This document shows positions 1 to 64,000 of a stretch of DNA of 64,000 bases, one piece after another (the stretch's first letter is position 1; every line of letters starts with the position of its first letter). The stretch covers positions 896,001-960,000 of the forward strand of contig CAVSDR010000006.1 in assembly GCA_963726745.1 (NCBI GenBank), read 5' to 3'. Source of the DNA: an uncultured Verrucomicrobiae bacterium. Its GTDB lineage: Bacteria; Verrucomicrobiota; Verrucomicrobiia; Chthoniobacterales; UBA10450. Below the pieces are notes generated by a model. It searched no databases. It was not told the DNA's origin and saw only the letters and a program-made list of their open reading frames with translations. The position numbers were made by a program, and so were the translations under genes.

Positions 1-218
1 ATGGAATCGACCAGCTCCTGCAGCGCTTCGGCGGCAAATTCTTTGCGCGGTTGCAGCGGACTTGGGACGATTGAAGAAAGGTCGACCTGCAGGACGCGCT
101 CGCCCGGTTCAAGCACTTGCTGAAGTTCCAGGTCCGGCGCCTGGACTGGGGCCGGCGCGGAGGTCGCGCGCGTTCCAATGAGCGCGCCGAGACCTTTGCC
201 GAGAGCAGATTTCGCCAT
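1..218 (-). CDS. parB: ParB/Spo0J chromosome partitioning protein, 5' part only (runs off window start; not in ORF track)
   Basis: Translated by hand: MAKSALGKGLGALIG...VDLSSIVPSPLQPRKEFAAEALQELVDS. LGKGLGAL N-terminal peptide and P-x-QPR-x-F motif typical of ParB. Confidence 0.9.
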   Translation of the reverse strand, partial: MAKSALGKGLGALIGTRATSAPAPVQAPDLELQQVLEPGERVLQVDLSSIVPSPLQPRKEFAAEALQELVDS

Positions 219-302
219 CGCTCCGAGGGTAACGGAAGCCTCCGCAGACGCAAACTCGAAGCCGTCGCGTTGCGTGCCGCGCGCCGCTCGATAGCATGGC
301 GC

Positions 303-1148
303 ATGTCGCAGGATTCGCCCGTCTTTACGCTCGGCCATTCACCCGATCCGGATGACGCCTTCATGTTTTACGCGATGGCGGAAAACAAGATCGACCTGCG
401 CGGCTACCGCTTCGAGCATCGGCTGGAAGACATCCAGACCTTGAACGAACGCGCCACTCGTGGGGAGCTCCACATCTCCGCGATCTCGATTCACGCCTAC
501 GCCTACGTGAGCGATAAATATGCGCTCCTCCCGTGCGGCGCGAGCATGGGCGACGGCTACGGCCCGATGATCGTCGCGCCTAACGAGTGCTCGATCGAGG
601 AGCTGCGCACCCGGCGGATTGCCGTGCCCGGCAAGATGACCAGCGCCTACCTCGCGCTCCAGCTTTTCCTGGGAGCGGAGTTCGAGCACATCGTAGTGCC
701 CTTTGACGAAATCTTCACCGCGGTAAAGCAGGGCCGGGCCGACGCTGGGCTGATCATCCACGAGGGACAACTGACCTATGCCCGCAGTGGCTTCACCAAA
801 ATCCTCGACCTCGGCGAATGGTGGAAGCGCGAGACGGGGTTGCCCTTGCCGCTGGGCGGAAACGTCCTGCGCAAGGACATCGCGCCCGAGGTGCGGCGCG
901 ATCTTTCCGTGATCCTCCGCGAGAGCATCGAATACGGGCTCGCGCATCGCGAAGCGGCGGTGCGCCATTCGATGCCCTACGCGCGCGACATGGACACTGC
1001 ACTCGCCGGCGAGTTCATCGGCATGTACGTGAACGACTACACGCGGGATTACGGCGAGACCGGGCGCCGGGCGATCCGCGAGTTTCTCGGCGCGGCCGAG
1101 GCGCGGGGGTTGATCGACCGGAAAGTCGAACTCGAATTCGTCGAGTAA
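303..1148 (+). CDS. mqnD: 1,4-dihydroxy-6-naphthoate synthase (futalosine menaquinone pathway, MqnA/MqnD family)
   Basis: LGHSPDPDDAFMFYA, GASMGDGYGP, IIHEGQLTY, LPLPLGG, FIGMYVN motifs; start trimmed to ATG 303. Confidence 0.85.
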   Translation: MSQDSPVFTLGHSPDPDDAFMFYAMAENKIDLRGYRFEHRLEDIQTLNERATRGELHISAISIHAYAYVSDKYALLPCGASMGDGYGPMIVAPNECSIEELRTRRIAVPGKMTSAYLALQLFLGAEFEHIVVPFDEIFTAVKQGRADAGLIIHEGQLTYARSGFTKILDLGEWWKRETGLPLPLGGNVLRKDIAPEVRRDLSVILRESIEYGLAHREAAVRHSMPYARDMDTALAGEFIGMYVNDYTRDYGETGRRAIREFLGAAEARGLIDRKVELEFVE

Positions 1149-1161
1149 GCCAGCGCGCTGG

Positions 1162-1338
1162 CTATTTCTTATCCTTCTTCACCGGGCCCGCGAAGTCGGC
1201 CGCGTAATTCCGCGCCTTCTCCCACTCGATCATGAAGCCACGCTGGAAGTCGCTCGGGCCATGCTCGAACAGGACCACGAAGCAGAAGGCAAAAAAGACA
1301 AAGAGGCAGAACCAAAAAAGTCCGCGCAGAAGCGACAT
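1162..1338 (-). CDS. Small membrane protein, hypothetical
   Basis: 58-aa ORF with one strong hydrophobic helix (LFWFCLFVFFAFCFVVLF) and basic tail; fills the gap between mqnD and the aminotransferase. Confidence 0.6.
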   Translation of the reverse strand: MSLLRGLFWFCLFVFFAFCFVVLFEHGPSDFQRGFMIEWEKARNYAADFAGPVKKDKK

Positions 1339-1439
1339 GCCACCGAGGCTATCGTAGGCGCTGGCGACGGTCAATCAGGCCGCGCCCGAGGGGAAACTTC
1401 GCGTTGAAGCGGGAATCGAAGCTGCCATGCTGAACCGCC

Positions 1440-2628
1440 ATGCGCGTCCCGCTGCTCGACCTCAGTCACGAATACCGCACGCTGGCCGAGCCGCTTCGCG
1501 CCGCAGTTGACCAGGTCTTCGCGACGCAGCAGTTCATCCTGGGCCCGAACGTGGCTGCGCTCGAGGCTGAACTCGCTGCTTATTCCGGCTCGCCTCACGG
1601 CATCGGCGTTTCCTCCGGGACGGACGCGCTGCTGGCTATCCTGATGGCGCTAGGCATCGGGCCGGGGGACGCCGTGCTCACGACCGCCTACACGTTTTTC
1701 GCGACTGCCGGCTGCATCGCCCGCGTCGGCGCAACCCCGCTCTTTGTCGACATCGATCCGGCGACCTACAATCTATCGCCGGCGGCGTTGGCGGCGTTCC
1801 TCGAGAAAAATTGCCAGCGAGATGCAGACGGCATTTTGCGCGACCGGGAAGGCCGGCGGCTCCGCGCGATCGTCCCGGTGCATCTCTTCGGGCTCTGCTG
1901 CGAGATGGACGAAATCGCCGAGATCGCGGAGCGCTGCGGGCTTCCGGTGATCGAGGACGCCGCCCAGGCGATCGGCGCGGAGTATCTCTTCCGCGGCGAG
2001 CCAAGGCGCGCCGGCGCGATGGGCGAAGCGGGCTACTTCAGCTTTTACCCCTCGAAGAATCTCGGCGCCGCCGGCGATGCCGGCTTCATCACCTGCCGCG
2101 ACCAGGCGCTCGCGCAGCGGCTGCGCATTTGCCGGCAACACGGGATGGAGCCGCGCTATTACCACCATTTCATCGGCGGGAATTTCCGGCTGGACGAGAT
2201 CCAGGCCGCCGTCCTGCGGGTGAAATTGCCGCACCTCGACGAGTGGTCCGCCCAGCGGCGCGCGGTTGCCGATTTCTACCGCGAGGAATTTAGCCGGCAA
2301 GATCTGAGCGCCCGTCTCCAGCTCCCGGCGGAGCCTTTCCGCGACCATGGCCTAACGAATCATCACATCTACCACCAATACGTCATCCGCGCGCCGCAGC
2401 GGGACCAGCTCCAGGCGCACCTGACCGCGCGCGGGATCGGGACGGCGATCTACTACCCGGTGGCGCTGCACCAGCAGGAATGCTTTGCCGGTCTCGGCTA
2501 CCGCGCGGGCGCGCTTCCGGAGACGGAACGCGCCTGCCGGGAGACGCTCGCGCTGCCGATCTTTCCCGCAGCTTTCGCGCGCGCAGCAAACCGAGGTGGT
2601 CGCGGCAATCGCGGAATTTTACGCCTGA
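1440..2628 (+). CDS. DegT/DnrJ/EryC1/StrS family PLP aminotransferase (apparent +1 frameshift near 2565)
   Basis: SSGTDAL, PVHLFG, IEDAAQAIGA, SFYPSKNLG motifs. Removing one C near 2565 gives the canonical tail LPIFPQLSRAQQTEVVAAIAEFYA* (TGA 2626-2628), just before tRNA-Tyr. Confidence 0.85.
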
Positions 2629-2685
2629 CCGAATCGCAACTTGCGACCGGCAGGGCGCCAGCCTATATCAACGCTCGCGCCGCAC

Positions 2686-2768
2686 GGGTAGGTACCGAAG
2701 TGGCCAAACGGGGCGGACTGTAAATCCGCTGGCTTACGCCTTCGCTGGTTCGAATCCAGCCCTGCCCA
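2686..2768 (+). tRNA. tRNA-Tyr(GTA)
   Basis: Acceptor GGGTAGG/CCTGCCC, anticodon arm GCGGA-CTGTAAA-TCCGC, long variable arm, T-loop GGTTCGAATCC; CCA not encoded. Confidence 0.95.
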
Positions 2769-2781
2769 CGCGCGCGAAACT

Positions 2782-3255
2782 CTAGCGGCGGCCGCCCGAT
2801 TTCCGGCCGGTGGCTTTTTTAGCCGGCGCTTTCCTGGCTGTGGATTTCGCCTTGCTGCCGGTTTTCTTCGCGGCGCTCTTCACAGAGCTCTTCGCGCTGC
2901 TTTTCTTCGCCCCGCCGGTGGTGGAACCTTTCTTCGCGCTGCCCGTTTTCGCCGACGCGGCTTTGCTGCTCCCGGAGGATTTCTTCAAGCCGACCGACTT
3001 CCCTGCGCTCGAGACCTTCTTGACCGCGGTCTTGGCGAATTGTTTGAGGCTTCCCTTTTGGTTCATCCGCTTGCCCGCGACCGCGCCCAGGACACCGCCA
3101 ACGACGGCGCCAACCGGCCCGACGACGCTGCCGAGGACTGCGCCCGCGGCGGCTCCGGCGGCCTCTTTCGAGATCGACGGCATGGGAATGTTTTTACCCG
3201 ACTGCTTGTCGGGCGAGGAAGAAGAAGAGGCGTTGGATTTTTTTCGGGTAGCCAT
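2782..3255 (-). CDS. Lys/Ala/Ser-rich histone-H1-like protein with glycine-zipper segment
   Basis: GAAAGAVLGSVVGPVGAVVGGVLGAVAG followed by many AKK/SAKK repeats. Confidence 0.7.
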   Translation of the reverse strand: MATRKKSNASSSSSPDKQSGKNIPMPSISKEAAGAAAGAVLGSVVGPVGAVVGGVLGAVAGKRMNQKGSLKQFAKTAVKKVSSAGKSVGLKKSSGSSKAASAKTGSAKKGSTTGGAKKSSAKSSVKSAAKKTGSKAKSTARKAPAKKATGRKSGGRR

Positions 3256-3329
3256 GATTGATTGGGTTGGTTGGTTGCTTCGTTAGGTTATCGAACGCCA
3301 CCCGCCAAGTGCGTTCGTCTGCGGGCAAC

Positions 3330-3361
3330 AAAAAAGCGCCTGACTTGCATCAGGCGCTTTT
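3330..3361 (-). terminator. Rho-independent terminator after RRM gene (possibly bidirectional)
   Basis: AAAAGCGCCTGA-CTTGCA-TCAGGCGCTTTT hairpin with a T-run on the minus strand. Confidence 0.8.
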
Positions 3362-3388
3362 CGCAAAAGTTAATGTTCGGGGTCTGGC

Positions 3389-3814
3389 CTAACGACCGCG
3401 GCGCTGTCCGCCACCGCCATCGCGACGTCCGCCGCCGCCACCACCGCCGCCGTAGCCGCCGCCACCACCGCCGTAGCCTCCACCGCCACCGCCGTAGCCG
3501 CCGCCACCACCTCCACGACCGCCACCGCCGCCGCCGTAGCCCCCACCGCCACCGGGCGGACGAGGTTCGCGCGGACGCGCTTCATTCACGGTCAAAGGCC
3601 GGCCTTCCACCGTCTTGCCATTGAACTGCGAGATCGCGTTCTGCGCGTCCGTCTCGCTGGTCATGGTGACGAAGGCGAAGCCGCGGGATTTACCGGTAAA
3701 CTTATCCTGCATGAGCGTCACTTCCTGCACGGGGCCCGCCTGCGCGAAGAGATCCTGCAGATCAGTCTCGGTCGTGTTGAAGGAAAGATTTCCTACGTAT
3801 AATTTAGTTCCCAT
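3389..3814 (-). CDS. RRM-domain RNA-binding protein with glycine-rich tail
   Basis: RNP2 KLYVGNL, RNP1 RGFAFVTM, LTVNEARPRE, GGGGGY repeats. Confidence 0.92.
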   Translation of the reverse strand: MGTKLYVGNLSFNTTETDLQDLFAQAGPVQEVTLMQDKFTGKSRGFAFVTMTSETDAQNAISQFNGKTVEGRPLTVNEARPREPRPPGGGGGYGGGGGGRGGGGGGYGGGGGGYGGGGGGYGGGGGGGGRRDGGGGQRRGR

Positions 3815-3994
3815 CTGAGTCTTTTCTCGAAAACGCTGCCAGGTCACTGTTCCCGCTCATCGGATTTCGAACCGCCACTGATCACTCAACTGACAATCCA
3901 CCAACGCCCCGGGCTACCGTCTTCTTCGGCGTGACAAGTAGGACTTTTCCCGGTGGAAAGCAAATGGAATCAGGGCGAGTAGCGGCGGGGTAAA

Positions 3995-5200
3995 ATGACT
4001 CACCAAATGCAACCTCCCGCCTCCCGCGTGGCCATCGTCGCCGCCGGGGTTATCAGCCCGCTCGGCTGCGGTCTCGGCGAGACCGCGGATGCCCTCCGCG
4101 CCAGTCGCGATTGCGTCACCCCAGTGGAGCGTTTCGCGGTCGCGCAATGCCGCTGCCAGTCAGCTGCGCAGGTCGAGGAGGCGCGACTGCGTCCCTTCGC
4201 CCACGGGCGCCGCGGCGGCCGGTTGCATCGCGCGGCCTTAATGATGATCGGCGCGCTCGAGGAAGTGCTCCAGCAAGCGCCCGGCTTCTCGCCGGAGCTC
4301 ATGGTCGTGGGCACGACCAGCGGCGGGATGACTTTCGGCGAGAGCTACTACCGTGCGCTTCACGCTGGCCAAAGTTCGCGCCGCACGCCGGCGTGGATCG
4401 CGAATTACCCGCCGCAAAAGCCCGCGGTCGATGCGCTGGAAGCTTTCGGCCTTTCCGCGCCCTGCCAGGTAATCGCGAACGCCTGCGCCTCCGGCACCAA
4501 CGCCATCGGCCACGCCTTCGAGTGCATCCGCTCGGGGCGTTACCAGCGCATTCTCACCGGCGGCTATGACGCGATCTCCGAGCTGGTTTTCGTCGGCTTT
4601 GATTCGCTCCAGGCGGCCACGCCGGAGAAATGCCGGCCGTTCGATCGCGAGCGCAGCGGCCTCGTGCTCGGCGAAGGGGCCGCGCTGCTCGCACTGGAAA
4701 ATTATGCAGCCGCCGAAGCCCGCGGCGCGGAAATCCTCGGTGAGGTCGTCGGCTACGGGATCTCGACCGACAACCATCACCTGACCCAGCCGCACCCCTC
4801 GGGCAGCGGTCCGCGGGAGGCGATGGCGCGCGCGCTCGCCAGCGCCGGCGTCGAGCCAGGCGCGGTCGATTACATCAATGCCCACGGCACCGCGACCCCG
4901 TTCAACGACGCCGCCGAGGGCGTGGCCATCGCGGAACTCTTCGGCCGCGTCCCGGTAAGCTCGAGCAAGAGCCAAATGGGCCACTCGTTAGGTGCGGCGG
5001 GCGCGATCGAGGCGGTCATCTGCCTGCTGGCGCTACGCGGGCAATTCCTCCCGCCAAACATCAACTTCCGCGCGCCCGAGCTCGACCTCGAGATCGTGGC
5101 CAACGAATCCCGCCCGGCCCGCCTCCAGAGAGTGCTGTCTAATTCCTTCGGCTTCGGCGGGACGAACGCCTCCATCCTTCTCCAGGCGGTGGCCGCGTGA
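3995..5200 (+). CDS. Beta-ketoacyl-ACP synthase (FabF-like)
   Basis: Catalytic Cys (NACASG), His (INAHGT), His (GHSLGAAG) and SNSFGFGG; start could be 4007. Confidence 0.9.
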   Translation: MTHQMQPPASRVAIVAAGVISPLGCGLGETADALRASRDCVTPVERFAVAQCRCQSAAQVEEARLRPFAHGRRGGRLHRAALMMIGALEEVLQQAPGFSPELMVVGTTSGGMTFGESYYRALHAGQSSRRTPAWIANYPPQKPAVDALEAFGLSAPCQVIANACASGTNAIGHAFECIRSGRYQRILTGGYDAISELVFVGFDSLQAATPEKCRPFDRERSGLVLGEGAALLALENYAAAEARGAEILGEVVGYGISTDNHHLTQPHPSGSGPREAMARALASAGVEPGAVDYINAHGTATPFNDAAEGVAIAELFGRVPVSSSKSQMGHSLGAAGAIEAVICLLALRGQFLPPNINFRAPELDLEIVANESRPARLQRVLSNSFGFGGTNASILLQAVAA

Positions 5201-6258
5201 GCATTGCGCTCGGCGGCATGGGCTGGGTCACTCCGCTTGGCTCCGGTCTTGTGGAAGTCGCGCGTCTCGTCGCCGAGGGAACGCAGCCGGCCACCGCGAG
5301 CGTTTCCAGTCCGTTAAACGGCCGCACCTTTCCCGCGTTCCTCGTCCCGCCGGACGTCGCGAAGCAAGCGCCGGCCCATCCGCGCCTGCGGCGTTCGAGT
5401 GCGATTTCTCGTTACGCCGCCGTCGCCGGCCTGGCCGCGCTGGAGGATGCCGGGGTGAAAATAGACAGCGGCTCGGCCGAGCGGACTGCGCTCATCTTTG
5501 CGATCGCGAACGGCGGCGTGGTTTACACCAAACGCTTCTACCATGAGGTCGTCGCCTCCGGCGCGCAGGCCGCGAGCCCTCTGCTTTTTCCGGAAACGGT
5601 TTTCAATGCCCCGGCCAGTCACCTCGCCGCGATCCTCGGCCTGACCGGCGCGACTTACACGCTCGTGGGCGATGGCGCGGTCGGGCTGCTGGCGGTGAAA
5701 ATGGCCGAGGACCTTCTCGCGAGCGACGCGCTCGATCGTTGCCTGGTGGTCGGCGCGGAAGAGGCCGATTGGCTCCTGTGCGACGCCTATCGCCGGTGGC
5801 GTTTGCTCCGCCTTGCGCCGCCGGTCGAGCCCTTCGCCACGCCTGCGCGCGGGACCATCTTGAGCGAAGGCGCGGGCGCGGTCCTGCTCACTCGCGAGGG
5901 CCCCGTGCGCCTTGGGCAGGTCGAGGCGGGCGGGAATTTTAGCCGGCAAGCTGAAGCCGCCGCTTGCATGGAGAATGTCTTCGCCCGCCTGCAGGCAAAC
6001 GACCGCGACCTGGTGGTCGCGAGCGCGAATGGCACCTTCATCGACGCCGCCGAGCACAGCGCAATCCAGCGGCATTGCCCGGGCGCGACCGTGCTCGCGC
6101 CCAAGCGTTCGTTAGGCGAGAGCCCGGGCTCCGGCGCGCTCTGGCAGCTCATTGCCGGGGCGCTGGCGCTGCGCCGCGGCGAGGCCCGGCGCGCGCTCAT
6201 TTCCACCTGCGGAATGAACCAACAAACCGCCGGCCTGACGCTTCAGGTTGCCGACTAA
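5197..6258 (+). CDS. Ketosynthase-like protein lacking catalytic triad (chain-length-factor-like)
   Basis: SPLLFPETVFNAPAS and LSEGAGAVLL KS motifs; triad positions read VGDGA, ASANGT and GESPG; GTGA overlap with upstream KS. Confidence 0.75.
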   Translation: MSIALGGMGWVTPLGSGLVEVARLVAEGTQPATASVSSPLNGRTFPAFLVPPDVAKQAPAHPRLRRSSAISRYAAVAGLAALEDAGVKIDSGSAERTALIFAIANGGVVYTKRFYHEVVASGAQAASPLLFPETVFNAPASHLAAILGLTGATYTLVGDGAVGLLAVKMAEDLLASDALDRCLVVGAEEADWLLCDAYRRWRLLRLAPPVEPFATPARGTILSEGAGAVLLTREGPVRLGQVEAGGNFSRQAEAAACMENVFARLQANDRDLVVASANGTFIDAAEHSAIQRHCPGATVLAPKRSLGESPGSGALWQLIAGALALRRGEARRALISTCGMNQQTAGLTLQVAD

Positions 6259-6329
6259 TTCTCGGGCCGCTCCGCTGCCTGCTTTTGCCTTTGCAACCCC
6301 CAGCCGCGGCAGTAGCTTCGGCATCCTCG

Positions 6330-8595
6330 ATGCGCGGGCTTGTTTTTCTCTTTTTTGCTCTCGCGTCTGCCACGGCTTTTGGCCAGGCCGCGGCACCCTC
6401 GACGCTCAGCAAACAACCCATCGAAATTACCGCCACCGGCGGGACGAATTACGTCAATGGCCTCGCGACGGCGCAGGAAAACGTCGCCATCCACATCGAC
6501 GAGACCGATATCTACGCCGACCGCGCGACCTACAACCCGCAGACCCACGTGGTCCACGTCGAGGGTCACGTCCGGATCTATCGCGGGGTGGAGCTCTACG
6601 TCGGCGAGAGCGGCACCTACAACACCGAGACGAAGAAGGTCGAAACCGGCCCGCTGCGCACCTCGAATTACCCGTTTCTTCCTCGGCGGCGACAGCCTGA
6701 CGACCATCGCCGATGACGGCAAGCTCGTAAGCAAGGGAGCCTTTACCACGCACGATTCCGCGCAGCCGGATTTCCAGATTCGCTCGAGCTCGGTGCGGGT
6801 TTACGAAGGCGACCGCGTGGTCATGCGGAACTCCGTCTTCTACGTCGGGCGCGTGCCGATCTTCTACTGGCCCTATCTCTACCAGTCGTTAGACGACGCT
6901 TTCAGCTTTGTGATCTCGCCGGCTTACCTGAGCTCCTGGGGACCGTCGCTGCTCTCGCGGGTCACCTTTCCGATCACGGAAAACATCAAGGCCTCGGTGC
7001 GGCTGGATTACCGTTACAAGCGCGGTTTTGCCATCGGCTTCTCGCCCGACATTAAGTACGGCAAGCACAACGAAAGCCTCGCGCGCCTCCGCACTTATTT
7101 CGCCGACGACAACAACCCTACGCTTAATCGCACCTCGCTCCCGCGCGACCTGATTACTTCCGCGCGCTACCGCGTGGGCCTCGACGACCGGACGCAATTT
7201 ACCAAGGACTTCACCGGTTTCGCCACCTTCACCAAGCTGAGCGACCCGTTCATTCTCCAGGATTTTTTCCCGGCAGAATTCCGCTTAAATCCGGAGCCGG
7301 ATAACGTCGCCGCGCTCCATCTTTACCAGCCGTCTTACACCGTGACCGCCTTCACGCGGCTGCAGCTGAACAATTTCTACGAAGCCACCGAACGCCTGCC
7401 GGAAGTGGCGCTGGATGTGAAGCGGCAGCCGATCTTCGGCTCGCCCATTTTCTACGAGGGCGAGTCGAGCATCGCCGCGCTTCGCCGGAACTTCCCGCAC
7501 CAGTCCATCTTCGAGGATTACAACAGCCTGCGGCTCGACAGCTTTCACCAGTTCCTTTACCCGAAGACTTACTTCGGCTGGCTCTCGGTCATCCCGCGGG
7601 CCGGCTTTCGCGCGACCTACTACAGCAAAACGCGCGACATCAGCGGGCTCGTCATCCCAACGAATGAGAACGCGCTCATCCCGGATTTCCTCCTGCCCGA
7701 CCCGACGAAGACCGACCCGATCAAGCCCGGCGGCGACCGTTACCGCGTGCTCTTTAACACCGGCGTGGAAGCCTCCTTCAAGCTCTCGCGCACTTGGGAG
7801 CAGGTGCAAAACCGCGCCCTCGGCCTCGACGGCTTGCGCCACATCTTGCAGCCGTTTTTCAATTACTCCTACGTCAGCGGGAACAACGCCGACCCCGCGG
7901 AAATCCTGCAGTTCGATCGCTACCAGCCCTCGACTCGCCTGCGTCCGATCGACTTTCCGCAGTTCAACTCGATCGACTCGATCGCGAATTGGAACATCGC
8001 CCGCGTCGGCGTGCGCAACCGTCTGCAGACGCGCCGGGACGACAGCACGATCAACTGGCTCGAGCTCGAGAGTTACTTCGACGTGAACTTCGACAATCCC
8101 TACGACAAGCGCGACTTCTCGAACGTCTACAACAACCTGCGCTTTAATCCGCTCCCGTGGGTCTCGCTCGCGCTCAACTCGCAACTCCCGATCCTTTCCG
8201 GCGGCTTCACCGAGGTGAACACCGAACTCCGCTTCCAGCCGGCGGCCGCGCTTTCCTTCTCGTTAGGCCATCGTCTCCTCTCGGATAATCCGTTCTTCGT
8301 CGACAGCAGCCTCTACACCTACGGCGCCTACTATCGCGTGGGGGATAACTGGGCCATCGGCGCGGGCGGACGTTACGAAGCCAAGACCGGCGTGATGGAA
8401 GAGCAGCGCTACACCGTCTATCGCGATCTCACCAGCTGGATCGCCTCCGTCGGCGCGATCATCCGCGACAACGGCGGGGTGCACGAGTACGGCGTGCTCG
8501 TTTCTTTCACCCTGAAAGCGCTGCCTAAATTTAGCTTCGATCTCAATTTCGATCCCGGCTCGCAGGGTGGCGAGAACCACGGTCTCGTCCCTTGA
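6330..8595 (+). CDS. lptD: LPS-assembly protein LptD (apparent frameshift near 6676)
   Basis: Signal peptide, OstA-like N-domain (IYADRATYN), FTTHD...VPIFYWPY, TERLPEV, beta-barrel C-terminus; joins frames of ORFs 5964..6716 and 6340..8595. Confidence 0.8.
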
Positions 8596-8683
8596 TGCGA
8601 GGCAATTTGCCGTTGCATTCGCCCGCTTTTTCCGGTTCGTTCCGCCTACTGCCGTAGTCACGGCAGCCCACGTTTTCACGCTT

Positions 8684-10102
8684 ATGGATCTTTCAATTAT
8701 CGGCTCTGGATATGTCGGCCTCGTCACCGGCGCGTGCTTCGCGGACGTGGGCCACAACGTCGTCTGCGTGGATAACGACCCGCGCAAGATCGAGGCGCTC
8801 CGCGCCGGCAAAGTCCCGATCTACGAGCCCGGCCTCGAGGAAGTGATCCATCGCAACGTCGCCGCGCAGCGCCTGCGCTTCACCGGCAGCATCCAGGACG
8901 GCGTGGAGAATTCGCAGATCGTCTTCATCGCCGTGCCCACTCCGCAGGGGAACGACGGCCACGTCGACCTCAGCTTCATCGAGAAGGTCGCGCGCGAGAT
9001 CGCCCAGGTCCTGACCGACTACCGCGTGATCGTCGACAAGAGCACCGTCCCGGTGAAGACCGGCGAGAAAGTCGCGGAATCGATCAAACGCTACAACAAA
9101 CACGGCGCCGCTTTCGACGTCGTGAGCAACCCGGAGTTCCTCCGCGAAGGCTGCGCCGTGGCCGACCTGATGAAGCCCGACCGCATCGTCATCGGCGCGC
9201 AAAGCGAGCGCGCGATCGACCTGATGAAGAAGGTCTACGAGCCCTTCATGGCGCCGATCCTCGTGACCGATATCAACAGCGCCGAGTTGATCAAGCACGC
9301 CGCGAATTCCTTCCTCGCGCTCAAGATTTCCTACATCAACGCCGTCTCCGCGATCTGCGACGCCAGCGGCGCCGACGTGGAGAAAGTAGCCGACGGGATC
9401 GGGATGGATCGCCGCATCGGGCGCAATTTCCTCAACGCCGGCATCGGCTACGGCGGCTCCTGTTTCCCGAAAGACATCGCCGCCTTCATCAAGATCAGCG
9501 AGCAACTTGGCGTGCCCTTCACCCTCTTGAAGGAAGTGCAGCGGATCAACGCCTCGCAGAAGGATCGCTTCCTCGATTCCATCCGCGAAGCCCTCTGGGT
9601 CCTGCGCGAAAAGAAAATCGCCGTCTGGGGCCTCACCTTTAAGCCGGACACGGATGACATCCGTTCCTCAGTCGCGATCGATCTCGTCGCCGACATGCTC
9701 AAGGAAGGCGCGCATGTTTCCGTCTACGACCCGAAAGGGATGGAGAAAGCGCGTGAGCTCAAGGAACTGGCCGGCGCGCACTTTGTCGACGCGCCGATGG
9801 ACGCGGTCGAAGGCGCCGAGGCGCTCGTGATTGCGACGGAGTGGGGCGAATTTGCCAACGTCGATCTCGCGGCGGTGAAGGCGAAGATGGCCACGCCAAT
9901 GGTTTTCGACGGCCGGAATCTGTTCGATCCGCAGACCATGGCGACGCTCGGGTTCGACTACCATTCGATCGGGCGTCATCGCGTGCTGCCGCTCGTTAGG
10001 CCGTGGCCCGCCGGCTCGCACTCGCGGCGCTCGAGGAATGGCGCGGCGGGAAGCGTTTTGCCGACGCGATCCTGCAAGCTTTGCTTACCCGGAGCGCGTT
10101 AA
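8684..10102 (+). CDS. ugd: UDP-glucose 6-dehydrogenase (true stop possibly TAG 9997-9999 if a 1-nt indel is present)
   Basis: IIGSGYVGL, KSTVP, SNPEFLREG, GYGGSCFPKD, FKPDTDDIR, FDGRNL. Confidence 0.92.
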   Translation: MDLSIIGSGYVGLVTGACFADVGHNVVCVDNDPRKIEALRAGKVPIYEPGLEEVIHRNVAAQRLRFTGSIQDGVENSQIVFIAVPTPQGNDGHVDLSFIEKVAREIAQVLTDYRVIVDKSTVPVKTGEKVAESIKRYNKHGAAFDVVSNPEFLREGCAVADLMKPDRIVIGAQSERAIDLMKKVYEPFMAPILVTDINSAELIKHAANSFLALKISYINAVSAICDASGADVEKVADGIGMDRRIGRNFLNAGIGYGGSCFPKDIAAFIKISEQLGVPFTLLKEVQRINASQKDRFLDSIREALWVLREKKIAVWGLTFKPDTDDIRSSVAIDLVADMLKEGAHVSVYDPKGMEKARELKELAGAHFVDAPMDAVEGAEALVIATEWGEFANVDLAAVKAKMATPMVFDGRNLFDPQTMATLGFDYHSIGRHRVLPLVRPWPAGSHSRRSRNGAAGSVLPTRSCKLCLPGAR

Positions 10103-11228
10103 GCTCCGCCGATCGTGCTTTCGCCACCGAGCTGTTTTACGGGGTTCTGCGCAATCTCGCGTTGCTCGACTTCTGGATCGCGCAGTTGCGGCCCGACAGA
10201 ATAGACGACGACTCGCGCGACCTCCTGCGTCTCGGCCTCTACCAGGTGCTCTTGATCGAGACCGCGGAGCACGCGGCCGTTTTCGAGACCGTGGAACTGG
10301 CCAAGCCGCGGGCGCGTGGCTTGGTCAACGCCATCCTTCGCCGCGCCCTGCGCGAGAAAGCCGCGCTCGATCTCGTCGGCTAACGACCAGCCGCTCGCGA
10401 CCCGTTGTTCCGAGCCGCTCTTCCTGGTCGCGAAATGGCAGCGCCAATTCGGGGACGAAGCCACCACTGCGCTCTGCCGCTGGAATAACCAGCCGCCTCC
10501 GGTCTACGCGCGGATAAATCAGCTCCAGGTTTCCCTCGAAGAATTCCTCGCGCGCTATCCGGAGGCTTCGCCGGTCGAGGGCCAGGAAAATTTCGTCGCC
10601 CTGCCGCACCCGCTCGCGGCGCTCGAGCGCGGGCGACTGCTACGTGCAGGACCCGAGCACCGCGCTCGCCTGTGAGTTGCTTGCGCCGCAACCAGGCGAC
10701 CGCGTGCTCGATGCCTGCGCCGCCCCCGGTGGGAAGACCGCCTACCTTGCGGAACTGATGCAGGACCAAGGCGCCATCCTCGCGGTCGACCGCGATGAGC
10801 AACGCGTGCAGCGCCTCGAGGAAAACCTCACGCGCCTCGGCATCTCGTCGGCAAAAACGCAGGTGCACGACTGGAGCGGAACGCCGCCTACCGAGCATTT
10901 CGACCGCATCCTGGTCGACGCGCCCTGCAGCAACACCGGGGTAATGCGCCGCCGGGTAGACGTGCGCTGGCGTTTGCAGCCGGCGGATTTCACGCGCATG
11001 CCGCGCGAGCAGCTCGCCATCGTGCGCGCGGTGCTGCCGTTGCTGAAACCGGGCGGCACCCTCGTCTACAGCACCTGCAGCCTGGAGCCGGAGGAAAACG
11101 GGCAACTCGTTAGGCAATTGCTCGAGGAATTTCCCGCGCTCCAGCTCGAGGAGGAGCGGGCGATCCTGCCTTGGCGCGACGGCCTGGACGGCGCCTTCGC
11201 GGCGCGCCTCGTCCACTGCGGGAATTAG
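10003..11228 (+). CDS. rsmB: 16S rRNA m5C967 methyltransferase RsmB/Sun (two apparent frameshifts, about 10377 and 10632)
   Basis: NusB-like N-terminus ([24 protein letters not shown]), then [26 protein letters not shown], spread across three frames. Confidence 0.82.
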
Positions 11229-11271
11229 CCAGCAAGCTTGCGGTCCAGCCGGAGGCAAATCATGCTCTTCC

Positions 11272-12393
11272 ATGCACGATCCCCGCTTCGATAAATTGGC
11301 GCAGCTTCTTGTCGGCTATTCCACCCAGCTCCAGCGGGGCGAGAAGGTCTTGATCGAGTCCTTCGATATCCCGGACGCGATGACGATCGCGCTCATCCGC
11401 GCGGCGCGAAAAGCGGGCGCGATCCCATTTTCCCAAGTTCAGCGCGGCCGGATCACCCGCGAACTCGCGCTCGGCGCGAACGATGCGCAAATGGACCTGG
11501 CGGCGAAACACGAACTCGCGCGGATGAAGCAGATGGATGCTTACATCGGCCTGCGCGGCAGCGACAACATCACCGAGATGTCCGATGTGCCGGCGGAGCA
11601 GATGAAGCTGGTCATGCGCAAAATGCGCCCGGTGCAGGACCAGCGCGTGAAGAAGACCAAGTGGGTCGTGCTCCGCTGGCCGAGCCCGTCGATGGCGCAG
11701 CTCGCGGGCATGAGCACCGAGGCCTTCGAGGACTTCTATTTTGACGTCTGCACGCTCGACTATCGCAAACTCCAGCCCGGGATGAAGGCGCTGAAGGCCT
11801 TGATGGAAAAGACGGATCGCGTGGAGCTGAAGGGACCCGGGACCGACCTGCGTTTCAGCATCAAGGGCATCAATGCGATCATCTGCGGCGGCGACCGGAA
11901 CATCCCCGATGGCGAAGTTTTCAGCTGCCCGATCAAGAACTCCGTCGAAGGCCACGTGACCTTCAACGCCCCGAGCATCTACCAGGGAACCGGGTTCGAT
12001 AACGTGCGCTTCGAATTCCGCGAAGGGAAGATCGTCAAGGCGACGAGCAACGAGACCGCGAAGCTGAACAAGATCCTCGATTCCGATCCGGGCGCGCGCT
12101 ACATCGGCGAGTTCTCGTTAGGCTTCAATCCGTATATCCTGAAGCCGATGCGCGACATTCTCTTTGACGAGAAAATTGCCGGCTCGTTCCACTTCACCCC
12201 CGGCCAGGCTTACGAAGAGGCGGATAACGGCAACCGCAGCCAGGTCCATTGGGACCTGGTCAACATTCAACGGAAGGACTACGGCGGCGGCGAAGTCTGG
12301 TTTGACGGCGAGCTCATTCGCAAGGACGGCGACTTCCTCCCGAAGAACTTGCGTTCGCTCAACCGGAGCGCGTTTGCCAAGCGGCAAGGTTAG
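11272..12393 (+). CDS. Aminopeptidase, peptidase family M29
   Basis: [33 protein letters not shown]. Confidence 0.88.
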
Positions 12394-12436
12394 CCGACAA
12401 ATCGCTCGTTAGGCGACGGGGCTAGATAGCGGAAAC

Positions 12437-12465
12437 AAAATGGCCCGCGCCGAAGCGCGGGCCAT
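12437..12465 (-). terminator. Terminator hairpin between convergent genes
   Basis: ATGGCCCGCGC-CGAA-GCGCGGGCCAT perfect 11-bp stem (TTCG loop on minus strand) followed by T-run on minus. Confidence 0.8.
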
Positions 12466-12488
12466 CAAGATGAGTTGCTACGGAACGC

Positions 12489-15400
12489 TTAGCCGGCTTT
12501 CGGGCCGCCGTGCTGCGGGTTCAGCTGGAGCATGCCGATCTCGCCGGCACCACCGAGCTGGACGCTCGAGACTTCCATCACCGGGGCGCTCTCGGCGGAA
12601 CTGCCGGCGGCACCCGGGAGCTGCACGGTCACGTTCTTGGACGTGGAGTTCAGCACGATCGAGGCGATTTCAAATGAGGGCGAGAATTCCACCGTGGCGA
12701 TCTGGAAAGCACCGGTCACGTGCACGGAAGCCTGCGCCTGATGCGAAGGGGTCAGCTGCACCGGCGCCGCGTCCGACCCAGAGACGATCGACAAGCCGGC
12801 GATGTTAAACGTCGGCGAGCTGCTCACGCCAGGACGCTGCTGCTGCGATGGAGTCAGGCGGACAGTGCCGATGGCGTTGCCATTCAACTGCACATTCGCG
12901 ATCTCGAAGGTGACCTGCAGATTCATCGGCGCCGGGTTCTGCGACGGGGCCAACCGCATGGTGACGATGCGCGAAGTCGGCTTCAGCTGCAGCGCGCCCA
13001 TCTTGAAGCTCGGGGTGAGCTGGAGAGAGGCAATCTCGGTCGAGAAGGTCAACTGCACCGCGGTGTGCATGCCGCCACCCGTCTGCGGGCCGGTCGATTG
13101 CTGCTGCGCGCCTCCTTGCTGTGGCGCGGCTGCACCGCTCGTGGGCGCGTTGCTGCCAGTGCGAATAACGGGAGTGGGCGTGGGTTGGGTCGGTGTGGGC
13201 ATGGTTGGTTGGGTTGATTGCTGGGCCGGCGATTCGTCCGCGGCGGCCGGAATTGGTTCGACAGAATGGCGCACGGCATCCATCCCTGCAAGTCCGGTGG
13301 CGGCCACGGCGGCCAGGATCGGTTCCTCGGAGGTTTCGTTGGCGGCCGGAACGGTTTCCTCGGCGAAGACTTCGGCCGGAATTTCCGAAGCAACCGACTC
13401 AAGATGGGGAACCGGCTGGCCCTGGCCGAACGGTTCGCCCACAGGGGCGGGAGTTTCGACAAATTCGGCGGCTTCCGGCGCCTCGACTTTCGACTCGAAA
13501 ACCGTCGCATGCTCTCGTCATCGCCGGGGTCACCATTTGGGGGGCGGTGAACTCCTGCACTGAGGCAGAAGCCGGGATACTTTCCGCGATCGGAGCAAAC
13601 TCGCGCTCGGCCATCGCCGGCGCGGATTCCTCGGCGGCAATGCTGGCGAGAACGGGCGAGATTTCGACCGGCTGCGGTTCGCCGACGCCTTCGCTGAATT
13701 CCTGCGCCGGGACAGCTTCGATCGCCGCCGGGGCCGTCGCGGTCACGGTCGCTTCGCTCTGGCCGTATCCGTTGCCGTGGCCATTTCCATAGCCGTGGCC
13801 ATTCGCGTGTCCATTTGCATGGCCGTTGCCATTGCCAAATGGTCGGCTGTTTTTGCCCAGGGGCATGGTCGCCCGGCGCAAGGCTGGCTCGGAGGCGCGC
13901 AGCTGCAGGGAAACCTGCGGCGGACCGCCCGAGAGATGCGACGGACTAACGAGTTCTTCCGCCTCGGGCTCAGCGCCGATTTCATCGAGCGAAGGACCGC
14001 CCGCCGTTGCGAGCGAACGCGGCAGGGGCGCCGTCTGCGAGCGACGGCGCAGGATCGGGATGAGAACCCACGCGAGAATCACGAGCGCGGCGAGAAGCAG
14101 GCCCGCCATGATCATGGTGTTGCCTTGGAGATTGCCGGCTTTTTCTAGCCAAGTCGGCTCGGACCACTCCCGCACTTTCGCCGGAGCGAGCACGGTCGCC
14201 GGACTGGCGGCAGCCAAGGCGGTCGACTGCTCGGGCTCGGAAGGCTTCGCGACCACTGCGCGGGCCGCGGCGGGCGAAGCGGTTGAAGCCACCGGCGTTT
14301 CGACGCTCGGGGAAGCAGCCGCAAGAACCGTCGAAGCGGCAGGCGACTGCGCGGCGTGCGAGGTGGTCGCTTCCATGCCGGAGATTGCGGAGTCCGACTG
14401 CGCTGCGAGCGTGAGCGGATCGGCCGGCTTTTCGTTTTTAGCCAGCGAGATCGCAGGCAACGGTGTCGGCTCGAAGACCGGGGCGGCTGTCTCCGCGGGG
14501 CTGGCCTCGGCGACCGCAGTCGCAGGCGCCGCGGCGAGCTCGCTGCTCTGGAGCCAGCCGAGGTCGAAGAAGGCGTCGGCAAAAAGGCCATTGAGCGCAG
14601 CGGGATAGATCTTCCGCGCAGAGGTCACCCAGTCGTTCGCCTTGGTGGCGTTATCGTGTTTGAACTCCCAGGCGGCTTGCGCGTAGTAGAGCGCCGGCGT
14701 GTCGCCGGTGAATTGGAATTGCTCCATCATCTTCTGCGCGCGGGCGTCTTTGCCCTCGAGCAGGTAGGTCAGGTAGACCTTGTATTTGATCAGCTGCGCG
14801 GCGCGATCCTTGTCGGCACCCGTGGTCGAGGAAAAGAGCGTTTCGAAACGCGTGCGCGCCTTCTCGTATTCACCCTTCTTAAACGGCACCTGCGCGAGAT
14901 TGTATTGCGCGTCGCGCAGCTTTGGATCGAGCTTCGCGGCTTTGTGGAACTCGCTCTCGGCCTGCTCGAACTCCTTCTGCTCGAGCAAAATTTCCCCGCG
15001 CAGATTCGAGATCGCCGCCTGGTTGGGATCAGCCGCATCCGCGTCGTCGATCAACTTCCGGGCCGCGGTGAAATCCCGCTGCGCCAGCGCCTGTTCGGCT
15101 TCGTCATACTTCGACTTCGCATACGCCTTGGTCTTGGCCGCGCGCTCAGCCACCGAGTTCAATTCCAAAGCCGCGCGCGTCTGGCCGGCCGGCTTTTCGA
15201 GCCAGCCGACTTCGTAGAGCGACTCCGCGAAAAGCTTGTTCAGCTGCGGCGAGAAAGCTTTCTCAGCGGTGGTGAGCGCTTCCTTCGCGGCCGCTTCGTT
15301 CTTCGCGTGCAAGGCGATGGCCGCGTTCGCGTATTGCACCGCCGGAGTTTCCGGCGCGAGCTCGAACTTCGCGATCATCGACTGCACCATCTCCCCGTTC

Positions 15401-15852
15401 CCCTCCATCAGGTAGGTGATGAGAATCTTGTATTGGATCAGCTGCGTGGCCTCGCCCTGGAGCTCGGAGGCGTTGCCGTTCAGGAGTTCCTGGAAACGCT
15501 TCCGCGCTTCCGGCCAGTTCTTCTGCAGGAACGGGATCTCCGCGAGGTTGAAGCGCGCATTCCAGAATTTCGGGTCGGCCGCGAGCGCCTTTTGCAGCGC
15601 TTTCTCGGCGTTCGGGTAATCCTTCTGCCGCATGAGGATGACGCCACGGAGATTCTGCGACTCCGCGAGGTCCGGCTGGCGGGCATCAATCGCGTCGAGA
15701 TCCTTCAGGGCGCCGTCGTAGTTATTGGCGTCGAACTCACGGAAAGCTTTGTCGTACATCGCCTCCAATTCGCTCTTGGAAGGGGCGACATTGCTCGCGG
15801 CAAACGAGCTTAGCACCAGGAGGGCAATGGTGGCGTATTTACGGATCTTCAT
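12489..15852 (-). CDS. Large TPR-repeat membrane protein with low-complexity linker and duplicated C-terminal domain (apparent frameshift near 13515)
   Basis: Signal peptide, two TPR blocks, one TM helix (MAGLLLAALVILAWVLIPIL); ORF 13399..15852 continues in the frame of 12489..13442. Confidence 0.72.
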
Positions 15853-15982
15853 GCGTGGATCGATGAAACTCGCGGCCCGTCAGCAAGACAAGTTCTTTTT
15901 GCCCGGGAGACGCTTCGCTGGGGCCAATTAAGCAGGAAACAAGCCCGCGCGGTCCGACATCGGTCGATCGCGTGCAGCTTTA

Positions 15983-16735
15983 CTACGCGTTTCGGTTCCC
16001 GATGATGCGCAGTCCTTCCAGGGTCAAACCGGGATGCACCGCGGCGATTTCCGGCATTTTTCTGGCCAGGAGGCCGGCGTAGCCGCCGGTCGCGACCACG
16101 TGCACCCGGCCGCGCGGGAACGCCTTCGCGCGAATCTGCGCGAGGATCTCGCGCACCAGCCCACGATAGCCGTAGATCGCGCCCGCGAGCATCGCTTCGC
16201 GGGTGGTTTTGCCGACTGGGCTGGGCGGCTCCCGCAAGGTCAGGCGCGGGAGCAACGCAGTGCGTTGATAGAGGAAATTAGTCATCGCCTCGAGCCCAGG
16301 GGCGATCACGCCGCCGATGTAATCCTTCTCGCGCGAGACCACGTCAAAGGTCACCGCCGTCCCAAAGTCGACCACGATCGCGGGTGCGCCGTAAAGTTCG
16401 GCCACGGCCGCGGCATTAGCCAGCCGGTCGGCGCCGATCGTCTCCGGTTCCGGGTAGTCAACGCCCACGCCGAGGTCGCAGCGTGCGTTGATGAAAAGGA
16501 GAGGCGTGCGACCGGCGGCTTTGCGGATGGCTTCGTTCCGCGCTGGGACGACGGAGGAGACGATGATCGCCCGCACTGCCTGCCGGCGCAGGATCTGGCG
16601 AAGCGCGGTCTGCGTCAGCTCGCGTGTGGGGATCTGTTCCGCTCGCCCTACGCGGCCGCTCGAGGCGCTGGCAAATTTCGTGAAGGAATTGCTCACGTCG
16701 ATGAGCAGGTAATCGCGCTTCCCGGCTGCGGGCAT
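15983..16735 (-). CDS. coaX: Type III pantothenate kinase
   Basis: IDVSNS, SSVVP, IGADR, VVDFGTAVT, GGVIAPG, ATGG, LTLEGL. Confidence 0.92.
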   Translation of the reverse strand: MPAAGKRDYLLIDVSNSFTKFASASSGRVGRAEQIPTRELTQTALRQILRRQAVRAIIVSSVVPARNEAIRKAAGRTPLLFINARCDLGVGVDYPEPETIGADRLANAAAVAELYGAPAIVVDFGTAVTFDVVSREKDYIGGVIAPGLEAMTNFLYQRTALLPRLTLREPPSPVGKTTREAMLAGAIYGYRGLVREILAQIRAKAFPRGRVHVVATGGYAGLLARKMPEIAAVHPGLTLEGLRIIGNRNA

Positions 16736-16817
16736 CCCTGCGGCTACGCGGCCGGCGCGGCACCGTCAAGCACGTGGTGCGCTTGCGACCCTCTGGACGC
16801 GCGCTTAGCCTCGGCCG

Positions 16818-17804
16818 GTGAGAAAACTGGTCCATCGTCCGCGGCGTCTGCGGCGCTCCCCGGCGGTGCGCAATCTCGTCCGCGAGACCCGCCTGAGCGC
16901 GCACGATTTCATCCTGCCGCTCTTCATCAGCGAGAAGATCGAGGGCCGCCGCGAGATCGGGAGCATGCCGGGTGTCTTCCAGCACTCGTTAGCCGACGCG
17001 GTCGAGGAAGCGCGCCGGGCGGAAGCGCTCGGGCTCCAGGCGGTGTTGCTCTTCGGCATTCCCGCGGAGAAAGACGAGCAGGCCAGCGGCGCTTACGCGG
17101 AGAACGGCGTCGTGCAGCAGGCCGTGCGCGCGATCAAAGCGCAATGCCCGGAGCTCGTTGTGATCACCGACGTTTGCCTGTGCGAATACATGAGCCACGG
17201 GCATTGCGGCGTGACCCGGCAGGATGGCGCGCACTTTCACGTTTTGAATGACGAGAGCGTCGAGTTGCTGGCTAAAACCGCGCTCTCGCACGCGCAAGCC
17301 GGAGCGGATTTCGTCGCGCCGAGCGACATGATGGATGGCCGCATCGGCGCGGTGCGCGAGATGCTCGACGCGCACGGTTTCACCGAGACCGGGATCATCA
17401 GTTACGCGGTGAAATTTGCCAGCGCCTTCTACGGCCCGTTCCGGGAAGCGGCAGAGAGTCCGCCGCAATTCGGCGACCGCCGCAGTTACCAGATGGACCC
17501 GGCCAACGGGGCGGAAGCCTTGCGCGAAGCCGCGCTCGACGTGGAGGAAGGAGCCGACATTTTGATGGTGAAGCCGGCGCTGCCTTATCTCGACATTCTC
17601 TGGCGCGTGCGCGAGCGCTTTGCCCAGCCGACCGCGGTCTATCACGTGAGCGGCGAATTCTCGATGGTGAAAGCAGGCGCGGCCGCGGGTTACTTCGACG
17701 AACGCGCCGCCGTGCTCGAGATCATGACTTCGCTCAAGCGCGCCGGCGCGGACCTGATCGTGACCTATTGGGCGAAGGAGCTCGCGGAATGGACGCGAGC
17801 CTAA
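16818..17804 (+). CDS. hemB: Porphobilinogen synthase
   Basis: RPRRLR, DVCLCEYMSHGHCG (Zn site), APSDMMDGR, SAFYGPFR, MVKPA. Confidence 0.95.
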   Translation: MRKLVHRPRRLRRSPAVRNLVRETRLSAHDFILPLFISEKIEGRREIGSMPGVFQHSLADAVEEARRAEALGLQAVLLFGIPAEKDEQASGAYAENGVVQQAVRAIKAQCPELVVITDVCLCEYMSHGHCGVTRQDGAHFHVLNDESVELLAKTALSHAQAGADFVAPSDMMDGRIGAVREMLDAHGFTETGIISYAVKFASAFYGPFREAAESPPQFGDRRSYQMDPANGAEALREAALDVEEGADILMVKPALPYLDILWRVRERFAQPTAVYHVSGEFSMVKAGAAAGYFDERAAVLEIMTSLKRAGADLIVTYWAKELAEWTRA

Positions 17805-18520
17805 CGAGTCGTCGCGGCGAGACCGAGGCGCACCGGCGCTTGAAGAAGCGCGCGGTTCTCTGGGCCCAGGCGCAGGGCTTCACCGCCTGCGCCGTCGAGG
17901 TAAGCCTGCCGCAATGCCGTTACCGCGCTGATGTCGCCGGCTACCGGGCGCGCGGGAGCGAACCGGCCGCGACTGCGATCTTCGAATGCAAGCAGGTGCT
18001 CTCGGATCTCCGCCGCGACAATTGCCAAACGCAGGCGGCGCGTGCGCGGCTCGAAACGGTCCACCGCCGGCGCGAAGTGCTGGAGCGCAACCTGCGGGTG
18101 CACTACCCCACCTTGCGCGCGGGCGAGACGCTTTTCCCGGAGTTCGACGCGCACGATTTCAATGCCATCCGGCATGCGAGCTACACGCGGGTGATGCGGG
18201 AGCTGGGCGCGCTCCAGAAGAAGCTGCGCGGCGGGACGAAGTTCGAGTGCCTCACGCGCTACCGGAGCGCGAATCTTTTCTTTCTGGTCCTGCCTAACGA
18301 GTTGTATCGCGCGGCGGAAGTGCCGCCCGGCTGGGGCGTCCTCCTGGAAATAGACAGCAACCTCGCGCTCCGCCAAAAGCCGCTCTGGCACGAGAGCGGG
18401 CCGGAAATTCAGCTCCGGGTGCTGCAACGAATCGCGGTCGCAGGCACGCGGCACCTCAACCGCCAGCTCGAGCTGAGCTTCGACGAAGTCCTCGCAGAGC
18501 GCGCGCGTCGGTCCTCTTGA
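17789..18520 (+). CDS. PD-(D/E)XK nuclease-fold protein, MmcB-like
   Basis: EVSLP..YRADV...IFECKQ..SDLRRD pattern and EVPPGWGVL; overlaps the hemB stop. Confidence 0.55.
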   Translation: MDASLTSRRGETEAHRRLKKRAVLWAQAQGFTACAVEVSLPQCRYRADVAGYRARGSEPAATAIFECKQVLSDLRRDNCQTQAARARLETVHRRREVLERNLRVHYPTLRAGETLFPEFDAHDFNAIRHASYTRVMRELGALQKKLRGGTKFECLTRYRSANLFFLVLPNELYRAAEVPPGWGVLLEIDSNLALRQKPLWHESGPEIQLRVLQRIAVAGTRHLNRQLELSFDEVLAERARRSS

Positions 18521-18563
18521 GCGGAGCGCAGCGGTGGCTCCACTTCGCTTCGGTCGGGATGAC
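18511..18563. repeat. Degenerate REP-like palindrome between convergent genes
   Basis: GTCCTCTTGA-GCGGAGCG...CGCTTCG-GTCGGGATGAC imperfect inverted repeat. Confidence 0.45.
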
Positions 18564-18564
18564 G

Positions 18565-20100
18565 TTAGGCGATTTTAGACAGCAGATTGTGCCCGGTCAT
18601 TTCCGCGGGCTGCGGCAGGCCGAGGAGGAACAGCAGCGTGGGCGCGACATCGGCAAGGATGCCATCCTCAACTCGGAAACTGGCGGCGTCCTGGGCCACG
18701 TAGAGCAAGTGCACCAGGTTGGTGGTGTGCGCAGTATTCGGCGAGCCGTCGGCATTCCGCATCTGCTCGCAATTCCCATGATCGGCGGTGAGCAAGGCCT
18801 TGCCGCCTAACGAGAGCAAGCGCTCCACGATCCGGCCGACGCAGGCGTCGATCGTCTCGACCGCGCGCACACCCGCTTCGACCACGCCGGTGTGGCCGAC
18901 CATGTCGGGGTTGGCAAAGTTGAGGATGATCAGATCGAATTGATCCAGGTTCGCGAGCACGGTCTCGGTGACTTCCAAGGCGCTCATTTGCGGCCGGAGA
19001 TCGTAGGTCGCGACTTTAGGCGACGGGATGATCTTGCGCTCTTCGCCGGGGAACGAGCGCTCCACCCCGCCGTTAAAGAAGTAGGTTACGTGCGGGTATT
19101 TCTCGGTCTCGGCGATGCGCAACTGCGTCCGGCCTGCGGCACTAACGACTTCGCCAAGGATGTGCTCGAGGACTGCGGGGGCGAAGACGTAAGGCGCCCC
19201 GTATTTCACATCGTACTGCGTGAGGGTGACGTAATGCACCCGCGGATGGACCTCGCGGTCAAAGCCGTCGAAGTCGTCGTCGAGGAAGGCATTCGAAAGC
19301 TGGCGCGCGCGATCCGCACGGAAGTTAAAGAAGAGGACGACATCGCCATCGCGCACACGTTGTTCGTTAGGCCGCTCGAAGAGGAGCGCGGGCAGGAATT
19401 CATCGGTCTGGCCGCGCTCGTATTCCGCGCTGACTGCGGCCGAGGGCGAGAGCTCGGTGAATTCTCCGCGCCCGAGCACGATCGCATCCCAGGCGAGCTT
19501 GGTGCGTTCCCAGCGGCGGTCGCGATCCATCGCAAAGTAACGCCCGACCACCGTCGCGATGCGCGCGCCGCTGTCCTTTAACTCCGCGCTGCAACTTGCG
19601 AGAAACCCAGCCCCGCCGGTGGGCGAGGTGTCGCGGCCGTCAGTAAAAGCGTGCACCATGATGTCGGCTACGCCGGCAGCTTGCGCGACCTTGGCCAACG
19701 CCACGAGATGCGCGTAGTGGCTGTGGACGCCACCATCGGAAACGAGCCCGAGCAGATGGAGTCGCGCGCCGCGCGCCTGCGCGAAGGCCTCGCGCAGGAC
19801 GGTGTTTTGCGCGAGCTCGCCGTCCGCGATCGCCTGGTTGATCCGCGTGAGGTCTTGATAAACGATTCGCCCCGCGCCGAGATTCAGGTGGCCGACTTCC
19901 GAGTTACCCATCTGTCCGGGAGGCAGGCCGACATCAAGCCCGCTGGCGCTCAAACGGCCGGCCGGATAGCGCTGGTAAAGCGCGTCGTGCACCGGGGTGC
20001 GCGCGAGCAGGGTGGCGTCGCCATTGGCTTCGCATTGCGCGCGGCCGCCGGGGTTGATCCCCCAGCCATCGCGGATGATCAACAAGACGGGTGCGGGCAT
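18565..20100 (-). CDS. gpmI: 2,3-bisphosphoglycerate-independent phosphoglycerate mutase
   Basis: QMGNSEVGH, SDGGVHS, DGRD, AETEKYPHVT, NPDMVGH, TADHGN. Confidence 0.95.
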   Translation of the reverse strand: MPAPVLLIIRDGWGINPGGRAQCEANGDATLLARTPVHDALYQRYPAGRLSASGLDVGLPPGQMGNSEVGHLNLGAGRIVYQDLTRINQAIADGELAQNTVLREAFAQARGARLHLLGLVSDGGVHSHYAHLVALAKVAQAAGVADIMVHAFTDGRDTSPTGGAGFLASCSAELKDSGARIATVVGRYFAMDRDRRWERTKLAWDAIVLGRGEFTELSPSAAVSAEYERGQTDEFLPALLFERPNEQRVRDGDVVLFFNFRADRARQLSNAFLDDDFDGFDREVHPRVHYVTLTQYDVKYGAPYVFAPAVLEHILGEVVSAAGRTQLRIAETEKYPHVTYFFNGGVERSFPGEERKIIPSPKVATYDLRPQMSALEVTETVLANLDQFDLIILNFANPDMVGHTGVVEAGVRAVETIDACVGRIVERLLSLGGKALLTADHGNCEQMRNADGSPNTAHTTNLVHLLYVAQDAASFRVEDGILADVAPTLLFLLGLPQPAEMTGHNLLSKIA

Positions 20101-20185
20101 GTCCTGCGACTCTGCCGACAAGCTTGCCGGGCTCAAGCGGGTTCTTTCGTTGACAGAGCCGCGCCGGCGCACCTAGATCGCGCAG

Positions 20186-21484
20186 ATGAAGTGGCGGAAC
20201 CAGTTGATCGCGCTTTTCTGCCTGCTGCTCTTCGTCGCGCTGGGCGTGGTTTACTTTAAAAACTGGGTGGTGCAGAAGCCGTTTGGGATCATTCTCTTCA
20301 TCGGCGAAGGGCTTGACCCGACCCGCCTGGCGGTCGCGCGGATCTACGCTTCCGGAGCGCAGCGCCCGCTCCATCTCGATGCGCTCAATTACAGCGCGCT
20401 GCTAAAAACGTATGGGAGCGATGCCGCAACCCCGGACCAGGCCGCGGCCGCAAGCGCGCTGGCCACCGGCGCGAAGGTCCCCAACGGATCCCTGGGCGTG
20501 GACGCAACTGGCAAAGCGCTGGCTAATCTGATGGAGCTGGCTCACCAAAGTGGGCGCATGACCGGCCTGGTGACCGACGTGCGCCTGACCGAGCCAACTG
20601 CGGCCAGCTTCTACGCGCATACCACCGAGAAAGACGACCGGCAGAAGATCGCGCAGGAGCTGGCCGAGAGCGGACAGATCGACATTCTCCTGGGCGGCGG
20701 CGGCGCAGATTTTCTCCCGCCAGCCAAGGGCGGCACGCGCACGGACGAGCGCGATCTTCTCCAGGAAATGGCCGACGCCGGTTACGACATGGTGCAGAAC
20801 CTCGACGATCTCGAGGACCTGCCGCGCTGGCGCCGGGCAAAAGCCGTGGGCATTTTTGCCGCAGGGGAAATGGCGTTTGCCGATGACGACGAGGCGCGAC
20901 CGGTGCAACCGACGTTGCCTGACATGGTCCGGCGCGCGATCGAGCTGCTGCAGTTTAATCGCGAAGGCTATTTCCTGGTGGTCGACGCCGGGCTAATGCG
21001 ACGCGCGGCGCAGCGGAATGATGCCGAGCGCACGCTCGGGCAGCTGCTCGAACTCGACCGCGCCGTGGGCGTGGCCTTGGAATACACTGGCAGCAAGTCG
21101 GCAATTTTTGTCACTGGCGACGTGGGACTCGGCGGGATGAGCTTGAATGGTTTCCCGCCGCGCGACCGCAGCGGGGCCGTTTGGCTCGGCTCTGGAGGCG
21201 ACGCCTCGCTCACCTGGGCCACGGGCCCCAACGGTCCCCCACTCGTCCGCCTGGTGCCGGAAGCGATCGTCGCGCCCTCGCCGGAGGCGACGGACGAATC
21301 CTCCGCCCTTCAGCTGGGCCCGAACCCGCCGAAACTGCGCAGCCAGCCAGCAGCGATTTTCCAGGAGCTGGCGGCGCCTACCGCGACCGACGTGCTCGTT
21401 TTAGGCAACGGCTTAGGCGCGGAGGACCTCCACGGGATCATGGAAAACACCCACCTGTTCGAGATCATCCAGGACGACCTTTAG
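20186..21484 (+). CDS. Membrane-anchored alkaline-phosphatase-fold protein, probably inactive
   Basis: IILFIGEG, AAASALATGAK, ILLGGG, QPTLPDMV..AIELL, GYFLVV; catalytic residues substituted. Confidence 0.75.
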   Translation: MKWRNQLIALFCLLLFVALGVVYFKNWVVQKPFGIILFIGEGLDPTRLAVARIYASGAQRPLHLDALNYSALLKTYGSDAATPDQAAAASALATGAKVPNGSLGVDATGKALANLMELAHQSGRMTGLVTDVRLTEPTAASFYAHTTEKDDRQKIAQELAESGQIDILLGGGGADFLPPAKGGTRTDERDLLQEMADAGYDMVQNLDDLEDLPRWRRAKAVGIFAAGEMAFADDDEARPVQPTLPDMVRRAIELLQFNREGYFLVVDAGLMRRAAQRNDAERTLGQLLELDRAVGVALEYTGSKSAIFVTGDVGLGGMSLNGFPPRDRSGAVWLGSGGDASLTWATGPNGPPLVRLVPEAIVAPSPEATDESSALQLGPNPPKLRSQPAAIFQELAAPTATDVLVLGNGLGAEDLHGIMENTHLFEIIQDDL

Positions 21485-21502
21485 CCAGCAGCATCCGCCC
21501 GG

Positions 21503-21550
21503 AAAAAAAACAAATCCCGCCAGCCGGCCGGGGAGCCGATTGGCGGGATT
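21503..21550 (-). terminator. Rho-independent terminator
   Basis: AATCCCGCCA...TGGCGGGATT stem followed by T8 on the minus strand. Confidence 0.75.
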
Positions 21551-21575
21551 GTGGGGAATGGAACTCTCGGAAAAA

Positions 21576-22919
21576 CTACGGACTGCTCGGGCCAAGCACG
21601 GGCACGAAAGTAAACGGCGGGGCCTGCGGAAGATTCGGCACCGGACCCTCCGCGGGCGACTCGGGCAGGGCAGTCTCGTCCGTCGCATCCTTCGGTTCGA
21701 GCATCGTCTTCCCGTCGAGCATGGTCTTGCCATCGATCATGGTTTTGCCGTCAGTCATCTGCGATTCCTGCGCCATGGAAATCGAGCTATTCGCGGCCAG
21801 GAGCAAGCCATTGCTGCCAAAGGCGGCCACTTCCGCGAGTGCGAAAGGCGTGCTCGCATTGTCCGCCGGCGTCCAGCGAACCATGACGTAGCGTCCGGTC
21901 ACTGCGGGAAAGTCGACCGCGGCGCGACCGCGAGTGCCGTCATCAGTCACCGCGCCCACTGCTTTCATTCCGGCCAGCGTGGCCTCGTCCAGGCGAATAT
22001 CTTGCGGCATCCCCTGCACCTCATCGTTTGCGCCGGGAAGCGTCTGCAGGACGAAAAATTCCATCCGGCCAGCGCGAGGGGTGTAAACCGAAGAGAGCCG
22101 GCGCAGGCTCGAAACTTTCCCAAGATCGATCACGGCAGAAGGCGTGGCGTCCTCAGCTGCGAAGTCGTAAGCCGTGGCCACTTGGTCGTCGATCAAATTG
22201 TTCGCTTTGCCCGGCTCGCTGCCGGAGCTGACGTAAAGGGCGCGGGCCTTCGCGTGGAGATCATTCAAGCTATAGGAAATGAGGGCGAAGCTGTCGCTCT
22301 TGTCCTGGACGGCCGATTGGCTGGCCCGCGGCGCGGTGAAATCCGAAACCTGCGGGCTAGCGTAAACGCCGAACCCAGCGATGCGGCCGGCCTGCTTGAG
22401 GTTGAAAGTGAGTTTGACGTATTTCGCTTCCGTCGGACCGACATTGGCGTGGAGGTCGCGGGCCAGTTCCTGCTGAACGAGCGTGCGCCACTGGGGGCTA
22501 TTAGCCGGCAACTTGGCGCTCGAGGAAGCGACCGTCACTTCGCCTTGCGCGCCCTCGCTCAGGAAAGAAACACTGTTGATGTTCTCGACCTTCGGCAGGG
22601 AAACCAACAGGGTCGTCTCTCCGGCCGGGAGAGCGTAGCCGACCGTGGGATCGTTGCAGAGGAGCGCGGCTTCCGCGGCATTCTTGTCGTCCCCGTTCAC
22701 GCTCAACTGCAGGCTGGCAACCGGCTGACTGCGCGGAGCGGCTTCGACATTCGCGCCGAGATGGTAGCGGGCGACGTTTTGCGGGTAAGAGGGGGACTGA
22801 GCGACGGTGAGCGCCGGCACTTTGTGCAGGACAATTTCACCTGCGGAGAGGCAGGGCGCGTGCGAAAGCGAGAGCGTGACGAGCACGGCGGCGGGAGCGA
22901 GGCGAAGGGACGTCTTCAT
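21576..22919 (-). CDS. Secreted protein with two galactose-binding/discoidin-like domains and C-terminal DGKTM repeats
   Basis: Signal peptide; NLIDD..T, VIDLGK, GRYVMVR, LAEVAAF discoidin-like pattern occurring twice in degenerate form; (DGKTM[IL])x3. Confidence 0.65.
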   Translation of the reverse strand: MKTSLRLAPAAVLVTLSLSHAPCLSAGEIVLHKVPALTVAQSPSYPQNVARYHLGANVEAAPRSQPVASLQLSVNGDDKNAAEAALLCNDPTVGYALPAGETTLLVSLPKVENINSVSFLSEGAQGEVTVASSSAKLPANSPQWRTLVQQELARDLHANVGPTEAKYVKLTFNLKQAGRIAGFGVYASPQVSDFTAPRASQSAVQDKSDSFALISYSLNDLHAKARALYVSSGSEPGKANNLIDDQVATAYDFAAEDATPSAVIDLGKVSSLRRLSSVYTPRAGRMEFFVLQTLPGANDEVQGMPQDIRLDEATLAGMKAVGAVTDDGTRGRAAVDFPAVTGRYVMVRWTPADNASTPFALAEVAAFGSNGLLLAANSSISMAQESQMTDGKTMIDGKTMLDGKTMLEPKDATDETALPESPAEGPVPNLPQAPPFTFVPVLGPSSP

Positions 22920-22999
22920 AATTTCCATAACAACGGTGGCAGAGTAATTAATTCCGGTCGAAGTGGCAATATGAATCTTCGTTTTCCTTGCGTGCGCAA

Positions 23000-23349
23000 G
23001 AGTTTCCCTGCGGGGCTCACGGGCCGCCGGGAGGTTTTAGACAGCACCTGTCTCCTGGTGGCGGCTCGGTCATACAGCCGGGCATGGTTTACCAGACTCG
23101 TTCCGCACTCTACCGCCAGTCTAACGGCCTCCTCGCCGAGAATGAGGCAATTCATTGTGCGGTTTTTGACCGGCTCTTCGCGGCATGGCTCTACGAGAGC
23201 GCTGGCTAGTCTAACTAGTCGGCTAATTGGTCAGCGTTTTAGCTTTGAGTCCCTGAGCGTGCCCTACTTTCGGCAGGAGGCTTGCCAGATGTCCTGGCTT
23301 CACCTCGAAGTCTGGTCCGCTTAGTCCAGGGCAGTGCGCTGAAAGACTC
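23000..23349. ncRNA. Candidate structured non-coding RNA, copy 1
   Basis: Intergenic; nested helices (e.g. GCTGGCTAGT/ACTAGTCGGC, CCGCAC/GTGCGG, terminal GAGT/ACTC); shares ordered blocks with 23951..24398. Confidence 0.5.
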
Positions 23350-23368
23350 TGAACGCGAGGAGCGTGTT

Positions 23369-23947
23369 CTAGTTGTTCGCGAAGAGCGGGGCGCTGGCAG
23401 CCCGAAATTTCCGCGTTCCTGAATAAGCATAGAGTGGGACGTAGGAGCGGTCGCCGAGGCTTTCAGAGCGGGTCGCCATCCAATGAAACGTCGGGTCGAG
23501 CACGTAACGACCGGCGCTGGTTTCCCACTGCAGCCAGGCATGGGTCGAACGGCTGTTCGAGGCCCGTTTGCCGATGACCAGACGGACGTTGGTAGCTCCC
23601 TGCTCGAGCATGCGACGGTAGAGCGCAACCGCTTTGCCTTTGCAATCAGCCGGCTGCCCCGATTCGACTTCGGCCGGTGTGCGCCATTCCATGTGGTAGC
23701 CATAAGGGATTTCGCGCAGGCTGCCCATCCATTGATTCACCACGGCCATGGAAATCTCGGAACGATGCGTCGCTGCTCTCGCGGCGAGAACCGGGCGAAT
23801 CCGGCTCATCTGGCGATCGTAAGGGGTCGATTCCACCGGCAGGAGGAGCGCGCCGGCGAAGGCCGAGGCGTTGGCAAAGCAGAACAGGGAGACGAGGAGC
23901 GACAGGATCTTCCGCGCGACAAAGGGCTGGATGCTTATAAGTATCAT
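23369..23947 (-). CDS. Transglutaminase-like cysteine peptidase (BTLCP/LapG-like), secreted
   Basis: Signal peptide; W.TP.E, ADCKGKA (Cys), HAWL (His), VLDP (Asp). Confidence 0.75.
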   Translation of the reverse strand: MILISIQPFVARKILSLLVSLFCFANASAFAGALLLPVESTPYDRQMSRIRPVLAARAATHRSEISMAVVNQWMGSLREIPYGYHMEWRTPAEVESGQPADCKGKAVALYRRMLEQGATNVRLVIGKRASNSRSTHAWLQWETSAGRYVLDPTFHWMATRSESLGDRSYVPLYAYSGTRKFRAASAPLFANN

Positions 23948-23950
23948 AGC

Positions 23951-24398
23951 GAGTATTCCCTACAGTAAGCACCGCCTGTGCCATCGACTCTCTGCTTGTC
24001 CCTGGGAACTCTTCGGTCAGGGTATTTCGGCACCGGCTGGCTTCTCTTCTCCCAATAGAAGGTTCCGTGCCGCCCGAAGTGCGGGCCGGAAAACTAGGGG
24101 TGACGACGCGATAGCTCTCAGCGCGCGCCACCACGCTCCGAAAGCGCAGTCTGAGACCGGCCGTAGCGCGGAGGAACCCGACGGTCCCCCGACTTAACGG
24201 TGCGACAGTGGCCGGTCTCGAAGGGCTGACGGCCGCGTTATCAACGCCGCGCAGCGAGAGGGACCAGCGTCGTTGCTCTTCAAGCCGTTGATGCCTGTCC
24301 CATCCAGGTCTCGCGGGATCGGAGCCAGGGGCAGTCACAGCCCGATTTTGCCGACAACCTCGCAGTGAGCCTAGAGCGGTGCGTAAGCGGTGAAAGAC
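23951..24398. ncRNA. Candidate structured non-coding RNA, copy 2
   Basis: 14-bp helix 24096-24109/24267-24280 enclosing GAGACCGGCC/GGCCGGTCTC and CTCTC/GAGAG; GCACCGC/GCGGTGC and TCGGCA/TGCCGA long-range pairs; shares ordered blocks with 23000..23349. Confidence 0.55.
23968..23983 (-). promoter_or_regulatory. Possible sigma-54 (-24/-12) promoter for the peptidase gene
   Basis: TGGCACAGGCGGTGCT on the minus strand (GG-N10-GC spacing), about 20 nt upstream of ATG 23947; the same bases also form part of an RNA helix. Confidence 0.4.
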
Positions 24399-24556
24399 CG
24401 AAGGATTTCGCCTGCCGGAGGAGTCACCTCCTTCAGCCTCTTCGATACCCAATCCTGCGAAACCCGGCCGGATTTCACATTCTCGCGAGTCCGCGCAGGC
24501 CCAGTCTAGTGGCGAGATCTCAAACGCGAGGGGGCGGTCACGCCCTCAATATGCAC

Positions 24557-24587
24557 AAAGGGCGGGCAGCTTTCGCCGCCCGCCCTT
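24557..24587 (-). terminator. Terminator of TonB-dependent receptor gene
   Basis: AAGGGCGGGC...GCCCGCCCTT stem just downstream of the stop. Confidence 0.7.
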
Positions 24588-24609
24588 CGGAATTTGGAAT
24601 ACTAGGCTC

Positions 24610-27600
24610 TTAGAACTTCTTGTTCAGAGCGACGTAGTAGTAACGATTGCGGATGGAATACAGCGACGTGTCGTAGTTGTCGTTGAACGCACCCAGCACG
24701 GTTGGCGGGTAGCGATCGAAGACGTTGTTCACGCCCACGGTCACCTTGGTGCCCCACAGCATGCGCTGGAAGAAGGAACCGTTGTTTTCCACGCCAGCGA
24801 CGGCGCTCATCGCGCTCTTCGCGTCCTTGGCATCCTTGGAGTAGCCAGCGGCCGCTTCCATCTGAGGCTTGATGAACTCGTAGCTCAGCTGCAAGTCGAG
24901 GGTCTCGTAAGAGGACACGCGATGGTGCAGGATGAAGTTCGGGTTCGCCATCGTGCCGCCACCAGCGCCCACAGGGCCGGCGAGGTCGTTGCCGAAGATG
25001 AACTGAGGATCATCCTCGTAGTCGCCGATGTAGTTAACCGTGGCCACGAAGTCGAGGCCCTTCCAATTCCACTCGCCGCGGAGGAAGCCCTTGTTGAAGG
25101 GGATGCCACCAGGGGCCAACGGGAAGGTGCCGTTGTTGTAGTCACCGAGGAAGTTGTGCAGCTCGAATCCGGGGATACCGAGACCGGCCTTCCAGGTGAA
25201 GAAGTGGTTCCAACCAGCGGAGAAGGTGAACGTGCCGAGCTTTTGGGTCGGGATTTCATACACCGCGGTAACGTCGAGACCGTTGACCAAGCGCGCACCG
25301 GCATTACCGACTGCGGAGTCGATCGTGCGGAGGGTGCCATCTGGGTTACGGGTAATACCAAGGCCAGGACCGCCGCCGGGCTCGAGGACGGGACCGTCTG
25401 GATCGAGGGTGCCCGTCGAGAGGAGGACCTGCGCGAAGTCAGCCGCACCAAGAATCAGGTTCGTGGTGTAGATCTGATAAATGTCCGCCGTGATCGTGAA
25501 ACCAGGCAGCCACTTCGGCGTGTAGACGAGACCGGCCGAGTAAGCGTCGGAGAGTTCCGGCGTGGTCGCGAGATTGCCGCTCTGCGAGACGCCGTCTGGC
25601 GGCTGCAGGGTGACGCGGACAGCCGGGTCAAACAGCTGTGGGAAGTTCTGCGTCACAGGATCGAACAGGTTCGCCGGCGACGGTGAGCGGAACGACTGGT
25701 TCCAGTTAGCACGGAGCGTCAAGTCGGCGATCGGCTGGTAGCGGATCGAGATACGAGGCGTGCCACCGAAGTCTTCGTTCGGGTTCGAGTTGTCGAACGA
25801 GGCGGTGTTGTGCGTGTACTGGTCTTTGTCGTTAAACTTCTCGTAGCGATAGGCAATCGAGAGCTCCAGGGAGCGAACGAACGGGACGTTCATCGTCGAG
25901 GTGACGATCGGGAGGTTCAACTCGGCGAAAACCGAGTCAACTTCCTGGAGCGTCTTCGTGCGAGGAGCCTGGTTGAAACCGAGCTGATCGTTCCCCGCCT
26001 GCACTGGATCAGGAGTCGAGCTCTGAGCGATCTGGCGATGCTCGTAGCCAACCGCCATGTCGATGCCGCCATTCCAGAGATTCGGGAAGAGGTGGGCATT
26101 CACTTTCGCGTCATAGAGCCAGTCGCGCTCGAAGAAGAGCGAGTTGGCAATGTAGGACGCGCCGCCTTCGGTCACGAGGGCGCTGGCCGAGAGGTTGTTG
26201 TAAGGTGCCATCAATCCGGTCGGCAAACCATTCACGTAAGTCGGCGCAGTGCCAACCGGAAGAGCGTTTTGTCCGATGAATGGGTTGAAGGTATTCGAGG
26301 CGATGAGGCCACGAATGGCGCTCCTGGTGGCATCACCGCTATCGGTGCGGCGCTCGTCGAAACGTTCGTAGACCAAGCCAGTGTCGTAGCCAAAGCGGCT
26401 GATGAACCCGTTACCCTGGAAGTTGAAGTCGCCATTCAGGCCGACCACGTAGCGGTAGTAATCGTGATTGTAGAACGAGCGGCGGTTGCCGAGTTCCTGC
26501 ACCAGACGATAACGGACCGAGCCGAGGCGGTTGCCGAACGGATTGAAGGTCGATGCCCGCGCTTCGTTCAGACCGTTGCCCGCGTTGGTAATCGAGAACG
26601 GAGCCGGGGCAAGACCGTTGTCTTGCTTGGTCTTCGAATACATCAGGTCGCCGTAGATCTGGAGGCCATCGCCGAAGATCTTGTAGCGGCCCGTCACGTA
26701 ATACATCGCCTTCTCGATCGCAGGGATCGCGGGCGTGTAGTCACGGAAGTTAAAACGCGCCGGATCGGTGCCAGCCGGAACGTCAAACGGGCGATAGCTC
26801 GCGGGCGTAACGTTCGTGGTCGACAGATTGCTGAGAACCAACTGGCCTGTCGTTGGGAACGGCGTCGCGCCCGGACGGGGAGCACCCGTGAGGACAGACA
26901 CGCGGCCAGCGAAAGTCGGGCTGTTGTTGTTCAAACCACCACGGCCGAGGCCAGGAGGGATGTTGGTGAGGTTACCGGAACCAGCCAGCTGCGCGCGGTC
27001 ACGCGAGAAGAGGTTGGCGCGGGAGTAATATTCACCAGAAGCCGCGACTGAGACTTTGTCGGTCTTGACACCACCACGGATCCAAACCTGACGGACATGG
27101 GAGTCGGTCTCGGTTGTGTTTCCGTAGAGCATGTTCACTTCAGCGCCTTCGTACGGAGCTTCACCTGGGCCGTTGAGCATGATGAAGTTGACCACGCCGG
27201 CGACGGCGTCAGAGCCGTAAATAGCGGAGGCACCGTCTTTCAGCACTTCCGTGCGACGGAGGCCGCCGATTGGGATCGCGTTGACGTCGGCGAATTCGAA
27301 AGCACGACGACCGTTGATAAGGGTGAGGACGTTCTCCTGGCCGATAGCGCGCAGGTTGATGAAGGCCTGGCCGTTACCGCCGTTCGAGTCGTTTTCCGTG
27401 GACGCGTTACCCACGAAGGAGGGCAACTGGCGCAGACCTTCCACCGGGGTATTGGCGCCCTGCTTCTGCAGGACTTCCGCGGTGTACACGGTCACGGGGA
27501 GAGCGGATTCCGTCTCGGCCGTCGGGATGTAGGAACCGGTCACGATAACGCGCTCGGTGGTAGCAGCGCCGCTGGTAGCGGCCGCAGGCACGATGGCCTG

Positions 27601-27732
27601 GTTTTCGATCGGGGCTGGTTCCTGCGCAAAAGCGCTGGCCCCCGTGAGGATAGGAATTCCGACGCCAACCGCGAGGGCGGAGCGCAGGAAGCCTAACTTA
27701 TTAGACACGTGTCTGATCATTAGTTTCTCCAT
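24610..27732 (-). CDS. TonB-dependent outer-membrane receptor
   Basis: Signal peptide, TonB box ERVIVTGS, plug (LTLINGRR; EVLKDGASAIYGSDAVAGVVN), GVNNVFD, C-terminal Phe; start 27732 or 27720. Confidence 0.93.
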   Translation of the reverse strand: MEKLMIRHVSNKLGFLRSALAVGVGIPILTGASAFAQEPAPIENQAIVPAAATSGAATTERVIVTGSYIPTAETESALPVTVYTAEVLQKQGANTPVEGLRQLPSFVGNASTENDSNGGNGQAFINLRAIGQENVLTLINGRRAFEFADVNAIPIGGLRRTEVLKDGASAIYGSDAVAGVVNFIMLNGPGEAPYEGAEVNMLYGNTTETDSHVRQVWIRGGVKTDKVSVAASGEYYSRANLFSRDRAQLAGSGNLTNIPPGLGRGGLNNNSPTFAGRVSVLTGAPRPGATPFPTTGQLVLSNLSTTNVTPASYRPFDVPAGTDPARFNFRDYTPAIPAIEKAMYYVTGRYKIFGDGLQIYGDLMYSKTKQDNGLAPAPFSITNAGNGLNEARASTFNPFGNRLGSVRYRLVQELGNRRSFYNHDYYRYVVGLNGDFNFQGNGFISRFGYDTGLVYERFDERRTDSGDATRSAIRGLIASNTFNPFIGQNALPVGTAPTYVNGLPTGLMAPYNNLSASALVTEGGASYIANSLFFERDWLYDAKVNAHLFPNLWNGGIDMAVGYEHRQIAQSSTPDPVQAGNDQLGFNQAPRTKTLQEVDSVFAELNLPIVTSTMNVPFVRSLELSIAYRYEKFNDKDQYTHNTASFDNSNPNEDFGGTPRISIRYQPIADLTLRANWNQSFRSPSPANLFDPVTQNFPQLFDPAVRVTLQPPDGVSQSGNLATTPELSDAYSAGLVYTPKWLPGFTITADIYQIYTTNLILGAADFAQVLLSTGTLDPDGPVLEPGGGPGLGITRNPDGTLRTIDSAVGNAGARLVNGLDVTAVYEIPTQKLGTFTFSAGWNHFFTWKAGLGIPGFELHNFLGDYNNGTFPLAPGGIPFNKGFLRGEWNWKGLDFVATVNYIGDYEDDPQFIFGNDLAGPVGAGGGTMANPNFILHHRVSSYETLDLQLSYEFIKPQMEAAAGYSKDAKDAKSAMSAVAGVENNGSFFQRMLWGTKVTVGVNNVFDRYPPTVLGAFNDNYDTSLYSIRNRYYYVALNKKF

Positions 27733-28037
27733 TGGTTTGGTTAGGTTTGGGCGTGAGGAATACGGAAGTAAGCGAAACGTGACAAGGCTTTTTTTTACTT
27801 TTTTCAAAAATCTTTGAACGCCCGGACGGGGCGCGCTGTCTCCGAAAAGCCGCCGTCGCTCCCGATTGCCGGGTTTCCTCGGTGCGCCCCACCCCGCATG
27901 GGAACGGTCTAACGAGCCCTGCGGCCGCGGCGCGACGCTGTCCCGACGGACGATGTTGCTGGCTAATTTGCCTCCGCCCTCGGCCACTGCGCGGTGCGCC
28001 GAATTGCGGTTTCTCCGGAGCAGATATAAATGCGGGG

Positions 28038-28643
28038 ATGTTTACCGGCCTGGTCGAGGAAGTGGGACGCGTGCTCTGGATTCGCGCGACGGACCGCGGC
28101 ACGCAGCTGCAGCTGACGGCGCCCGCGATTTCCCAAACCGTGCGCAAGGGCGACAGCATCTCGGTGAACGGCTGCTGCCTCACAGTCAAGGCGCATCGCG
28201 GGGAAGAGCTCACCTTCGATTTGCTCGAGGAAACGCTGGAGCGAACGAACCTTCGCGCGCTCCGCCGCGAAAGCGGGGTTAATCTCGAGCGTGCCCTTGC
28301 GGCCGGCGCGCCTCTGGGCGGCCACTTCGTCCAGGGGCACATCGATTGCGCGGCCCGCGTCGTCGCCTTCGAGGAAATCGGCACCGACCACCGCCTCGAG
28401 GTCGAGCTGCCGGACGACTTCGCACACTACGTCGCCTTCAAGGGCTCGATTGCGATCAACGGCGTGAGCCTGACCGTGGCCGAGGTGCTCTCCCAAAGCC
28501 TGGCCGTCTGGATCATTCCGCACACCCGCCGGGCGACGAATTTTTCCTCGTTAGGCGCGGGCGACCAGGTGAACCTGGAGTTCGACTTGCTGGCAAAATA
28601 CGTCGAGCGCATGCTCGCGCGGCAGACGCCGCAGATGCCCTAA
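28038..28643 (+). CDS. ribE: Riboflavin synthase (alpha chain)
   Basis: MFTGLVEE, SVNGCCLT, VNLERA, GGHFVQGHID, NGVSLT, VNLEFD. Confidence 0.95.
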   Translation: MFTGLVEEVGRVLWIRATDRGTQLQLTAPAISQTVRKGDSISVNGCCLTVKAHRGEELTFDLLEETLERTNLRALRRESGVNLERALAAGAPLGGHFVQGHIDCAARVVAFEEIGTDHRLEVELPDDFAHYVAFKGSIAINGVSLTVAEVLSQSLAVWIIPHTRRATNFSSLGAGDQVNLEFDLLAKYVERMLARQTPQMP

Positions 28644-28648
28644 CGACA

Positions 28649-30040
28649 CTACTTCGCGCCCAGCCCGAAGACGACCGTCGGGACAGTGCGCGCAAGAATC
28701 TTGAAGTCGAGCCCTAACGACCACTGGTCGATGTACTCGAGGTCGAGCTTCACCCAATCGCGAAAATCGCGCACCTCATTCCGGCCGCGCACCTGCCAGA
28801 GACAGGTCAGACCGGGCTTCACGCTCAGGCGACGGCGTTGCGCGGTGTTCTCGAATTTCTCCACCTCGTAGAGCGGGAGCGGCCGGGGCCCGACGAGGCT
28901 CATGTCGCCCAGGAGCACGTTGAGCAATTGCGGCGTTTCATCGAAGCTCGTGCGCCGCAGCCAGCGGCCAAAGGGCGTCACGCGGGGGTCGTTCTCCACT
29001 TTAAAAACCGGGCCGCTCATCTGATTAAACGGCAGGAGATCGGCCCGACGCTGCTCGGCATCGTCCGACATCGAGCGGAATTTATACATCGTAAACGGCT
29101 TCCCATGCTTGCCCGCGCGCTGTTGGCGGAAAATAGCCGACCCGCTGGAGGTGAGGCGCACGATCAAGGCCACCACCAGCATCGGCAACGCCAGCACCAG
29201 CAGCGCGGTCAATGCGCCCAGCCAATCGATCACGCGCTTGAGCAAGAGCGCCCACGAGACCTCCGGGGTCGACCGAAAGACGAGCATCGGCCGCCCGGCA
29301 AAAGCGTCGAAGTCCGGCTTCGCGATCGAGGTTTGAATGAAGTCCGCCACCAGCCAGGCGGGCACGCCTTCGACTTCGCAAGCGCCGATCGCCTGCTCCA
29401 CGCGATTGAGCTGGCTGTGGCCGGCGGCAAAGATCACCCGCGTGACCGAGTGACGATGGAGCGCCTCCACCAGATCGGAGAGCGGCTGCTGCTCGATGTC
29501 GATCCGGTCGACGATGTGGAGCAACATCCGCTGCTCGTCAGTGAAGGTCCGCTCGAGCGCGGCGATGTCCTGCGGCACCCCGGCCAGGAGAATGCGCTCC
29601 CGCATTTCCCCGCGCCGCGCGCGACGGCGGACGACCGCGATGATGATCCGTTCCTTGACCATCAGGACGACCGTCGAGAGCGCGATGAAGAGCAGCGGCA
29701 GGGTGCGATTGATCAAGGGCAGGCGCAGGAAAATCACGCAGGCGCTGGCTACAATGCTCAGGTAAAGCATCGCCTGCATGATCTGCATGAACGAACGCCA
29801 GCGACTCTTCGTTAGGGGCGTTTGGTAGAAACCCTGGAGATCGAGCAGGATCGGTCCGAAGGCCATCACCACCACGATGAGCCAGTGGTAGTTTTTGAAT
29901 TGGTCGATCGTCTGCTCCAGCCCGAACCATTGGGTCGCGTAAAGCCGGAGCACGTAGGAGACGTACAGCGTCAGCGCGAGCAGGAACGAATCCATGATCT
30001 GCTGGAGCTGGGTATTTATTTCCTGTCGACGGGGAAGCAT
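28649..30040 (-). CDS. Polyprenyl glycosylphosphotransferase (WcaJ/WbaP-like priming sugar transferase)
   Basis: N-terminal TM helices, KFRSM, DPRVT, DETPQLLNVL.GDMSLVGPRP, KPGLT, DLEYI. Confidence 0.9.
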   Translation of the reverse strand: MLPRRQEINTQLQQIMDSFLLALTLYVSYVLRLYATQWFGLEQTIDQFKNYHWLIVVVMAFGPILLDLQGFYQTPLTKSRWRSFMQIMQAMLYLSIVASACVIFLRLPLINRTLPLLFIALSTVVLMVKERIIIAVVRRRARRGEMRERILLAGVPQDIAALERTFTDEQRMLLHIVDRIDIEQQPLSDLVEALHRHSVTRVIFAAGHSQLNRVEQAIGACEVEGVPAWLVADFIQTSIAKPDFDAFAGRPMLVFRSTPEVSWALLLKRVIDWLGALTALLVLALPMLVVALIVRLTSSGSAIFRQQRAGKHGKPFTMYKFRSMSDDAEQRRADLLPFNQMSGPVFKVENDPRVTPFGRWLRRTSFDETPQLLNVLLGDMSLVGPRPLPLYEVEKFENTAQRRRLSVKPGLTCLWQVRGRNEVRDFRDWVKLDLEYIDQWSLGLDFKILARTVPTVVFGLGAK

Positions 30041-30058
30041 GCTATCGGGCGAGGCGGA

Positions 30059-30802
30059 ATGGTTGCCGGGAATAATAAGACACCGCGCTCGTGGAGCAAA
30101 GCCCTCACTGCGCGACCGCGCCTGGTCGCGGTCATCACCGACGCGGCGGAGCTCGCGCGGGCCGGGCGGCTTCGGCGTCTACCGGACTTTTTCGAGGTGC
30201 GGCTGGACGCGCTCCATCCCTTGAATTCAGCCACACTCGCTGCGATCGAGCGCCTGCCGGCGCCGCGCATCCTGACGGCGCGGCACCCGGAGGAAGGCGG
30301 ACTTCACCAGATGAGCCCAGCGCAGCGGCGAGCGCTCTTGGAGGCATACCTTCCGCGGGCCGGGTTGATCGATGTGGAACTGCGAGCGGCCGAGAAATTA
30401 GCCGACATTTTGGAAACGGCCCGCCGCGCCGGCGTGGGACGCATTCTCTCGGTGCACGACTTCCACCGCGCGCCCACGCTGGAACGGCTCGAGGGCTGGC
30501 TTCGCGCAGCCGCGCTTTTCCGGCCGGAGGTCTTCAAGGTCGCCGTCCGCACCGACGACGCCGAGGAATTCGCCTGCCTGCTCGAGTTCTTCCAGAAACA
30601 TCGCCGCCGCACTGCGCTCGCGGCCATGGGGGTGGGCGCCTGGGGTCGCCGCGCTCGCCTGGAGCTCGCCCGCCGCGGCTCTGTTTTGAACTACGCCCAC
30701 CTCGGCCAGGCGCGCGTCCCCGGCCAGCTCGCGCTCGCGGAACTGCGGCGCACCGGGCACTTCGGCCCATCTCCCAAGGGCAGCGCGGCGTATATATACT
30801 AG
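30059..30802 (+). CDS. aroD: Type I 3-dehydroquinate dehydratase
   Basis: FEVRLD, LTAR..EEGG, IDVEL, SVHDF, FKVAV, AMG, VPGQL. Confidence 0.8.
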   Translation: MVAGNNKTPRSWSKALTARPRLVAVITDAAELARAGRLRRLPDFFEVRLDALHPLNSATLAAIERLPAPRILTARHPEEGGLHQMSPAQRRALLEAYLPRAGLIDVELRAAEKLADILETARRAGVGRILSVHDFHRAPTLERLEGWLRAAALFRPEVFKVAVRTDDAEEFACLLEFFQKHRRRTALAAMGVGAWGRRARLELARRGSVLNYAHLGQARVPGQLALAELRRTGHFGPSPKGSAAYIY

Positions 30803-30804
30803 AA

Positions 30805-31452
30805 GTGGCTGCCAACGAGAAAACCGAGACCATCACCCTGCCGGAAACCGTGCCCGTGATGCCTCTCCCCGGCGCCCTCCTTTTCCCGCACGCCCTCCTG
30901 CCGCTCTACATCTTCGAGCAGCGCTACCGCGAGATGCTGGAATACGCCCTCGCCGCCGACCGGATGTTTTGCGTCGCCCTCATTTCTCCGAAGCGCGCGG
31001 AATGGCGCTCCACCGGCGACTTCCATCAGATCGCAACCGTCGGTCTCATCCGCGCCTGTGTCGGCCGGCCCGACGGCACCTCAAATCTCATCCTCCAAGG
31101 CCTGCAACGCGTCCGCTTCACCGGCTTCCCACAGTCGAAACCCTTCCCCATTGCCGAGATCGAGCCGCTCCCGTCCGTCCCGGCCGATCCGCTGGTCGAG
31201 GGCCAGGCGCTGGCGGCGCAGGTGCTCGATTTTTATGAGAAATTCAAGGGCGACGGCCGGCAGTTTCCCGAGAAGGTCGATTCCTACCTCTCGGACCTGG
31301 GCGATCCCGAGATGCTGGCCGACCTCATGGCCGCCACCTTTGTGGGCGATCCCCGGCGCCGGCAGCAACTCCTCGAGGAGCTCGATGTCAAGGAACGCCT
31401 CCGCCTGGTCATCCGTTTCCTGCGCGACGAGACCGGCAGCGCTGCGGCCTAA
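30805..31452 (+). CDS. LON peptidase N-terminal (substrate-binding) domain protein
   Basis: PVMPL..ALLFP...LPLYIFEQRYREM, RQQLLEE...ERL; GTG start inferred. Confidence 0.82.
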   Translation: MAANEKTETITLPETVPVMPLPGALLFPHALLPLYIFEQRYREMLEYALAADRMFCVALISPKRAEWRSTGDFHQIATVGLIRACVGRPDGTSNLILQGLQRVRFTGFPQSKPFPIAEIEPLPSVPADPLVEGQALAAQVLDFYEKFKGDGRQFPEKVDSYLSDLGDPEMLADLMAATFVGDPRRRQQLLEELDVKERLRLVIRFLRDETGSAAA

Positions 31453-32603
31453 CGAGTCGTGGGCGCCGGCGCGATCCGGGCGTATTCCTCCATCAGGTAG
31501 CGATCGGTCATGCCCGCGATGTAATCGCACACCGTGCGATGAAAGCCCTCGCCCTCGATCCGTCGAATCGCGCCCTCGCCTAACGAGTCTGGCGATTCGA
31601 GGTAGGCGGCAAAAACCGCGCGTAACATCTCGCAGGCCTGCTGATTCACCTCGGCCACGCGCGGATGGTAGTAAACGTTCTTGTACAGGAAACGCCGGAG
31701 CTCGCGGTTCGCCTGGAGCAATCCCTCGCTGTAGCGAATCAGCGGCCGCTCGCGTTGCCGCACCTCATCCGCGCTCTGCACCCCGGCAGCGGCGATGCCT
31801 TCCGCGCTCGAGCCGATCACATCCCGCACCTGCACGTCGATGATGTCGCGAATGATCAGCTTGTGCAGCTCCGGCTCGCGCACCGAGGGATAACGGCTCA
31901 GGACAGGCTCCCGGCTTTGCCGCCAGACGGCCACTTCTTCGAGCTGGTCGGAAGAAAGAATCGCGAAGTCGACCGCATCGTCGAGGTCGTGACTGTAGTA
32001 GGTGATCTCGTCGGCTAAATTCGCGATCTGCGCTTCGAGCGAAGGGCAGCGGTATTTCTGCCCCGTGGGCTCAGGCGGATCGTAAAACGCGCGATGCTTC
32101 TGCAAGCCCTCGCGCACTTCGAAAGTAAGATTGAGCCCGGGAAAGTTCGGGTAAGCCGATTCCAGCAAGTCGACCACGCGCAAGCTTTGGTCGTTATGCT
32201 CGAAGCCGCCGTGCTCGCGCATGCATTCCGCGAGCATCTCCTCGCCGGAGTGACCAAAGGGCGGATGCCCCAGGTCATGCGACAAGGCGATCGCTTCCGC
32301 GAGGTCTTCATTGAGCGACAAGGCGCGCGCAATCGTGCGGCTGATCGAGGCCACCTCGATCGAGTGCGTCAAGCGCGTGCGCAGATGATCGCCGGTGCCG
32401 TTCAGGAAAACCTGCGTCTTGTATTCCAGCCGGCGAAAGGCCCGCGAGTGAATGATCCGCGCGCGGTCGCGCTGGAATTCCGTGCGGAAAGCATGCTGCG
32501 GCTCCGCGTATTTTCGCCCGCGCGAGTCGCCGGATTTTTGCGCGTAGCGCGCAAGCATGCGCTGCTCGTTTTCCTCCATCTCCTCGCGCGTCTTCCAGCT
32601 CAT
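31449..32603 (-). CDS. dgt: Deoxyguanosinetriphosphate triphosphohydrolase (HD family)
   Basis: FQRDRARIIHS.AFRRL.YKTQVF, RTRLTHS, HDLGHPPFGH, DYIAGMTDRY. Confidence 0.93.
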   Translation of the reverse strand: MSWKTREEMEENEQRMLARYAQKSGDSRGRKYAEPQHAFRTEFQRDRARIIHSRAFRRLEYKTQVFLNGTGDHLRTRLTHSIEVASISRTIARALSLNEDLAEAIALSHDLGHPPFGHSGEEMLAECMREHGGFEHNDQSLRVVDLLESAYPNFPGLNLTFEVREGLQKHRAFYDPPEPTGQKYRCPSLEAQIANLADEITYYSHDLDDAVDFAILSSDQLEEVAVWRQSREPVLSRYPSVREPELHKLIIRDIIDVQVRDVIGSSAEGIAAAGVQSADEVRQRERPLIRYSEGLLQANRELRRFLYKNVYYHPRVAEVNQQACEMLRAVFAAYLESPDSLGEGAIRRIEGEGFHRTVCDYIAGMTDRYLMEEYARIAPAPTTR

Positions 32604-32932
32604 GGCGCCTCCTTTTCCGCCGCGGTCTCGCGCAGCGCCCGCCGGGCCGCACGCGCCGCCGCGCGCACCAGGAGGACGTCAAAAATTGCCAGCAACAAGG
32701 CGGTCAAAGTCAGCCAGGCGCAGCTCAGCCAATAGATGATGAAGAGGACCGCATGCTCCCGCGGATTGAGGAACTCGCGCAAGAAAGTGCTGCCTAAAAA
32801 CAGCATCGCCATCGCCGCGACCAGGAGCGCAAACATCGTCCAGCGACGCGCGCTTTGATCGCGCAGGATTCCGCGCGCCGACTGCGCCGCGAATCCCGGA
32901 AGCTCGAGGTTCTTTTTTGGCCCTGTTTCCAT
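32600..32932 (-). CDS. Two-TM membrane protein, hypothetical
   Basis: Two hydrophobic helices; ATGA overlap with dgt. Confidence 0.65.
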   Translation of the reverse strand: METGPKKNLELPGFAAQSARGILRDQSARRWTMFALLVAAMAMLFLGSTFLREFLNPREHAVLFIIYWLSCAWLTLTALLLAIFDVLLVRAAARAARRALRETAAEKEAP

Positions 32933-32947
32933 GGCCCAAAGGGCTGG

Positions 32948-34273
32948 CTAAATCAGGAGAAGCGTCGGGTTCTCCAGCAACCGGCGCAGCTCCTTCAAAT
33001 ATTCCGCGCCCAGGGCGCCATCGATCACGCGGTGATCGCAGCTCATCGTGATTGAGAGGCGATGACCGACCTTCACCTGGTCGCAATCGTCCACCACGGC
33101 GTGTTTCGAAACCGCGCCGATCGCGAGGATGAAACCCTGCGGCGGATTGATGATCGCGGAGAAAGAGTCGATGCCCATGCCGCCGAGATTCGAGACCGTG
33201 AACGTGCCGCCTTGGAATTCCTCCGGCTTCATGCGCTTGTTACGCGCGCGGCCAGCGAGATCCTTGACCGCCTCGCTGATCTCGCGCAGCGATTTTTTCT
33301 GCGCTGCGCGCACGATCGGCGTCACCAGGCCGTCCTCGATCGCGACCGCAATCGCGAGATCGACGTCCTGGTATTGCACGATCGCGTCGTCGTCGAAAGC
33401 GGCGTTCACTTTCGGCACTTTCACCGCGGCATCGACCGCGGCTTTGAGGATGAAATCGTTCACCGTCACCTTGGCGGTATCGCTCCCTTCACCAGCAGCC
33501 TTCAATTCCGCGCGGGCGGACATCAGCGGGCCGGCATCGATCTCGATCGTGAGATAAAAGTGCGGGACAGGGCCTTTGCTCGCGACCAGGCGCTCGGCGA
33601 TTACCTTGCGCATGCCGGAAAGGGTAATGCGCGCGCCCTCGGCGGCCTTCGGCGCGGCGGGAGCGGCAGACTTTTTCTCCGGCGCGGAAGTTTTGCCAGC
33701 AGGCTGCGACTTCATTGCGGTGCGGACGTCGGACTCGGTCACGCGACCGTCCGGACCGGTGCCTTCAATCTGCGCAATCTCGAGGCCTTCCTCAGCCGCG
33801 AGCCGGCGGGCAATAGGCGACGCTTTCACACGCGCTTCGCCTTCGCCGCGTGCAACGGGAGCGGCAGCTTCCGCCGGCTTCTTTGCCGGCGCAGGCGCCG
33901 GGGCGGCCGCGGCGGGTTTCTTTTCCTTCTCCGGCTGCGGTGGCGCGGTCTCTTTCTTTTCGTCCTTGGCCGGGGCGGGCTGCTCGGTCTCAGCCGGCGC
34001 TTCCTTCTTTTTCTCCTCGGGCGCCGGGGCGGCTTCGCCCTTCTCGCCGATGAAGGCGATCTTGACGCCTACTTCGACCTTGCCGCCCTCCTCGACGTAA
34101 ATCTCGGTGAGCACACCGTCTTCCGGCGACTCCCATTCCATCGTCGCCTTGTCGGTCTCGATCTCGGCGATGACGTCGCCCGCGGAAACCTGATCGCCTT
34201 TCTTTTTCTTCCAAGCGACCAGGGTCCCCTCGGTCATGGTGTCGCTCAGCTTCGGCATCTGGATTTCAGGCAT
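32948..34273 (-). CDS. pdhC: Pyruvate dehydrogenase E2, dihydrolipoamide acetyltransferase
   Basis: Lipoyl ETDKA, ASPIARRLA, GTGPDGR, DHRVIDG. Confidence 0.95.
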   Translation of the reverse strand: MPEIQMPKLSDTMTEGTLVAWKKKKGDQVSAGDVIAEIETDKATMEWESPEDGVLTEIYVEEGGKVEVGVKIAFIGEKGEAAPAPEEKKKEAPAETEQPAPAKDEKKETAPPQPEKEKKPAAAAPAPAPAKKPAEAAAPVARGEGEARVKASPIARRLAAEEGLEIAQIEGTGPDGRVTESDVRTAMKSQPAGKTSAPEKKSAAPAAPKAAEGARITLSGMRKVIAERLVASKGPVPHFYLTIEIDAGPLMSARAELKAAGEGSDTAKVTVNDFILKAAVDAAVKVPKVNAAFDDDAIVQYQDVDLAIAVAIEDGLVTPIVRAAQKKSLREISEAVKDLAGRARNKRMKPEEFQGGTFTVSNLGGMGIDSFSAIINPPQGFILAIGAVSKHAVVDDCDQVKVGHRLSITMSCDHRVIDGALGAEYLKELRRLLENPTLLLI

Positions 34274-34285
34274 GGCTTCTTCTCG

Positions 34286-35277
<992 letters not shown>

Positions 35278-35281
<4 letters not shown>

Positions 35282-36243
35282 GGCACGTAGGTGTAGTTGC
35301 GGAGTTCCTCGAGCGGAGGTTCCGGGCTTTCCTCAGCGAACTTCACGCTCGCGAGGGCCGTTTCCTTGGCCGCCTTGTCCATTTCGTCGAACTGCTCGTT
35401 AGTCAATTTGCCTTCGCGAGTAAGCTGGGCGCGCAAGCGCGTGATCGGATCGTCCAGGCGATACTTTTCCAGCTGCTCCTTCGTGCGATAGCTCGCCGGG
35501 TCCGACATGGAATGGCCGCGGTAACGGTAGGTGCGAATCTCGACAAAGGCCGGATGCGGCTCCTTGCGGATGTCGGCCACGATTTCCCCAAGCTTGTCGC
35601 GGACGTCGCGGAAATTCATCCCGTCGATCACGGTGCCGGGAATGTCGTAGCCCTCGGCCCGGTCCACGATCGCCTTGAGCGAAGTCGAACGCTCGACCGA
35701 GGTCCCCATGGCGAAGAGGTTGTTCTCGCAGATAAAAATAACCGGCAACTTGTAAAGCCCCGCGTGATTGAGCGCCTCGTGGAAAGCGCCCTGGTTAATC
35801 GCGCCGTCGCCGAAAAAGCAAAGTGTAACGCGATCTTCCTCGCGATACTTCGAAGCGAAGGCGAGCCCAGTGGCCAGCGGCACATGCGCCGCGACGATGG
35901 CGTGACCGCCATACATGTGGTTCTCCTTGTCGAAATAATGCATCGAGCCGCCGAGACCCTTCGAGCAGCCGGTGGCTTTGCCAAACAACTCCGCCATGCA
36001 GGCATCGGCCGTGGTCCCGCGAGCGAGCGCATGCGCATGATCGCGGTAGGCGGTGATCAGGTAATCGTCATGCCGCGTGGCCGCCACTGCGCCCACCACG
36101 ACCGCTTCCTGCCCAATGTAGAGGTGACAAAAGCCGCCGATCTTCTGCGCTTGATACTGCTGACTGGCGCGCTCCTCGAAGCGGCGGATCAGCAACATCA
36201 GCGAGAGCATTTCGACCTCGTCGCGTTGCTCCGGCTGGGACAT
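35278..36243 (-). CDS. pdhA: Pyruvate dehydrogenase E1 alpha subunit
   Basis: GFCHLYIGQEA, GGSMH, GDGA...NN (ThDP motif), TYRYRGHSMSDP; start at ATG 36243. Confidence 0.95.
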
Positions 36244-36248
36244 GCCGG

Positions 36249-36836
36249 TTACGCAGTTCGAGGCTGCGCCGTGGCGGCGCGTGATGGCGATGTGCTGCGC
36301 CCCAGATGGAAACAGAGGACGAAGAGACCGGTGAAGAAGAGATCGCTCGCGAGCGAATTGCGCAGGAACATCCACGTGGGCGTGGCGCTGTAAGCCGGCA
36401 AGCCAACGGTGAGCGCCTGGAACAACCCAGCAAAGTTCTTCCCGTAACCCGGATCGCTCAGCCAGGAGACGGCATTGGTGAGCGCGTAGAAAATCAAAGT
36501 GCCGGCAACCGAAGCCGGCAGGAGCGTCTTGAGCGAGACGCGATTTTGCAGGAGCAAACCGAGCCCGCCCACGGCGAAGAGCGCGAAATAGCGCGCGAGA
36601 ATCAGCGGCTCCAGCATGGAAGCGGCGTAGAACCAGTTCAGCACGAGATCGGAAATGAGGAGCGCCGCCAGCGGCACGGTGAACTTGTAGCCGCGCGGAA
36701 AATACGCCGCGCTGCAGAGCGCGATCGCGGCCAGCGGGGCAAAATTCGCCAGCCAACCGGAGGTCGGCTGCACGTAGACGCCGAGAACGATTCGGTAGGC
36801 AATCGTAGCCAGGACAAGGAGGAGAGCAGGGAGCAT
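36249..36836 (-). CDS. Polytopic membrane protein (DUF6580-like putative transporter component)
   Basis: NFAPLAAIAL, ISDL, IFY..TN...W, GLP....RNSL.SDLFF. Confidence 0.6.
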   Translation of the reverse strand: MLPALLLVLATIAYRIVLGVYVQPTSGWLANFAPLAAIALCSAAYFPRGYKFTVPLAALLISDLVLNWFYAASMLEPLILARYFALFAVGGLGLLLQNRVSLKTLLPASVAGTLIFYALTNAVSWLSDPGYGKNFAGLFQALTVGLPAYSATPTWMFLRNSLASDLFFTGLFVLCFHLGRSTSPSRAATAQPRTA

Positions 36837-36909
36837 GGCGGGATGACCTTTCAACAAGTCGAAGCGTTATGCAACGCGCTTTCTAGAAGCGCCCTGCCGC
36901 TTCGTCTCG

Positions 36910-37173
36910 TTAGGCTGCGCTGCTCTTCGCGGCCGCGGTGCGGACCTTGTTCAGGCGCGCTTTGCGACGGTTGGCGGCATTGCGATGGATGACGCCATTC
37001 TTGGCCGCTTTGTCGACCGCCGCAATGAGCTCGCGCTGACTCTTTTCATCCTTTTGCTCCGCGGCGGAAGCTTTCTTGTTCAAGCCGCGCAGGCGGGTGA
37101 GCACGCTGCGATTGCGGAGCGAACGCACAGCGGTCTGCCGGGCGCGTTTCGAGGCGGATTTGGTGTTGGCCAT
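36910..37173 (-). CDS. rpsT: 30S ribosomal protein S20
   Basis: MANTKSA.KRARQ, VDKAAKNGVIHRNAANRRKARL. Confidence 0.97.
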   Translation of the reverse strand: MANTKSASKRARQTAVRSLRNRSVLTRLRGLNKKASAAEQKDEKSQRELIAAVDKAAKNGVIHRNAANRRKARLNKVRTAAAKSSAA

Positions 37174-37256
37174 GGTAAAGGGAAAGCTGGGCGTGGAGGG
37201 TCGTGGCGCGGGGAAGTTTTGTCAACCCGCGGACGCAGCGAAAACAGGCAGTAAGA

Positions 37257-37955
37257 TCAGGCGTCGCGGTTCCGCTGGGCGATGCGGATGACGGCCGCGC
37301 CTTTGTCCTTCGCCGCCGGCTCGGGCGAGTTCGCGATCGGGAGATCGCGGCCCTTCTCGCTGGGGGCATCGGGCGCCTGGTATTGGAAGATCACCTTGGC
37401 CTTGGGAACCTTGGGGAGCTTATCCGGCACCACCTGCACGACGGCGCCGACCGGGAGTTGGCTGTAGAGCGCAGCCACGTCTTTCGATTTCATCCGGATG
37501 CAGCCGTAGCTCGCCGGCCGGCCGATGCTCTTCTCCTCGGCGGTGCCGTGAATGTAGATCGAGCGCGAAAACGCGTGCGCCGTGGAAGCTTCGAGACCGC
37601 GCAGCCAGATGATGCGGGTCACGATCGGGTCCCGCCCGGGCGCGTTCGGCTTGAGGATTTCGCCCGTAAAACGACGATTGTGGAAGACCGCACCGACCGG
37701 GGCGTGGTCGCCGATTTTTTGCGCCACCGCCATCGCGCCGATGGGGGTGGTCATGCGGCCGAAGCCGTCGCCGAGGCCAAACTTCGAGGTCGAAACCGGG
37801 TAGGTGACGACGCGGGCGCCATTCTGCAGGAGCATGAGCTTTTGCTCCTTCACGCTCACGATGACCTGGTTCACCACCGGGGTCCCGCCCTCGGCCCAGA
37901 TAGTCGCCGCGAGCGCGAAAATCAGGCCCAGAGGGAGGAGCGCGCGGCGAAACAT
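37257..37955 (-). CDS. L,D-transpeptidase (YkuD family)
   Basis: Signal peptide, YPVST, TP.G, IYIHGT...SYGCIRM. Confidence 0.88.
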   Translation of the reverse strand: MFRRALLPLGLIFALAATIWAEGGTPVVNQVIVSVKEQKLMLLQNGARVVTYPVSTSKFGLGDGFGRMTTPIGAMAVAQKIGDHAPVGAVFHNRRFTGEILKPNAPGRDPIVTRIIWLRGLEASTAHAFSRSIYIHGTAEEKSIGRPASYGCIRMKSKDVAALYSQLPVGAVVQVVPDKLPKVPKAKVIFQYQAPDAPSEKGRDLPIANSPEPAAKDKGAAVIRIAQRNRDA

Positions 37956-37986
37956 CGTTTCCCTAGTAACAACTTTTATGCCGATG

Positions 37987-39492
37987 TCACGCGGGAAGCG
38001 GCATTTCCGCACGGGTGCCGCCAAAAAGATTTCGCGGGAAAGCGTGCAGGAGCGAGCTCATGGAAACGTAGAGGAACCCGAGCTGGAACATGAGCAGGAA
38101 AGGCACGGAGAGGTATTGCCCGTGCCGAATGGCGAACCAGAGGAAGTAGGTGAAGTAGAGCGCGAAGGCCAACTCCAGCATCGGCAGGAGCGACTTCAAC
38201 GGCATGTATTTCGTGGTGCTCCAGCTCTGCTTTTTGTGCTCGATGCCATACTTCGGCGTGCGCGCGAAATCCGACTCGTGATTGAAGACCGCTTCGAGCA
38301 CAGCGCGCGCATTGTTCAGCGAAAGTCCCACGCCGAGCGCGAGCAAGGCCGGCAAGAGGAGCATTTCCTTCATCCAGGTGCGCGGATGGAGTTCGCGCTG
38401 CGCGCAAATATAAAACACGGCCACGGAGAGCGACGCCGTCAGGAATATCGGCACGTCGACCAGGAGCATGCGGGCCCAACCCGTCTGCGGACCGCCGACC
38501 GACGGATGCAGGAGCACGCAAAGGCAGGCCAGCAGGAGGTAGGCAAAGTTCGAGGTCAGATGCGCGGTCGCCTCGATCTTCAGCGGCAGCGCGAGATTGC
38601 TCCGCCAAATCGTCGGCAAAAGTTTCTTGCAGGTCTGGATCGAGCCTTTCGTCCAGCGATGCTGCTGCGACTTGAAGCCGTTCATGTCCACCGGCAACTC
38701 GGCCGGCGTAATCACGTCCGGCATGAAGATGAATTTCCAGCCGGCGAGCTGCGCGCGATAGCTTAGGTCGAGATCCTCGGTCAGCGTGTCGTGCTGCCAG
38801 CCGCCGGCTTCCTCGATGCAGCTCCGGCGCCAAAGGCCGGCGGTGCCGTTGAAATTGAAGAAGCGGCCGCTGCGGCTGCGCGCGGTTTGCTCCAGGAGCA
38901 AATGCCCGTCGAGGAACATCGCCTGCACCCGCGTGAGCAAGGAGTAGGTGCGGTTCAAGTGGCCCCAGCGCGTCTGGATCATGCCCACCTGCGGGTCGGT
39001 GAAGAAGTGCACCGTTTGCTGGAGCAAGTCCGGCTGGGGGACGAAATCGGCGTCGAGGATGCAGACAAAGTCGCCCTGCGCCGTGGCCATGCCCGTCTCG
39101 AGCGCGCCGGCCTTGAAGCCCACGCGATCCGTCCGGTGGATCAGCTCGACATTAAAGCCGCGCTCCTGCAAGGCGGTCACGCTCCGGCGGGTCAGTTCGC
39201 GCGTGTCGTCGGTGGAGTCGTCCAGCACCTGGATGTGCAGGCGGTCGCGCGGGTAATCCAATTCGCTGACTGATTTCAGGAGCCGCTCGGCGACGTAAAA
39301 TTCGTTAAAAATCGGCAGCTGCACGGTCACCTTCGGCAGCTCTGCGAACTGGGCCAGCGGCACCGAGGCCTTCCGGCGATTCTTCAAGAAAAGGTAGATG
39401 ATGAAGTAGCGATGGATCCCGTAGGCCGAGAGCACGGTGAGGACGCTCAGATAACAAAAAGTCCAGATGAGATAACCGACGCTGCCTTGCAT
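37987..39492 (-). CDS. Family 2 glycosyltransferase, cellulose-synthase-like
   Basis: VQLPIFNE, DDSTD, FKAGAL, DADF, TEDLD, QQHRW, C-terminal TM helices. Confidence 0.9.
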   Translation of the reverse strand: MQGSVGYLIWTFCYLSVLTVLSAYGIHRYFIIYLFLKNRRKASVPLAQFAELPKVTVQLPIFNEFYVAERLLKSVSELDYPRDRLHIQVLDDSTDDTRELTRRSVTALQERGFNVELIHRTDRVGFKAGALETGMATAQGDFVCILDADFVPQPDLLQQTVHFFTDPQVGMIQTRWGHLNRTYSLLTRVQAMFLDGHLLLEQTARSRSGRFFNFNGTAGLWRRSCIEEAGGWQHDTLTEDLDLSYRAQLAGWKFIFMPDVITPAELPVDMNGFKSQQHRWTKGSIQTCKKLLPTIWRSNLALPLKIEATAHLTSNFAYLLLACLCVLLHPSVGGPQTGWARMLLVDVPIFLTASLSVAVFYICAQRELHPRTWMKEMLLLPALLALGVGLSLNNARAVLEAVFNHESDFARTPKYGIEHKKQSWSTTKYMPLKSLLPMLELAFALYFTYFLWFAIRHGQYLSVPFLLMFQLGFLYVSMSSLLHAFPRNLFGGTRAEMPLPA

Positions 39493-39781
39493 AAAGAATG
39501 TGGAACGGAGAGTTGCCAGCGACTCGGCCCCGGCAAGGGCGACATGATGGCGGTTCCGATGCTTCCGTCAAATTAAAAATCGGCGTTTTCCCTCGGAAAA
39601 CGTGCCTGAAAACGGCTCCTTTTTCGCCTTGCCAGAGGTGGCAAAAAATCACCGAAACAGCCCGCATGGGCGCATCCCGCGCGCCTCCCGGCGGGCGGGC
39701 TATTCGGCCCTTGCTGGCTCCGGCCATGCGGTTGACCTTGGCGGTCTGATGGCGCCGGGTGAATCCAAAGGAGCAAGGCAC

Positions 39782-42275
39782 ATGTCAGCGGAAGGCCGCG
39801 ATCGCGGGCGTTTCGAGCGCTTTAATATCGTCCTCGCGATTCTGCTCGCGGGCTGGGTCCCCTCGATTCTCATGCTGGTGATTTCCTACACCATCCTGAC
39901 GAATACCTTGGAATCGAAAATCCTGCGCGATCGCCAGACCTTCGTGAAATTGATCGCCCACCTGGTAGGCGACGATTTCACCCGCACCAGCGGGATCATC
40001 GAGTACCTACCAGACCCAGCCAGACGTGACCAACCTGCTGGCTGCGCCCAACCCTGAGGCCGCCGCGCAGCAGTGGATCAGCCAGACGTTCTACTCCCAC
40101 CCGCGGATCGACGGCATGTTCATCGCCGCGCCGGATGGACGCCTGGTGGCCGCGATTCCGCCTGTGCCCGAGGACCGCGCGGCCGTCCTGCCGGTGGAAA
40201 CGTGGGGCGCTGCGACCAGCGGCGAGAAATCGGTCTTCGTCACCCCGGTGCACCCGCGGCTGGCCGATAACCGCATGACCACCGATATCGTCGGGGCGCT
40301 GCGCACGCCCGATGGCCAAGTTGCCGGCTATTTTGGCGTCTCCGTGCTGGTGGAGCGCATGGGTCGCCGGCTGGCGACGGTGAATTTTTCCGACCAAGCC
40401 GTCTGCCAGGTGATCGACCAAAGCGGCGCGGCCCTCTTCACAGATGATTTCCAGCCAAACACCGCTGCGCTCTCAAAGGAAGCGAGCGAGCTGGTGAACG
40501 AAATCCGCGAAGCGAAGTCCGGTTCGTTCGAGCGCCACGAGAACCTTTATTCCTTCAGCCCGGTGGATGCGACCGGCTGGGTCACGGTGGTGGAGCAGGC
40601 GCGCTCGGTGGCTTACCAGCCGGTGCGCGATCTCCTGGCGAAGATCACTTTCCCCGCGCTCTGGCTCATCCTGCTCACAGCGGTAGGCGCGTGGTTAGCC
40701 GGCAAGTTCACCAGGCGGCAATCGGAAGCAGCGCGCCGGATCGAGCGCGAGGTCATTTTCAACGAGAAAATCCTCGCAAACATGCCCAGCGGGATCGCGC
40801 TGGTGGATCCGGACTCGCGACATTTTCTCCAGGCCAACGACGCCTTCGCGCGTATGGCTCGGAACTTCGGCGGTCTCGCGGAAGCGAAAGACATCTATGA
40901 CGCTTCCTACGACGAGGTGAAAATCGCCCCGCCCGATGCCGTCGAGCGCGTGCTTTCCTTCGGCGCGCCCTTCCAGTTGGTGGAGCAACCGTTCACCGAC
41001 CGCGGCGGCGCGACCCATTTCGTGAATGTAAACCTGCTTCGCCTCCAGGGCCCGGAGCGCCGCGTGCAGGGCGTGCTTTACTTGATCGAAGACCGGACGC
41101 GCGACGTCACCCTGCGGCAGGAATTGATCGGCGCGAACGCGGCCAAGGACAGCTTCCTCGCGCTGCTCTCGCATGAATTGCGCAACCCGCTTTCGCCCGT
41201 GATCGCGATGGTGGGCGAGCTCGAGGCGAGCGCTTCGCAAAGCGACGAGATGCGCGCCGCGCTCGAAGTCATCCGGCGAAATGTCGAGCTCGAGGCGCGC
41301 TTGATCGACGACTTGCTCGACGTAACTCGCATCGCCAAGGGCAAGCTGCAGCTCGCCTTCGAGACGGTGAGCGTGCACGAGATTCTCCATCGCGCGCTTG
41401 AAATTTGCCGCGAGGAGATCACGCAAAAGCCGCTCGGGATCGAGTTCCGCCTGCGCGCTGGCGAGGTGTATGTGGAAGGCGACCCCGCGCGCCTCCAGCA
41501 GGTCTTTTGGAACCTGATCAAGAACAGCGTCAAGTTCACCCCACCGCACGGCCGCATCGTCATCGAGACCTTGAACGCCACCGCCGGCGAGATCGAAGTG
41601 CGGGTGAGCGACACCGGCATCGGCATCGCGCCCGAGAAAATCGGCAAGATCTTCAACGCTTTCGAACAGGGGCAAAACTCGATCACCCGGCGTTTTGGTG
41701 GGCTCGGGCTGGGCCTGGCGATCTCGAAGGCGATGGTCGAGGCGCATGGCGGAAAGATCGCGGCGCAGAGCGACGGGACGGACCGCGGGACGCAATTTGT
41801 GGTCGCTTTACGCACGGTGGCCACGCCGGCCCGGACGGACGCAACGACCGCGCCGGCCTCCGGCGTGACCGAGCAATCCAAGGTGGCGATGGAACAACGC
41901 GCCCCGCGTTTGCTCGTGGTGGACGATCACCACGACACCTGCACCGGCATGAAAATGATGCTCGAGCGCCGCGGCTTTCGCGTGACCATTGCGCATTCCG
42001 CGGATGAAGCGATCGCCTGCTCGGAGCAGGCCGACTTCGATCTTTTAGTCAGCGACATCGGTCTGCCGGATCGCTCCGGCTACGAGCTGATGCAGGAATT
42101 GCGCGCGAGCAAAAGCCTCCGCGGAATTGCGCTGAGCGGCTTCGGGATGGAAAACGACGTCAGCCGCGCGCACGCCGCCGGCTTCTCCGAGCACCTTACG
42201 AAGCCGATTAATTTCGAGCGGCTCGAGCAGGCGATCCACGGTCTCCTCGAGGAGGAGACGGCCGAGCGCGGCTAA
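39782..42275 (+). CDS. Hybrid sensor histidine kinase (Cache-like sensor, PAS-like, HisKA, HATPase, receiver); apparent frameshift near 40007
   Basis: TM-sensor-TM, SHELRNPL, NLIKNSVKFT, DTGIGI, GLGLGL, receiver VDD..SDIGLP..TKP; one extra C separates the N-terminal TM from the main ORF. Confidence 0.85.
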
Positions 42276-42295
42276 GCGAACCTAGGGCTCGGCGG

Positions 42296-42697
42296 CTAGG
42301 CTGTGGAGGAGCCGTCGCGTTCCACGGGCGCGATGGCGCTCCCGCCTTCCGGACGTTCGGCCCCGTTCGGGCCGGTCTTTTTGTCGGCGGCTTCCTTGAG
42401 TTCGCGCGAGAGTTTTTCCACCCGCTGGCGCATCACTTTGCCGGCTTTGAATTTCACCGTTGCCCGCGGCGGGATCACGAAGCTGCTCCCGGGCTCGTTC
42501 GGGTTCCGCCCGACCCGCGGCTTGGTCAGCCGGGTTTGGAAAACGCCAAAGTTCCGCAATTCCACGGCGACGTTCTTGGCCAGGCTGTCGGTGATGTGAT
42601 CGAGCGTCCGCTGGACGACCTCGAAGACCTCATGCTGCACCATCCCGGTTTGATTACTAATCGCCACCACGATGTCCCGCTTAGTGAGCTTTGCCAT
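42296..42697 (-). CDS. HU/IHF family DNA-binding protein
   Basis: LTKRDIV, VELRNFGVF, GRNP, VKFKAGK. Confidence 0.92.
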   Translation of the reverse strand: MAKLTKRDIVVAISNQTGMVQHEVFEVVQRTLDHITDSLAKNVAVELRNFGVFQTRLTKPRVGRNPNEPGSSFVIPPRATVKFKAGKVMRQRVEKLSRELKEAADKKTGPNGAERPEGGSAIAPVERDGSSTA

Positions 42698-42803
42698 ACA
42701 GTTGAAACGTCCTCGGTGCCCGAAAACACATACTTGGATTTCCCCACGGGACAACGCTTTCCGCCGGAGCCAACCAGCTCGGACAGCGCTGGACGACTGC
42801 GGT

Positions 42804-43235
42804 TTAAGCGGCTTCCTCGCGTCGGAGAAAGCGCCCTACGTAGTAAGATACGGCATTCTGAGCGGCGAGTTCTTTACGTTTTGATTTTAATTGGCCCTGG
42901 AGCACCCCGAGCTTCGTAAAGACCCCGTTCCAATCTGCTTCCATCCGGCGCGCGTCTTCCCCGCTCATCTCGCGCACCCCGCGCACGGAGACGCCGCGGT
43001 TGAGCACATTCATCGCGCGGGAAGAGAGCTCATTGAGCACGCCCAACTGGGTAAAGACGTGTTCCGTTTCCTGCAAGAGATTCGCCCGGGTCTCGGTAAA
43101 GAGGCGTTCCTGCTCCACGGAGATGATCGGCTTGGCCTTGTCCAGGCCGTAGGTCACGAGGTCGTGCAATTTCTTCCAGCTATCGAGCTGGAGCGTGAGC
43201 AGGCGGAGTTTCAGTTCAAGCGGCTTACTGATCAT
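42804..43235 (-). CDS. Hypothetical helical protein
   Basis: 143-aa ORF in operon orientation with coding-like composition. Confidence 0.7.
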   Translation of the reverse strand: MISKPLELKLRLLTLQLDSWKKLHDLVTYGLDKAKPIISVEQERLFTETRANLLQETEHVFTQLGVLNELSSRAMNVLNRGVSVRGVREMSGEDARRMEADWNGVFTKLGVLQGQLKSKRKELAAQNAVSYYVGRFLRREEAA

Positions 43236-43241
43236 AAAAAA

Positions 43242-43973
43242 TTAAAAGGCGGAGGACAGCTCCATGGTCTCATCGAGCTTTTGCAGGTTATCGATCAAGA
43301 GATGGGCCCATGGACGCTGGACGCTCTGCACCTGGCTGATGATGCCTTCCTCGAAATAGAAGCGCCCCTGCCGCCAGCGGAAGACTTCCGCCACCGCCGC
43401 TTCGCCCTCGAGCGAGCCGAAGACCGCGTGGCGGATGGTGCCATGTTGCAGGTAAATTTCGCTGTTGCCGCGCCCGCTCTTGAAAGTGAATCGCCCGCTC
43501 CGCTGTCCCAGGCAGCTCATCTGCAAAATTTCCGCCGCGGCGAACTGGTTCAGGTTCCCCACGAGCGAATGGCAGGGATCGATTCCTTCGGAAGCCTCGT
43601 TCCCGCTCCGGCTGAGCGAGCCGACGAAGCGTCTTAAATTGGCCGCCAGCTGGCTGGTGCTCCGCGATCGACGAAGGGCGACGATGTTATGCTGCCGGCC
43701 GGCTTTCGCGAAGCTCGACTCTTCCGGGTTCGGCGTCAGGCAGGCGACGCAGAGGGAAGGGAAATGCTGCCGGGCGCTGATCGCCTGCTCCATCAGCAGC
43801 GACGCCTCGCCTTCGATGATGAAGCCGTCGAAATTCTCCCCTAGGAGAACGCTGATCGCCTCCGGCATCGAGCGGACAATGCGCAGGTCGACGGCCGGCA
43901 GCTCATAAAGCACGGCGACCGCGCGGTCTTCGAAGACCGGGTCCGGGTTGAGGTGTAAGATTCGAGTTTCCAC
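43242..43973 (-). CDS. DUF4388 (PatA-N-like) domain protein with degenerate receiver-like N-terminus
   Basis: GNLNQF..AEILQM....RSG..., IYLQHG.IRHA, GEAA...W..GRF.F; start uncertain. Confidence 0.7.
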   Translation of the reverse strand: METRILHLNPDPVFEDRAVAVLYELPAVDLRIVRSMPEAISVLLGENFDGFIIEGEASLLMEQAISARQHFPSLCVACLTPNPEESSFAKAGRQHNIVALRRSRSTSQLAANLRRFVGSLSRSGNEASEGIDPCHSLVGNLNQFAAAEILQMSCLGQRSGRFTFKSGRGNSEIYLQHGTIRHAVFGSLEGEAAVAEVFRWRQGRFYFEEGIISQVQSVQRPWAHLLIDNLQKLDETMELSSAF

Positions 43974-44034
43974 GACGAAAATAGCTGCAGAGTCTTGAGC
44001 AAGAACCCTGCCCACCGCGGAGCCAAGTGGGCTG

Positions 44035-44982
44035 TCAGCGGCGCCACTCGGTCCGCGGCTTCGGCGCGGCAAAGGCTTCCGGCGCGATCTCGTGCGCGGT
44101 GCGGAAGTGCACCTTCGCCACCTCCCGCAAAGCCTCCGCGCCGCCCTGCTCCACAATCTTGCGCGCGGCCGCTTTCACACCCGCGGAGACGCCGCGCTCG
44201 AGTTTTACCCCCACGGCGCGGCCCTTTTTTTCCAGCCAATCGATGAAACCCTCCCGCGCCAGGATCGAGGCCGCGGCCACCGCGAGATCGGATTCTGCCT
44301 TCGTCCGCTGCTCCATCTGGATCCCGCGACCCTTCTGGAAAAGCGAACGCTCGATCACGCGCGCGTCGGCAAATTTATCCGACAACGCCCGCGGACAATC
44401 CGGCCGCCGCTCGAGCAAATTTTCGATCACCCGCGCGTGCCCCCAGCCGAGCAGGCTGTTGAGGTTGCCAAACTTCAGGTAGAGCTCGTTATACTTTTCC
44501 GGCCCGATCACGATTGCTTCCGAGATCGCGCCCTGCGTTTTTCGGATCGTGTCGGCTAATTGGTGGATGCGCGCGTCTGAGCCAATGCGCTTGCTATCCT
44601 GGATCCCAGCTTCCATGAACTTCCGCGCGATCCCGCGATCCACGTAGACCCCCGCGATCACCAGCGGCCCGAAGAAGTCGCCCTTCCCGCTCTCGTCCAC
44701 CCCGAAGTGCGGCTCGAACATCTCCGGCGAGTGCACTTCTTCGTAACCCAGCTTCGCCTCCCCGAGAATCTTCGGCTCGAGCTGGAATTGCACGAACTCC
44801 TCCAGCCCCTTCCCTTGGAGCAAAACCTTCGGCCCCTTCTCATAGACCGCCACGCTCAGCTTCTCCTTTTGCGCGAAGAAAATCGTATACGGCCGGGCTG
44901 CGAAAACGAAGCCCAGCTCCTGGAGCAAAAGCCGAAGCTGCTCGGCCTGGGCGGCGGTGAGCGGGTGGGTGTAGGTGTTCAC
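44035..44982 (-). CDS. rnhC: Ribonuclease HIII
   Basis: TBP-like N-domain, GVDESGKGDFFGP, DSK, KAES..AVAAASILAR, KVHF.T. Confidence 0.92.
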   Translation of the reverse strand: MNTYTHPLTAAQAEQLRLLLQELGFVFAARPYTIFFAQKEKLSVAVYEKGPKVLLQGKGLEEFVQFQLEPKILGEAKLGYEEVHSPEMFEPHFGVDESGKGDFFGPLVIAGVYVDRGIARKFMEAGIQDSKRIGSDARIHQLADTIRKTQGAISEAIVIGPEKYNELYLKFGNLNSLLGWGHARVIENLLERRPDCPRALSDKFADARVIERSLFQKGRGIQMEQRTKAESDLAVAAASILAREGFIDWLEKKGRAVGVKLERGVSAGVKAAARKIVEQGGAEALREVAKVHFRTAHEIAPEAFAAPKPRTEWRR

Positions 44983-44989
44983 AGCAAGC

Positions 44990-45067
44990 CGAACGTCGAA
45001 CGTCGAACGCTAGACGTCCAACGTCGCCTTTTCGTTCAGCGTTGGACGTCCAGCGTCCGGCGTTCGA
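44990..45067. repeat. Heptamer tandem repeat (AACGTCG-like) arranged as an inverted pair
   Basis: GAACGTC GAACGTC GAACGCT AGACGTC CAACGTC ... CGTTGGA CGTCCAG CGTCCGG CGTTCGA. Confidence 0.75.
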
Positions 45068-45079
45068 AGTTTCTCCCCT

Positions 45080-46027
45080 CTGAACCCGCCCGCCTTCCGC
45101 CGTGCCCTCCAAACCTGGTTCCGCCAGCACGGTCGCGATCTCCCCTGGCGCCACACGCGCGATCCCTACGCCATACTCGTCTCCGAGATCATGCTGCAGC
45201 AGACGCAGGTCGCGACCGTGCTGCCTTATTACCAGCGCTGGCTGGAGCGCTTCCCCACCGCCGCCGCCCTCGCCGCGGCCCCGGAATCCGACGTCCTCCA
45301 CGCCTGGCAAGGCCTCGGCTACTATTCGCGCGCGCGGAATCTCCACGCCGTCGCGAAGGCGATTGGCTCCGGCCCTTTCCCGGAAGATCTCCAGCCGCTT
45401 CCCGGCATCGGCCGTTACACCGCCAACGCCGTGGCCACCTTCGCCTTCGACCGGAGCGTCCCGCTCGTGGAGGCGAACATCGCCCGCCTCCTCGCGCGCT
45501 TGCTCGACCTGCAAATCCCGATCGACACCGCCGCCGGCCGCGCCGCGCTTTGGTCCACCGCGGAGAAGTTGCTGCCTAAAAAGTCCGCCGGTCAGCACAA
45601 CTCCGCGCTCATGGACCTGGGTGCGCTTGTCTGCACGCCACGCTCGCCGCGCTGCCCCATTTGTCCCGTCGCCCGCTTTTGCGCCGCGCGCGCGCCGGAG
45701 GAATTACCGCGAAAAAAACCGCGCACCGCCCTCAAGCTTCTCACCGAGCACCACGCTTTTAGCCAGCGAGATGGCCACGTCCTCCTCGAGCAATCGGCCA
45801 GTCGCTGGCGCGGCCTCTGGATTCTCCCGCGCACTGCGCCTAACGAGTCCACGCCGCTTTACGTCGCCGACTTTCCCTTCACCCATCACCGGATCACGCT
45901 CGCGGTCCACGCGGCCGCGGTCGCGGAAGAGGCGGCGCATCGCTGGTTCCCGGTGAGCGAACTCGCGGCCGTGCCCCTGCCCTCGCCCCATCGTCGCGCG
46001 CTCGAACATTTGCTCGCGGTTGCGTGA
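45080..46027 (+). CDS. mutY: A/G-specific adenine glycosylase
   Basis: In-frame RDLPWR.TRDPY.ILVSEIMLQQTQV, WQGLGYYSRARNL, LPGIGRYTA, C-x6-C-x2-C-x5-C; start inferred at CTG 45080. Confidence 0.88.
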   Translation: MNPPAFRRALQTWFRQHGRDLPWRHTRDPYAILVSEIMLQQTQVATVLPYYQRWLERFPTAAALAAAPESDVLHAWQGLGYYSRARNLHAVAKAIGSGPFPEDLQPLPGIGRYTANAVATFAFDRSVPLVEANIARLLARLLDLQIPIDTAAGRAALWSTAEKLLPKKSAGQHNSALMDLGALVCTPRSPRCPICPVARFCAARAPEELPRKKPRTALKLLTEHHAFSQRDGHVLLEQSASRWRGLWILPRTAPNESTPLYVADFPFTHHRITLAVHAAAVAEEAAHRWFPVSELAAVPLPSPHRRALEHLLAVA

Positions 46028-46047
46028 CCCCCTAATCTCCCCCTTCC

Positions 46048-47244
<1,197 letters not shown>

Positions 47245-48120
47245 ATGCGCTCAATGACCGGATATGGCCGTGGCGAAGTGGACCACGGCGGGACGAAGTT
47301 CAGCGTGGAGCTGAACTCGGTGAATCGAAAGCAGAGCGACATTGTGATCAATCTCCCGCGTGAACTGGCCGCGCTCGAGCCGCAGATTCGTCAGGCGATC
47401 AACGAGAAGCTTTCCCGCGGCCGCACGAACGCGAACATCTCGGTGCAGAACGGGAACAACGGCGCGCGCGCGCTCGAGTTGGATACCCAGCTCGCGCGTT
47501 CCTACCACGCCGCCATGCTCGCCTTGCAGCGCGAGCTCAACGCGCCCGGCGAAATTTCGATCGACAAAATCCTGGCCGCGCCCGGAGTGATGCGCCTGGC
47601 CGAGGAAAACACCAAGCCCGAGACCGCCTGGCCGCCGATCGAAAGTGCACTCGCTAATGCGCTGTCTGATTTGATCAAGATGCGCGAGCGCGAGGGGAAA
47701 CATCTCGCGAAGGATTTGATTCATCGCCTTAAGACCATCCGCGCCGAGGTGAAGGAAGTGCGGACGCTCTTCCCCGAGGTGGTGAAAAAATACCGCGCCG
47801 CCCTGCTCGAGCGGATCCAGAAAGCCGGACTCGACCTCTCGTTAGACGACGATCGCCTCCTGAAGGAGGTCTCGATCTTCGCCGATCGCGCGGATGTCTC
47901 CGAGGAATTGACCCGGCTCGAAAGCCATCTCGCGCAGTTCGCGCATCACCTGCGCAAGAACGAACCAGTCGGGCGCACGCTCGAGTTCATCACCCAGGAA
48001 ATCTTTCGCGAGTTGAATACGCTCGGCGCGAAAGCGAATGATGCCGCGATCTCGCAACACGTCGTCGCCTGCAAGGCCGAGCTGGAGAAGATTCGCGAAC
48101 AAATCCAAAACCTTGAGTAA
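47245..48120 (+). CDS. yicC: YicC/YloC family endoribonuclease
   Basis: MRSMTGYGR, SVN, EELTRL.SH, GR.LEF..QE..RE.NT.G.K, REQIQNLE. Confidence 0.93.
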   Translation: MRSMTGYGRGEVDHGGTKFSVELNSVNRKQSDIVINLPRELAALEPQIRQAINEKLSRGRTNANISVQNGNNGARALELDTQLARSYHAAMLALQRELNAPGEISIDKILAAPGVMRLAEENTKPETAWPPIESALANALSDLIKMREREGKHLAKDLIHRLKTIRAEVKEVRTLFPEVVKKYRAALLERIQKAGLDLSLDDDRLLKEVSIFADRADVSEELTRLESHLAQFAHHLRKNEPVGRTLEFITQEIFRELNTLGAKANDAAISQHVVACKAELEKIREQIQNLE

Positions 48121-48724
48121 GCAATTCACCCGCAGCGGCATTCTCTTCGTGGTCTCCGCCCCTTCCGGCGCCGGCAAAACCACCTTGTGCGACGCCCTCC
48201 GCACCACGCCCGATTTTGTCTACTCCGTTTCCTGCACCACGCGGGAGCCGCGCGCGGGCGAGATCGATGGCGAGGATTACCACTTTGTGACCGAGGAAGA
48301 ATTCGTTGCCCGGGTGAAAGAAGAGGAGTTCCTCGAATACGCGCGCGTGCATGATTATTACTATGGCACCTTGCGGAAGCCGATCTGCGCGCACCTGGAA
48401 GAGGGCGTCGATGTCCTGATCGACATCGACACGCAGGGCGCGGACGCGATTCGCAACTACAAGGATGAGTTTGTGCGCAAGTCGCTCTGCGACGTTTTCA
48501 TCATGCCGCCTGATCTCGAGGAACTCCGCCGCCGCCTAACGAAACGTGGCACGGAGACGGATGCGCAGATTGAGCTCCGGTTGCTCAATGCCGCGCGCGA
48601 GATGGAACTCTGGCGCGACTACCGCTACACCATCATCAGCCGCTCGATGGAAGAGGACCTGCAGAAATTTCGCCACATCATGGGCGCGGAGCGTTATCTC
48701 AGCCGACGGCTGAAACAATCATGA
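48113..48724 (+). CDS. gmk: Guanylate kinase
   Basis: SAPSGAGKTT, SCTTR.PR.GE.DG.DYHF, YYGT, DIDTQG; TTG start. Confidence 0.95.
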   Translation: MSKQFTRSGILFVVSAPSGAGKTTLCDALRTTPDFVYSVSCTTREPRAGEIDGEDYHFVTEEEFVARVKEEEFLEYARVHDYYYGTLRKPICAHLEEGVDVLIDIDTQGADAIRNYKDEFVRKSLCDVFIMPPDLEELRRRLTKRGTETDAQIELRLLNAAREMELWRDYRYTIISRSMEEDLQKFRHIMGAERYLSRRLKQS

Positions 48725-49290
48725 ACGCGGTCGCGAAGAAAACTGTCGTCCTCGGTGTGACCGGTTCGATCGCGGCCTACAAGTCGGCGGAATTAGCCAG
48801 CCTTCTCTTCAAGCAGGGTCACGACGTTTTCGTGGTCATGACGCGCGACGCCGCGGAGTTCATCACGCCGCTCACGCTGCAAACGCTTTCGAAAAATCCG
48901 GTCACGACCAGCTTCTACGACGAGAAGGAAAACTGGCGCCCGGGACACATCGATCTCGCGGATCGCGCGCATCTGCTCCTGATCGCGCCGGCCACCGCAA
49001 ACATCATCGCGGAACTCGCGCATGGTTTTGCCGGTCACCCGCTGGCCGCGATCGCGCTCGCGACCCGCGCGCCAATTCTGCTCGCGCCGGCGATGAACGG
49101 AAAGATGTGGGAGCACGCCGCGACGCAGGAGAATGTCGGCAAACTGCGCAGCCGCGGGGTCGAGTTCATCGGACCCGAGGAGGGAATGCTCGCCTGCGGC
49201 TACGAAGGCGCCGGCCGCCTCTGGAAGGTCGACGAGATCGCTTTCCGCGCGGAGTTTCTCCTGCGGAGCCAGGATAACCTGATCGCGTGA
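48721..49290 (+). CDS. coaC: Phosphopantothenoylcysteine decarboxylase
   Basis: GVTGSIAAYK, HIDLA, APATAN, PAMN, LACG..G.GRL. Confidence 0.9.
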   Translation: MNAVAKKTVVLGVTGSIAAYKSAELASLLFKQGHDVFVVMTRDAAEFITPLTLQTLSKNPVTTSFYDEKENWRPGHIDLADRAHLLLIAPATANIIAELAHGFAGHPLAAIALATRAPILLAPAMNGKMWEHAATQENVGKLRSRGVEFIGPEEGMLACGYEGAGRLWKVDEIAFRAEFLLRSQDNLIA

Positions 49291-49940
49291 GAGTGCTGGT
49301 TACCGCCGGCCCCACGCGCGAAGCGCTCGATCCCGTTCGTTTCCTGAGCAATCGCTCCTCTGGCAAGATGGGCTACGCCATCGCCGAGGCTGCGCTGGAG
49401 AGCGGCCACGAAGTTACTCTGATCAGCGGGCCGGTCGCCCTCTCTCCGCCGGCGGGAGCGGAAGTTATTCGCATCACCACAGCCGACGAACTTTTCGATG
49501 CCGTGCATGCGCACGTCGCTGCCTGCGACTTGCTGGTGATGTGCGCCGCGGTCTGCGATTACAAACCGCTGTCTGTATCCGCGGGCAAGCTTCCAAAACA
49601 GACAGCCACCTTCACGCTCGAGCTCACGCCCACGCGTGACGTTCTCGCCTCGCTTGCGCCTAACGAGCGGTCGTTTTACGTCGTCGGTTTCGCTGCGGAA
49701 ACGCAAAACCTCGAGGGAAACGCGCTCGCCAAGCTCGCGCGCAAACATTGCGACGCGATCATCGCCAACGATGTCAGCGCGGAAGATGTCGGGATGGAAA
49801 GCGATGAGAATGCGGCGACGATTTTCTTCGCGAATGGTGAGCGCGCGGTCTTCGCACGCGCTGAAAAAAAATTACTCGCGCGCGAAATGATGAAAAAAAT
49901 TTTCACGATTGCGCAAAAAAGTTTGACAAAAAAAACGTGA
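49287..49940 (+). CDS. coaB: Phosphopantothenate-cysteine ligase
   Basis: VTAGPTRE.LDPVRFLSN.SSGKMG, AAV.DY, VGFAAET, ANDV; GTGA overlap with coaC. Confidence 0.9.
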   Translation: MRVLVTAGPTREALDPVRFLSNRSSGKMGYAIAEAALESGHEVTLISGPVALSPPAGAEVIRITTADELFDAVHAHVAACDLLVMCAAVCDYKPLSVSAGKLPKQTATFTLELTPTRDVLASLAPNERSFYVVGFAAETQNLEGNALAKLARKHCDAIIANDVSAEDVGMESDENAATIFFANGERAVFARAEKKLLAREMMKKIFTIAQKSLTKKT

Positions 49941-50022
49941 TGTTTAGTGACTCGTGTCGTGAACTTATTCACACACTTGTTCACACCCAACCGCACCTGC
50001 GGATCGAAAGGGGGGATATCTC

Positions 50023-50118
50023 ATGCCAGCAAAGAAGAAAGCCGCTGCTAAGAAAGCGCCTGCAAAGAAAAAAGCAGCCGCCAAAAAGCCCGCGAAGAAG
50101 GCCTCCAAGAAGAAATAG
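50023..50118 (+). CDS. 31-aa Lys/Ala-rich histone-H1-like microprotein (below ORF-track cutoff)
   Basis: MPAKKKAAAKKAPAKKKAAAKKPAKKASKKK*; AAAGGGGG RBS about 7 nt upstream; TTGACA at 49923-49928. Confidence 0.75.
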   Translation: MPAKKKAAAKKAPAKKKAAAKKPAKKASKKK

Positions 50119-50278
50119 TTCTCTGGCCTGATCACAGAAGAACCTCCCAATCGTTCTTCTAAAACGAAAACTCTAACCCGGGGGAAGGATTCCGATTCTT
50201 CCTCCGGTTTTCTTTTGCCCCGAGGCGTCGCGCGGAAAAGTTTTCGCGGCGGCGCCATTCTCCCTGTAGTTCTCTCGC

Positions 50279-51034
50279 ATGCAAAATTTCCAGGAGGCCG
50301 CGGAACGGGCGGCGCGCGCGGCTGGCCAGTCGCTCCGCGAGCAGTTCGATCAGCCGCGGCGGGTGAATGCGTCGGAAAAGCACGACATCAAGCTCGAGAT
50401 CGATGTCCTTACGCAGGAGTTGATCACCAAGGTTCTGCTCACCGAATTTCCTGAGCACGCGCTCTACGGCGAGGAGGGCGTCACCGGCGACCAGACGGCG
50501 GAGTATCAATGGATCGTCGATCCGATCGACGGGACGGTGAATTACTTTTACGGCATTCCGCACTTCTGCATCTCGATCGCGCTCCGCCGCGGCGAGGAGA
50601 TGATCGTGGGCGTGATTTACGATCCCATGCGCGATGAAATGTGGAGCACGCGCGCGGGCGCGCCGACGACTTTGAATGGCAAAACCGTGCGCGTGAGCGC
50701 ACGAGCGACAATGGCGGAGGCGGTCCTCTCCGTCGGTCTTTCGAAAAGCAAAACCACGATCGATGCCGGCCTGCCGCTGCTCGCGGAGATGGCGCATCGC
50801 GTGCGCAAGTGCCGCCTGATGGGCAGCGCCGCGCTCGACATGGCCTACGTCGCTTGCGGACGCTTTGACGCTTATATCGAGCAAGGGATCAGCCTCTGGG
50901 ATGTGGCCGCCGGCATCTTGCTGATTAAAAACGCCGGCGGCACGATCGACATGCGGCCGCGCCCGGACCAGAAGGATAAATACAGCATCGTGGCCGCAAA
51001 CGGCGCGCTCGAGCTCGGCCTTCCACAACCATGA
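50279..51034 (+). CDS. suhB: Inositol monophosphatase family protein
   Basis: GEE, WIVDPIDGTVNY, GSAALD..YVA.GR.D, WDVAAG. Confidence 0.9.
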   Translation: MQNFQEAAERAARAAGQSLREQFDQPRRVNASEKHDIKLEIDVLTQELITKVLLTEFPEHALYGEEGVTGDQTAEYQWIVDPIDGTVNYFYGIPHFCISIALRRGEEMIVGVIYDPMRDEMWSTRAGAPTTLNGKTVRVSARATMAEAVLSVGLSKSKTTIDAGLPLLAEMAHRVRKCRLMGSAALDMAYVACGRFDAYIEQGISLWDVAAGILLIKNAGGTIDMRPRPDQKDKYSIVAANGALELGLPQP

Positions 51035-51510
51035 AAACGAAATGCGGCATCGGCTACGACGCGCATCGCCTGGTCGCGGGGCGCAAGCTCATCCTCGGCG
51101 GCGTGGAGATTCCTCACTCGTTAGGCCTCGAGGGCCATTCGGACGCCGACGTGCTCGCGCATGCGATCGCGGATGCGCTTCTTGGCGCGATCGCACAGGG
51201 CGACATCGGTCATCATTTTCCGAACACGGATGAAAGCATCCGTGGGATCAGCAGCCTGGCGATTCTCGGCCGCACGCAGGAGATCCTGGCGCAATACCAG
51301 GCGCGGATCGTGAACGTCGACGCGACCCTCCTGGCGGAGGCGCCGAAGATTGCGCCGCACATTCCGGCGATGCGCGCGGCGATTGCGCAGGCGCTGCGCA
51401 TCGAGACCGGCTGCGTGAGCATTAAGGCGACGACCAACGAAGGCCTCGGCACGATCGGCCGCAGCGAAGGCATGGCGGCGATGGCGGTCGCGAGCGTGGA
51501 GCAGGATTAG
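51031..51510 (+). CDS. ispF: 2-C-methyl-D-erythritol 2,4-cyclodiphosphate synthase
   Basis: GIGYDAH, GHSDADV, GDIG.HFP, KATTNE.LG. Confidence 0.95.
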   Translation: MKTKCGIGYDAHRLVAGRKLILGGVEIPHSLGLEGHSDADVLAHAIADALLGAIAQGDIGHHFPNTDESIRGISSLAILGRTQEILAQYQARIVNVDATLLAEAPKIAPHIPAMRAAIAQALRIETGCVSIKATTNEGLGTIGRSEGMAAMAVASVEQD

Positions 51511-51513
51511 TCG

Positions 51514-52905
51514 ATGGCGTTGCGTTTCTTCAACACCTTCACGCGCGCGCTGGAGGAATTTCGCCCGCTCGATCCGGCGGGCGCGCGGTGAAGATGTATA
51601 CCTGCGGCCCGACGGTTTATTCCTTCGCGCACATCGGAAATTTCCGCGCCTACCTCTTCGAGGATCTGCTGCAACGGCAACTCGAGCTGCGCGGTTACGC
51701 GGTCGAGCGGGTGATGAACATCACCGACGTCGACGACAAGACGATCCGCGGCTGCCAGGCGGCCGGCGTCTCGCTGGCTAATTTTACCGAGCAATTCAAG
51801 AACGCCTTCTTCGCCGATCTCGATGCGCTCCGGATCAAGCGCGCGGAGAAATATCCGGCCGCGACCGACTACGTCCCGGCGATGATCGCGATGATCGAGA
51901 CCCTGATTGCGCGCGACCTGGCGTATCAGGCCGAGGACAAATCGGTTTACTACCGGATCAAGAATTTCCCGGCCTACGGACACCTGGCGCACTTCAACCT
52001 CGACGAGCTGCAATCGACCGGCCGGGTGAAGAACGACGAATACGAAAAGGAAAACATCGGCGACTTCGCGCTTTGGAAAGCGTGGGACGAAGCCGACGGC
52101 GACGTCCGCTGGGAGAGTCCATGGGGCCCCGGCCGGCCCGGCTGGCACATCGAGTGCAGCGCGATGGCGACGCAGCTGCTCGGCGAGCAACTCGACCTGC
52201 ATTGCGGCGGCGTGGACAACATTTTCCCGCACCACGAAGCCGAGATCGCGCAGACCGAAGGCTGCACCGGGCGACAATTTGTCCGCTACTGGATGCATTG
52301 CGCGCACCTCTTGGTCGAAGGGACAGAAAATGTCCAAGTCGCTGGGTAATTTCTTCACCCTGCGCGACGTGCTCGAGCGAGGTTACAGCGGGAGGGAAGT
52401 GCGCTACGCACTCCTGCGGGTGCACTATCGCGCGCAGCTCAATTTTACCTGGGAAGGAATGGAGGAAGCGCGCGTGGCGCTGGCGCGGATTGATGATTGG
52501 GTCGCGCGGCTGCGCTCGTTAGGCGGCAACTTCCAGGGCGCCACGTCAAAGGACAGAGGTTTCGCGGAGGCTTTAGACGACGACCTCAACATCTCGGCCG
52601 CGCTCGGTTTTCTCTTCGAGACGATCCGCGAGACAAACAAGGCGATGGATCAGGGCGAGCTCGACGCGGCCGCGGCTGCCGAGTGGCTCGCGGCCTGGGA
52701 GAAAATAGACAGCGTGCTCGCAATTTCCGCGGGGGAAACGGCGGTGCCGACGGAAGTGGCGCAACTCGCGGAGGCGCGGGTGCAGGCGAGGCTTGCCAAG
52801 GAGTGGCGCAAAAGTGATGAATTGCGCGATCAAATCGCCGCGCTCGGCTGGGAGGCGCGCGACACCAAGGACGGACAAAAAATCACCCGCCGCGCCGGAG
52901 CCTAA
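51514..52905 (+). CDS. cysS: Cysteine-tRNA ligase (two apparent frameshifts, about 51585 and 52322)
   Basis: [55 protein letters not shown], across three frames. Confidence 0.9.
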
Positions 52906-52913
52906 CGACACGC

Positions 52914-53609
52914 ATGTTTGCCCCCGAAGAATTTCTCGACCTCGGCCACACGGCGCACCGGAAACTCTTCGAGGACCAGAAATACGTCTGGGACGCGCTC
53001 AAGCAGATCGCGAGTTACCTGAAGTTCCGGCTCAAGCCGGCGGTGCTCGGGGAATTAATCGGCAAGCCGTTCATCAGCGACGCGGTTTTCATCGGCGCGG
53101 GCACGATCGTCGAGCAGGGCGCGATGCTGAAAGGCCCGGCCTGGATCGGCGAGAATTGTTACATCCGCAGCGGCTGCTATGTGCGCGAGAACGTGATCGC
53201 CGGCGACGGCGTGGTCATGGGCAACAGCTGCGAGTTCAAGAACTGCATCCTCTTCGACGAAGCGCAGGTGCCGCATTTCAACTACGTGGGCGACTCCGTG
53301 CTCGGCTACAAGGCGCACCTTGGCGCGGGCGTGATTCTTTCGAACGTGAAGCTCGACCACCGCGAGATTCATGTGACTTCGCATGAAGGAACGATCGACA
53401 CCGGCTTGCGGAAGTTTGGCGCGATCATCGGCGACCGGACCGAGATCGGCTGCAACGCGGTGGTGAATCCCGGCTCGATCCTCGGGCGCGACTGCATCGT
53501 TTATCCGGGGACGAATTTCCGCGGCGTGCTCCCCGCTTCCACGATCGTGAAAGTGCGGCAGAACATCCAGAGCCTGACGCGCCGCGACCTCGTGCCGGGG
53601 AAAACCTAG
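52914..53609 (+). CDS. Left-handed beta-helix (hexapeptide) acyltransferase, GlmU C-domain-like
   Basis: Hexapeptide repeats, HFNYVGDS, LGAG, RKFGAIIGD. Confidence 0.8.
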   Translation: MFAPEEFLDLGHTAHRKLFEDQKYVWDALKQIASYLKFRLKPAVLGELIGKPFISDAVFIGAGTIVEQGAMLKGPAWIGENCYIRSGCYVRENVIAGDGVVMGNSCEFKNCILFDEAQVPHFNYVGDSVLGYKAHLGAGVILSNVKLDHREIHVTSHEGTIDTGLRKFGAIIGDRTEIGCNAVVNPGSILGRDCIVYPGTNFRGVLPASTIVKVRQNIQSLTRRDLVPGKT

Positions 53610-54250
53610 TCCGTCGTCAGGACGGGCTTCGTCTTTCGCCAGCCGAAGTCGAAGAGCGTGCGCTCATACCAGCGCAGATGTTTCTCCGGGAAAATTTCGT
53701 GGGCGCGCGCGAGCCACTTCTCGGCTTCGCTTTTGTTCCCGTGGGTGTAACTCCACGCAGCCTGCGCGTAGTAGAAGCCGGCGGTCTGCGTGGGGAAAGG
53801 AATTTGCCCGAGCGCTTCCTTCGCCTCGGCCTCGTTCTTCTCGCCCAGGGAAGTCAGGAAAATGCCGTAACGCAGGCGCTCGTTGGTCGCGAGAATGTTG
53901 GTTTCCTTGGCCGCGGCGCGATAGGCTTCGCGCGCTTCGGCCCATTTTCCCTGCCGGCGGAGCGCATCGCCCACATGGAGTTGCGCGAAGGTTGCGCGGT
54001 CCTTCGCGTGCGCCGCCTGGAAGCGCTCGATCGCTTCGCTGCTCTTCCCTTGCTCCGCCAGAATCAGTCCCTGCAGGTCGAGCGCGCGCGCGGAATCGCC
54101 CGCGCCTTGCAAAGCGCTGGCTGCGGCCGCGAGCTGTCCCTCTTGAAACTCTCGCTGCGCCACCGTGAGCGCATTCTCTTGCAGCGGTTCGGCGCAGAGC
54201 AACGCCGGGACCGCCAGAAAAATAGACAGCGAGATCAGCGCGCGCGGACG
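53606..54250 (-). CDS. Secreted TPR protein (start codon unresolved, abuts tRNA-Ser)
   Basis: Signal-like RRPRALISLSIFLAVPALLCA, TPR helices; YYAQAAW...FD.GW resembles the TPR block of 12489..15852. Confidence 0.6.
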   Translation of the reverse strand, partial: RPRALISLSIFLAVPALLCAEPLQENALTVAQREFQEGQLAAAASALQGAGDSARALDLQGLILAEQGKSSEAIERFQAAHAKDRATFAQLHVGDALRRQGKWAEAREAYRAAAKETNILATNERLRYGIFLTSLGEKNEAEAKEALGQIPFPTQTAGFYYAQAAWSYTHGNKSEAEKWLARAHEIFPEKHLRWYERTLFDFGWRKTKPVLTTD

Positions 54251-54252
54251 CC

Positions 54253-54340
54253 TGGCGGATGGGCAGGGATTCGAACCCTGGTTGCCTTGCGGCAAACACG
54301 CTTTCCAGGCGTGCGCATTAGACCACTCTGCCACCCATCC
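54253..54340 (-). tRNA. tRNA-Ser(GGA)
   Basis: Acceptor GGATGGG/CCCATCC, G discriminator and encoded CCA, anticodon arm CACGC-CTGGAAA-GCGTG, long variable arm, GGTTCGAATCC. Confidence 0.96.
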
Positions 54341-54354
54341 TCGAGACATCGCGC

Positions 54355-55176
54355 TCAAAGCTGAACGCGCCGGAACAACTCGTCGAGGGGCAGTTGCAGC
54401 GCGACATAAAATTCACCGAAATCTCCGTAGTCCGCGCTCACCGGGTCGAACCGCATCTGGTAGACGATCGATTTGATCTGGAAAGTGTCGCGCGCAAAGA
54501 GGGTCACGCCCCACTCGGCATCGTCGATCCCGGTGGAGCCGGTGATGAGCTGCTTCACTTTGCCGGCATATTGGCGGCCAACCGCGCCATGCCCGAGCAT
54601 GAGCTTGCGGCGCTCTTCAAACGGAAGCGCATACCAGTTGCGCTGCTCGCCGCGGCGCTTGCTCATATTATAGAAGCAAACGACCGGCCAGTCCGGCAGC
54701 GTCGGGTAAACGCGCTCGTGGCGGTAATGCTTCATCCGCTCGTCGAACGCAGCCATCGACTTCTCGAATTCCGGCGTCCCGTGGGTCACCCCCTGCTCGC
54801 GCTCGAGGATGGCGGCGTATTCCTCGGCTGAAGTCTTGTATTCGCTCTCCTCGGTTAACGAGAGGTAGCTGTAGACGGGAATGAGCACGTCAGCCCCGAG
54901 CGATTGGCTGAGCTGCTTCTCGATCCGATTGGCCACATGGAGGTCGGGCGTGATCAACATGAAGCCGAGATCGGCTTTCGGCGTGACCACGCTCATGGTC
55001 AGGAGCTGGGTCGACTCCAGCGCGCGCGTCTCCTGCACCAGCTCGGCCAGGCGGGTCTTGGCCGCGCGCTGTTCCTCCGCGGTCAGCAGCTGCCATTGGC
55101 CAAACTCGATCCGGTAAAAGAGATGCAGGCAATGCCAGCCTTGCTCGGGAATAAGGGTGCCGCTCTCCTGGTCCAT
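54355..55176 (-). CDS. hemQ: Coproheme decarboxylase (chlorite dismutase family)
   Basis: GW..LH, KADL, YSYLS..E.S.Y, CFYNMSKRR....NWY, H...GR.YAG.V.Q.ITGS.G.DD.EWGVTLF. Confidence 0.8.
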   Translation of the reverse strand: MDQESGTLIPEQGWHCLHLFYRIEFGQWQLLTAEEQRAAKTRLAELVQETRALESTQLLTMSVVTPKADLGFMLITPDLHVANRIEKQLSQSLGADVLIPVYSYLSLTEESEYKTSAEEYAAILEREQGVTHGTPEFEKSMAAFDERMKHYRHERVYPTLPDWPVVCFYNMSKRRGEQRNWYALPFEERRKLMLGHGAVGRQYAGKVKQLITGSTGIDDAEWGVTLFARDTFQIKSIVYQMRFDPVSADYGDFGEFYVALQLPLDELFRRVQL

Positions 55177-55232
55177 CGGAGGGCAAGTGTCGCGAGCGCG
55201 GGATGGAGGGTCAAGCGCGCCGGCGGGCGAGC

Positions 55233-56036
55233 CTAGCGCGCGGCCGCGGCGGCGCTTGGCAGGTGCTCGAGGCAATACTCCTCGCCATCGCGGGCCACGC
55301 GGAACTCGCGCTCGGGATCGCTCAGCTCGGTCGCGCCGCAAAGCGCGCAACGATGGAGCGGCTCGGCCTCGCTCCGGCTTTGCATTTCAAAACGTTTCCG
55401 CCGCGTGGCCGTCTCCTGCCGATTGCGCACGCGGTGCCAAAGCCCCGGGCCGAAGAAGATGAAGAAATTAGCCAGCGCTGCGAGCAGGGCCATGCGGTAG
55501 GCATTCGACTCGACCACGAAACCGGCGGCGAGGAAGGCGGCCAGGATCCAGGCGAGCCATTTGATCCGCATCGGCAGGATGAAAAAGACGTAGATGACCT
55601 CGTCCGGATAAAACCAGGCGAAGGCAAAGAAGAGCGTCGAGGCGAGCATGCTGTTGGAGAATTCCGCCCCGAAGAGAAACGCGGCCACGGTGGTCCCGAG
55701 CATGCCGACGAGAAAATAGAGCGTGAGCCGGAAGGCGCCCCAGGCGCGCTCGAGCCCTTCGCCGATGAACCAGAGAAACCAGAGCGCGATCACTACCCAG
55801 AGCGGAGAAAGCAGCGCGCCCGGCCGCGCGGGGGCATTAGGCAGGAAGATGTAGGTTACCAGCCGCCAGACTTCGCCCTTCAGAATCTTCGCCGGCTCCA
55901 GTTGCAGGACCGCGAGGAACTCCGGCGCGATGAACGTGAGCACATAGACCAGCGCGGTGAAGGCGACCACGATGCGGATGAGCCCCGGGATCGCGAGAAA
56001 GCCCATGCGTCGCTCCAATTTATCCAGCACGGTCAT
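55233..56036 (-). CDS. Rhomboid-like membrane protein with C-terminal Cys-rich motif
   Basis: GEVWRLVTYIF, several TM helices, HRC..CG.TE...YCLEH. Confidence 0.7.
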   Translation of the reverse strand: MTVLDKLERRMGFLAIPGLIRIVVAFTALVYVLTFIAPEFLAVLQLEPAKILKGEVWRLVTYIFLPNAPARPGALLSPLWVVIALWFLWFIGEGLERAWGAFRLTLYFLVGMLGTTVAAFLFGAEFSNSMLASTLFFAFAWFYPDEVIYVFFILPMRIKWLAWILAAFLAAGFVVESNAYRMALLAALANFFIFFGPGLWHRVRNRQETATRRKRFEMQSRSEAEPLHRCALCGATELSDPEREFRVARDGEEYCLEHLPSAAAAAR

Positions 56037-56123
56037 TGTCCTATCATCGTAAACGCCCCGGCTCGCGGTTCCACAGAGGCCGCGCAGATTGACGCCGCCA
56101 AGCCGCCGCCTAGCTTGGCGCTC

Positions 56124-57227
56124 GTGAGCGACGCCGCCGAAAAAACCACCCCCCTTTATGAGGAACACCGGCGCGCGGGCGCGAAGCTGATCCCCTTCGG
56201 CGGCTGGCTCATGCCGGTGCAATACACCAGCATCAGCGAGGAGCATCAGGCGGTGCGGAACGCGGTCGGCGTCTTCGATATTTCGCACATGGGCCAGCTG
56301 ATCGCCGAGGGCCCCGGCGCGGGCGCCTGGCTCAACCGGATGCTGACGAACAACCTCGACAAGCTCGAGGTTGGCAGCGGGCAATACACTTTTCTCCTGA
56401 ACGAAAAGGCCGGAATCATCGACGACTTGATCGTCTACCGGACGGCGCCCGAGCGCTTCCTCCTGGTGGTGAACGCCTCGCGCACTGAGGAGGATTTCGC
56501 GTGGCTCCAGCAGCATTTAGGGGACGAAGCAACGCTCACAAACCGCAGCACGGACTTCGCCGGGCTCGCGATCCAGGGGCCGAAAATTGCCGAGCTTTTT
56601 CAGCACTTGTTAGGCAGCGACTTCACCCTCCCGGCGCGGAATCAAATCACGGACACGAAGCTCGACGGCGTGCCTGTTTCGATCGCGCGCACCGGTTACA
56701 CCGGGGAAGACGGGGTGGAGATTTTCTTCCCGGCCAAGGATGCTGCCGCCGTCTGGACCAAAGTGCTGGCTAAAGGCGAGCCGCTGGGCCTGCGCCCTTG
56801 TGGTCTGGGCGCACGCGATACCCTCCGCCTCGAGATGTGCTATCCGCTGAATGGCAACGACCTCACGCCGGAGCACACGCCACTCGAAGCCGGCCTCGGA
56901 TTTTTCGTCGACTTGGGCAAGCCGGAGTTCATCGGCCGCGCGGTTTTGGCCAAGGCGAAGGAAGATGGGCTGAAACGCAAGCTCGTCCCCTTCCGCATGA
57001 AGACGAAGGGTCCGCCGCCGCGGCCGCATTACGCCGTCTATGCCGGGGGCGAGCGCGTGGGCGAAGTGAACAGCGGCACCCTTTCGCCGAGCATGGGCGA
57101 AGGCATCGGCATGGCCTATGTGCCGGTCGAGTTTGCGAAAATAGGCAGCGAGTTGGAGATCGAGATTCGCGGCCAGAAATTTCCTGCTGTCATCGAAAAG
57201 AAACCTCTCTACAAGAAAGCATCATGA
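56124..57227 (+). CDS. gcvT: Glycine cleavage system T protein
   Basis: FGGW.MPVQY, FDISHMG, IIDDL, RTGYTGEDG, GLGARDTLRLE. Confidence 0.95.
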   Translation: MSDAAEKTTPLYEEHRRAGAKLIPFGGWLMPVQYTSISEEHQAVRNAVGVFDISHMGQLIAEGPGAGAWLNRMLTNNLDKLEVGSGQYTFLLNEKAGIIDDLIVYRTAPERFLLVVNASRTEEDFAWLQQHLGDEATLTNRSTDFAGLAIQGPKIAELFQHLLGSDFTLPARNQITDTKLDGVPVSIARTGYTGEDGVEIFFPAKDAAAVWTKVLAKGEPLGLRPCGLGARDTLRLEMCYPLNGNDLTPEHTPLEAGLGFFVDLGKPEFIGRAVLAKAKEDGLKRKLVPFRMKTKGPPPRPHYAVYAGGERVGEVNSGTLSPSMGEGIGMAYVPVEFAKIGSELEIEIRGQKFPAVIEKKPLYKKAS

Positions 57228-57604
57228 GCAACGTCCCCGACGATCTTCGTTACACCGAGTCGCATGAATGGGTCCGCGTGGAAGGCGACCGGGCGCGCAT
57301 CGGCATCACCGATCACGCGCAGGCCGAGCTGACCGACGTGGTCTACGTGGAGCTGCCGAAGATCGGCACCCAGGCGGAAGCGCGCGGACAGATCGCGGTG
57401 GTGGAATCGGTCAAGGCCGCGAGCGACATCTACGCGCCGATCAAGGGCGAGGTGGTGGAAGTGAACGAACAGCTTTCGAACAACCCGGCCCTGGTGAATA
57501 CCGATCCGTTCGGCGAAGGCTGGATTTTCGTCCTGAAAATGGCGAACCCGGACGACGTCCAGCAGTTGAAAGACGCTGCGGCCTACCGCCAGGCGATCGG
57601 CTAA
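57224..57604 (+). CDS. gcvH: Glycine cleavage system H protein
   Basis: SHEW, GITDHAQ, VESVKAAS (lipoyl Lys), DPFGEGW. Confidence 0.96.
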   Translation: MSNVPDDLRYTESHEWVRVEGDRARIGITDHAQAELTDVVYVELPKIGTQAEARGQIAVVESVKAASDIYAPIKGEVVEVNEQLSNNPALVNTDPFGEGWIFVLKMANPDDVQQLKDAAAYRQAIG

Positions 57605-57990
57605 CGAGCGGTGCCGGGCAGTTCGAGCAGCTCCGCGATGTAGCGCATCAGCTCTTCGACGGCCACCGGATTAGCCAGAAAGCTGTAGCCACTCAGCCAG
57701 CCGCCCGAGACCACCCGGTTTTCGTTGCTGACGTCGCCGCTGACGAAAACCATCGGCGTTTCGCGCAAACCCGGATCGCTCCGAAACGGTTGCGCCGCCA
57801 CCACGGCCTGCGGCTGAGCAAGCTCGAAGACGATCAGATCTGGCTGGAACCAACGGGCCGCGCTCACGGCCAGCCGCCGATCGTGTTCTTCGCGGATGAG
57901 ATATCTCCCCGTGCGCTCAAGGGCGCCACGCACGAGCGCGGTCGCTCGCGTCTCGTAGTCCAACAGAAGAATTTTCTTCAGGAAAGTCAT
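57601..57990 (-). CDS. Stand-alone atypical receiver-domain protein
   Basis: KKILLLD, PDLIVFE, ETPMVFVSG, FLANPV: CheY-like pattern with substituted key residues. Confidence 0.7.
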   Translation of the reverse strand: MTFLKKILLLDYETRATALVRGALERTGRYLIREEHDRRLAVSAARWFQPDLIVFELAQPQAVVAAQPFRSDPGLRETPMVFVSGDVSNENRVVSGGWLSGYSFLANPVAVEELMRYIAELLELPGTAR

Positions 57991-58038
57991 CGCACGCACC
58001 TGCCGAACTAGCAGCGCGCGTGCCTCACACCGCGATCC

Positions 58039-58713
58039 CTAGAGCAAGGAGGACAGCGTGTTGATCGTAAGCGCGAGGATGACGGTGTTGAAGCCGAAGG
58101 AAAGCGTCCCGTGAATAAGGGCCAGGCGGCGCAAGCGCTTCGAGGAAATCTCGACGTCCGAGACCTGGAAAGTCATCCCGATGACGAAGGCAAAGTAGGC
58201 GAAATCGAGATAATCCGGCCGTGAATCACTGGGAAATTCCAAGCCGCCGGCATGCTCCTTCCGGTTTTGATCATGGTCGCCGTAATACGCGTGGGCGTAG
58301 CGGAGGGTAAAAACGGTGTGCACCAGGGACCACGACGCGATCACCGCGAGCACGCTCAAGAGAAGATGCGAGGCGAGGTGCGGCTGCTCCTGCGCATGCT
58401 TGTTCGTGTAGAATAGAAAGCCAACTGCGGAGAGGCCGGCACAGGCCGCCACGATCGCAAAAATGAAGACCACGGTGCGGCCGGCATCCTGATCCCGGGC
58501 GCGCGCGCGGATGTCCTTTTGCGGAGTGAAAAGAATCGTCAGCCAGGCAAGCCCGAGGACACAGGCGGCGAAAACATCCCAAGTGGCGATGTATTGCACC
58601 GGCAATCCAGTGCGATGGCGCAAGGCCAGCCACGCGAGCGCCGCGGCCACCAACGCGATGGCCAGCCGGTCGCGCGCATCCTGTTTCGCCAGCCAGCGGG
58701 TGAAGCGTCCCAT
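58039..58713 (-). CDS. DUF1345 family membrane protein
   Basis: HTVFTLRYAH.YY, GLEFP...PDY.DFAYFAF.IGMTFQVSDV. Confidence 0.85.
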   Translation of the reverse strand: MGRFTRWLAKQDARDRLAIALVAAALAWLALRHRTGLPVQYIATWDVFAACVLGLAWLTILFTPQKDIRARARDQDAGRTVVFIFAIVAACAGLSAVGFLFYTNKHAQEQPHLASHLLLSVLAVIASWSLVHTVFTLRYAHAYYGDHDQNRKEHAGGLEFPSDSRPDYLDFAYFAFVIGMTFQVSDVEISSKRLRRLALIHGTLSFGFNTVILALTINTLSSLL

Positions 58714-58752
58714 GCGGCAAGCAACGCTTGCCGGCGCCCCGCGCGCAACTCG

Positions 58753-60114
58753 TTAGCCGAAGATCCCGAGGTTCGGATGCGCGAAGCGCCCGATGTTGGG
58801 CAGCACCGTGGGCAGATCCGAGGCGCTCACCCCAAACCAACTTGCGAGCGTGGCGGAAAATTCGTCCACCGAGGTCGTGGGAATCCAGCGACCCTGGCCG
58901 GTGTCGTCGGGGCCGTTCACTGCAAGAGTGGGGAAAGTGCCAAAAAGCCGGCCGCCCTGGACCGCGCCGCCGAGGACAAATTGATGGCTGCCCCAGCCGT
59001 GATCCGAGCCGGAACCGTTCGTGGGAAAGGTGCGGCCAAAATCGGAAGCGGTGAAAGTGGTCACCTGGTTGGCCACGCCGAGTTCAACCGTGGCGGAATA
59101 GAATGCATTCAGCGCCTGGCTCAATTCCGTGAGCAATCCCGCCTGCCCCGCGAGCTGGTCGCCGTGCGTATCGTAGCCGCCGACGGAGCAGAAGAAGATT
59201 TGCCGGCGCATGCTCAGGTTTGAGCGAGCGGCGATCAATTTCGCGACCATGTTGAGCTGCTTCGCGAGCGCGGTTGTGGGGAAAGCGGTCTGCAGCGGCG
59301 GCAAGCCGCCGAGCGCCGAGGTCAGGAGATCGTTCGCCGCAATCGACCGCGAAACCGTGTCGCCGTAGGCCTGCTCGAAGAGATTATTGTGCGGCTGCGC
59401 GAGTAATTCCTTGAAGGCCGCGAGGCGAACGTTGGCATTCGCGCTCCCGTCAAAGCCGCTTAAGCCGATGCTCCCATCCGGCGAGACGGTGTAGGGCAGG
59501 ACGGTGTTGCCGACTTCGAAGGTATTCGTCCCCGCGATCGAAAGAGAGAGCGAGATCTTCGAGCCGCTGTTGAGCGATTGCAGCAGGTCGGCCATGCGAC
59601 CGCCCCACCCGGTGCGCGAAATTTGGTCGGGCACGGAGGTCTGCCATTGGACCGATTGATCGGCGTGCGAGAAAAGCTGCTCCGGCACGGCGGCGCCGCC
59701 GGAGAGATATTGCGCGCGCGTGATCGGCGCGACCAGCGTGCCGACATTCGCGACCACGCCGAGATGACCCTGGGCGAAAAGTTGCTGCAACTCCGGAAGA
59801 TTCGGATGGAAGGCGAACTGCCGGCCGTCGCCATTAGCCAGCGAGATGGGGAGGAGCGAACTCTGTGGGAGCGCGAGCGCGCCACGCGCGGCCGCGTAGG
59901 CCGAGTAGCCGCTGGAGTCGTTAGGCACGAGGACGTTGTTGGCATCGTTCCCGCCGTAGAGAAAGAGGCAGACCAGCGCCTTGTAATCGCCGGTGTCGGC
60001 GATGGTCGCGGCGCTCAGCTTTCGCAGGTCGAAGATGGTGTTGAGCAATCCCGAGGTGGTGAGCGCGGCGCAGGCCGCCTGGCGGATGAAGGTGCGGCGA
60101 GTGGGAGCGTACAT
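58753..60114 (-). CDS. DUF1501 family protein with Tat signal
   Basis: TRRTFI Tat motif, YKALVC.FL.GGND, LFSHADQ, GGYDTH, SDFGRT, DHGWG. Confidence 0.88.
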   Translation of the reverse strand: MYAPTRRTFIRQAACAALTTSGLLNTIFDLRKLSAATIADTGDYKALVCLFLYGGNDANNVLVPNDSSGYSAYAAARGALALPQSSLLPISLANGDGRQFAFHPNLPELQQLFAQGHLGVVANVGTLVAPITRAQYLSGGAAVPEQLFSHADQSVQWQTSVPDQISRTGWGGRMADLLQSLNSGSKISLSLSIAGTNTFEVGNTVLPYTVSPDGSIGLSGFDGSANANVRLAAFKELLAQPHNNLFEQAYGDTVSRSIAANDLLTSALGGLPPLQTAFPTTALAKQLNMVAKLIAARSNLSMRRQIFFCSVGGYDTHGDQLAGQAGLLTELSQALNAFYSATVELGVANQVTTFTASDFGRTFPTNGSGSDHGWGSHQFVLGGAVQGGRLFGTFPTLAVNGPDDTGQGRWIPTTSVDEFSATLASWFGVSASDLPTVLPNIGRFAHPNLGIFG

Positions 60115-60116
60115 GA

Positions 60117-63011
60117 TTACTTCTCGATGGTGCCTTCGGGCGAATTCACGATCAGGTAAATTGCGGTCCGGGCGCGCTCGGTGGGATTACTCGCCGGGAT
60201 CTGGCCGAGGGCGTTGATCAAGGTCGTGCGCATCGCGCTCGACATCGTCCCGGCCATGAGGACGGCGTTCAAGTGGTCGGCTAATTTTGCCGGATCGGAG
60301 GCGAGCGCGATTTCGTTGGCGAGGTTTAAGGTAATCCGGTTCGAGCTCGGCCCGAGATAAGTGTAGATCGCGTTGCGCAGGAAATTCGCCGCCGTGATCG
60401 TGGTCGTCTCGGTGTTGATCTGGAATTCCGGACTGCGCAATCCCGCGGCCGCGATCGCTCCCGGCGCCTGGTAATCCGGTTCGAAGAAATTGAAGACCGT
60501 GGGCGAGTGCATCGCTTCCTCGGCAAGCGCGGTGTAGGCGCCGCGCACAGAGAAATTGCCGTCCGGCGAGCTGGCGTTAAAAGCGCGCAGGAGACTCGTC
60601 ACGCGCAGGACCGGCTCGCGCAATTTGCCGACGCCTTGGCCGCTCCGTGGATTGCCGCGCGCGTCGTAATCCAGCAGGACCGCGCGAATCACCGCCTGCA
60701 GGTCACCGCGCACGCCGTGGCCGTTGTCGTTAAAAACGGAAGCAACGCGGTAAATGTGACCGGGGCTTGGGTTGCTCGTGACCAAACGCTGGATGAGCTG
60801 GCGCGCGATGAACGGGCCGACGTTCGGATGTTGGAAAATTGCATCGAGCGTCGCCTTCAGGTCCTGCGACGCAGTTTGATTAGCCGGCAAGACGAGGCCG
60901 TTCAGAATCGTCTTGCTCGCGGTCTCATGCCGGCTGGCGATGCTGATCATCGGGTTCCGCCAATCCTGCCGGCCCGGATAGAAGACCGGCGTGCCGGTTT
61001 GCGCGTAGGTCCAGCCGGTGAAAGCCGCGGCTGTCCCGAGCACTGCTTCCTGGCCGTAGGTCGTGAGCGGAAAACCGTTCGAGGCCAGGGTAAGGCTGCC
61101 GTCGAGATTCAGCTGGTAAAGCCCGATGGAGAAAAGCTGCATGATCTCGCGCGCGTAGTTCTCGTTAGGCAAGGTGCCCTTGGCGGGGTTGGCCTTGTCG
61201 CTTTGGAGCATGTCCAGATAAGCGCCCATCGCGGGATTAAGGGTCACGTCCTCGAGAAGTTGCCGGTAGTTGCTGAAGGCATCGCGCACCAGGACGTCGT
61301 AGTACGCGGGCAAGGCATACGCGCGATTGCCGAGGCCGGCGCTGTTCAAGGAGACGACGAAGATCTGGCTAAGCGCGAAGGCGACGCGCTGCCGCAGTTG
61401 ATCGGGCGCGGCGATCGCGCGGGTCCACCAGGCATCATTCGTTTGCGTGACCGTGGGCTGGTTCGGCGTCGCGCCAGGCGAAGGGCTCGGCATGGCCGCG
61501 ACTGCCGCATCGACGAACGCAAGGTGCGACGAAGGCGGCGCGGCAAACTGGTCGTTGAGGAATTTGTCGAAGCCGTCGCTCTGCACTTTCGCGATCAGCG
61601 CGTTGTTGCCGCCAAAGGTCGCCTGGGAAAGGAAGCGCGCCGCATCCGTCGGCGTGGGCGTCCCAGCCGCGAGCGCTGGCGGCGGCGTGGGCACGGGCGC
61701 GGTTTGCGCGCCGCTGGAGAGGTTGAAGTAGCCCTTGATCTCGCCCGTGGGGAAGTTCGCGGTGTGCAGATTGATGTAAGCGCTGCCGCTTTTGATCATC
61801 GCCAAAATGTCGGCTACCGAGTGGGTGCCCACGTTGGTGAAGACCCAGATGTAGCTCCCGTCCGGCTGCGGCGCGACCGTGTCGAGATCGAAGAGGATCG
61901 AGCCATCCGAGGCGTGCACGTGGATGCCCGTGAGCGGCGAGGAAAGGTTGGCGTAGTTGTAGGAAATGACGGCTGATTTTTCATCGCCCGAGAGGCGGAG
62001 CGTGGCGCTGCCGGAGCCGTTTGAACCACTGGTCCCCTGCGCGCGCATCTGGGCGAGGAAAAGCGTGGAGCCATCGGCCTGCGGCGGCTGGTCGAGGTCG
62101 TACATTTCCAGCAAGGCCACGCCGGTGCTGCTGCGCGCGCCGCGGACGATCGCGGTGTAATTGCCCTGCGGCAGAGTCGCGAGGAGGGCCGGCTCGCGGT
62201 CGTCGGTCGGCGCAAGCGTGCTTGCATTCAACTCCGCCTGCTGGGTGGTGCGCCAGTTGTCGTTCTCGGCCAGGAGCGCGCCGTTGCCGTCATGCAATTC
62301 CAGCGTGGGATCGGCGAGGCTGCCGGGAATGGGGACGCCGTTGAGGAAGAGCGACGGGCCACGCACGCGCAGGACCATTTTCTTGGAAACGGAACCGCGG
62401 ACGATGAAGCCGCCGATCATGACGTTGTCACCCGTGAGCACGTTGCCGCGGGCGGAGATATTCGCCAGGCGGGCGGTCGCGCTCGGGCCGTCGATGTCGT
62501 AGACCTCAATCAAACCGACGCCGGTGGCGGCGCCGACGCCGCGCACGATCGCGGTGTAGGGCCCGGGCGTGAGCGTGGCCAGGATGGCGGCATCGCGATC
62601 GTTCGGTGGCGCCAGCTCGCTGGCTATGAGCGCATCCTGCTGGCTGCTGCGCCAATTGTCGTTCGTGGCCACGAGCCGGCCGCTGGCATCGTGCAATTCC
62701 AAAACCGGATCGGCCAGGGCCCCGGCGACCGGCAACGACGGCCCGAGCGCGCGGATGACGAGCTTCTTTTCCCCCGAGCCGGTGATGATGAACCCGCCGA
62801 TGAGGACGTTGTCGCCGGTCTGCACGACCATGCGGGTGGAGAGATTAACCGCGCTGGCGACGGACTGCGCGGCCGCGCTCTCGAGCCTTGCGCAAGAAAC
62901 AAGGAGCGCCAGGAAGAATGCGGTTCGACCGGTGAGCTTCACGGTTCCTCTGCGAGCAGTAAACAGACCGCCAGATGCGCGATCTCGCGAGGCAGAGACA
63001 GCAGGACGCAT
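60117..63011 (-). CDS. DUF1800 family protein with two N-terminal repeats and a CHRD-like domain (start uncertain)
   Basis: Two N(L/I)S(T/A)R..V.TGDNV.IGGF repeats, YINLHT.NFPTGEI.G (CHRD), RFLSQATFG, NENYAREIMQLF, KLREP, PTVFNFF. Confidence 0.85.
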   Translation of the reverse strand: MRPAVSASRDRASGGLFTARRGTVKLTGRTAFFLALLVSCARLESAAAQSVASAVNLSTRMVVQTGDNVLIGGFIITGSGEKKLVIRALGPSLPVAGALADPVLELHDASGRLVATNDNWRSSQQDALIASELAPPNDRDAAILATLTPGPYTAIVRGVGAATGVGLIEVYDIDGPSATARLANISARGNVLTGDNVMIGGFIVRGSVSKKMVLRVRGPSLFLNGVPIPGSLADPTLELHDGNGALLAENDNWRTTQQAELNASTLAPTDDREPALLATLPQGNYTAIVRGARSSTGVALLEMYDLDQPPQADGSTLFLAQMRAQGTSGSNGSGSATLRLSGDEKSAVISYNYANLSSPLTGIHVHASDGSILFDLDTVAPQPDGSYIWVFTNVGTHSVADILAMIKSGSAYINLHTANFPTGEIKGYFNLSSGAQTAPVPTPPPALAAGTPTPTDAARFLSQATFGGNNALIAKVQSDGFDKFLNDQFAAPPSSHLAFVDAAVAAMPSPSPGATPNQPTVTQTNDAWWTRAIAAPDQLRQRVAFALSQIFVVSLNSAGLGNRAYALPAYYDVLVRDAFSNYRQLLEDVTLNPAMGAYLDMLQSDKANPAKGTLPNENYAREIMQLFSIGLYQLNLDGSLTLASNGFPLTTYGQEAVLGTAAAFTGWTYAQTGTPVFYPGRQDWRNPMISIASRHETASKTILNGLVLPANQTASQDLKATLDAIFQHPNVGPFIARQLIQRLVTSNPSPGHIYRVASVFNDNGHGVRGDLQAVIRAVLLDYDARGNPRSGQGVGKLREPVLRVTSLLRAFNASSPDGNFSVRGAYTALAEEAMHSPTVFNFFEPDYQAPGAIAAAGLRSPEFQINTETTTITAANFLRNAIYTYLGPSSNRITLNLANEIALASDPAKLADHLNAVLMAGTMSSAMRTTLINALGQIPASNPTERARTAIYLIVNSPEGTIEK

Positions 63012-63088
63012 GGCCGATAGAACCGCGACGCGCCCCGGAAGTCGCGCTTTTTTAAGCAGCGCCCTATGCTTAATTGCCTACCCTGTTT

Positions 63089-63410
63089 ATGTCGGCCGCC
63101 GCCAAGAAATCTGAACCGGAAATCAACTTCGAAGCCGCGATGGACCGTCTTGGAGGCGATTGTGGAGCAGATGGAGTCCGGGAAAATGCACCTGGAGGAT
63201 CTGATTGTGCGTTACGAGGAAGGGATGAAGCTGGTCAAGACCTGCCAGGAACGTCTGAGCAGCGCCGAGCAGCGGATCGAGATGATCACGCGCAATCATG
63301 CTGGCAAAGCAGTGGTAAAGAATTTTGACAGCAAGACGCCGGCGCCCGCCGCGCCCTTGCCGGAAACAAAGGGAGAAACAGCACATGACGACGAAGTCCG
63401 ACTCTTCTGA
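63089..63410 (+). CDS. xseB: Exodeoxyribonuclease VII small subunit (apparent frameshift near 63150)
   Basis: FEAAMDR + LEAIVEQMESG...LED....YEEG..L...CQ..L..AEQRI, split over two frames. Confidence 0.85.
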
Positions 63411-64000
63411 GGCGCCCGCGAGCACGCGGCTGCTCGATGGCATCCATGGGCCTGCCGATATCAAGGCGCTGCGCGAGCAGGACCTGCCGCAGCTCGCGCA
63501 GGAAGTGCGCGACGACTTGATCCGCGTGCTTTCGCAGACCGGCGGGCATCTCGGGCCGAACCTCGGCGTGGTCGAGCTCACGATCGCGCTCCATCGCGTC
63601 TTCTCGACCCCGACGGATAAGTTTGTCTTCGACGTCAGCCACCAAGGCTACGTGCACAAAATGTTTACCGGCCGGCTGCCGCGCATCGACACCATGCGCC
63701 AGTATCAAGGGCTCAACGGCTTCCTCCTCCGCACCGAGAGCGAGCACGACAGCTACGGCGCGGGCCACGCGGGCACCGCCATCTCCGCCGCGCTCGGCAT
63801 GGCCGTGGGGCGCGATTTGCGCGGGACCGACGAGCACGTGGTCGCGGTCGCGGGCGATGCCGCTTTTACCTGCGGGATCAGCTACGAGGCGATGAACAAC
63901 GCCCGCTCGCAGACCAAGAAATTCATCGTCGTGCTGAACGACAACGAGTGGTCGATCGCGAAGAACGTCGGCGCGATTGCGTCCTACCTGAACAACATCG
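63385..64000 (+). CDS. dxs: 1-deoxy-D-xylulose-5-phosphate synthase, 5' part (runs off window; not in ORF track)
   Basis: Hand translation: GGHLGPNLGVVELTIALH, FDVSHQGYVHK, GAGHAGTAISAALG, GDAA..G..YEA.NN, LNDNEWSI. Confidence 0.93.
   Translation, partial: MTTKSDSSEAPASTRLLDGIHGPADIKALREQDLPQLAQEVRDDLIRVLSQTGGHLGPNLGVVELTIALHRVFSTPTDKFVFDVSHQGYVHKMFTGRLPRIDTMRQYQGLNGFLLRTESEHDSYGAGHAGTAISAALGMAVGRDLRGTDEHVVAVAGDAAFTCGISYEAMNNARSQTKKFIVVLNDNEWSIAKNVGAIASYLNNI

What the first reader, a model, noticed from the sequence alone, without database searches (positions are those of the whole stretch)
578..61170. Strongly over-represented dispersed motif CTCGTTAGGC/GCCTAACGAG: candidate DNA-uptake-like or chromosome-marking sequence
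Seen: the exact 10-mer occurs 19 times (578, 8259, 9992, 11106, 12114, 12405, 17799, 18292, 18805, 28547, 31447, 31578, 34282, 36906, 45838, 49658, 51117, 52515, 61161). Base-composition arithmetic at an estimated 64% GC predicts about 0.15 copies in 64 kb over both strands. The core CGTTAG/CTAACG occurs 44 times by my count, 42 of them as TCGTTAG and mostly followed by (G/C/A)C. Orientation is balanced (about 24 vs 20). Most copies lie inside conserved genes and use codons otherwise rare here: TCG-TTA-GGY (Ser-Leu-Gly, even in the catalytic GHSLG of the ketosynthase, and in ispF, lptD, ribE and cysS) and CCT-AAC-GAG (Pro-Asn-Glu). Established: non-palindromic 9-10-mers at about 1 per kb, without strand bias and embedded in coding sequence, are the signature of Neisseria DUS and Pasteurellaceae USS; cyanobacterial HIP1 is a palindromic analogue. 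Inference: an undescribed sequence-specific system (uptake signal, nucleoid/segregation protein site, or modification/repair-driven motif). I know of no such report for this lineage.
Basis: partly seen in the sequence, partly recalled or inferred. Interest (0 to 1): 0.92.

Follow-up and report, generated by a model that had tools for sequence, protein, structure and literature searches.

The report
Hyper-abundant DNA word matching integron core
A family of soil Verrucomicrobia has written one short DNA word thousands of times through its genes against its own codon habits; the word equals the crossover site of the family's integron gene cassettes and behaves like the self-tags that a few bacteria use when taking up DNA, but what reads it is unknown.

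Summary
That is 67-fold over a Markov-3 model and 44-fold over synonymous-codon shuffles. It acts at the DNA level: the logo is the same in genes and spacers, every stop-free frame is used, and there is no replication-strand bias. It arises by point substitution and is kept only in word-rich relatives. Within the phylum I found it in one family only. That family also carries a second, unrelated word, AAGATCGACA. The core equals the crossover end of the family's integron attC and attI sites. Neither methyltransferase tested, nor IntI, ComEC or PilT, explains its density. My best reading is a DUS/USS/HIP1-like tag for DNA exchange with an unidentified reader, at confidence 0.4. This scan has already noted the same word on other DNA, including Gemmatimonadaceae. 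I did not verify those notes.

The parts
580..586 (-). core copy, context ACTCGTTAGGC (exact 10-mer 578-587); antisense P-N-E in menaquinone-synthesis ORF 117-1148
2352..2358 (-). core copy ATTCGTTAGGC; antisense L-T-N in DegT aminotransferase ORF 1440-2723
3280..3286 (+). core copy CTTCGTTAGGT; between my gene calls
3389..3395 (-). core copy GGTCGTTAGGC; its TAG is the stop codon of RRM-protein ORF 3389-3847
4985..4991 (+). core copy ACTCGTTAGGT; S-L-G in ketosynthase ORF 3995-5200
6109..6115 (+). core copy GTTCGTTAGGC; S-L-G in ketosynthase-like ORF 5197-6258
6886..6892 (+). core copy AGTCGTTAGAC; S-L-D in ORF 6340-8595
8260..8266 (+). core copy TCTCGTTAGGC (10-mer 8259-8268); S-L-G in ORF 6340-8595; core kept in 0 of 17 aligned relatives
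9993..9999 (+). core copy GCTCGTTAGGC (10-mer 9992-10001); L-V-R in UDP-glucose dehydrogenase ORF; kept in 1 of 15 relatives
10380..10386 (-). core copy GGTCGTTAGCC; S-L-A in ORF 10099-10467
11107..11113 (+). core copy ACTCGTTAGGC (10-mer 11106-11115); L-V-R in RsmB-type methyltransferase ORF
12115..12121 (+). core copy TCTCGTTAGGC (10-mer 12114-12123); S-L-G in peptidase M29 ORF; relatives read TCG-CTC-GCC here, core kept in 4 of 12
12406..12412 (+). core copy GCTCGTTAGGC (10-mer 12405-12414); between gene calls
13946..13952 (-). core copy ACTCGTTAGTC; L-V-S in TPR ORF 13399-15852
16986..16992 (+). core copy ACTCGTTAGCC; S-L-A in hemB (ALAD) ORF 16818-17804
17801..17807 (-). core copy ACTCGTTAGGC (10-mer 17799-17808); antisense L-T-S; kept in 3 of 8 relatives
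18294..18300 (-). core copy ACTCGTTAGGC (10-mer 18292-18301); antisense P-N-E in ORF 17768-18520; kept in 7 of 9 relatives
18807..18813 (-). core copy TCTCGTTAGGC (10-mer 18805-18814); S-L-G in phosphoglycerate mutase ORF; kept in 6 of 9 relatives
19142..19148 (-). core copy AGTCGTTAGTG; V-V-S in phosphoglycerate mutase ORF
19364..19370 (+). core copy GTTCGTTAGGC; antisense P-N-E in phosphoglycerate mutase ORF
27909..27915 (-). core copy GCTCGTTAGAC; S-L-D in TonB-dependent receptor ORF
28548..28554 (+). core copy CCTCGTTAGGC (10-mer 28547-28556); between gene calls
28640..28646 (-). core copy TGTCGTTAGGG; between gene calls
28714..28720 (-). core copy GGTCGTTAGGG; S-L-G in sugar transferase ORF 28649-30040
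29809..29815 (+). core copy CTTCGTTAGGG; antisense L-T-K in the same ORF
31449..31455 (-). core copy ACTCGTTAGGC (10-mer 31447-31456); its TAG is the stop codon of HD-domain ORF 31449-32603
31580..31586 (-). core copy ACTCGTTAGGC (10-mer 31578-31587); S-L-G in the HD-domain ORF
34283..34289 (+). core copy TCTCGTTAGGC (10-mer 34282-34291); between 2-oxoacid dehydrogenase E2 and E1-beta ORFs
35396..35402 (+). core copy GCTCGTTAGTC; antisense T-N-E in E1 ORF
36907..36913 (+). core copy TCTCGTTAGGC (10-mer 36906-36915); between gene calls
45840..45846 (-). core copy ACTCGTTAGGC (10-mer 45838-45847); antisense P-N-E in HhH-GPD/NUDIX (MutY-like) ORF
47077..47083 (+). core copy GCTCGTTAGCC; S-L-A in PLP-enzyme ORF
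47839..47845 (+). core copy TCTCGTTAGAC; S-L-D in YicC ORF
48536..48542 (-). core copy TTTCGTTAGGC; between gene calls
49660..49666 (-). core copy GCTCGTTAGGC (10-mer 49658-49667); antisense P-N-E in DFP ORF
51118..51124 (+). core copy ACTCGTTAGGC (10-mer 51117-51126); S-L-G in ispF (YgbB) ORF
52516..52522 (+). core copy GCTCGTTAGGC (10-mer 52515-52524); outside my gene calls
52902..52908 (-). core copy TGTCGTTAGGC; S-L-G in ORF 52573-52911
57601..57607 (-). core copy GCTCGTTAGCC; its TAG is the stop codon of ORF 57601-57999
58750..58756 (+). core copy ACTCGTTAGCC; between gene calls
59918..59924 (+). core copy AGTCGTTAGGC; antisense P-N-D in DUF1501 ORF
61162..61168 (+). core copy TCTCGTTAGGC (10-mer 61161-61170); antisense P-N-E in DUF1800 ORF

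Best explanation
The 19 copies are a local sample of a genome-wide and family-wide DNA word. It has an invariant 7-nt core, TCGTTAG, and graded flanks, with optimum W-S-S-A-C-TCGTTAG-G-C (about 14 bp). The following is shown. The word is installed by point substitutions in ordinary genes and spacers. It overrides codon preference. It is symmetric between strands and evenly spread. It is missing from DNA that probably arrived recently. It is held in place in word-rich lineages and erodes in word-poor ones. The following is inferred. An unidentified sequence-specific protein reads double-stranded DNA carrying the word and biases which DNA is kept. The most likely way is by favouring word-bearing DNA during pilus-dependent uptake and/or recombination of transforming DNA. 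That bias would spread the word through the population by molecular drive, as proposed for DUS, USS and lately HIP1. The core is identical to the crossover end of this family's integron attC and attI sites. The same reader would therefore tag every cassette junction and favour import of cassettes. Cassettes can be recruited from single-stranded transforming DNA in other bacteria (PMC12614218, abstract). The second word, AAGATCGACA, would then need a second reader.
For: The enrichment is far beyond composition, Markov and codon nulls. The 8-mer CGTTAGGC occurs 1346 times here, against 0-73 copies in 298 genomes of other families of the phylum. Recognition is at the DNA level. The logo is identical in 425 intergenic and 1600 coding core copies. 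All four stop-free frames are used, and 105 of 915 TAG-ending genes use the word's TAG as stop. 619 of 2817 TTA codons lie inside it. There is no replication polarity: 737 of 1460 copies lie on the G-rich strand, p=0.73. Density is even on all 7 contigs at 0.32-0.53 per kb. Close pairs are fewer than Poisson predicts: 1.4% against 4.3% under 100 bp. The largest gap is a low-GC polysaccharide island. The cassette array of a B-rich host has 0 B copies in 8 kb. Sites arise by substitution at orthologous positions. The core is kept in 14 of 32 aligned cells in word-rich relatives against 17-19% for control 7-mers, and in only 8 of 72 in word-poor relatives. The word is restricted to one family and shows flank dialects. 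The strict core with loose flanks resembles the essential DUS core described in the PMC3630211 abstract. The uptake toolkit is present: ComEC, DprA, 3 secretins, 16 prepilins above cut-off and a ComEA-like protein in this genome. Across the family, ComEC is in 115 of 121 genomes and PilT in 118 of 121. TCGTTAG sits at the R' end of 28 of 29 attC candidates in 5 genomes, and also in G133, in G000 and in the G060 attI.
Against: No uptake, binding or transformation has been shown for any member of this lineage, and the named relatives are all uncultured MAGs. No receptor was identified. ComEC and PilT are equally present in word-poor genomes, so they neither support nor explain density differences. 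Two unrelated words coexist at high density in some genomes: G075 has 1803 A and 4653 B copies in 2.9 Mb. No described DUS/USS system known to me does this (recalled). Density varies more than 300-fold within one family (0.004-1.355 per kb), a far wider range than I recall for DUS or USS families. Inverted pairs that could act as terminators are rare: 10 pairs lie closer than 60 bp, 3 of them in opposite orientation. Single-mismatch variants of the core are at background apart from TCG to TTG, with 55 copies. That is a sharper cut-off than I recall for USS. Earlier scan notes say the same word is abundant in another phylum and in viruses (not verified). If true, that fits an intracellular or horizontally moving reader at least as well.
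Confidence: 0.4

Rival explanations
1. The word is a binding site for an abundant cytoplasmic DNA-binding protein that organises or marks the chromosome. This is the role proposed for HIP1 in nucleoid structure. Selection keeps the sites, and DNA uptake is not involved. A second protein would read word B.
For: The spread is even with short-range repulsion. Sites are kept above background in word-rich lineages. Two independent words can coexist, which is natural for two proteins. HIP1 shows comparable over-representation and conservation and was interpreted this way (PMC5861425, abstract).
Against: No candidate protein was found. An essential chromosome function should not vary from background to 1.36 per kb among genera of one family. 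It should also not be dispensable in the 35 of 121 genomes poor in both words. It does not explain the identity with the integron crossover core. Recent HIP1 work itself points to transformation (abstracts). I did not test periodicity.
Confidence: 0.2
2. The word is read by the integron integrase. Dispersed double-stranded copies of the family's crossover core would act as genomic secondary (attG/attI-like) sites, or be a by-product of integrase activity, in a family unusually rich in integrons.
For: The strict core equals the R' end of the family attC and the attI. Cassette boundaries are defined by GTTRRRY core sites (PMC3053210, passages). True IntI is present in 70 of 121 family genomes against 0 of 14 controls. 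Integrases can insert cassettes at genomic attG sites (10.1101/2022.09.11.507474, abstract). Word A is slightly denser in IntI-positive genomes: median 0.124 against 0.083 per kb, p=0.025, kin not independent. Earlier notes report the same coincidence in another phylum (unverified).
Against: This genome has no IntI (best hit 80 bits against a cut-off of 265) yet has 1312 9-mers that are actively maintained. 16 of 52 genomes that are A-rich and B-poor lack IntI, and the association vanishes in genomes at least 90% complete (p=0.07). Only about 13-17 of about 2000 core copies lie in attC sites here. Most copies are inside essential genes, where an insertion would be lethal. Precise insertion and excision leave no scar, so no mechanism for accumulation is known (inference). 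The word prefers GGC after the core, whereas attC ends are G or A then Y. Word B has no counterpart in the integron platform. The attG abstract says those sites differ greatly from classical att sites.
Confidence: 0.12
3. The word is produced and maintained inside the cell by a modification-linked or mismatch-repair bias, meaning a methyltransferase plus a short-patch repair activity that converts near-matches.
For: The only tolerated core variant is TCG to TTG on the word strand: 55 copies against 0 for the complementary change. That looks like strand-specific cytosine deamination. An orphan N4/N6 methyltransferase is conserved in 114 of 121 family genomes. HIP1 is tied to orphan methyltransferases (abstracts).
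Against: The one C5 methyltransferase of this genome has full-length orthologues in only 7 of 121 genomes and any homologue in 24 of 121, and it is missing from many word-rich genomes. The N4/N6 enzyme is equally present in A-rich, B-rich and word-poor genomes, so it cannot set which word or how much. I did not search for Vsr. No known repair bias recognises a 7-14 bp asymmetric site (recalled).
Confidence: 0.1
4. The motif is a polar recombination or translocation signal (Chi- or KOPS-like), or a peptide, codon or RNA signal, or a piece of a mobile repeat (REP/MITE), or an assembly artefact.
For: The frequency, about one per 2.5 kb, resembles that of Chi (recalled). S-L-G is the commonest frame: 418 of 1312 copies.
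Against: There is no strand skew. All frames and spacers share one logo, and flanks beyond about 14 bp are random. The word survives protein-preserving shuffles. It is present in 121 independent assemblies.
Confidence: 0.02

Closest known systems
DNA uptake sequences of Neisseriaceae (DUS) and uptake signal sequences of Pasteurellaceae (USS), together DUES
   Same: Both are short non-palindromic words present in thousands of copies. Both are confined to one bacterial family, have dialects and have an essential inner core (PMC3630211 abstract). Both are explained by accumulation through mutation plus biased uptake (PMC1939737 abstract). Here I also find strand symmetry, use of all frames, spacer enrichment, depletion in foreign DNA and origin by point substitution.
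   Different: Uptake is untested here and no receptor is known. Two unrelated words coexist in the family and in single genomes. Density is graded from background to 1.4 per kb. Terminator-like inverted pairs are rare. The lineage is a different phylum of uncultured soil bacteria. The word equals an integron crossover core.
HIP1 (GCGATCGC) of cyanobacteria
   Same: Both are hyper-abundant words, 15- to 300-fold over-represented, conserved between genomes, and not peptide or RNA motifs (PMC5861425 abstract). Abundance varies among lineages. [quoted passage not shown]
   Different: HIP1 is a palindrome recognised by two known orphan methyltransferases. The present words are asymmetric. The tested C5 methyltransferase does not track word A, and the specificity of the conserved N4/N6 enzyme is unknown.
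Integron recombination core sites (attC R' core GTTRRRY, inverse core RYYYAAC, attI) and genomic attG sites
   Same: GTTAGGC fits GTTRRRY. In this family the attC R' end and the G060 attI read ...TTCTCG|TTAGRY, so they contain the full strict core TCGTTAG. The consensus comes from PMC3053210 passages.
   Different: About 99% of copies are isolated double-stranded words inside ordinary genes. They have no inverse core, palindrome or cassette. The genome studied has no integrase. The position after the core differs: G is strongly preferred in the word, G or A in attC.
Chi and KOPS-type polar chromosome words
   Same: Both are over-represented short asymmetric words at about one per few kb (recalled).
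   Different: Those are co-oriented with replication (recalled). This word is not (50.5% on the G-rich strand), and its enrichment is much larger.

Membership tests
DUS/USS-type DNA uptake sequences | Short non-palindromic word in hundreds to thousands of copies, far above chance | tested here: met
   The 9-mer occurs 1312 times against 19.7 expected (Markov-3). There are 922 coding copies against 21.0 after synonymous shuffles.
DUS/USS-type DNA uptake sequences | Both orientations equally frequent, with no replication polarity | tested here: met
   631 plus and 681 minus copies. 737 of 1460 lie on the G-rich strand. GC skew is weak in this genome, so strand assignment is approximate.
DUS/USS-type DNA uptake sequences | Written into coding DNA in whatever frame tolerates it, and enriched in spacers | tested here: met
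   Frame counts are 418, 87, 214 and 198 in the four stop-free frames, 65 at stop codons and 0 in the frame that would read TAA. 330 of 1312 copies lie outside my gene calls, which cover 83% of the genome.
DUS/USS-type DNA uptake sequences | Confined to a bacterial family, with dialects that follow phylogeny | tested here: met
   60 of 121 family genomes have at least 0.1 copies per kb. None of 298 genomes of other families is enriched. Flank dialects appear in G097, G133 and G150. I built no tree, so agreement with phylogeny is judged by genus labels only.
DUS/USS-type DNA uptake sequences | Essential inner core with tolerant outer positions | tested here: met
   Core variants occur 0-9 times against 321 perfect 11-mers, except TCG to TTG with 55 copies. 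Flank variants occur 10-231 times. This is a count of sequences, not an uptake test.
DUS/USS-type DNA uptake sequences | Under-represented in recently acquired DNA | tested here: met
   The largest word-free gap (35 kb, GC 0.593) is a polysaccharide gene island. The contig end holding the orphan C5 methyltransferase is word-free for 15 kb. Only these two gaps were examined.
DUS/USS-type DNA uptake sequences | Frequent inverted pairs forming terminators (Neisseria; recalled) | tested here: not met
   Only 10 pairs lie closer than 60 bp among 1514 copies, and 3 of them are in opposite orientation.
DUS/USS-type DNA uptake sequences | One word per genome, read by one dedicated receptor (ComP in Neisseria; recalled, and named in earlier notes) | tested here: not met
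   8 of 121 genomes carry both A and B at 0.1 per kb or more. Of the 16 prepilins above cut-off in this genome, none has been linked to the word.
DUS/USS-type DNA uptake sequences | Type IV pilus and DNA import machinery present | tested here: met
   Shown. The machinery is equally present in word-poor genomes.
DUS/USS-type DNA uptake sequences | Word-bearing DNA is preferentially bound, taken up and recombined | not testable with these tools
   This needs an uptake or transformation assay.
HIP1-type highly iterated palindromes | Palindromic octamer | tested here: not met
   Both words are asymmetric.
HIP1-type highly iterated palindromes | Orphan methyltransferases recognising the word, co-distributed with it | tested here: inconclusive
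   The C5 enzyme is not co-distributed. The N4/N6 enzyme is universal in the family and its specificity is unknown. No methylation data were available.
HIP1-type highly iterated palindromes | Sites conserved between genomes above background | tested here: met
   14 of 32 cells against 17-19% in word-rich relatives, but 8 of 72 in word-poor ones. The test covers 13 sites, and the relatives are not independent.
Integron attC / attI recombination sites | GTTRRRY core site at the crossover | tested here: met
   GTTAGGC fits the consensus. The family attC and attI carry TCG|TTAGRY (consensus).
Integron attC / attI recombination sites | Inverse core plus imperfect palindrome of 57-141 bp, arranged in cassette arrays | tested here: not met
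   Only about 13-17 signature hits and 20 structural candidates (both strands) exist in the genome, against about 2000 core copies.
Integron attC / attI recombination sites | Integron integrase in the genome | tested here: not met
   The best TIGR02249 hit scores 80 bits against a cut-off of 265. The genome is 94.7% complete.
Chi / KOPS polar words | Orientation skewed with replication | tested here: not met
REP / MITE dispersed repeats | Conserved flanks or hairpin beyond the core, mostly intergenic | tested here: not met
   Information content is zero beyond about 14 bp. About 75% of copies lie in coding DNA.

The most novel reading that the evidence does not exclude
The family runs at least two independent tag-and-reader systems for DNA exchange. 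One of them adopted the integron crossover core as its tag. Cells would then preferentially import both kin DNA and integron cassettes, since every cassette junction carries the tag. Imported single strands would be fed directly to the integron. If the earlier notes hold, this coupling of uptake specificity to integrons arose, or was transferred, in more than one soil phylum.
Probability: 0.2. Interest if true: 0.95.

Novelty: new variant of a known kind. Interest (0 to 1): 0.85.

Why it matters
As far as I recall, experimentally proven uptake sequences are known from only two proteobacterial families. HIP1 is the one other hyper-abundant word now being linked to DNA uptake. This finding adds a whole family of abundant, uncultured soil Verrucomicrobia in which up to about 3 sites per kb are dictated by two DNA words strong enough to override codon choice. 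The natural variation is useful: 121 sampled genomes run from background to 1.4-1.6 per kb, and two words have different distributions. That is exactly the material needed to find the readers by comparative genomics. The identity of word A with the integron crossover core links two fields that have only just been connected experimentally, natural transformation and cassette recruitment. It also suggests how cassettes could be shared preferentially within a lineage. In practice, the words bias codon usage, k-mer based binning and gene prediction in these genomes. They could also serve as lineage markers in soil metagenomes.

Tried and rejected
(1) Dialect switching as the explanation for low counts in G002 and G072. 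Their top k-mers proved to be tandem repeats, not dispersed words.
(2) A fixed relation of the word to start codons, suggested by G133. The copies concerned are attC sites of a cassette array, none of the 28 is followed by an ORF of 60 aa or more, and this genome shows no extra conservation around spacer copies.
(3) ComEC, PilT, the C5 methyltransferase, the N4/N6 methyltransferase and IntI as correlates of word density. None discriminates, apart from a weak and non-robust IntI trend.
(4) Word B as part of the integron platform. It is not found there.
(5) Counting word A inside cassette interiors. My attC mask missed many sites (11 of at least 25 in G133), so the result is unusable.
(6) Two of the seven genomes whose intI flanks I fetched (G075, whose intI has an internal stop, and G065) gave no array of 3 or more attC candidates within 20 kb on either side.
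(7) I could not check the earlier notes' claims about Gemmatimonadaceae and viruses. The one scan of named genome contigs was already spent. The word is too short for the 14-base minimum of the viral scan.
(8) One search was an empty filler call with no content.
(9) Not done: a dicodon-preserving shuffle, a periodicity test, a Vsr search, a species tree, and any structure or complex prediction, since there was no candidate reader to fold.

Full report
OBSERVATION.
CTCGTTAGGC or its complement occurs 19 times in the window at the listed coordinates, where dinucleotide-preserving shuffles give 0.10 (largest 1 of 100). CGTTAG occurs 44 times against 15.7 expected. Of these, 24 are plus and 20 minus, and 42 are preceded by T. 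The window is G000:C6:896001-960000 of a 3,406,779-base, 7-contig genome of about 64% GC. It holds ordinary housekeeping genes.

THE UNIT.
Genome-wide, the 10-mer is the most frequent of all 10-mers (820 copies). TCGTTAGGC occurs 1312 times, TCGTTAGG 1514 times and TCGTTAG 2025 times. Logos show an invariant core T-C-G-T-T-A-G. The flanks are graded:
- W at -5
- S at -4 and -3
- A>G~T at -2
- C (63%) at -1
- G (71-75%) at +8
- C (81-88%) at +9
Beyond about 14 bp there is no signal.

Among single substitutions of the 11-mer optimum (321 copies against 0.64 expected by Markov-3), core variants occur 0-9 times. The exception is TCG to TTG, with 55 copies. Flank variants occur 10-231 times.

NOT CODONS, PEPTIDES, RNA OR REPEATS.
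I used my own rough gene calls: 2590 genes covering 83% of the genome, with a 90-aa minimum. The 9-mer occurs 922 times in coding DNA. After shuffling synonymous codons within each gene the count is 21.0+-3.5, and after shuffling codon order it is 8.0+-2.1. The 10-mer gives 606 against 8.9+-2.7 and 2.5+-1.6.

The 1312 9-mer copies fall as follows:
- sense S-L-G: 418
- sense V-R: 87
- antisense L-T: 214
- antisense P-N-E/D: 198
- the word's TAG used as a stop codon: 65
- the frame that would read TAA: 0
- outside gene calls: 330

Further, 619 of 2817 TTA codons lie in TCG-TTA-G, and 105 of 915 TAG-terminated genes end in the core. Spacer copies (425) and coding copies (1600) have the same logo.

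DISTRIBUTION.
Density is 0.32-0.53 per kb on every contig. Orientation is independent of GC skew: 737 of 1460 copies lie on the G-rich strand, p=0.73. Skew is weak in this genome, so this test is approximate. Neighbouring copies avoid each other at short range: 1.4% lie under 100 bp against 4.3% for a Poisson model, and 3.6% under 200 bp against 8.5%. Only 10 pairs lie closer than 60 bp. The largest gaps are low in GC. The biggest (C7:60,030-95,400, GC 0.593) encodes Wzy, Wzz, glycosyltransferases and sugar aminotransferases.

EVOLUTION.
The hemB relatives with names are uncultured Chthoniobacterales or Verrucomicrobiota MAGs.

All 24 sampled genomes of the genus exceed their reversed-word control. 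Counts run from 51 (against a control of 40) to 1549. Sixteen genomes of 15 other families of the order have 0-14 copies.

Across 121 genomes and 36 genera of the family, the 9-mer ranges from 13 to 4336 copies. That is 0.004-1.355 per kb with a median of 0.099, and 60 genomes are at or above 0.1 per kb.

In a draw of 301 genomes across the phylum, the 8-mer CGTTAGGC is abundant only in G000 (1346) and G075 (2140), both of this family. The 298 genomes of other families have 0-73 copies, well below the reversed control.

At 13 sites of window 8000-20000 aligned to 29 loci of the genus (71-84% DNA identity), the core is kept in 28 of 109 cells. The differences are point substitutions, such as TCG-TTA-GGC against TCG-CTC-GCC.

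With controls:
- Word-rich relatives keep the core in 14 of 32 cells, against 17-19% for control 7-mers.
- Word-poor relatives keep it in 8 of 72.
- 12 of 26 sites in word-rich relatives are absent from G000.
So the word is actively maintained where it is abundant, turns over, and erodes elsewhere. This rests on few sites and on relatives that are not independent.

Flank dialects exist. G097 relaxes position -1. G133 and G150 extend the word 5' to TTCTCGTTAG.

A SECOND WORD.
G082, which is poor in word A, carries a different dispersed word, consensus (g)(c)AAGATCGACA(w), with random flanks.

Across the same 121 genomes, AAGATCGACA ranges from 8 to 4653 copies, up to 1.6 per kb. It is high in a different set of genera and at baseline in this genome (22 copies). 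Seventy-four genomes of the 15 other families of the order have 0-42 copies.

With a threshold of 0.1 per kb, the 121 genomes split as follows:
- A only: 52
- B only: 26
- both: 8
- neither: 35
The Spearman correlation of A against B is -0.35.

In a 400-kb sample of G075 the A core occurs 1.03 times per kb and the B core 2.16 times per kb. Their mutual spacing is close to random.

THE INTEGRON LINK.
A contig of G133 ends in an array of at least 25 same-orientation repeats of about 120 nt. They have the architecture of attC sites: inverse core, imperfect palindrome, core. The consensus RYYYAAC / GTTRRRY and the statement that cassette boundaries are GTTRRRY sites come from PMC3053210 passages.

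I fetched 20 kb on each side of intI in seven further genomes of all word types. In five of them (G060, G090, G147, G148, G072) a structural search found arrays of the same ~123-nt design. 28 of 29 candidates in the coding orientation end in ...(T/G/C)TCG|TTAGRY. G075 and G065 gave no array.

In G060 the cassette ORFs lie between successive attC sites and point away from intI. The TCGTTAG end is therefore the 3' (R') crossover end. The site next to intI reads TTCTCGTTAGAC.

True integron integrases score above the curated cut-off in 70 of 121 family genomes and 0 of 14 control genomes. This genome has none: the best hit is 80 bits against a cut-off of 265. It does keep an integrase-less cassette array (structural hits at C6:742,245-744,893; a looser signature scan gives 12 sites from about C6:736,574) and a lone site at C4:150,942. 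There are 13-17 signature hits in all.

So about 1% of core copies are attC sites, and the rest are isolated words in ordinary DNA. IntI presence is only weakly tied to A density: median 0.124 against 0.083 per kb, p=0.025, falling to p=0.07 in genomes at least 90% complete. It is not tied to B at all. Word B is absent from the integron platform and from the first 8 kb of the cassette array of B-rich G060.

CANDIDATE READERS.
This genome encodes ComEC, DprA, three secretins, 16 prepilin-type proteins above cut-off and a small ComEA-like protein. ComEC is found in 115 of 121 family genomes and PilT above cut-off in 118 of 121, including word-poor genomes.

The single C5 methyltransferase is an orphan gene next to the SAH hydrolase gene, in a word-free contig end. 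It has full-length orthologues in 7 of 121 genomes and any homologue in 24 of 121. An orphan N4/N6 methyltransferase is conserved in 114 of 121 genomes at 58-78% identity, whatever their word content. None of these explains which word a genome carries or how densely.

INTERPRETATION.
What is shown is a DNA-level, lineage-specific, actively maintained word system.

The signature matches DUS and USS in almost every sequence feature (abstracts of PMC3630211 and PMC1939737; other properties recalled). It also matches HIP1, for which recent work proposes a role in uptake and transformation (abstracts). The identity with the integron crossover core fits a role in DNA exchange, because chromosomal integrons recruit cassettes from transforming single strands (PMC12614218 abstract).

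Several observations weigh against a simple uptake-sequence model:
- two unrelated words coexist
- density ranges more than 300-fold within the family
- no receptor is known
- terminator-like pairs are lacking
I therefore put the uptake/recombination-tag reading at 0.4. The chromosome-protein reading gets 0.2, the integrase-linked reading 0.12 and the modification/repair reading 0.1.

LITERATURE.
Searches for the word itself returned 250 papers. The 15 listed looked unrelated by title and abstract, and I did not inspect the other 235. Searches for uptake sequences with Verrucomicrobia (3 unrelated papers) and for Chthoniobacterales with natural transformation (0 papers) found no report. Only open-access papers and preprints are covered by these searches.

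EARLIER NOTES OF THIS SCAN.
I found the attC link before looking at these notes. They show that other agents have reported CGTTAGGC as hyper-abundant in other genomes, mainly Gemmatimonadaceae, and as the end of integron cassettes. I could not test those claims for other phyla.

UNPUBLISHED GENOMES.
The per-genome values for G001, G008, G042, G051, G055 and G062 come from genomes marked unpublished. The site-conservation cells contributed by G001 (in the word-rich class) and G042 (in the class labelled 'other') come from them too. The family-level conclusions do not depend on these genomes. I did not recompute without G001.

Noticed in passing
G075, G098, G115, G130, G054 and other family genomes (not in the window); G000 has only 22 copies: A second, unrelated hyper-abundant asymmetric word, (gc)AAGATCGACA(w). 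It reaches 4653 copies in 2.9 Mb, is confined to the same family, and coexists with word A in some genomes.
   Followed up: partly
G000:C6:736,574-744,893 and G000:C4:150,942 (outside the window): A cassette array of family-type attC sites with no integron integrase anywhere in this 94.7%-complete genome (a CALIN), plus one lone attC.
   Followed up: partly
Family-wide: The family is unusually integron-rich: IntI scores above the curated cut-off in 70 of 121 genomes and 28 of 36 genera, and several genomes have 2-5 copies. The attC design of about 123 nt is conserved across genera.
   Followed up: partly
G000:C5:212,447-214,066 (L196:1471-3093): An orphan 540-aa C5 DNA methyltransferase sits directly downstream of the S-adenosylhomocysteine hydrolase gene, in a 15-kb word-free contig end. 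It is sporadic in the family (7 of 121 full-length).
   Followed up: yes
G000:C3:981,068-982,039 (L197:1252-2226): An orphan N4/N6 DNA methyltransferase between DUF1353 and HD-domain genes. It is conserved in 114 of 121 family genomes and its target sequence is unknown.
   Followed up: partly
G000:C7:60,030-95,400: A 35-kb low-GC (0.593) surface-polysaccharide gene island (Wzy, Wzz, glycosyltransferases, DegT aminotransferases) that is entirely free of the word.
   Followed up: yes
G000 genome-wide: The top 12- to 14-mers are hexamer tandem arrays, units GCCAAC (about 140 overlapping 14-mers, strand-biased 43:99) and CCGACT/GGAGTC. They may be repeat-protein genes. I did not locate or examine them.
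   Followed up: no
G000:C2:275,783; C4:30,289; C5:2,700; C6:124,797; C6:747,064: Five inverted pairs of word A lie 86-148 nt apart and fold as hairpins, with both ends reading CGTTAGG. They lack the family attC interior, so they may be another attC-like type or chance pairs.
   Followed up: no
G000 genome-wide: The only tolerated core variant is TCG to TTG on the word strand (55 copies). The complementary change occurs 0 times. This asymmetry would fit strand-specific cytosine modification or reader tolerance.
   Followed up: no
G072 and G002 samples (L184-L188, L086-L098): Long tandem heptamer and octamer arrays (units ACCGTTC/ACCGATC in G072; GGAATGCG and GGAAGTA-type in G002) dominate the k-mer spectra of these word-poor relatives.
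   Followed up: no
window 42296-42754 (-): An HU-family DNA-binding protein of 152 aa. The Pfam match covers residues 23-112, so it is longer than a canonical HU domain. It is one of the few DNA-binding genes in the window. I did not test it against word density.
   Followed up: no
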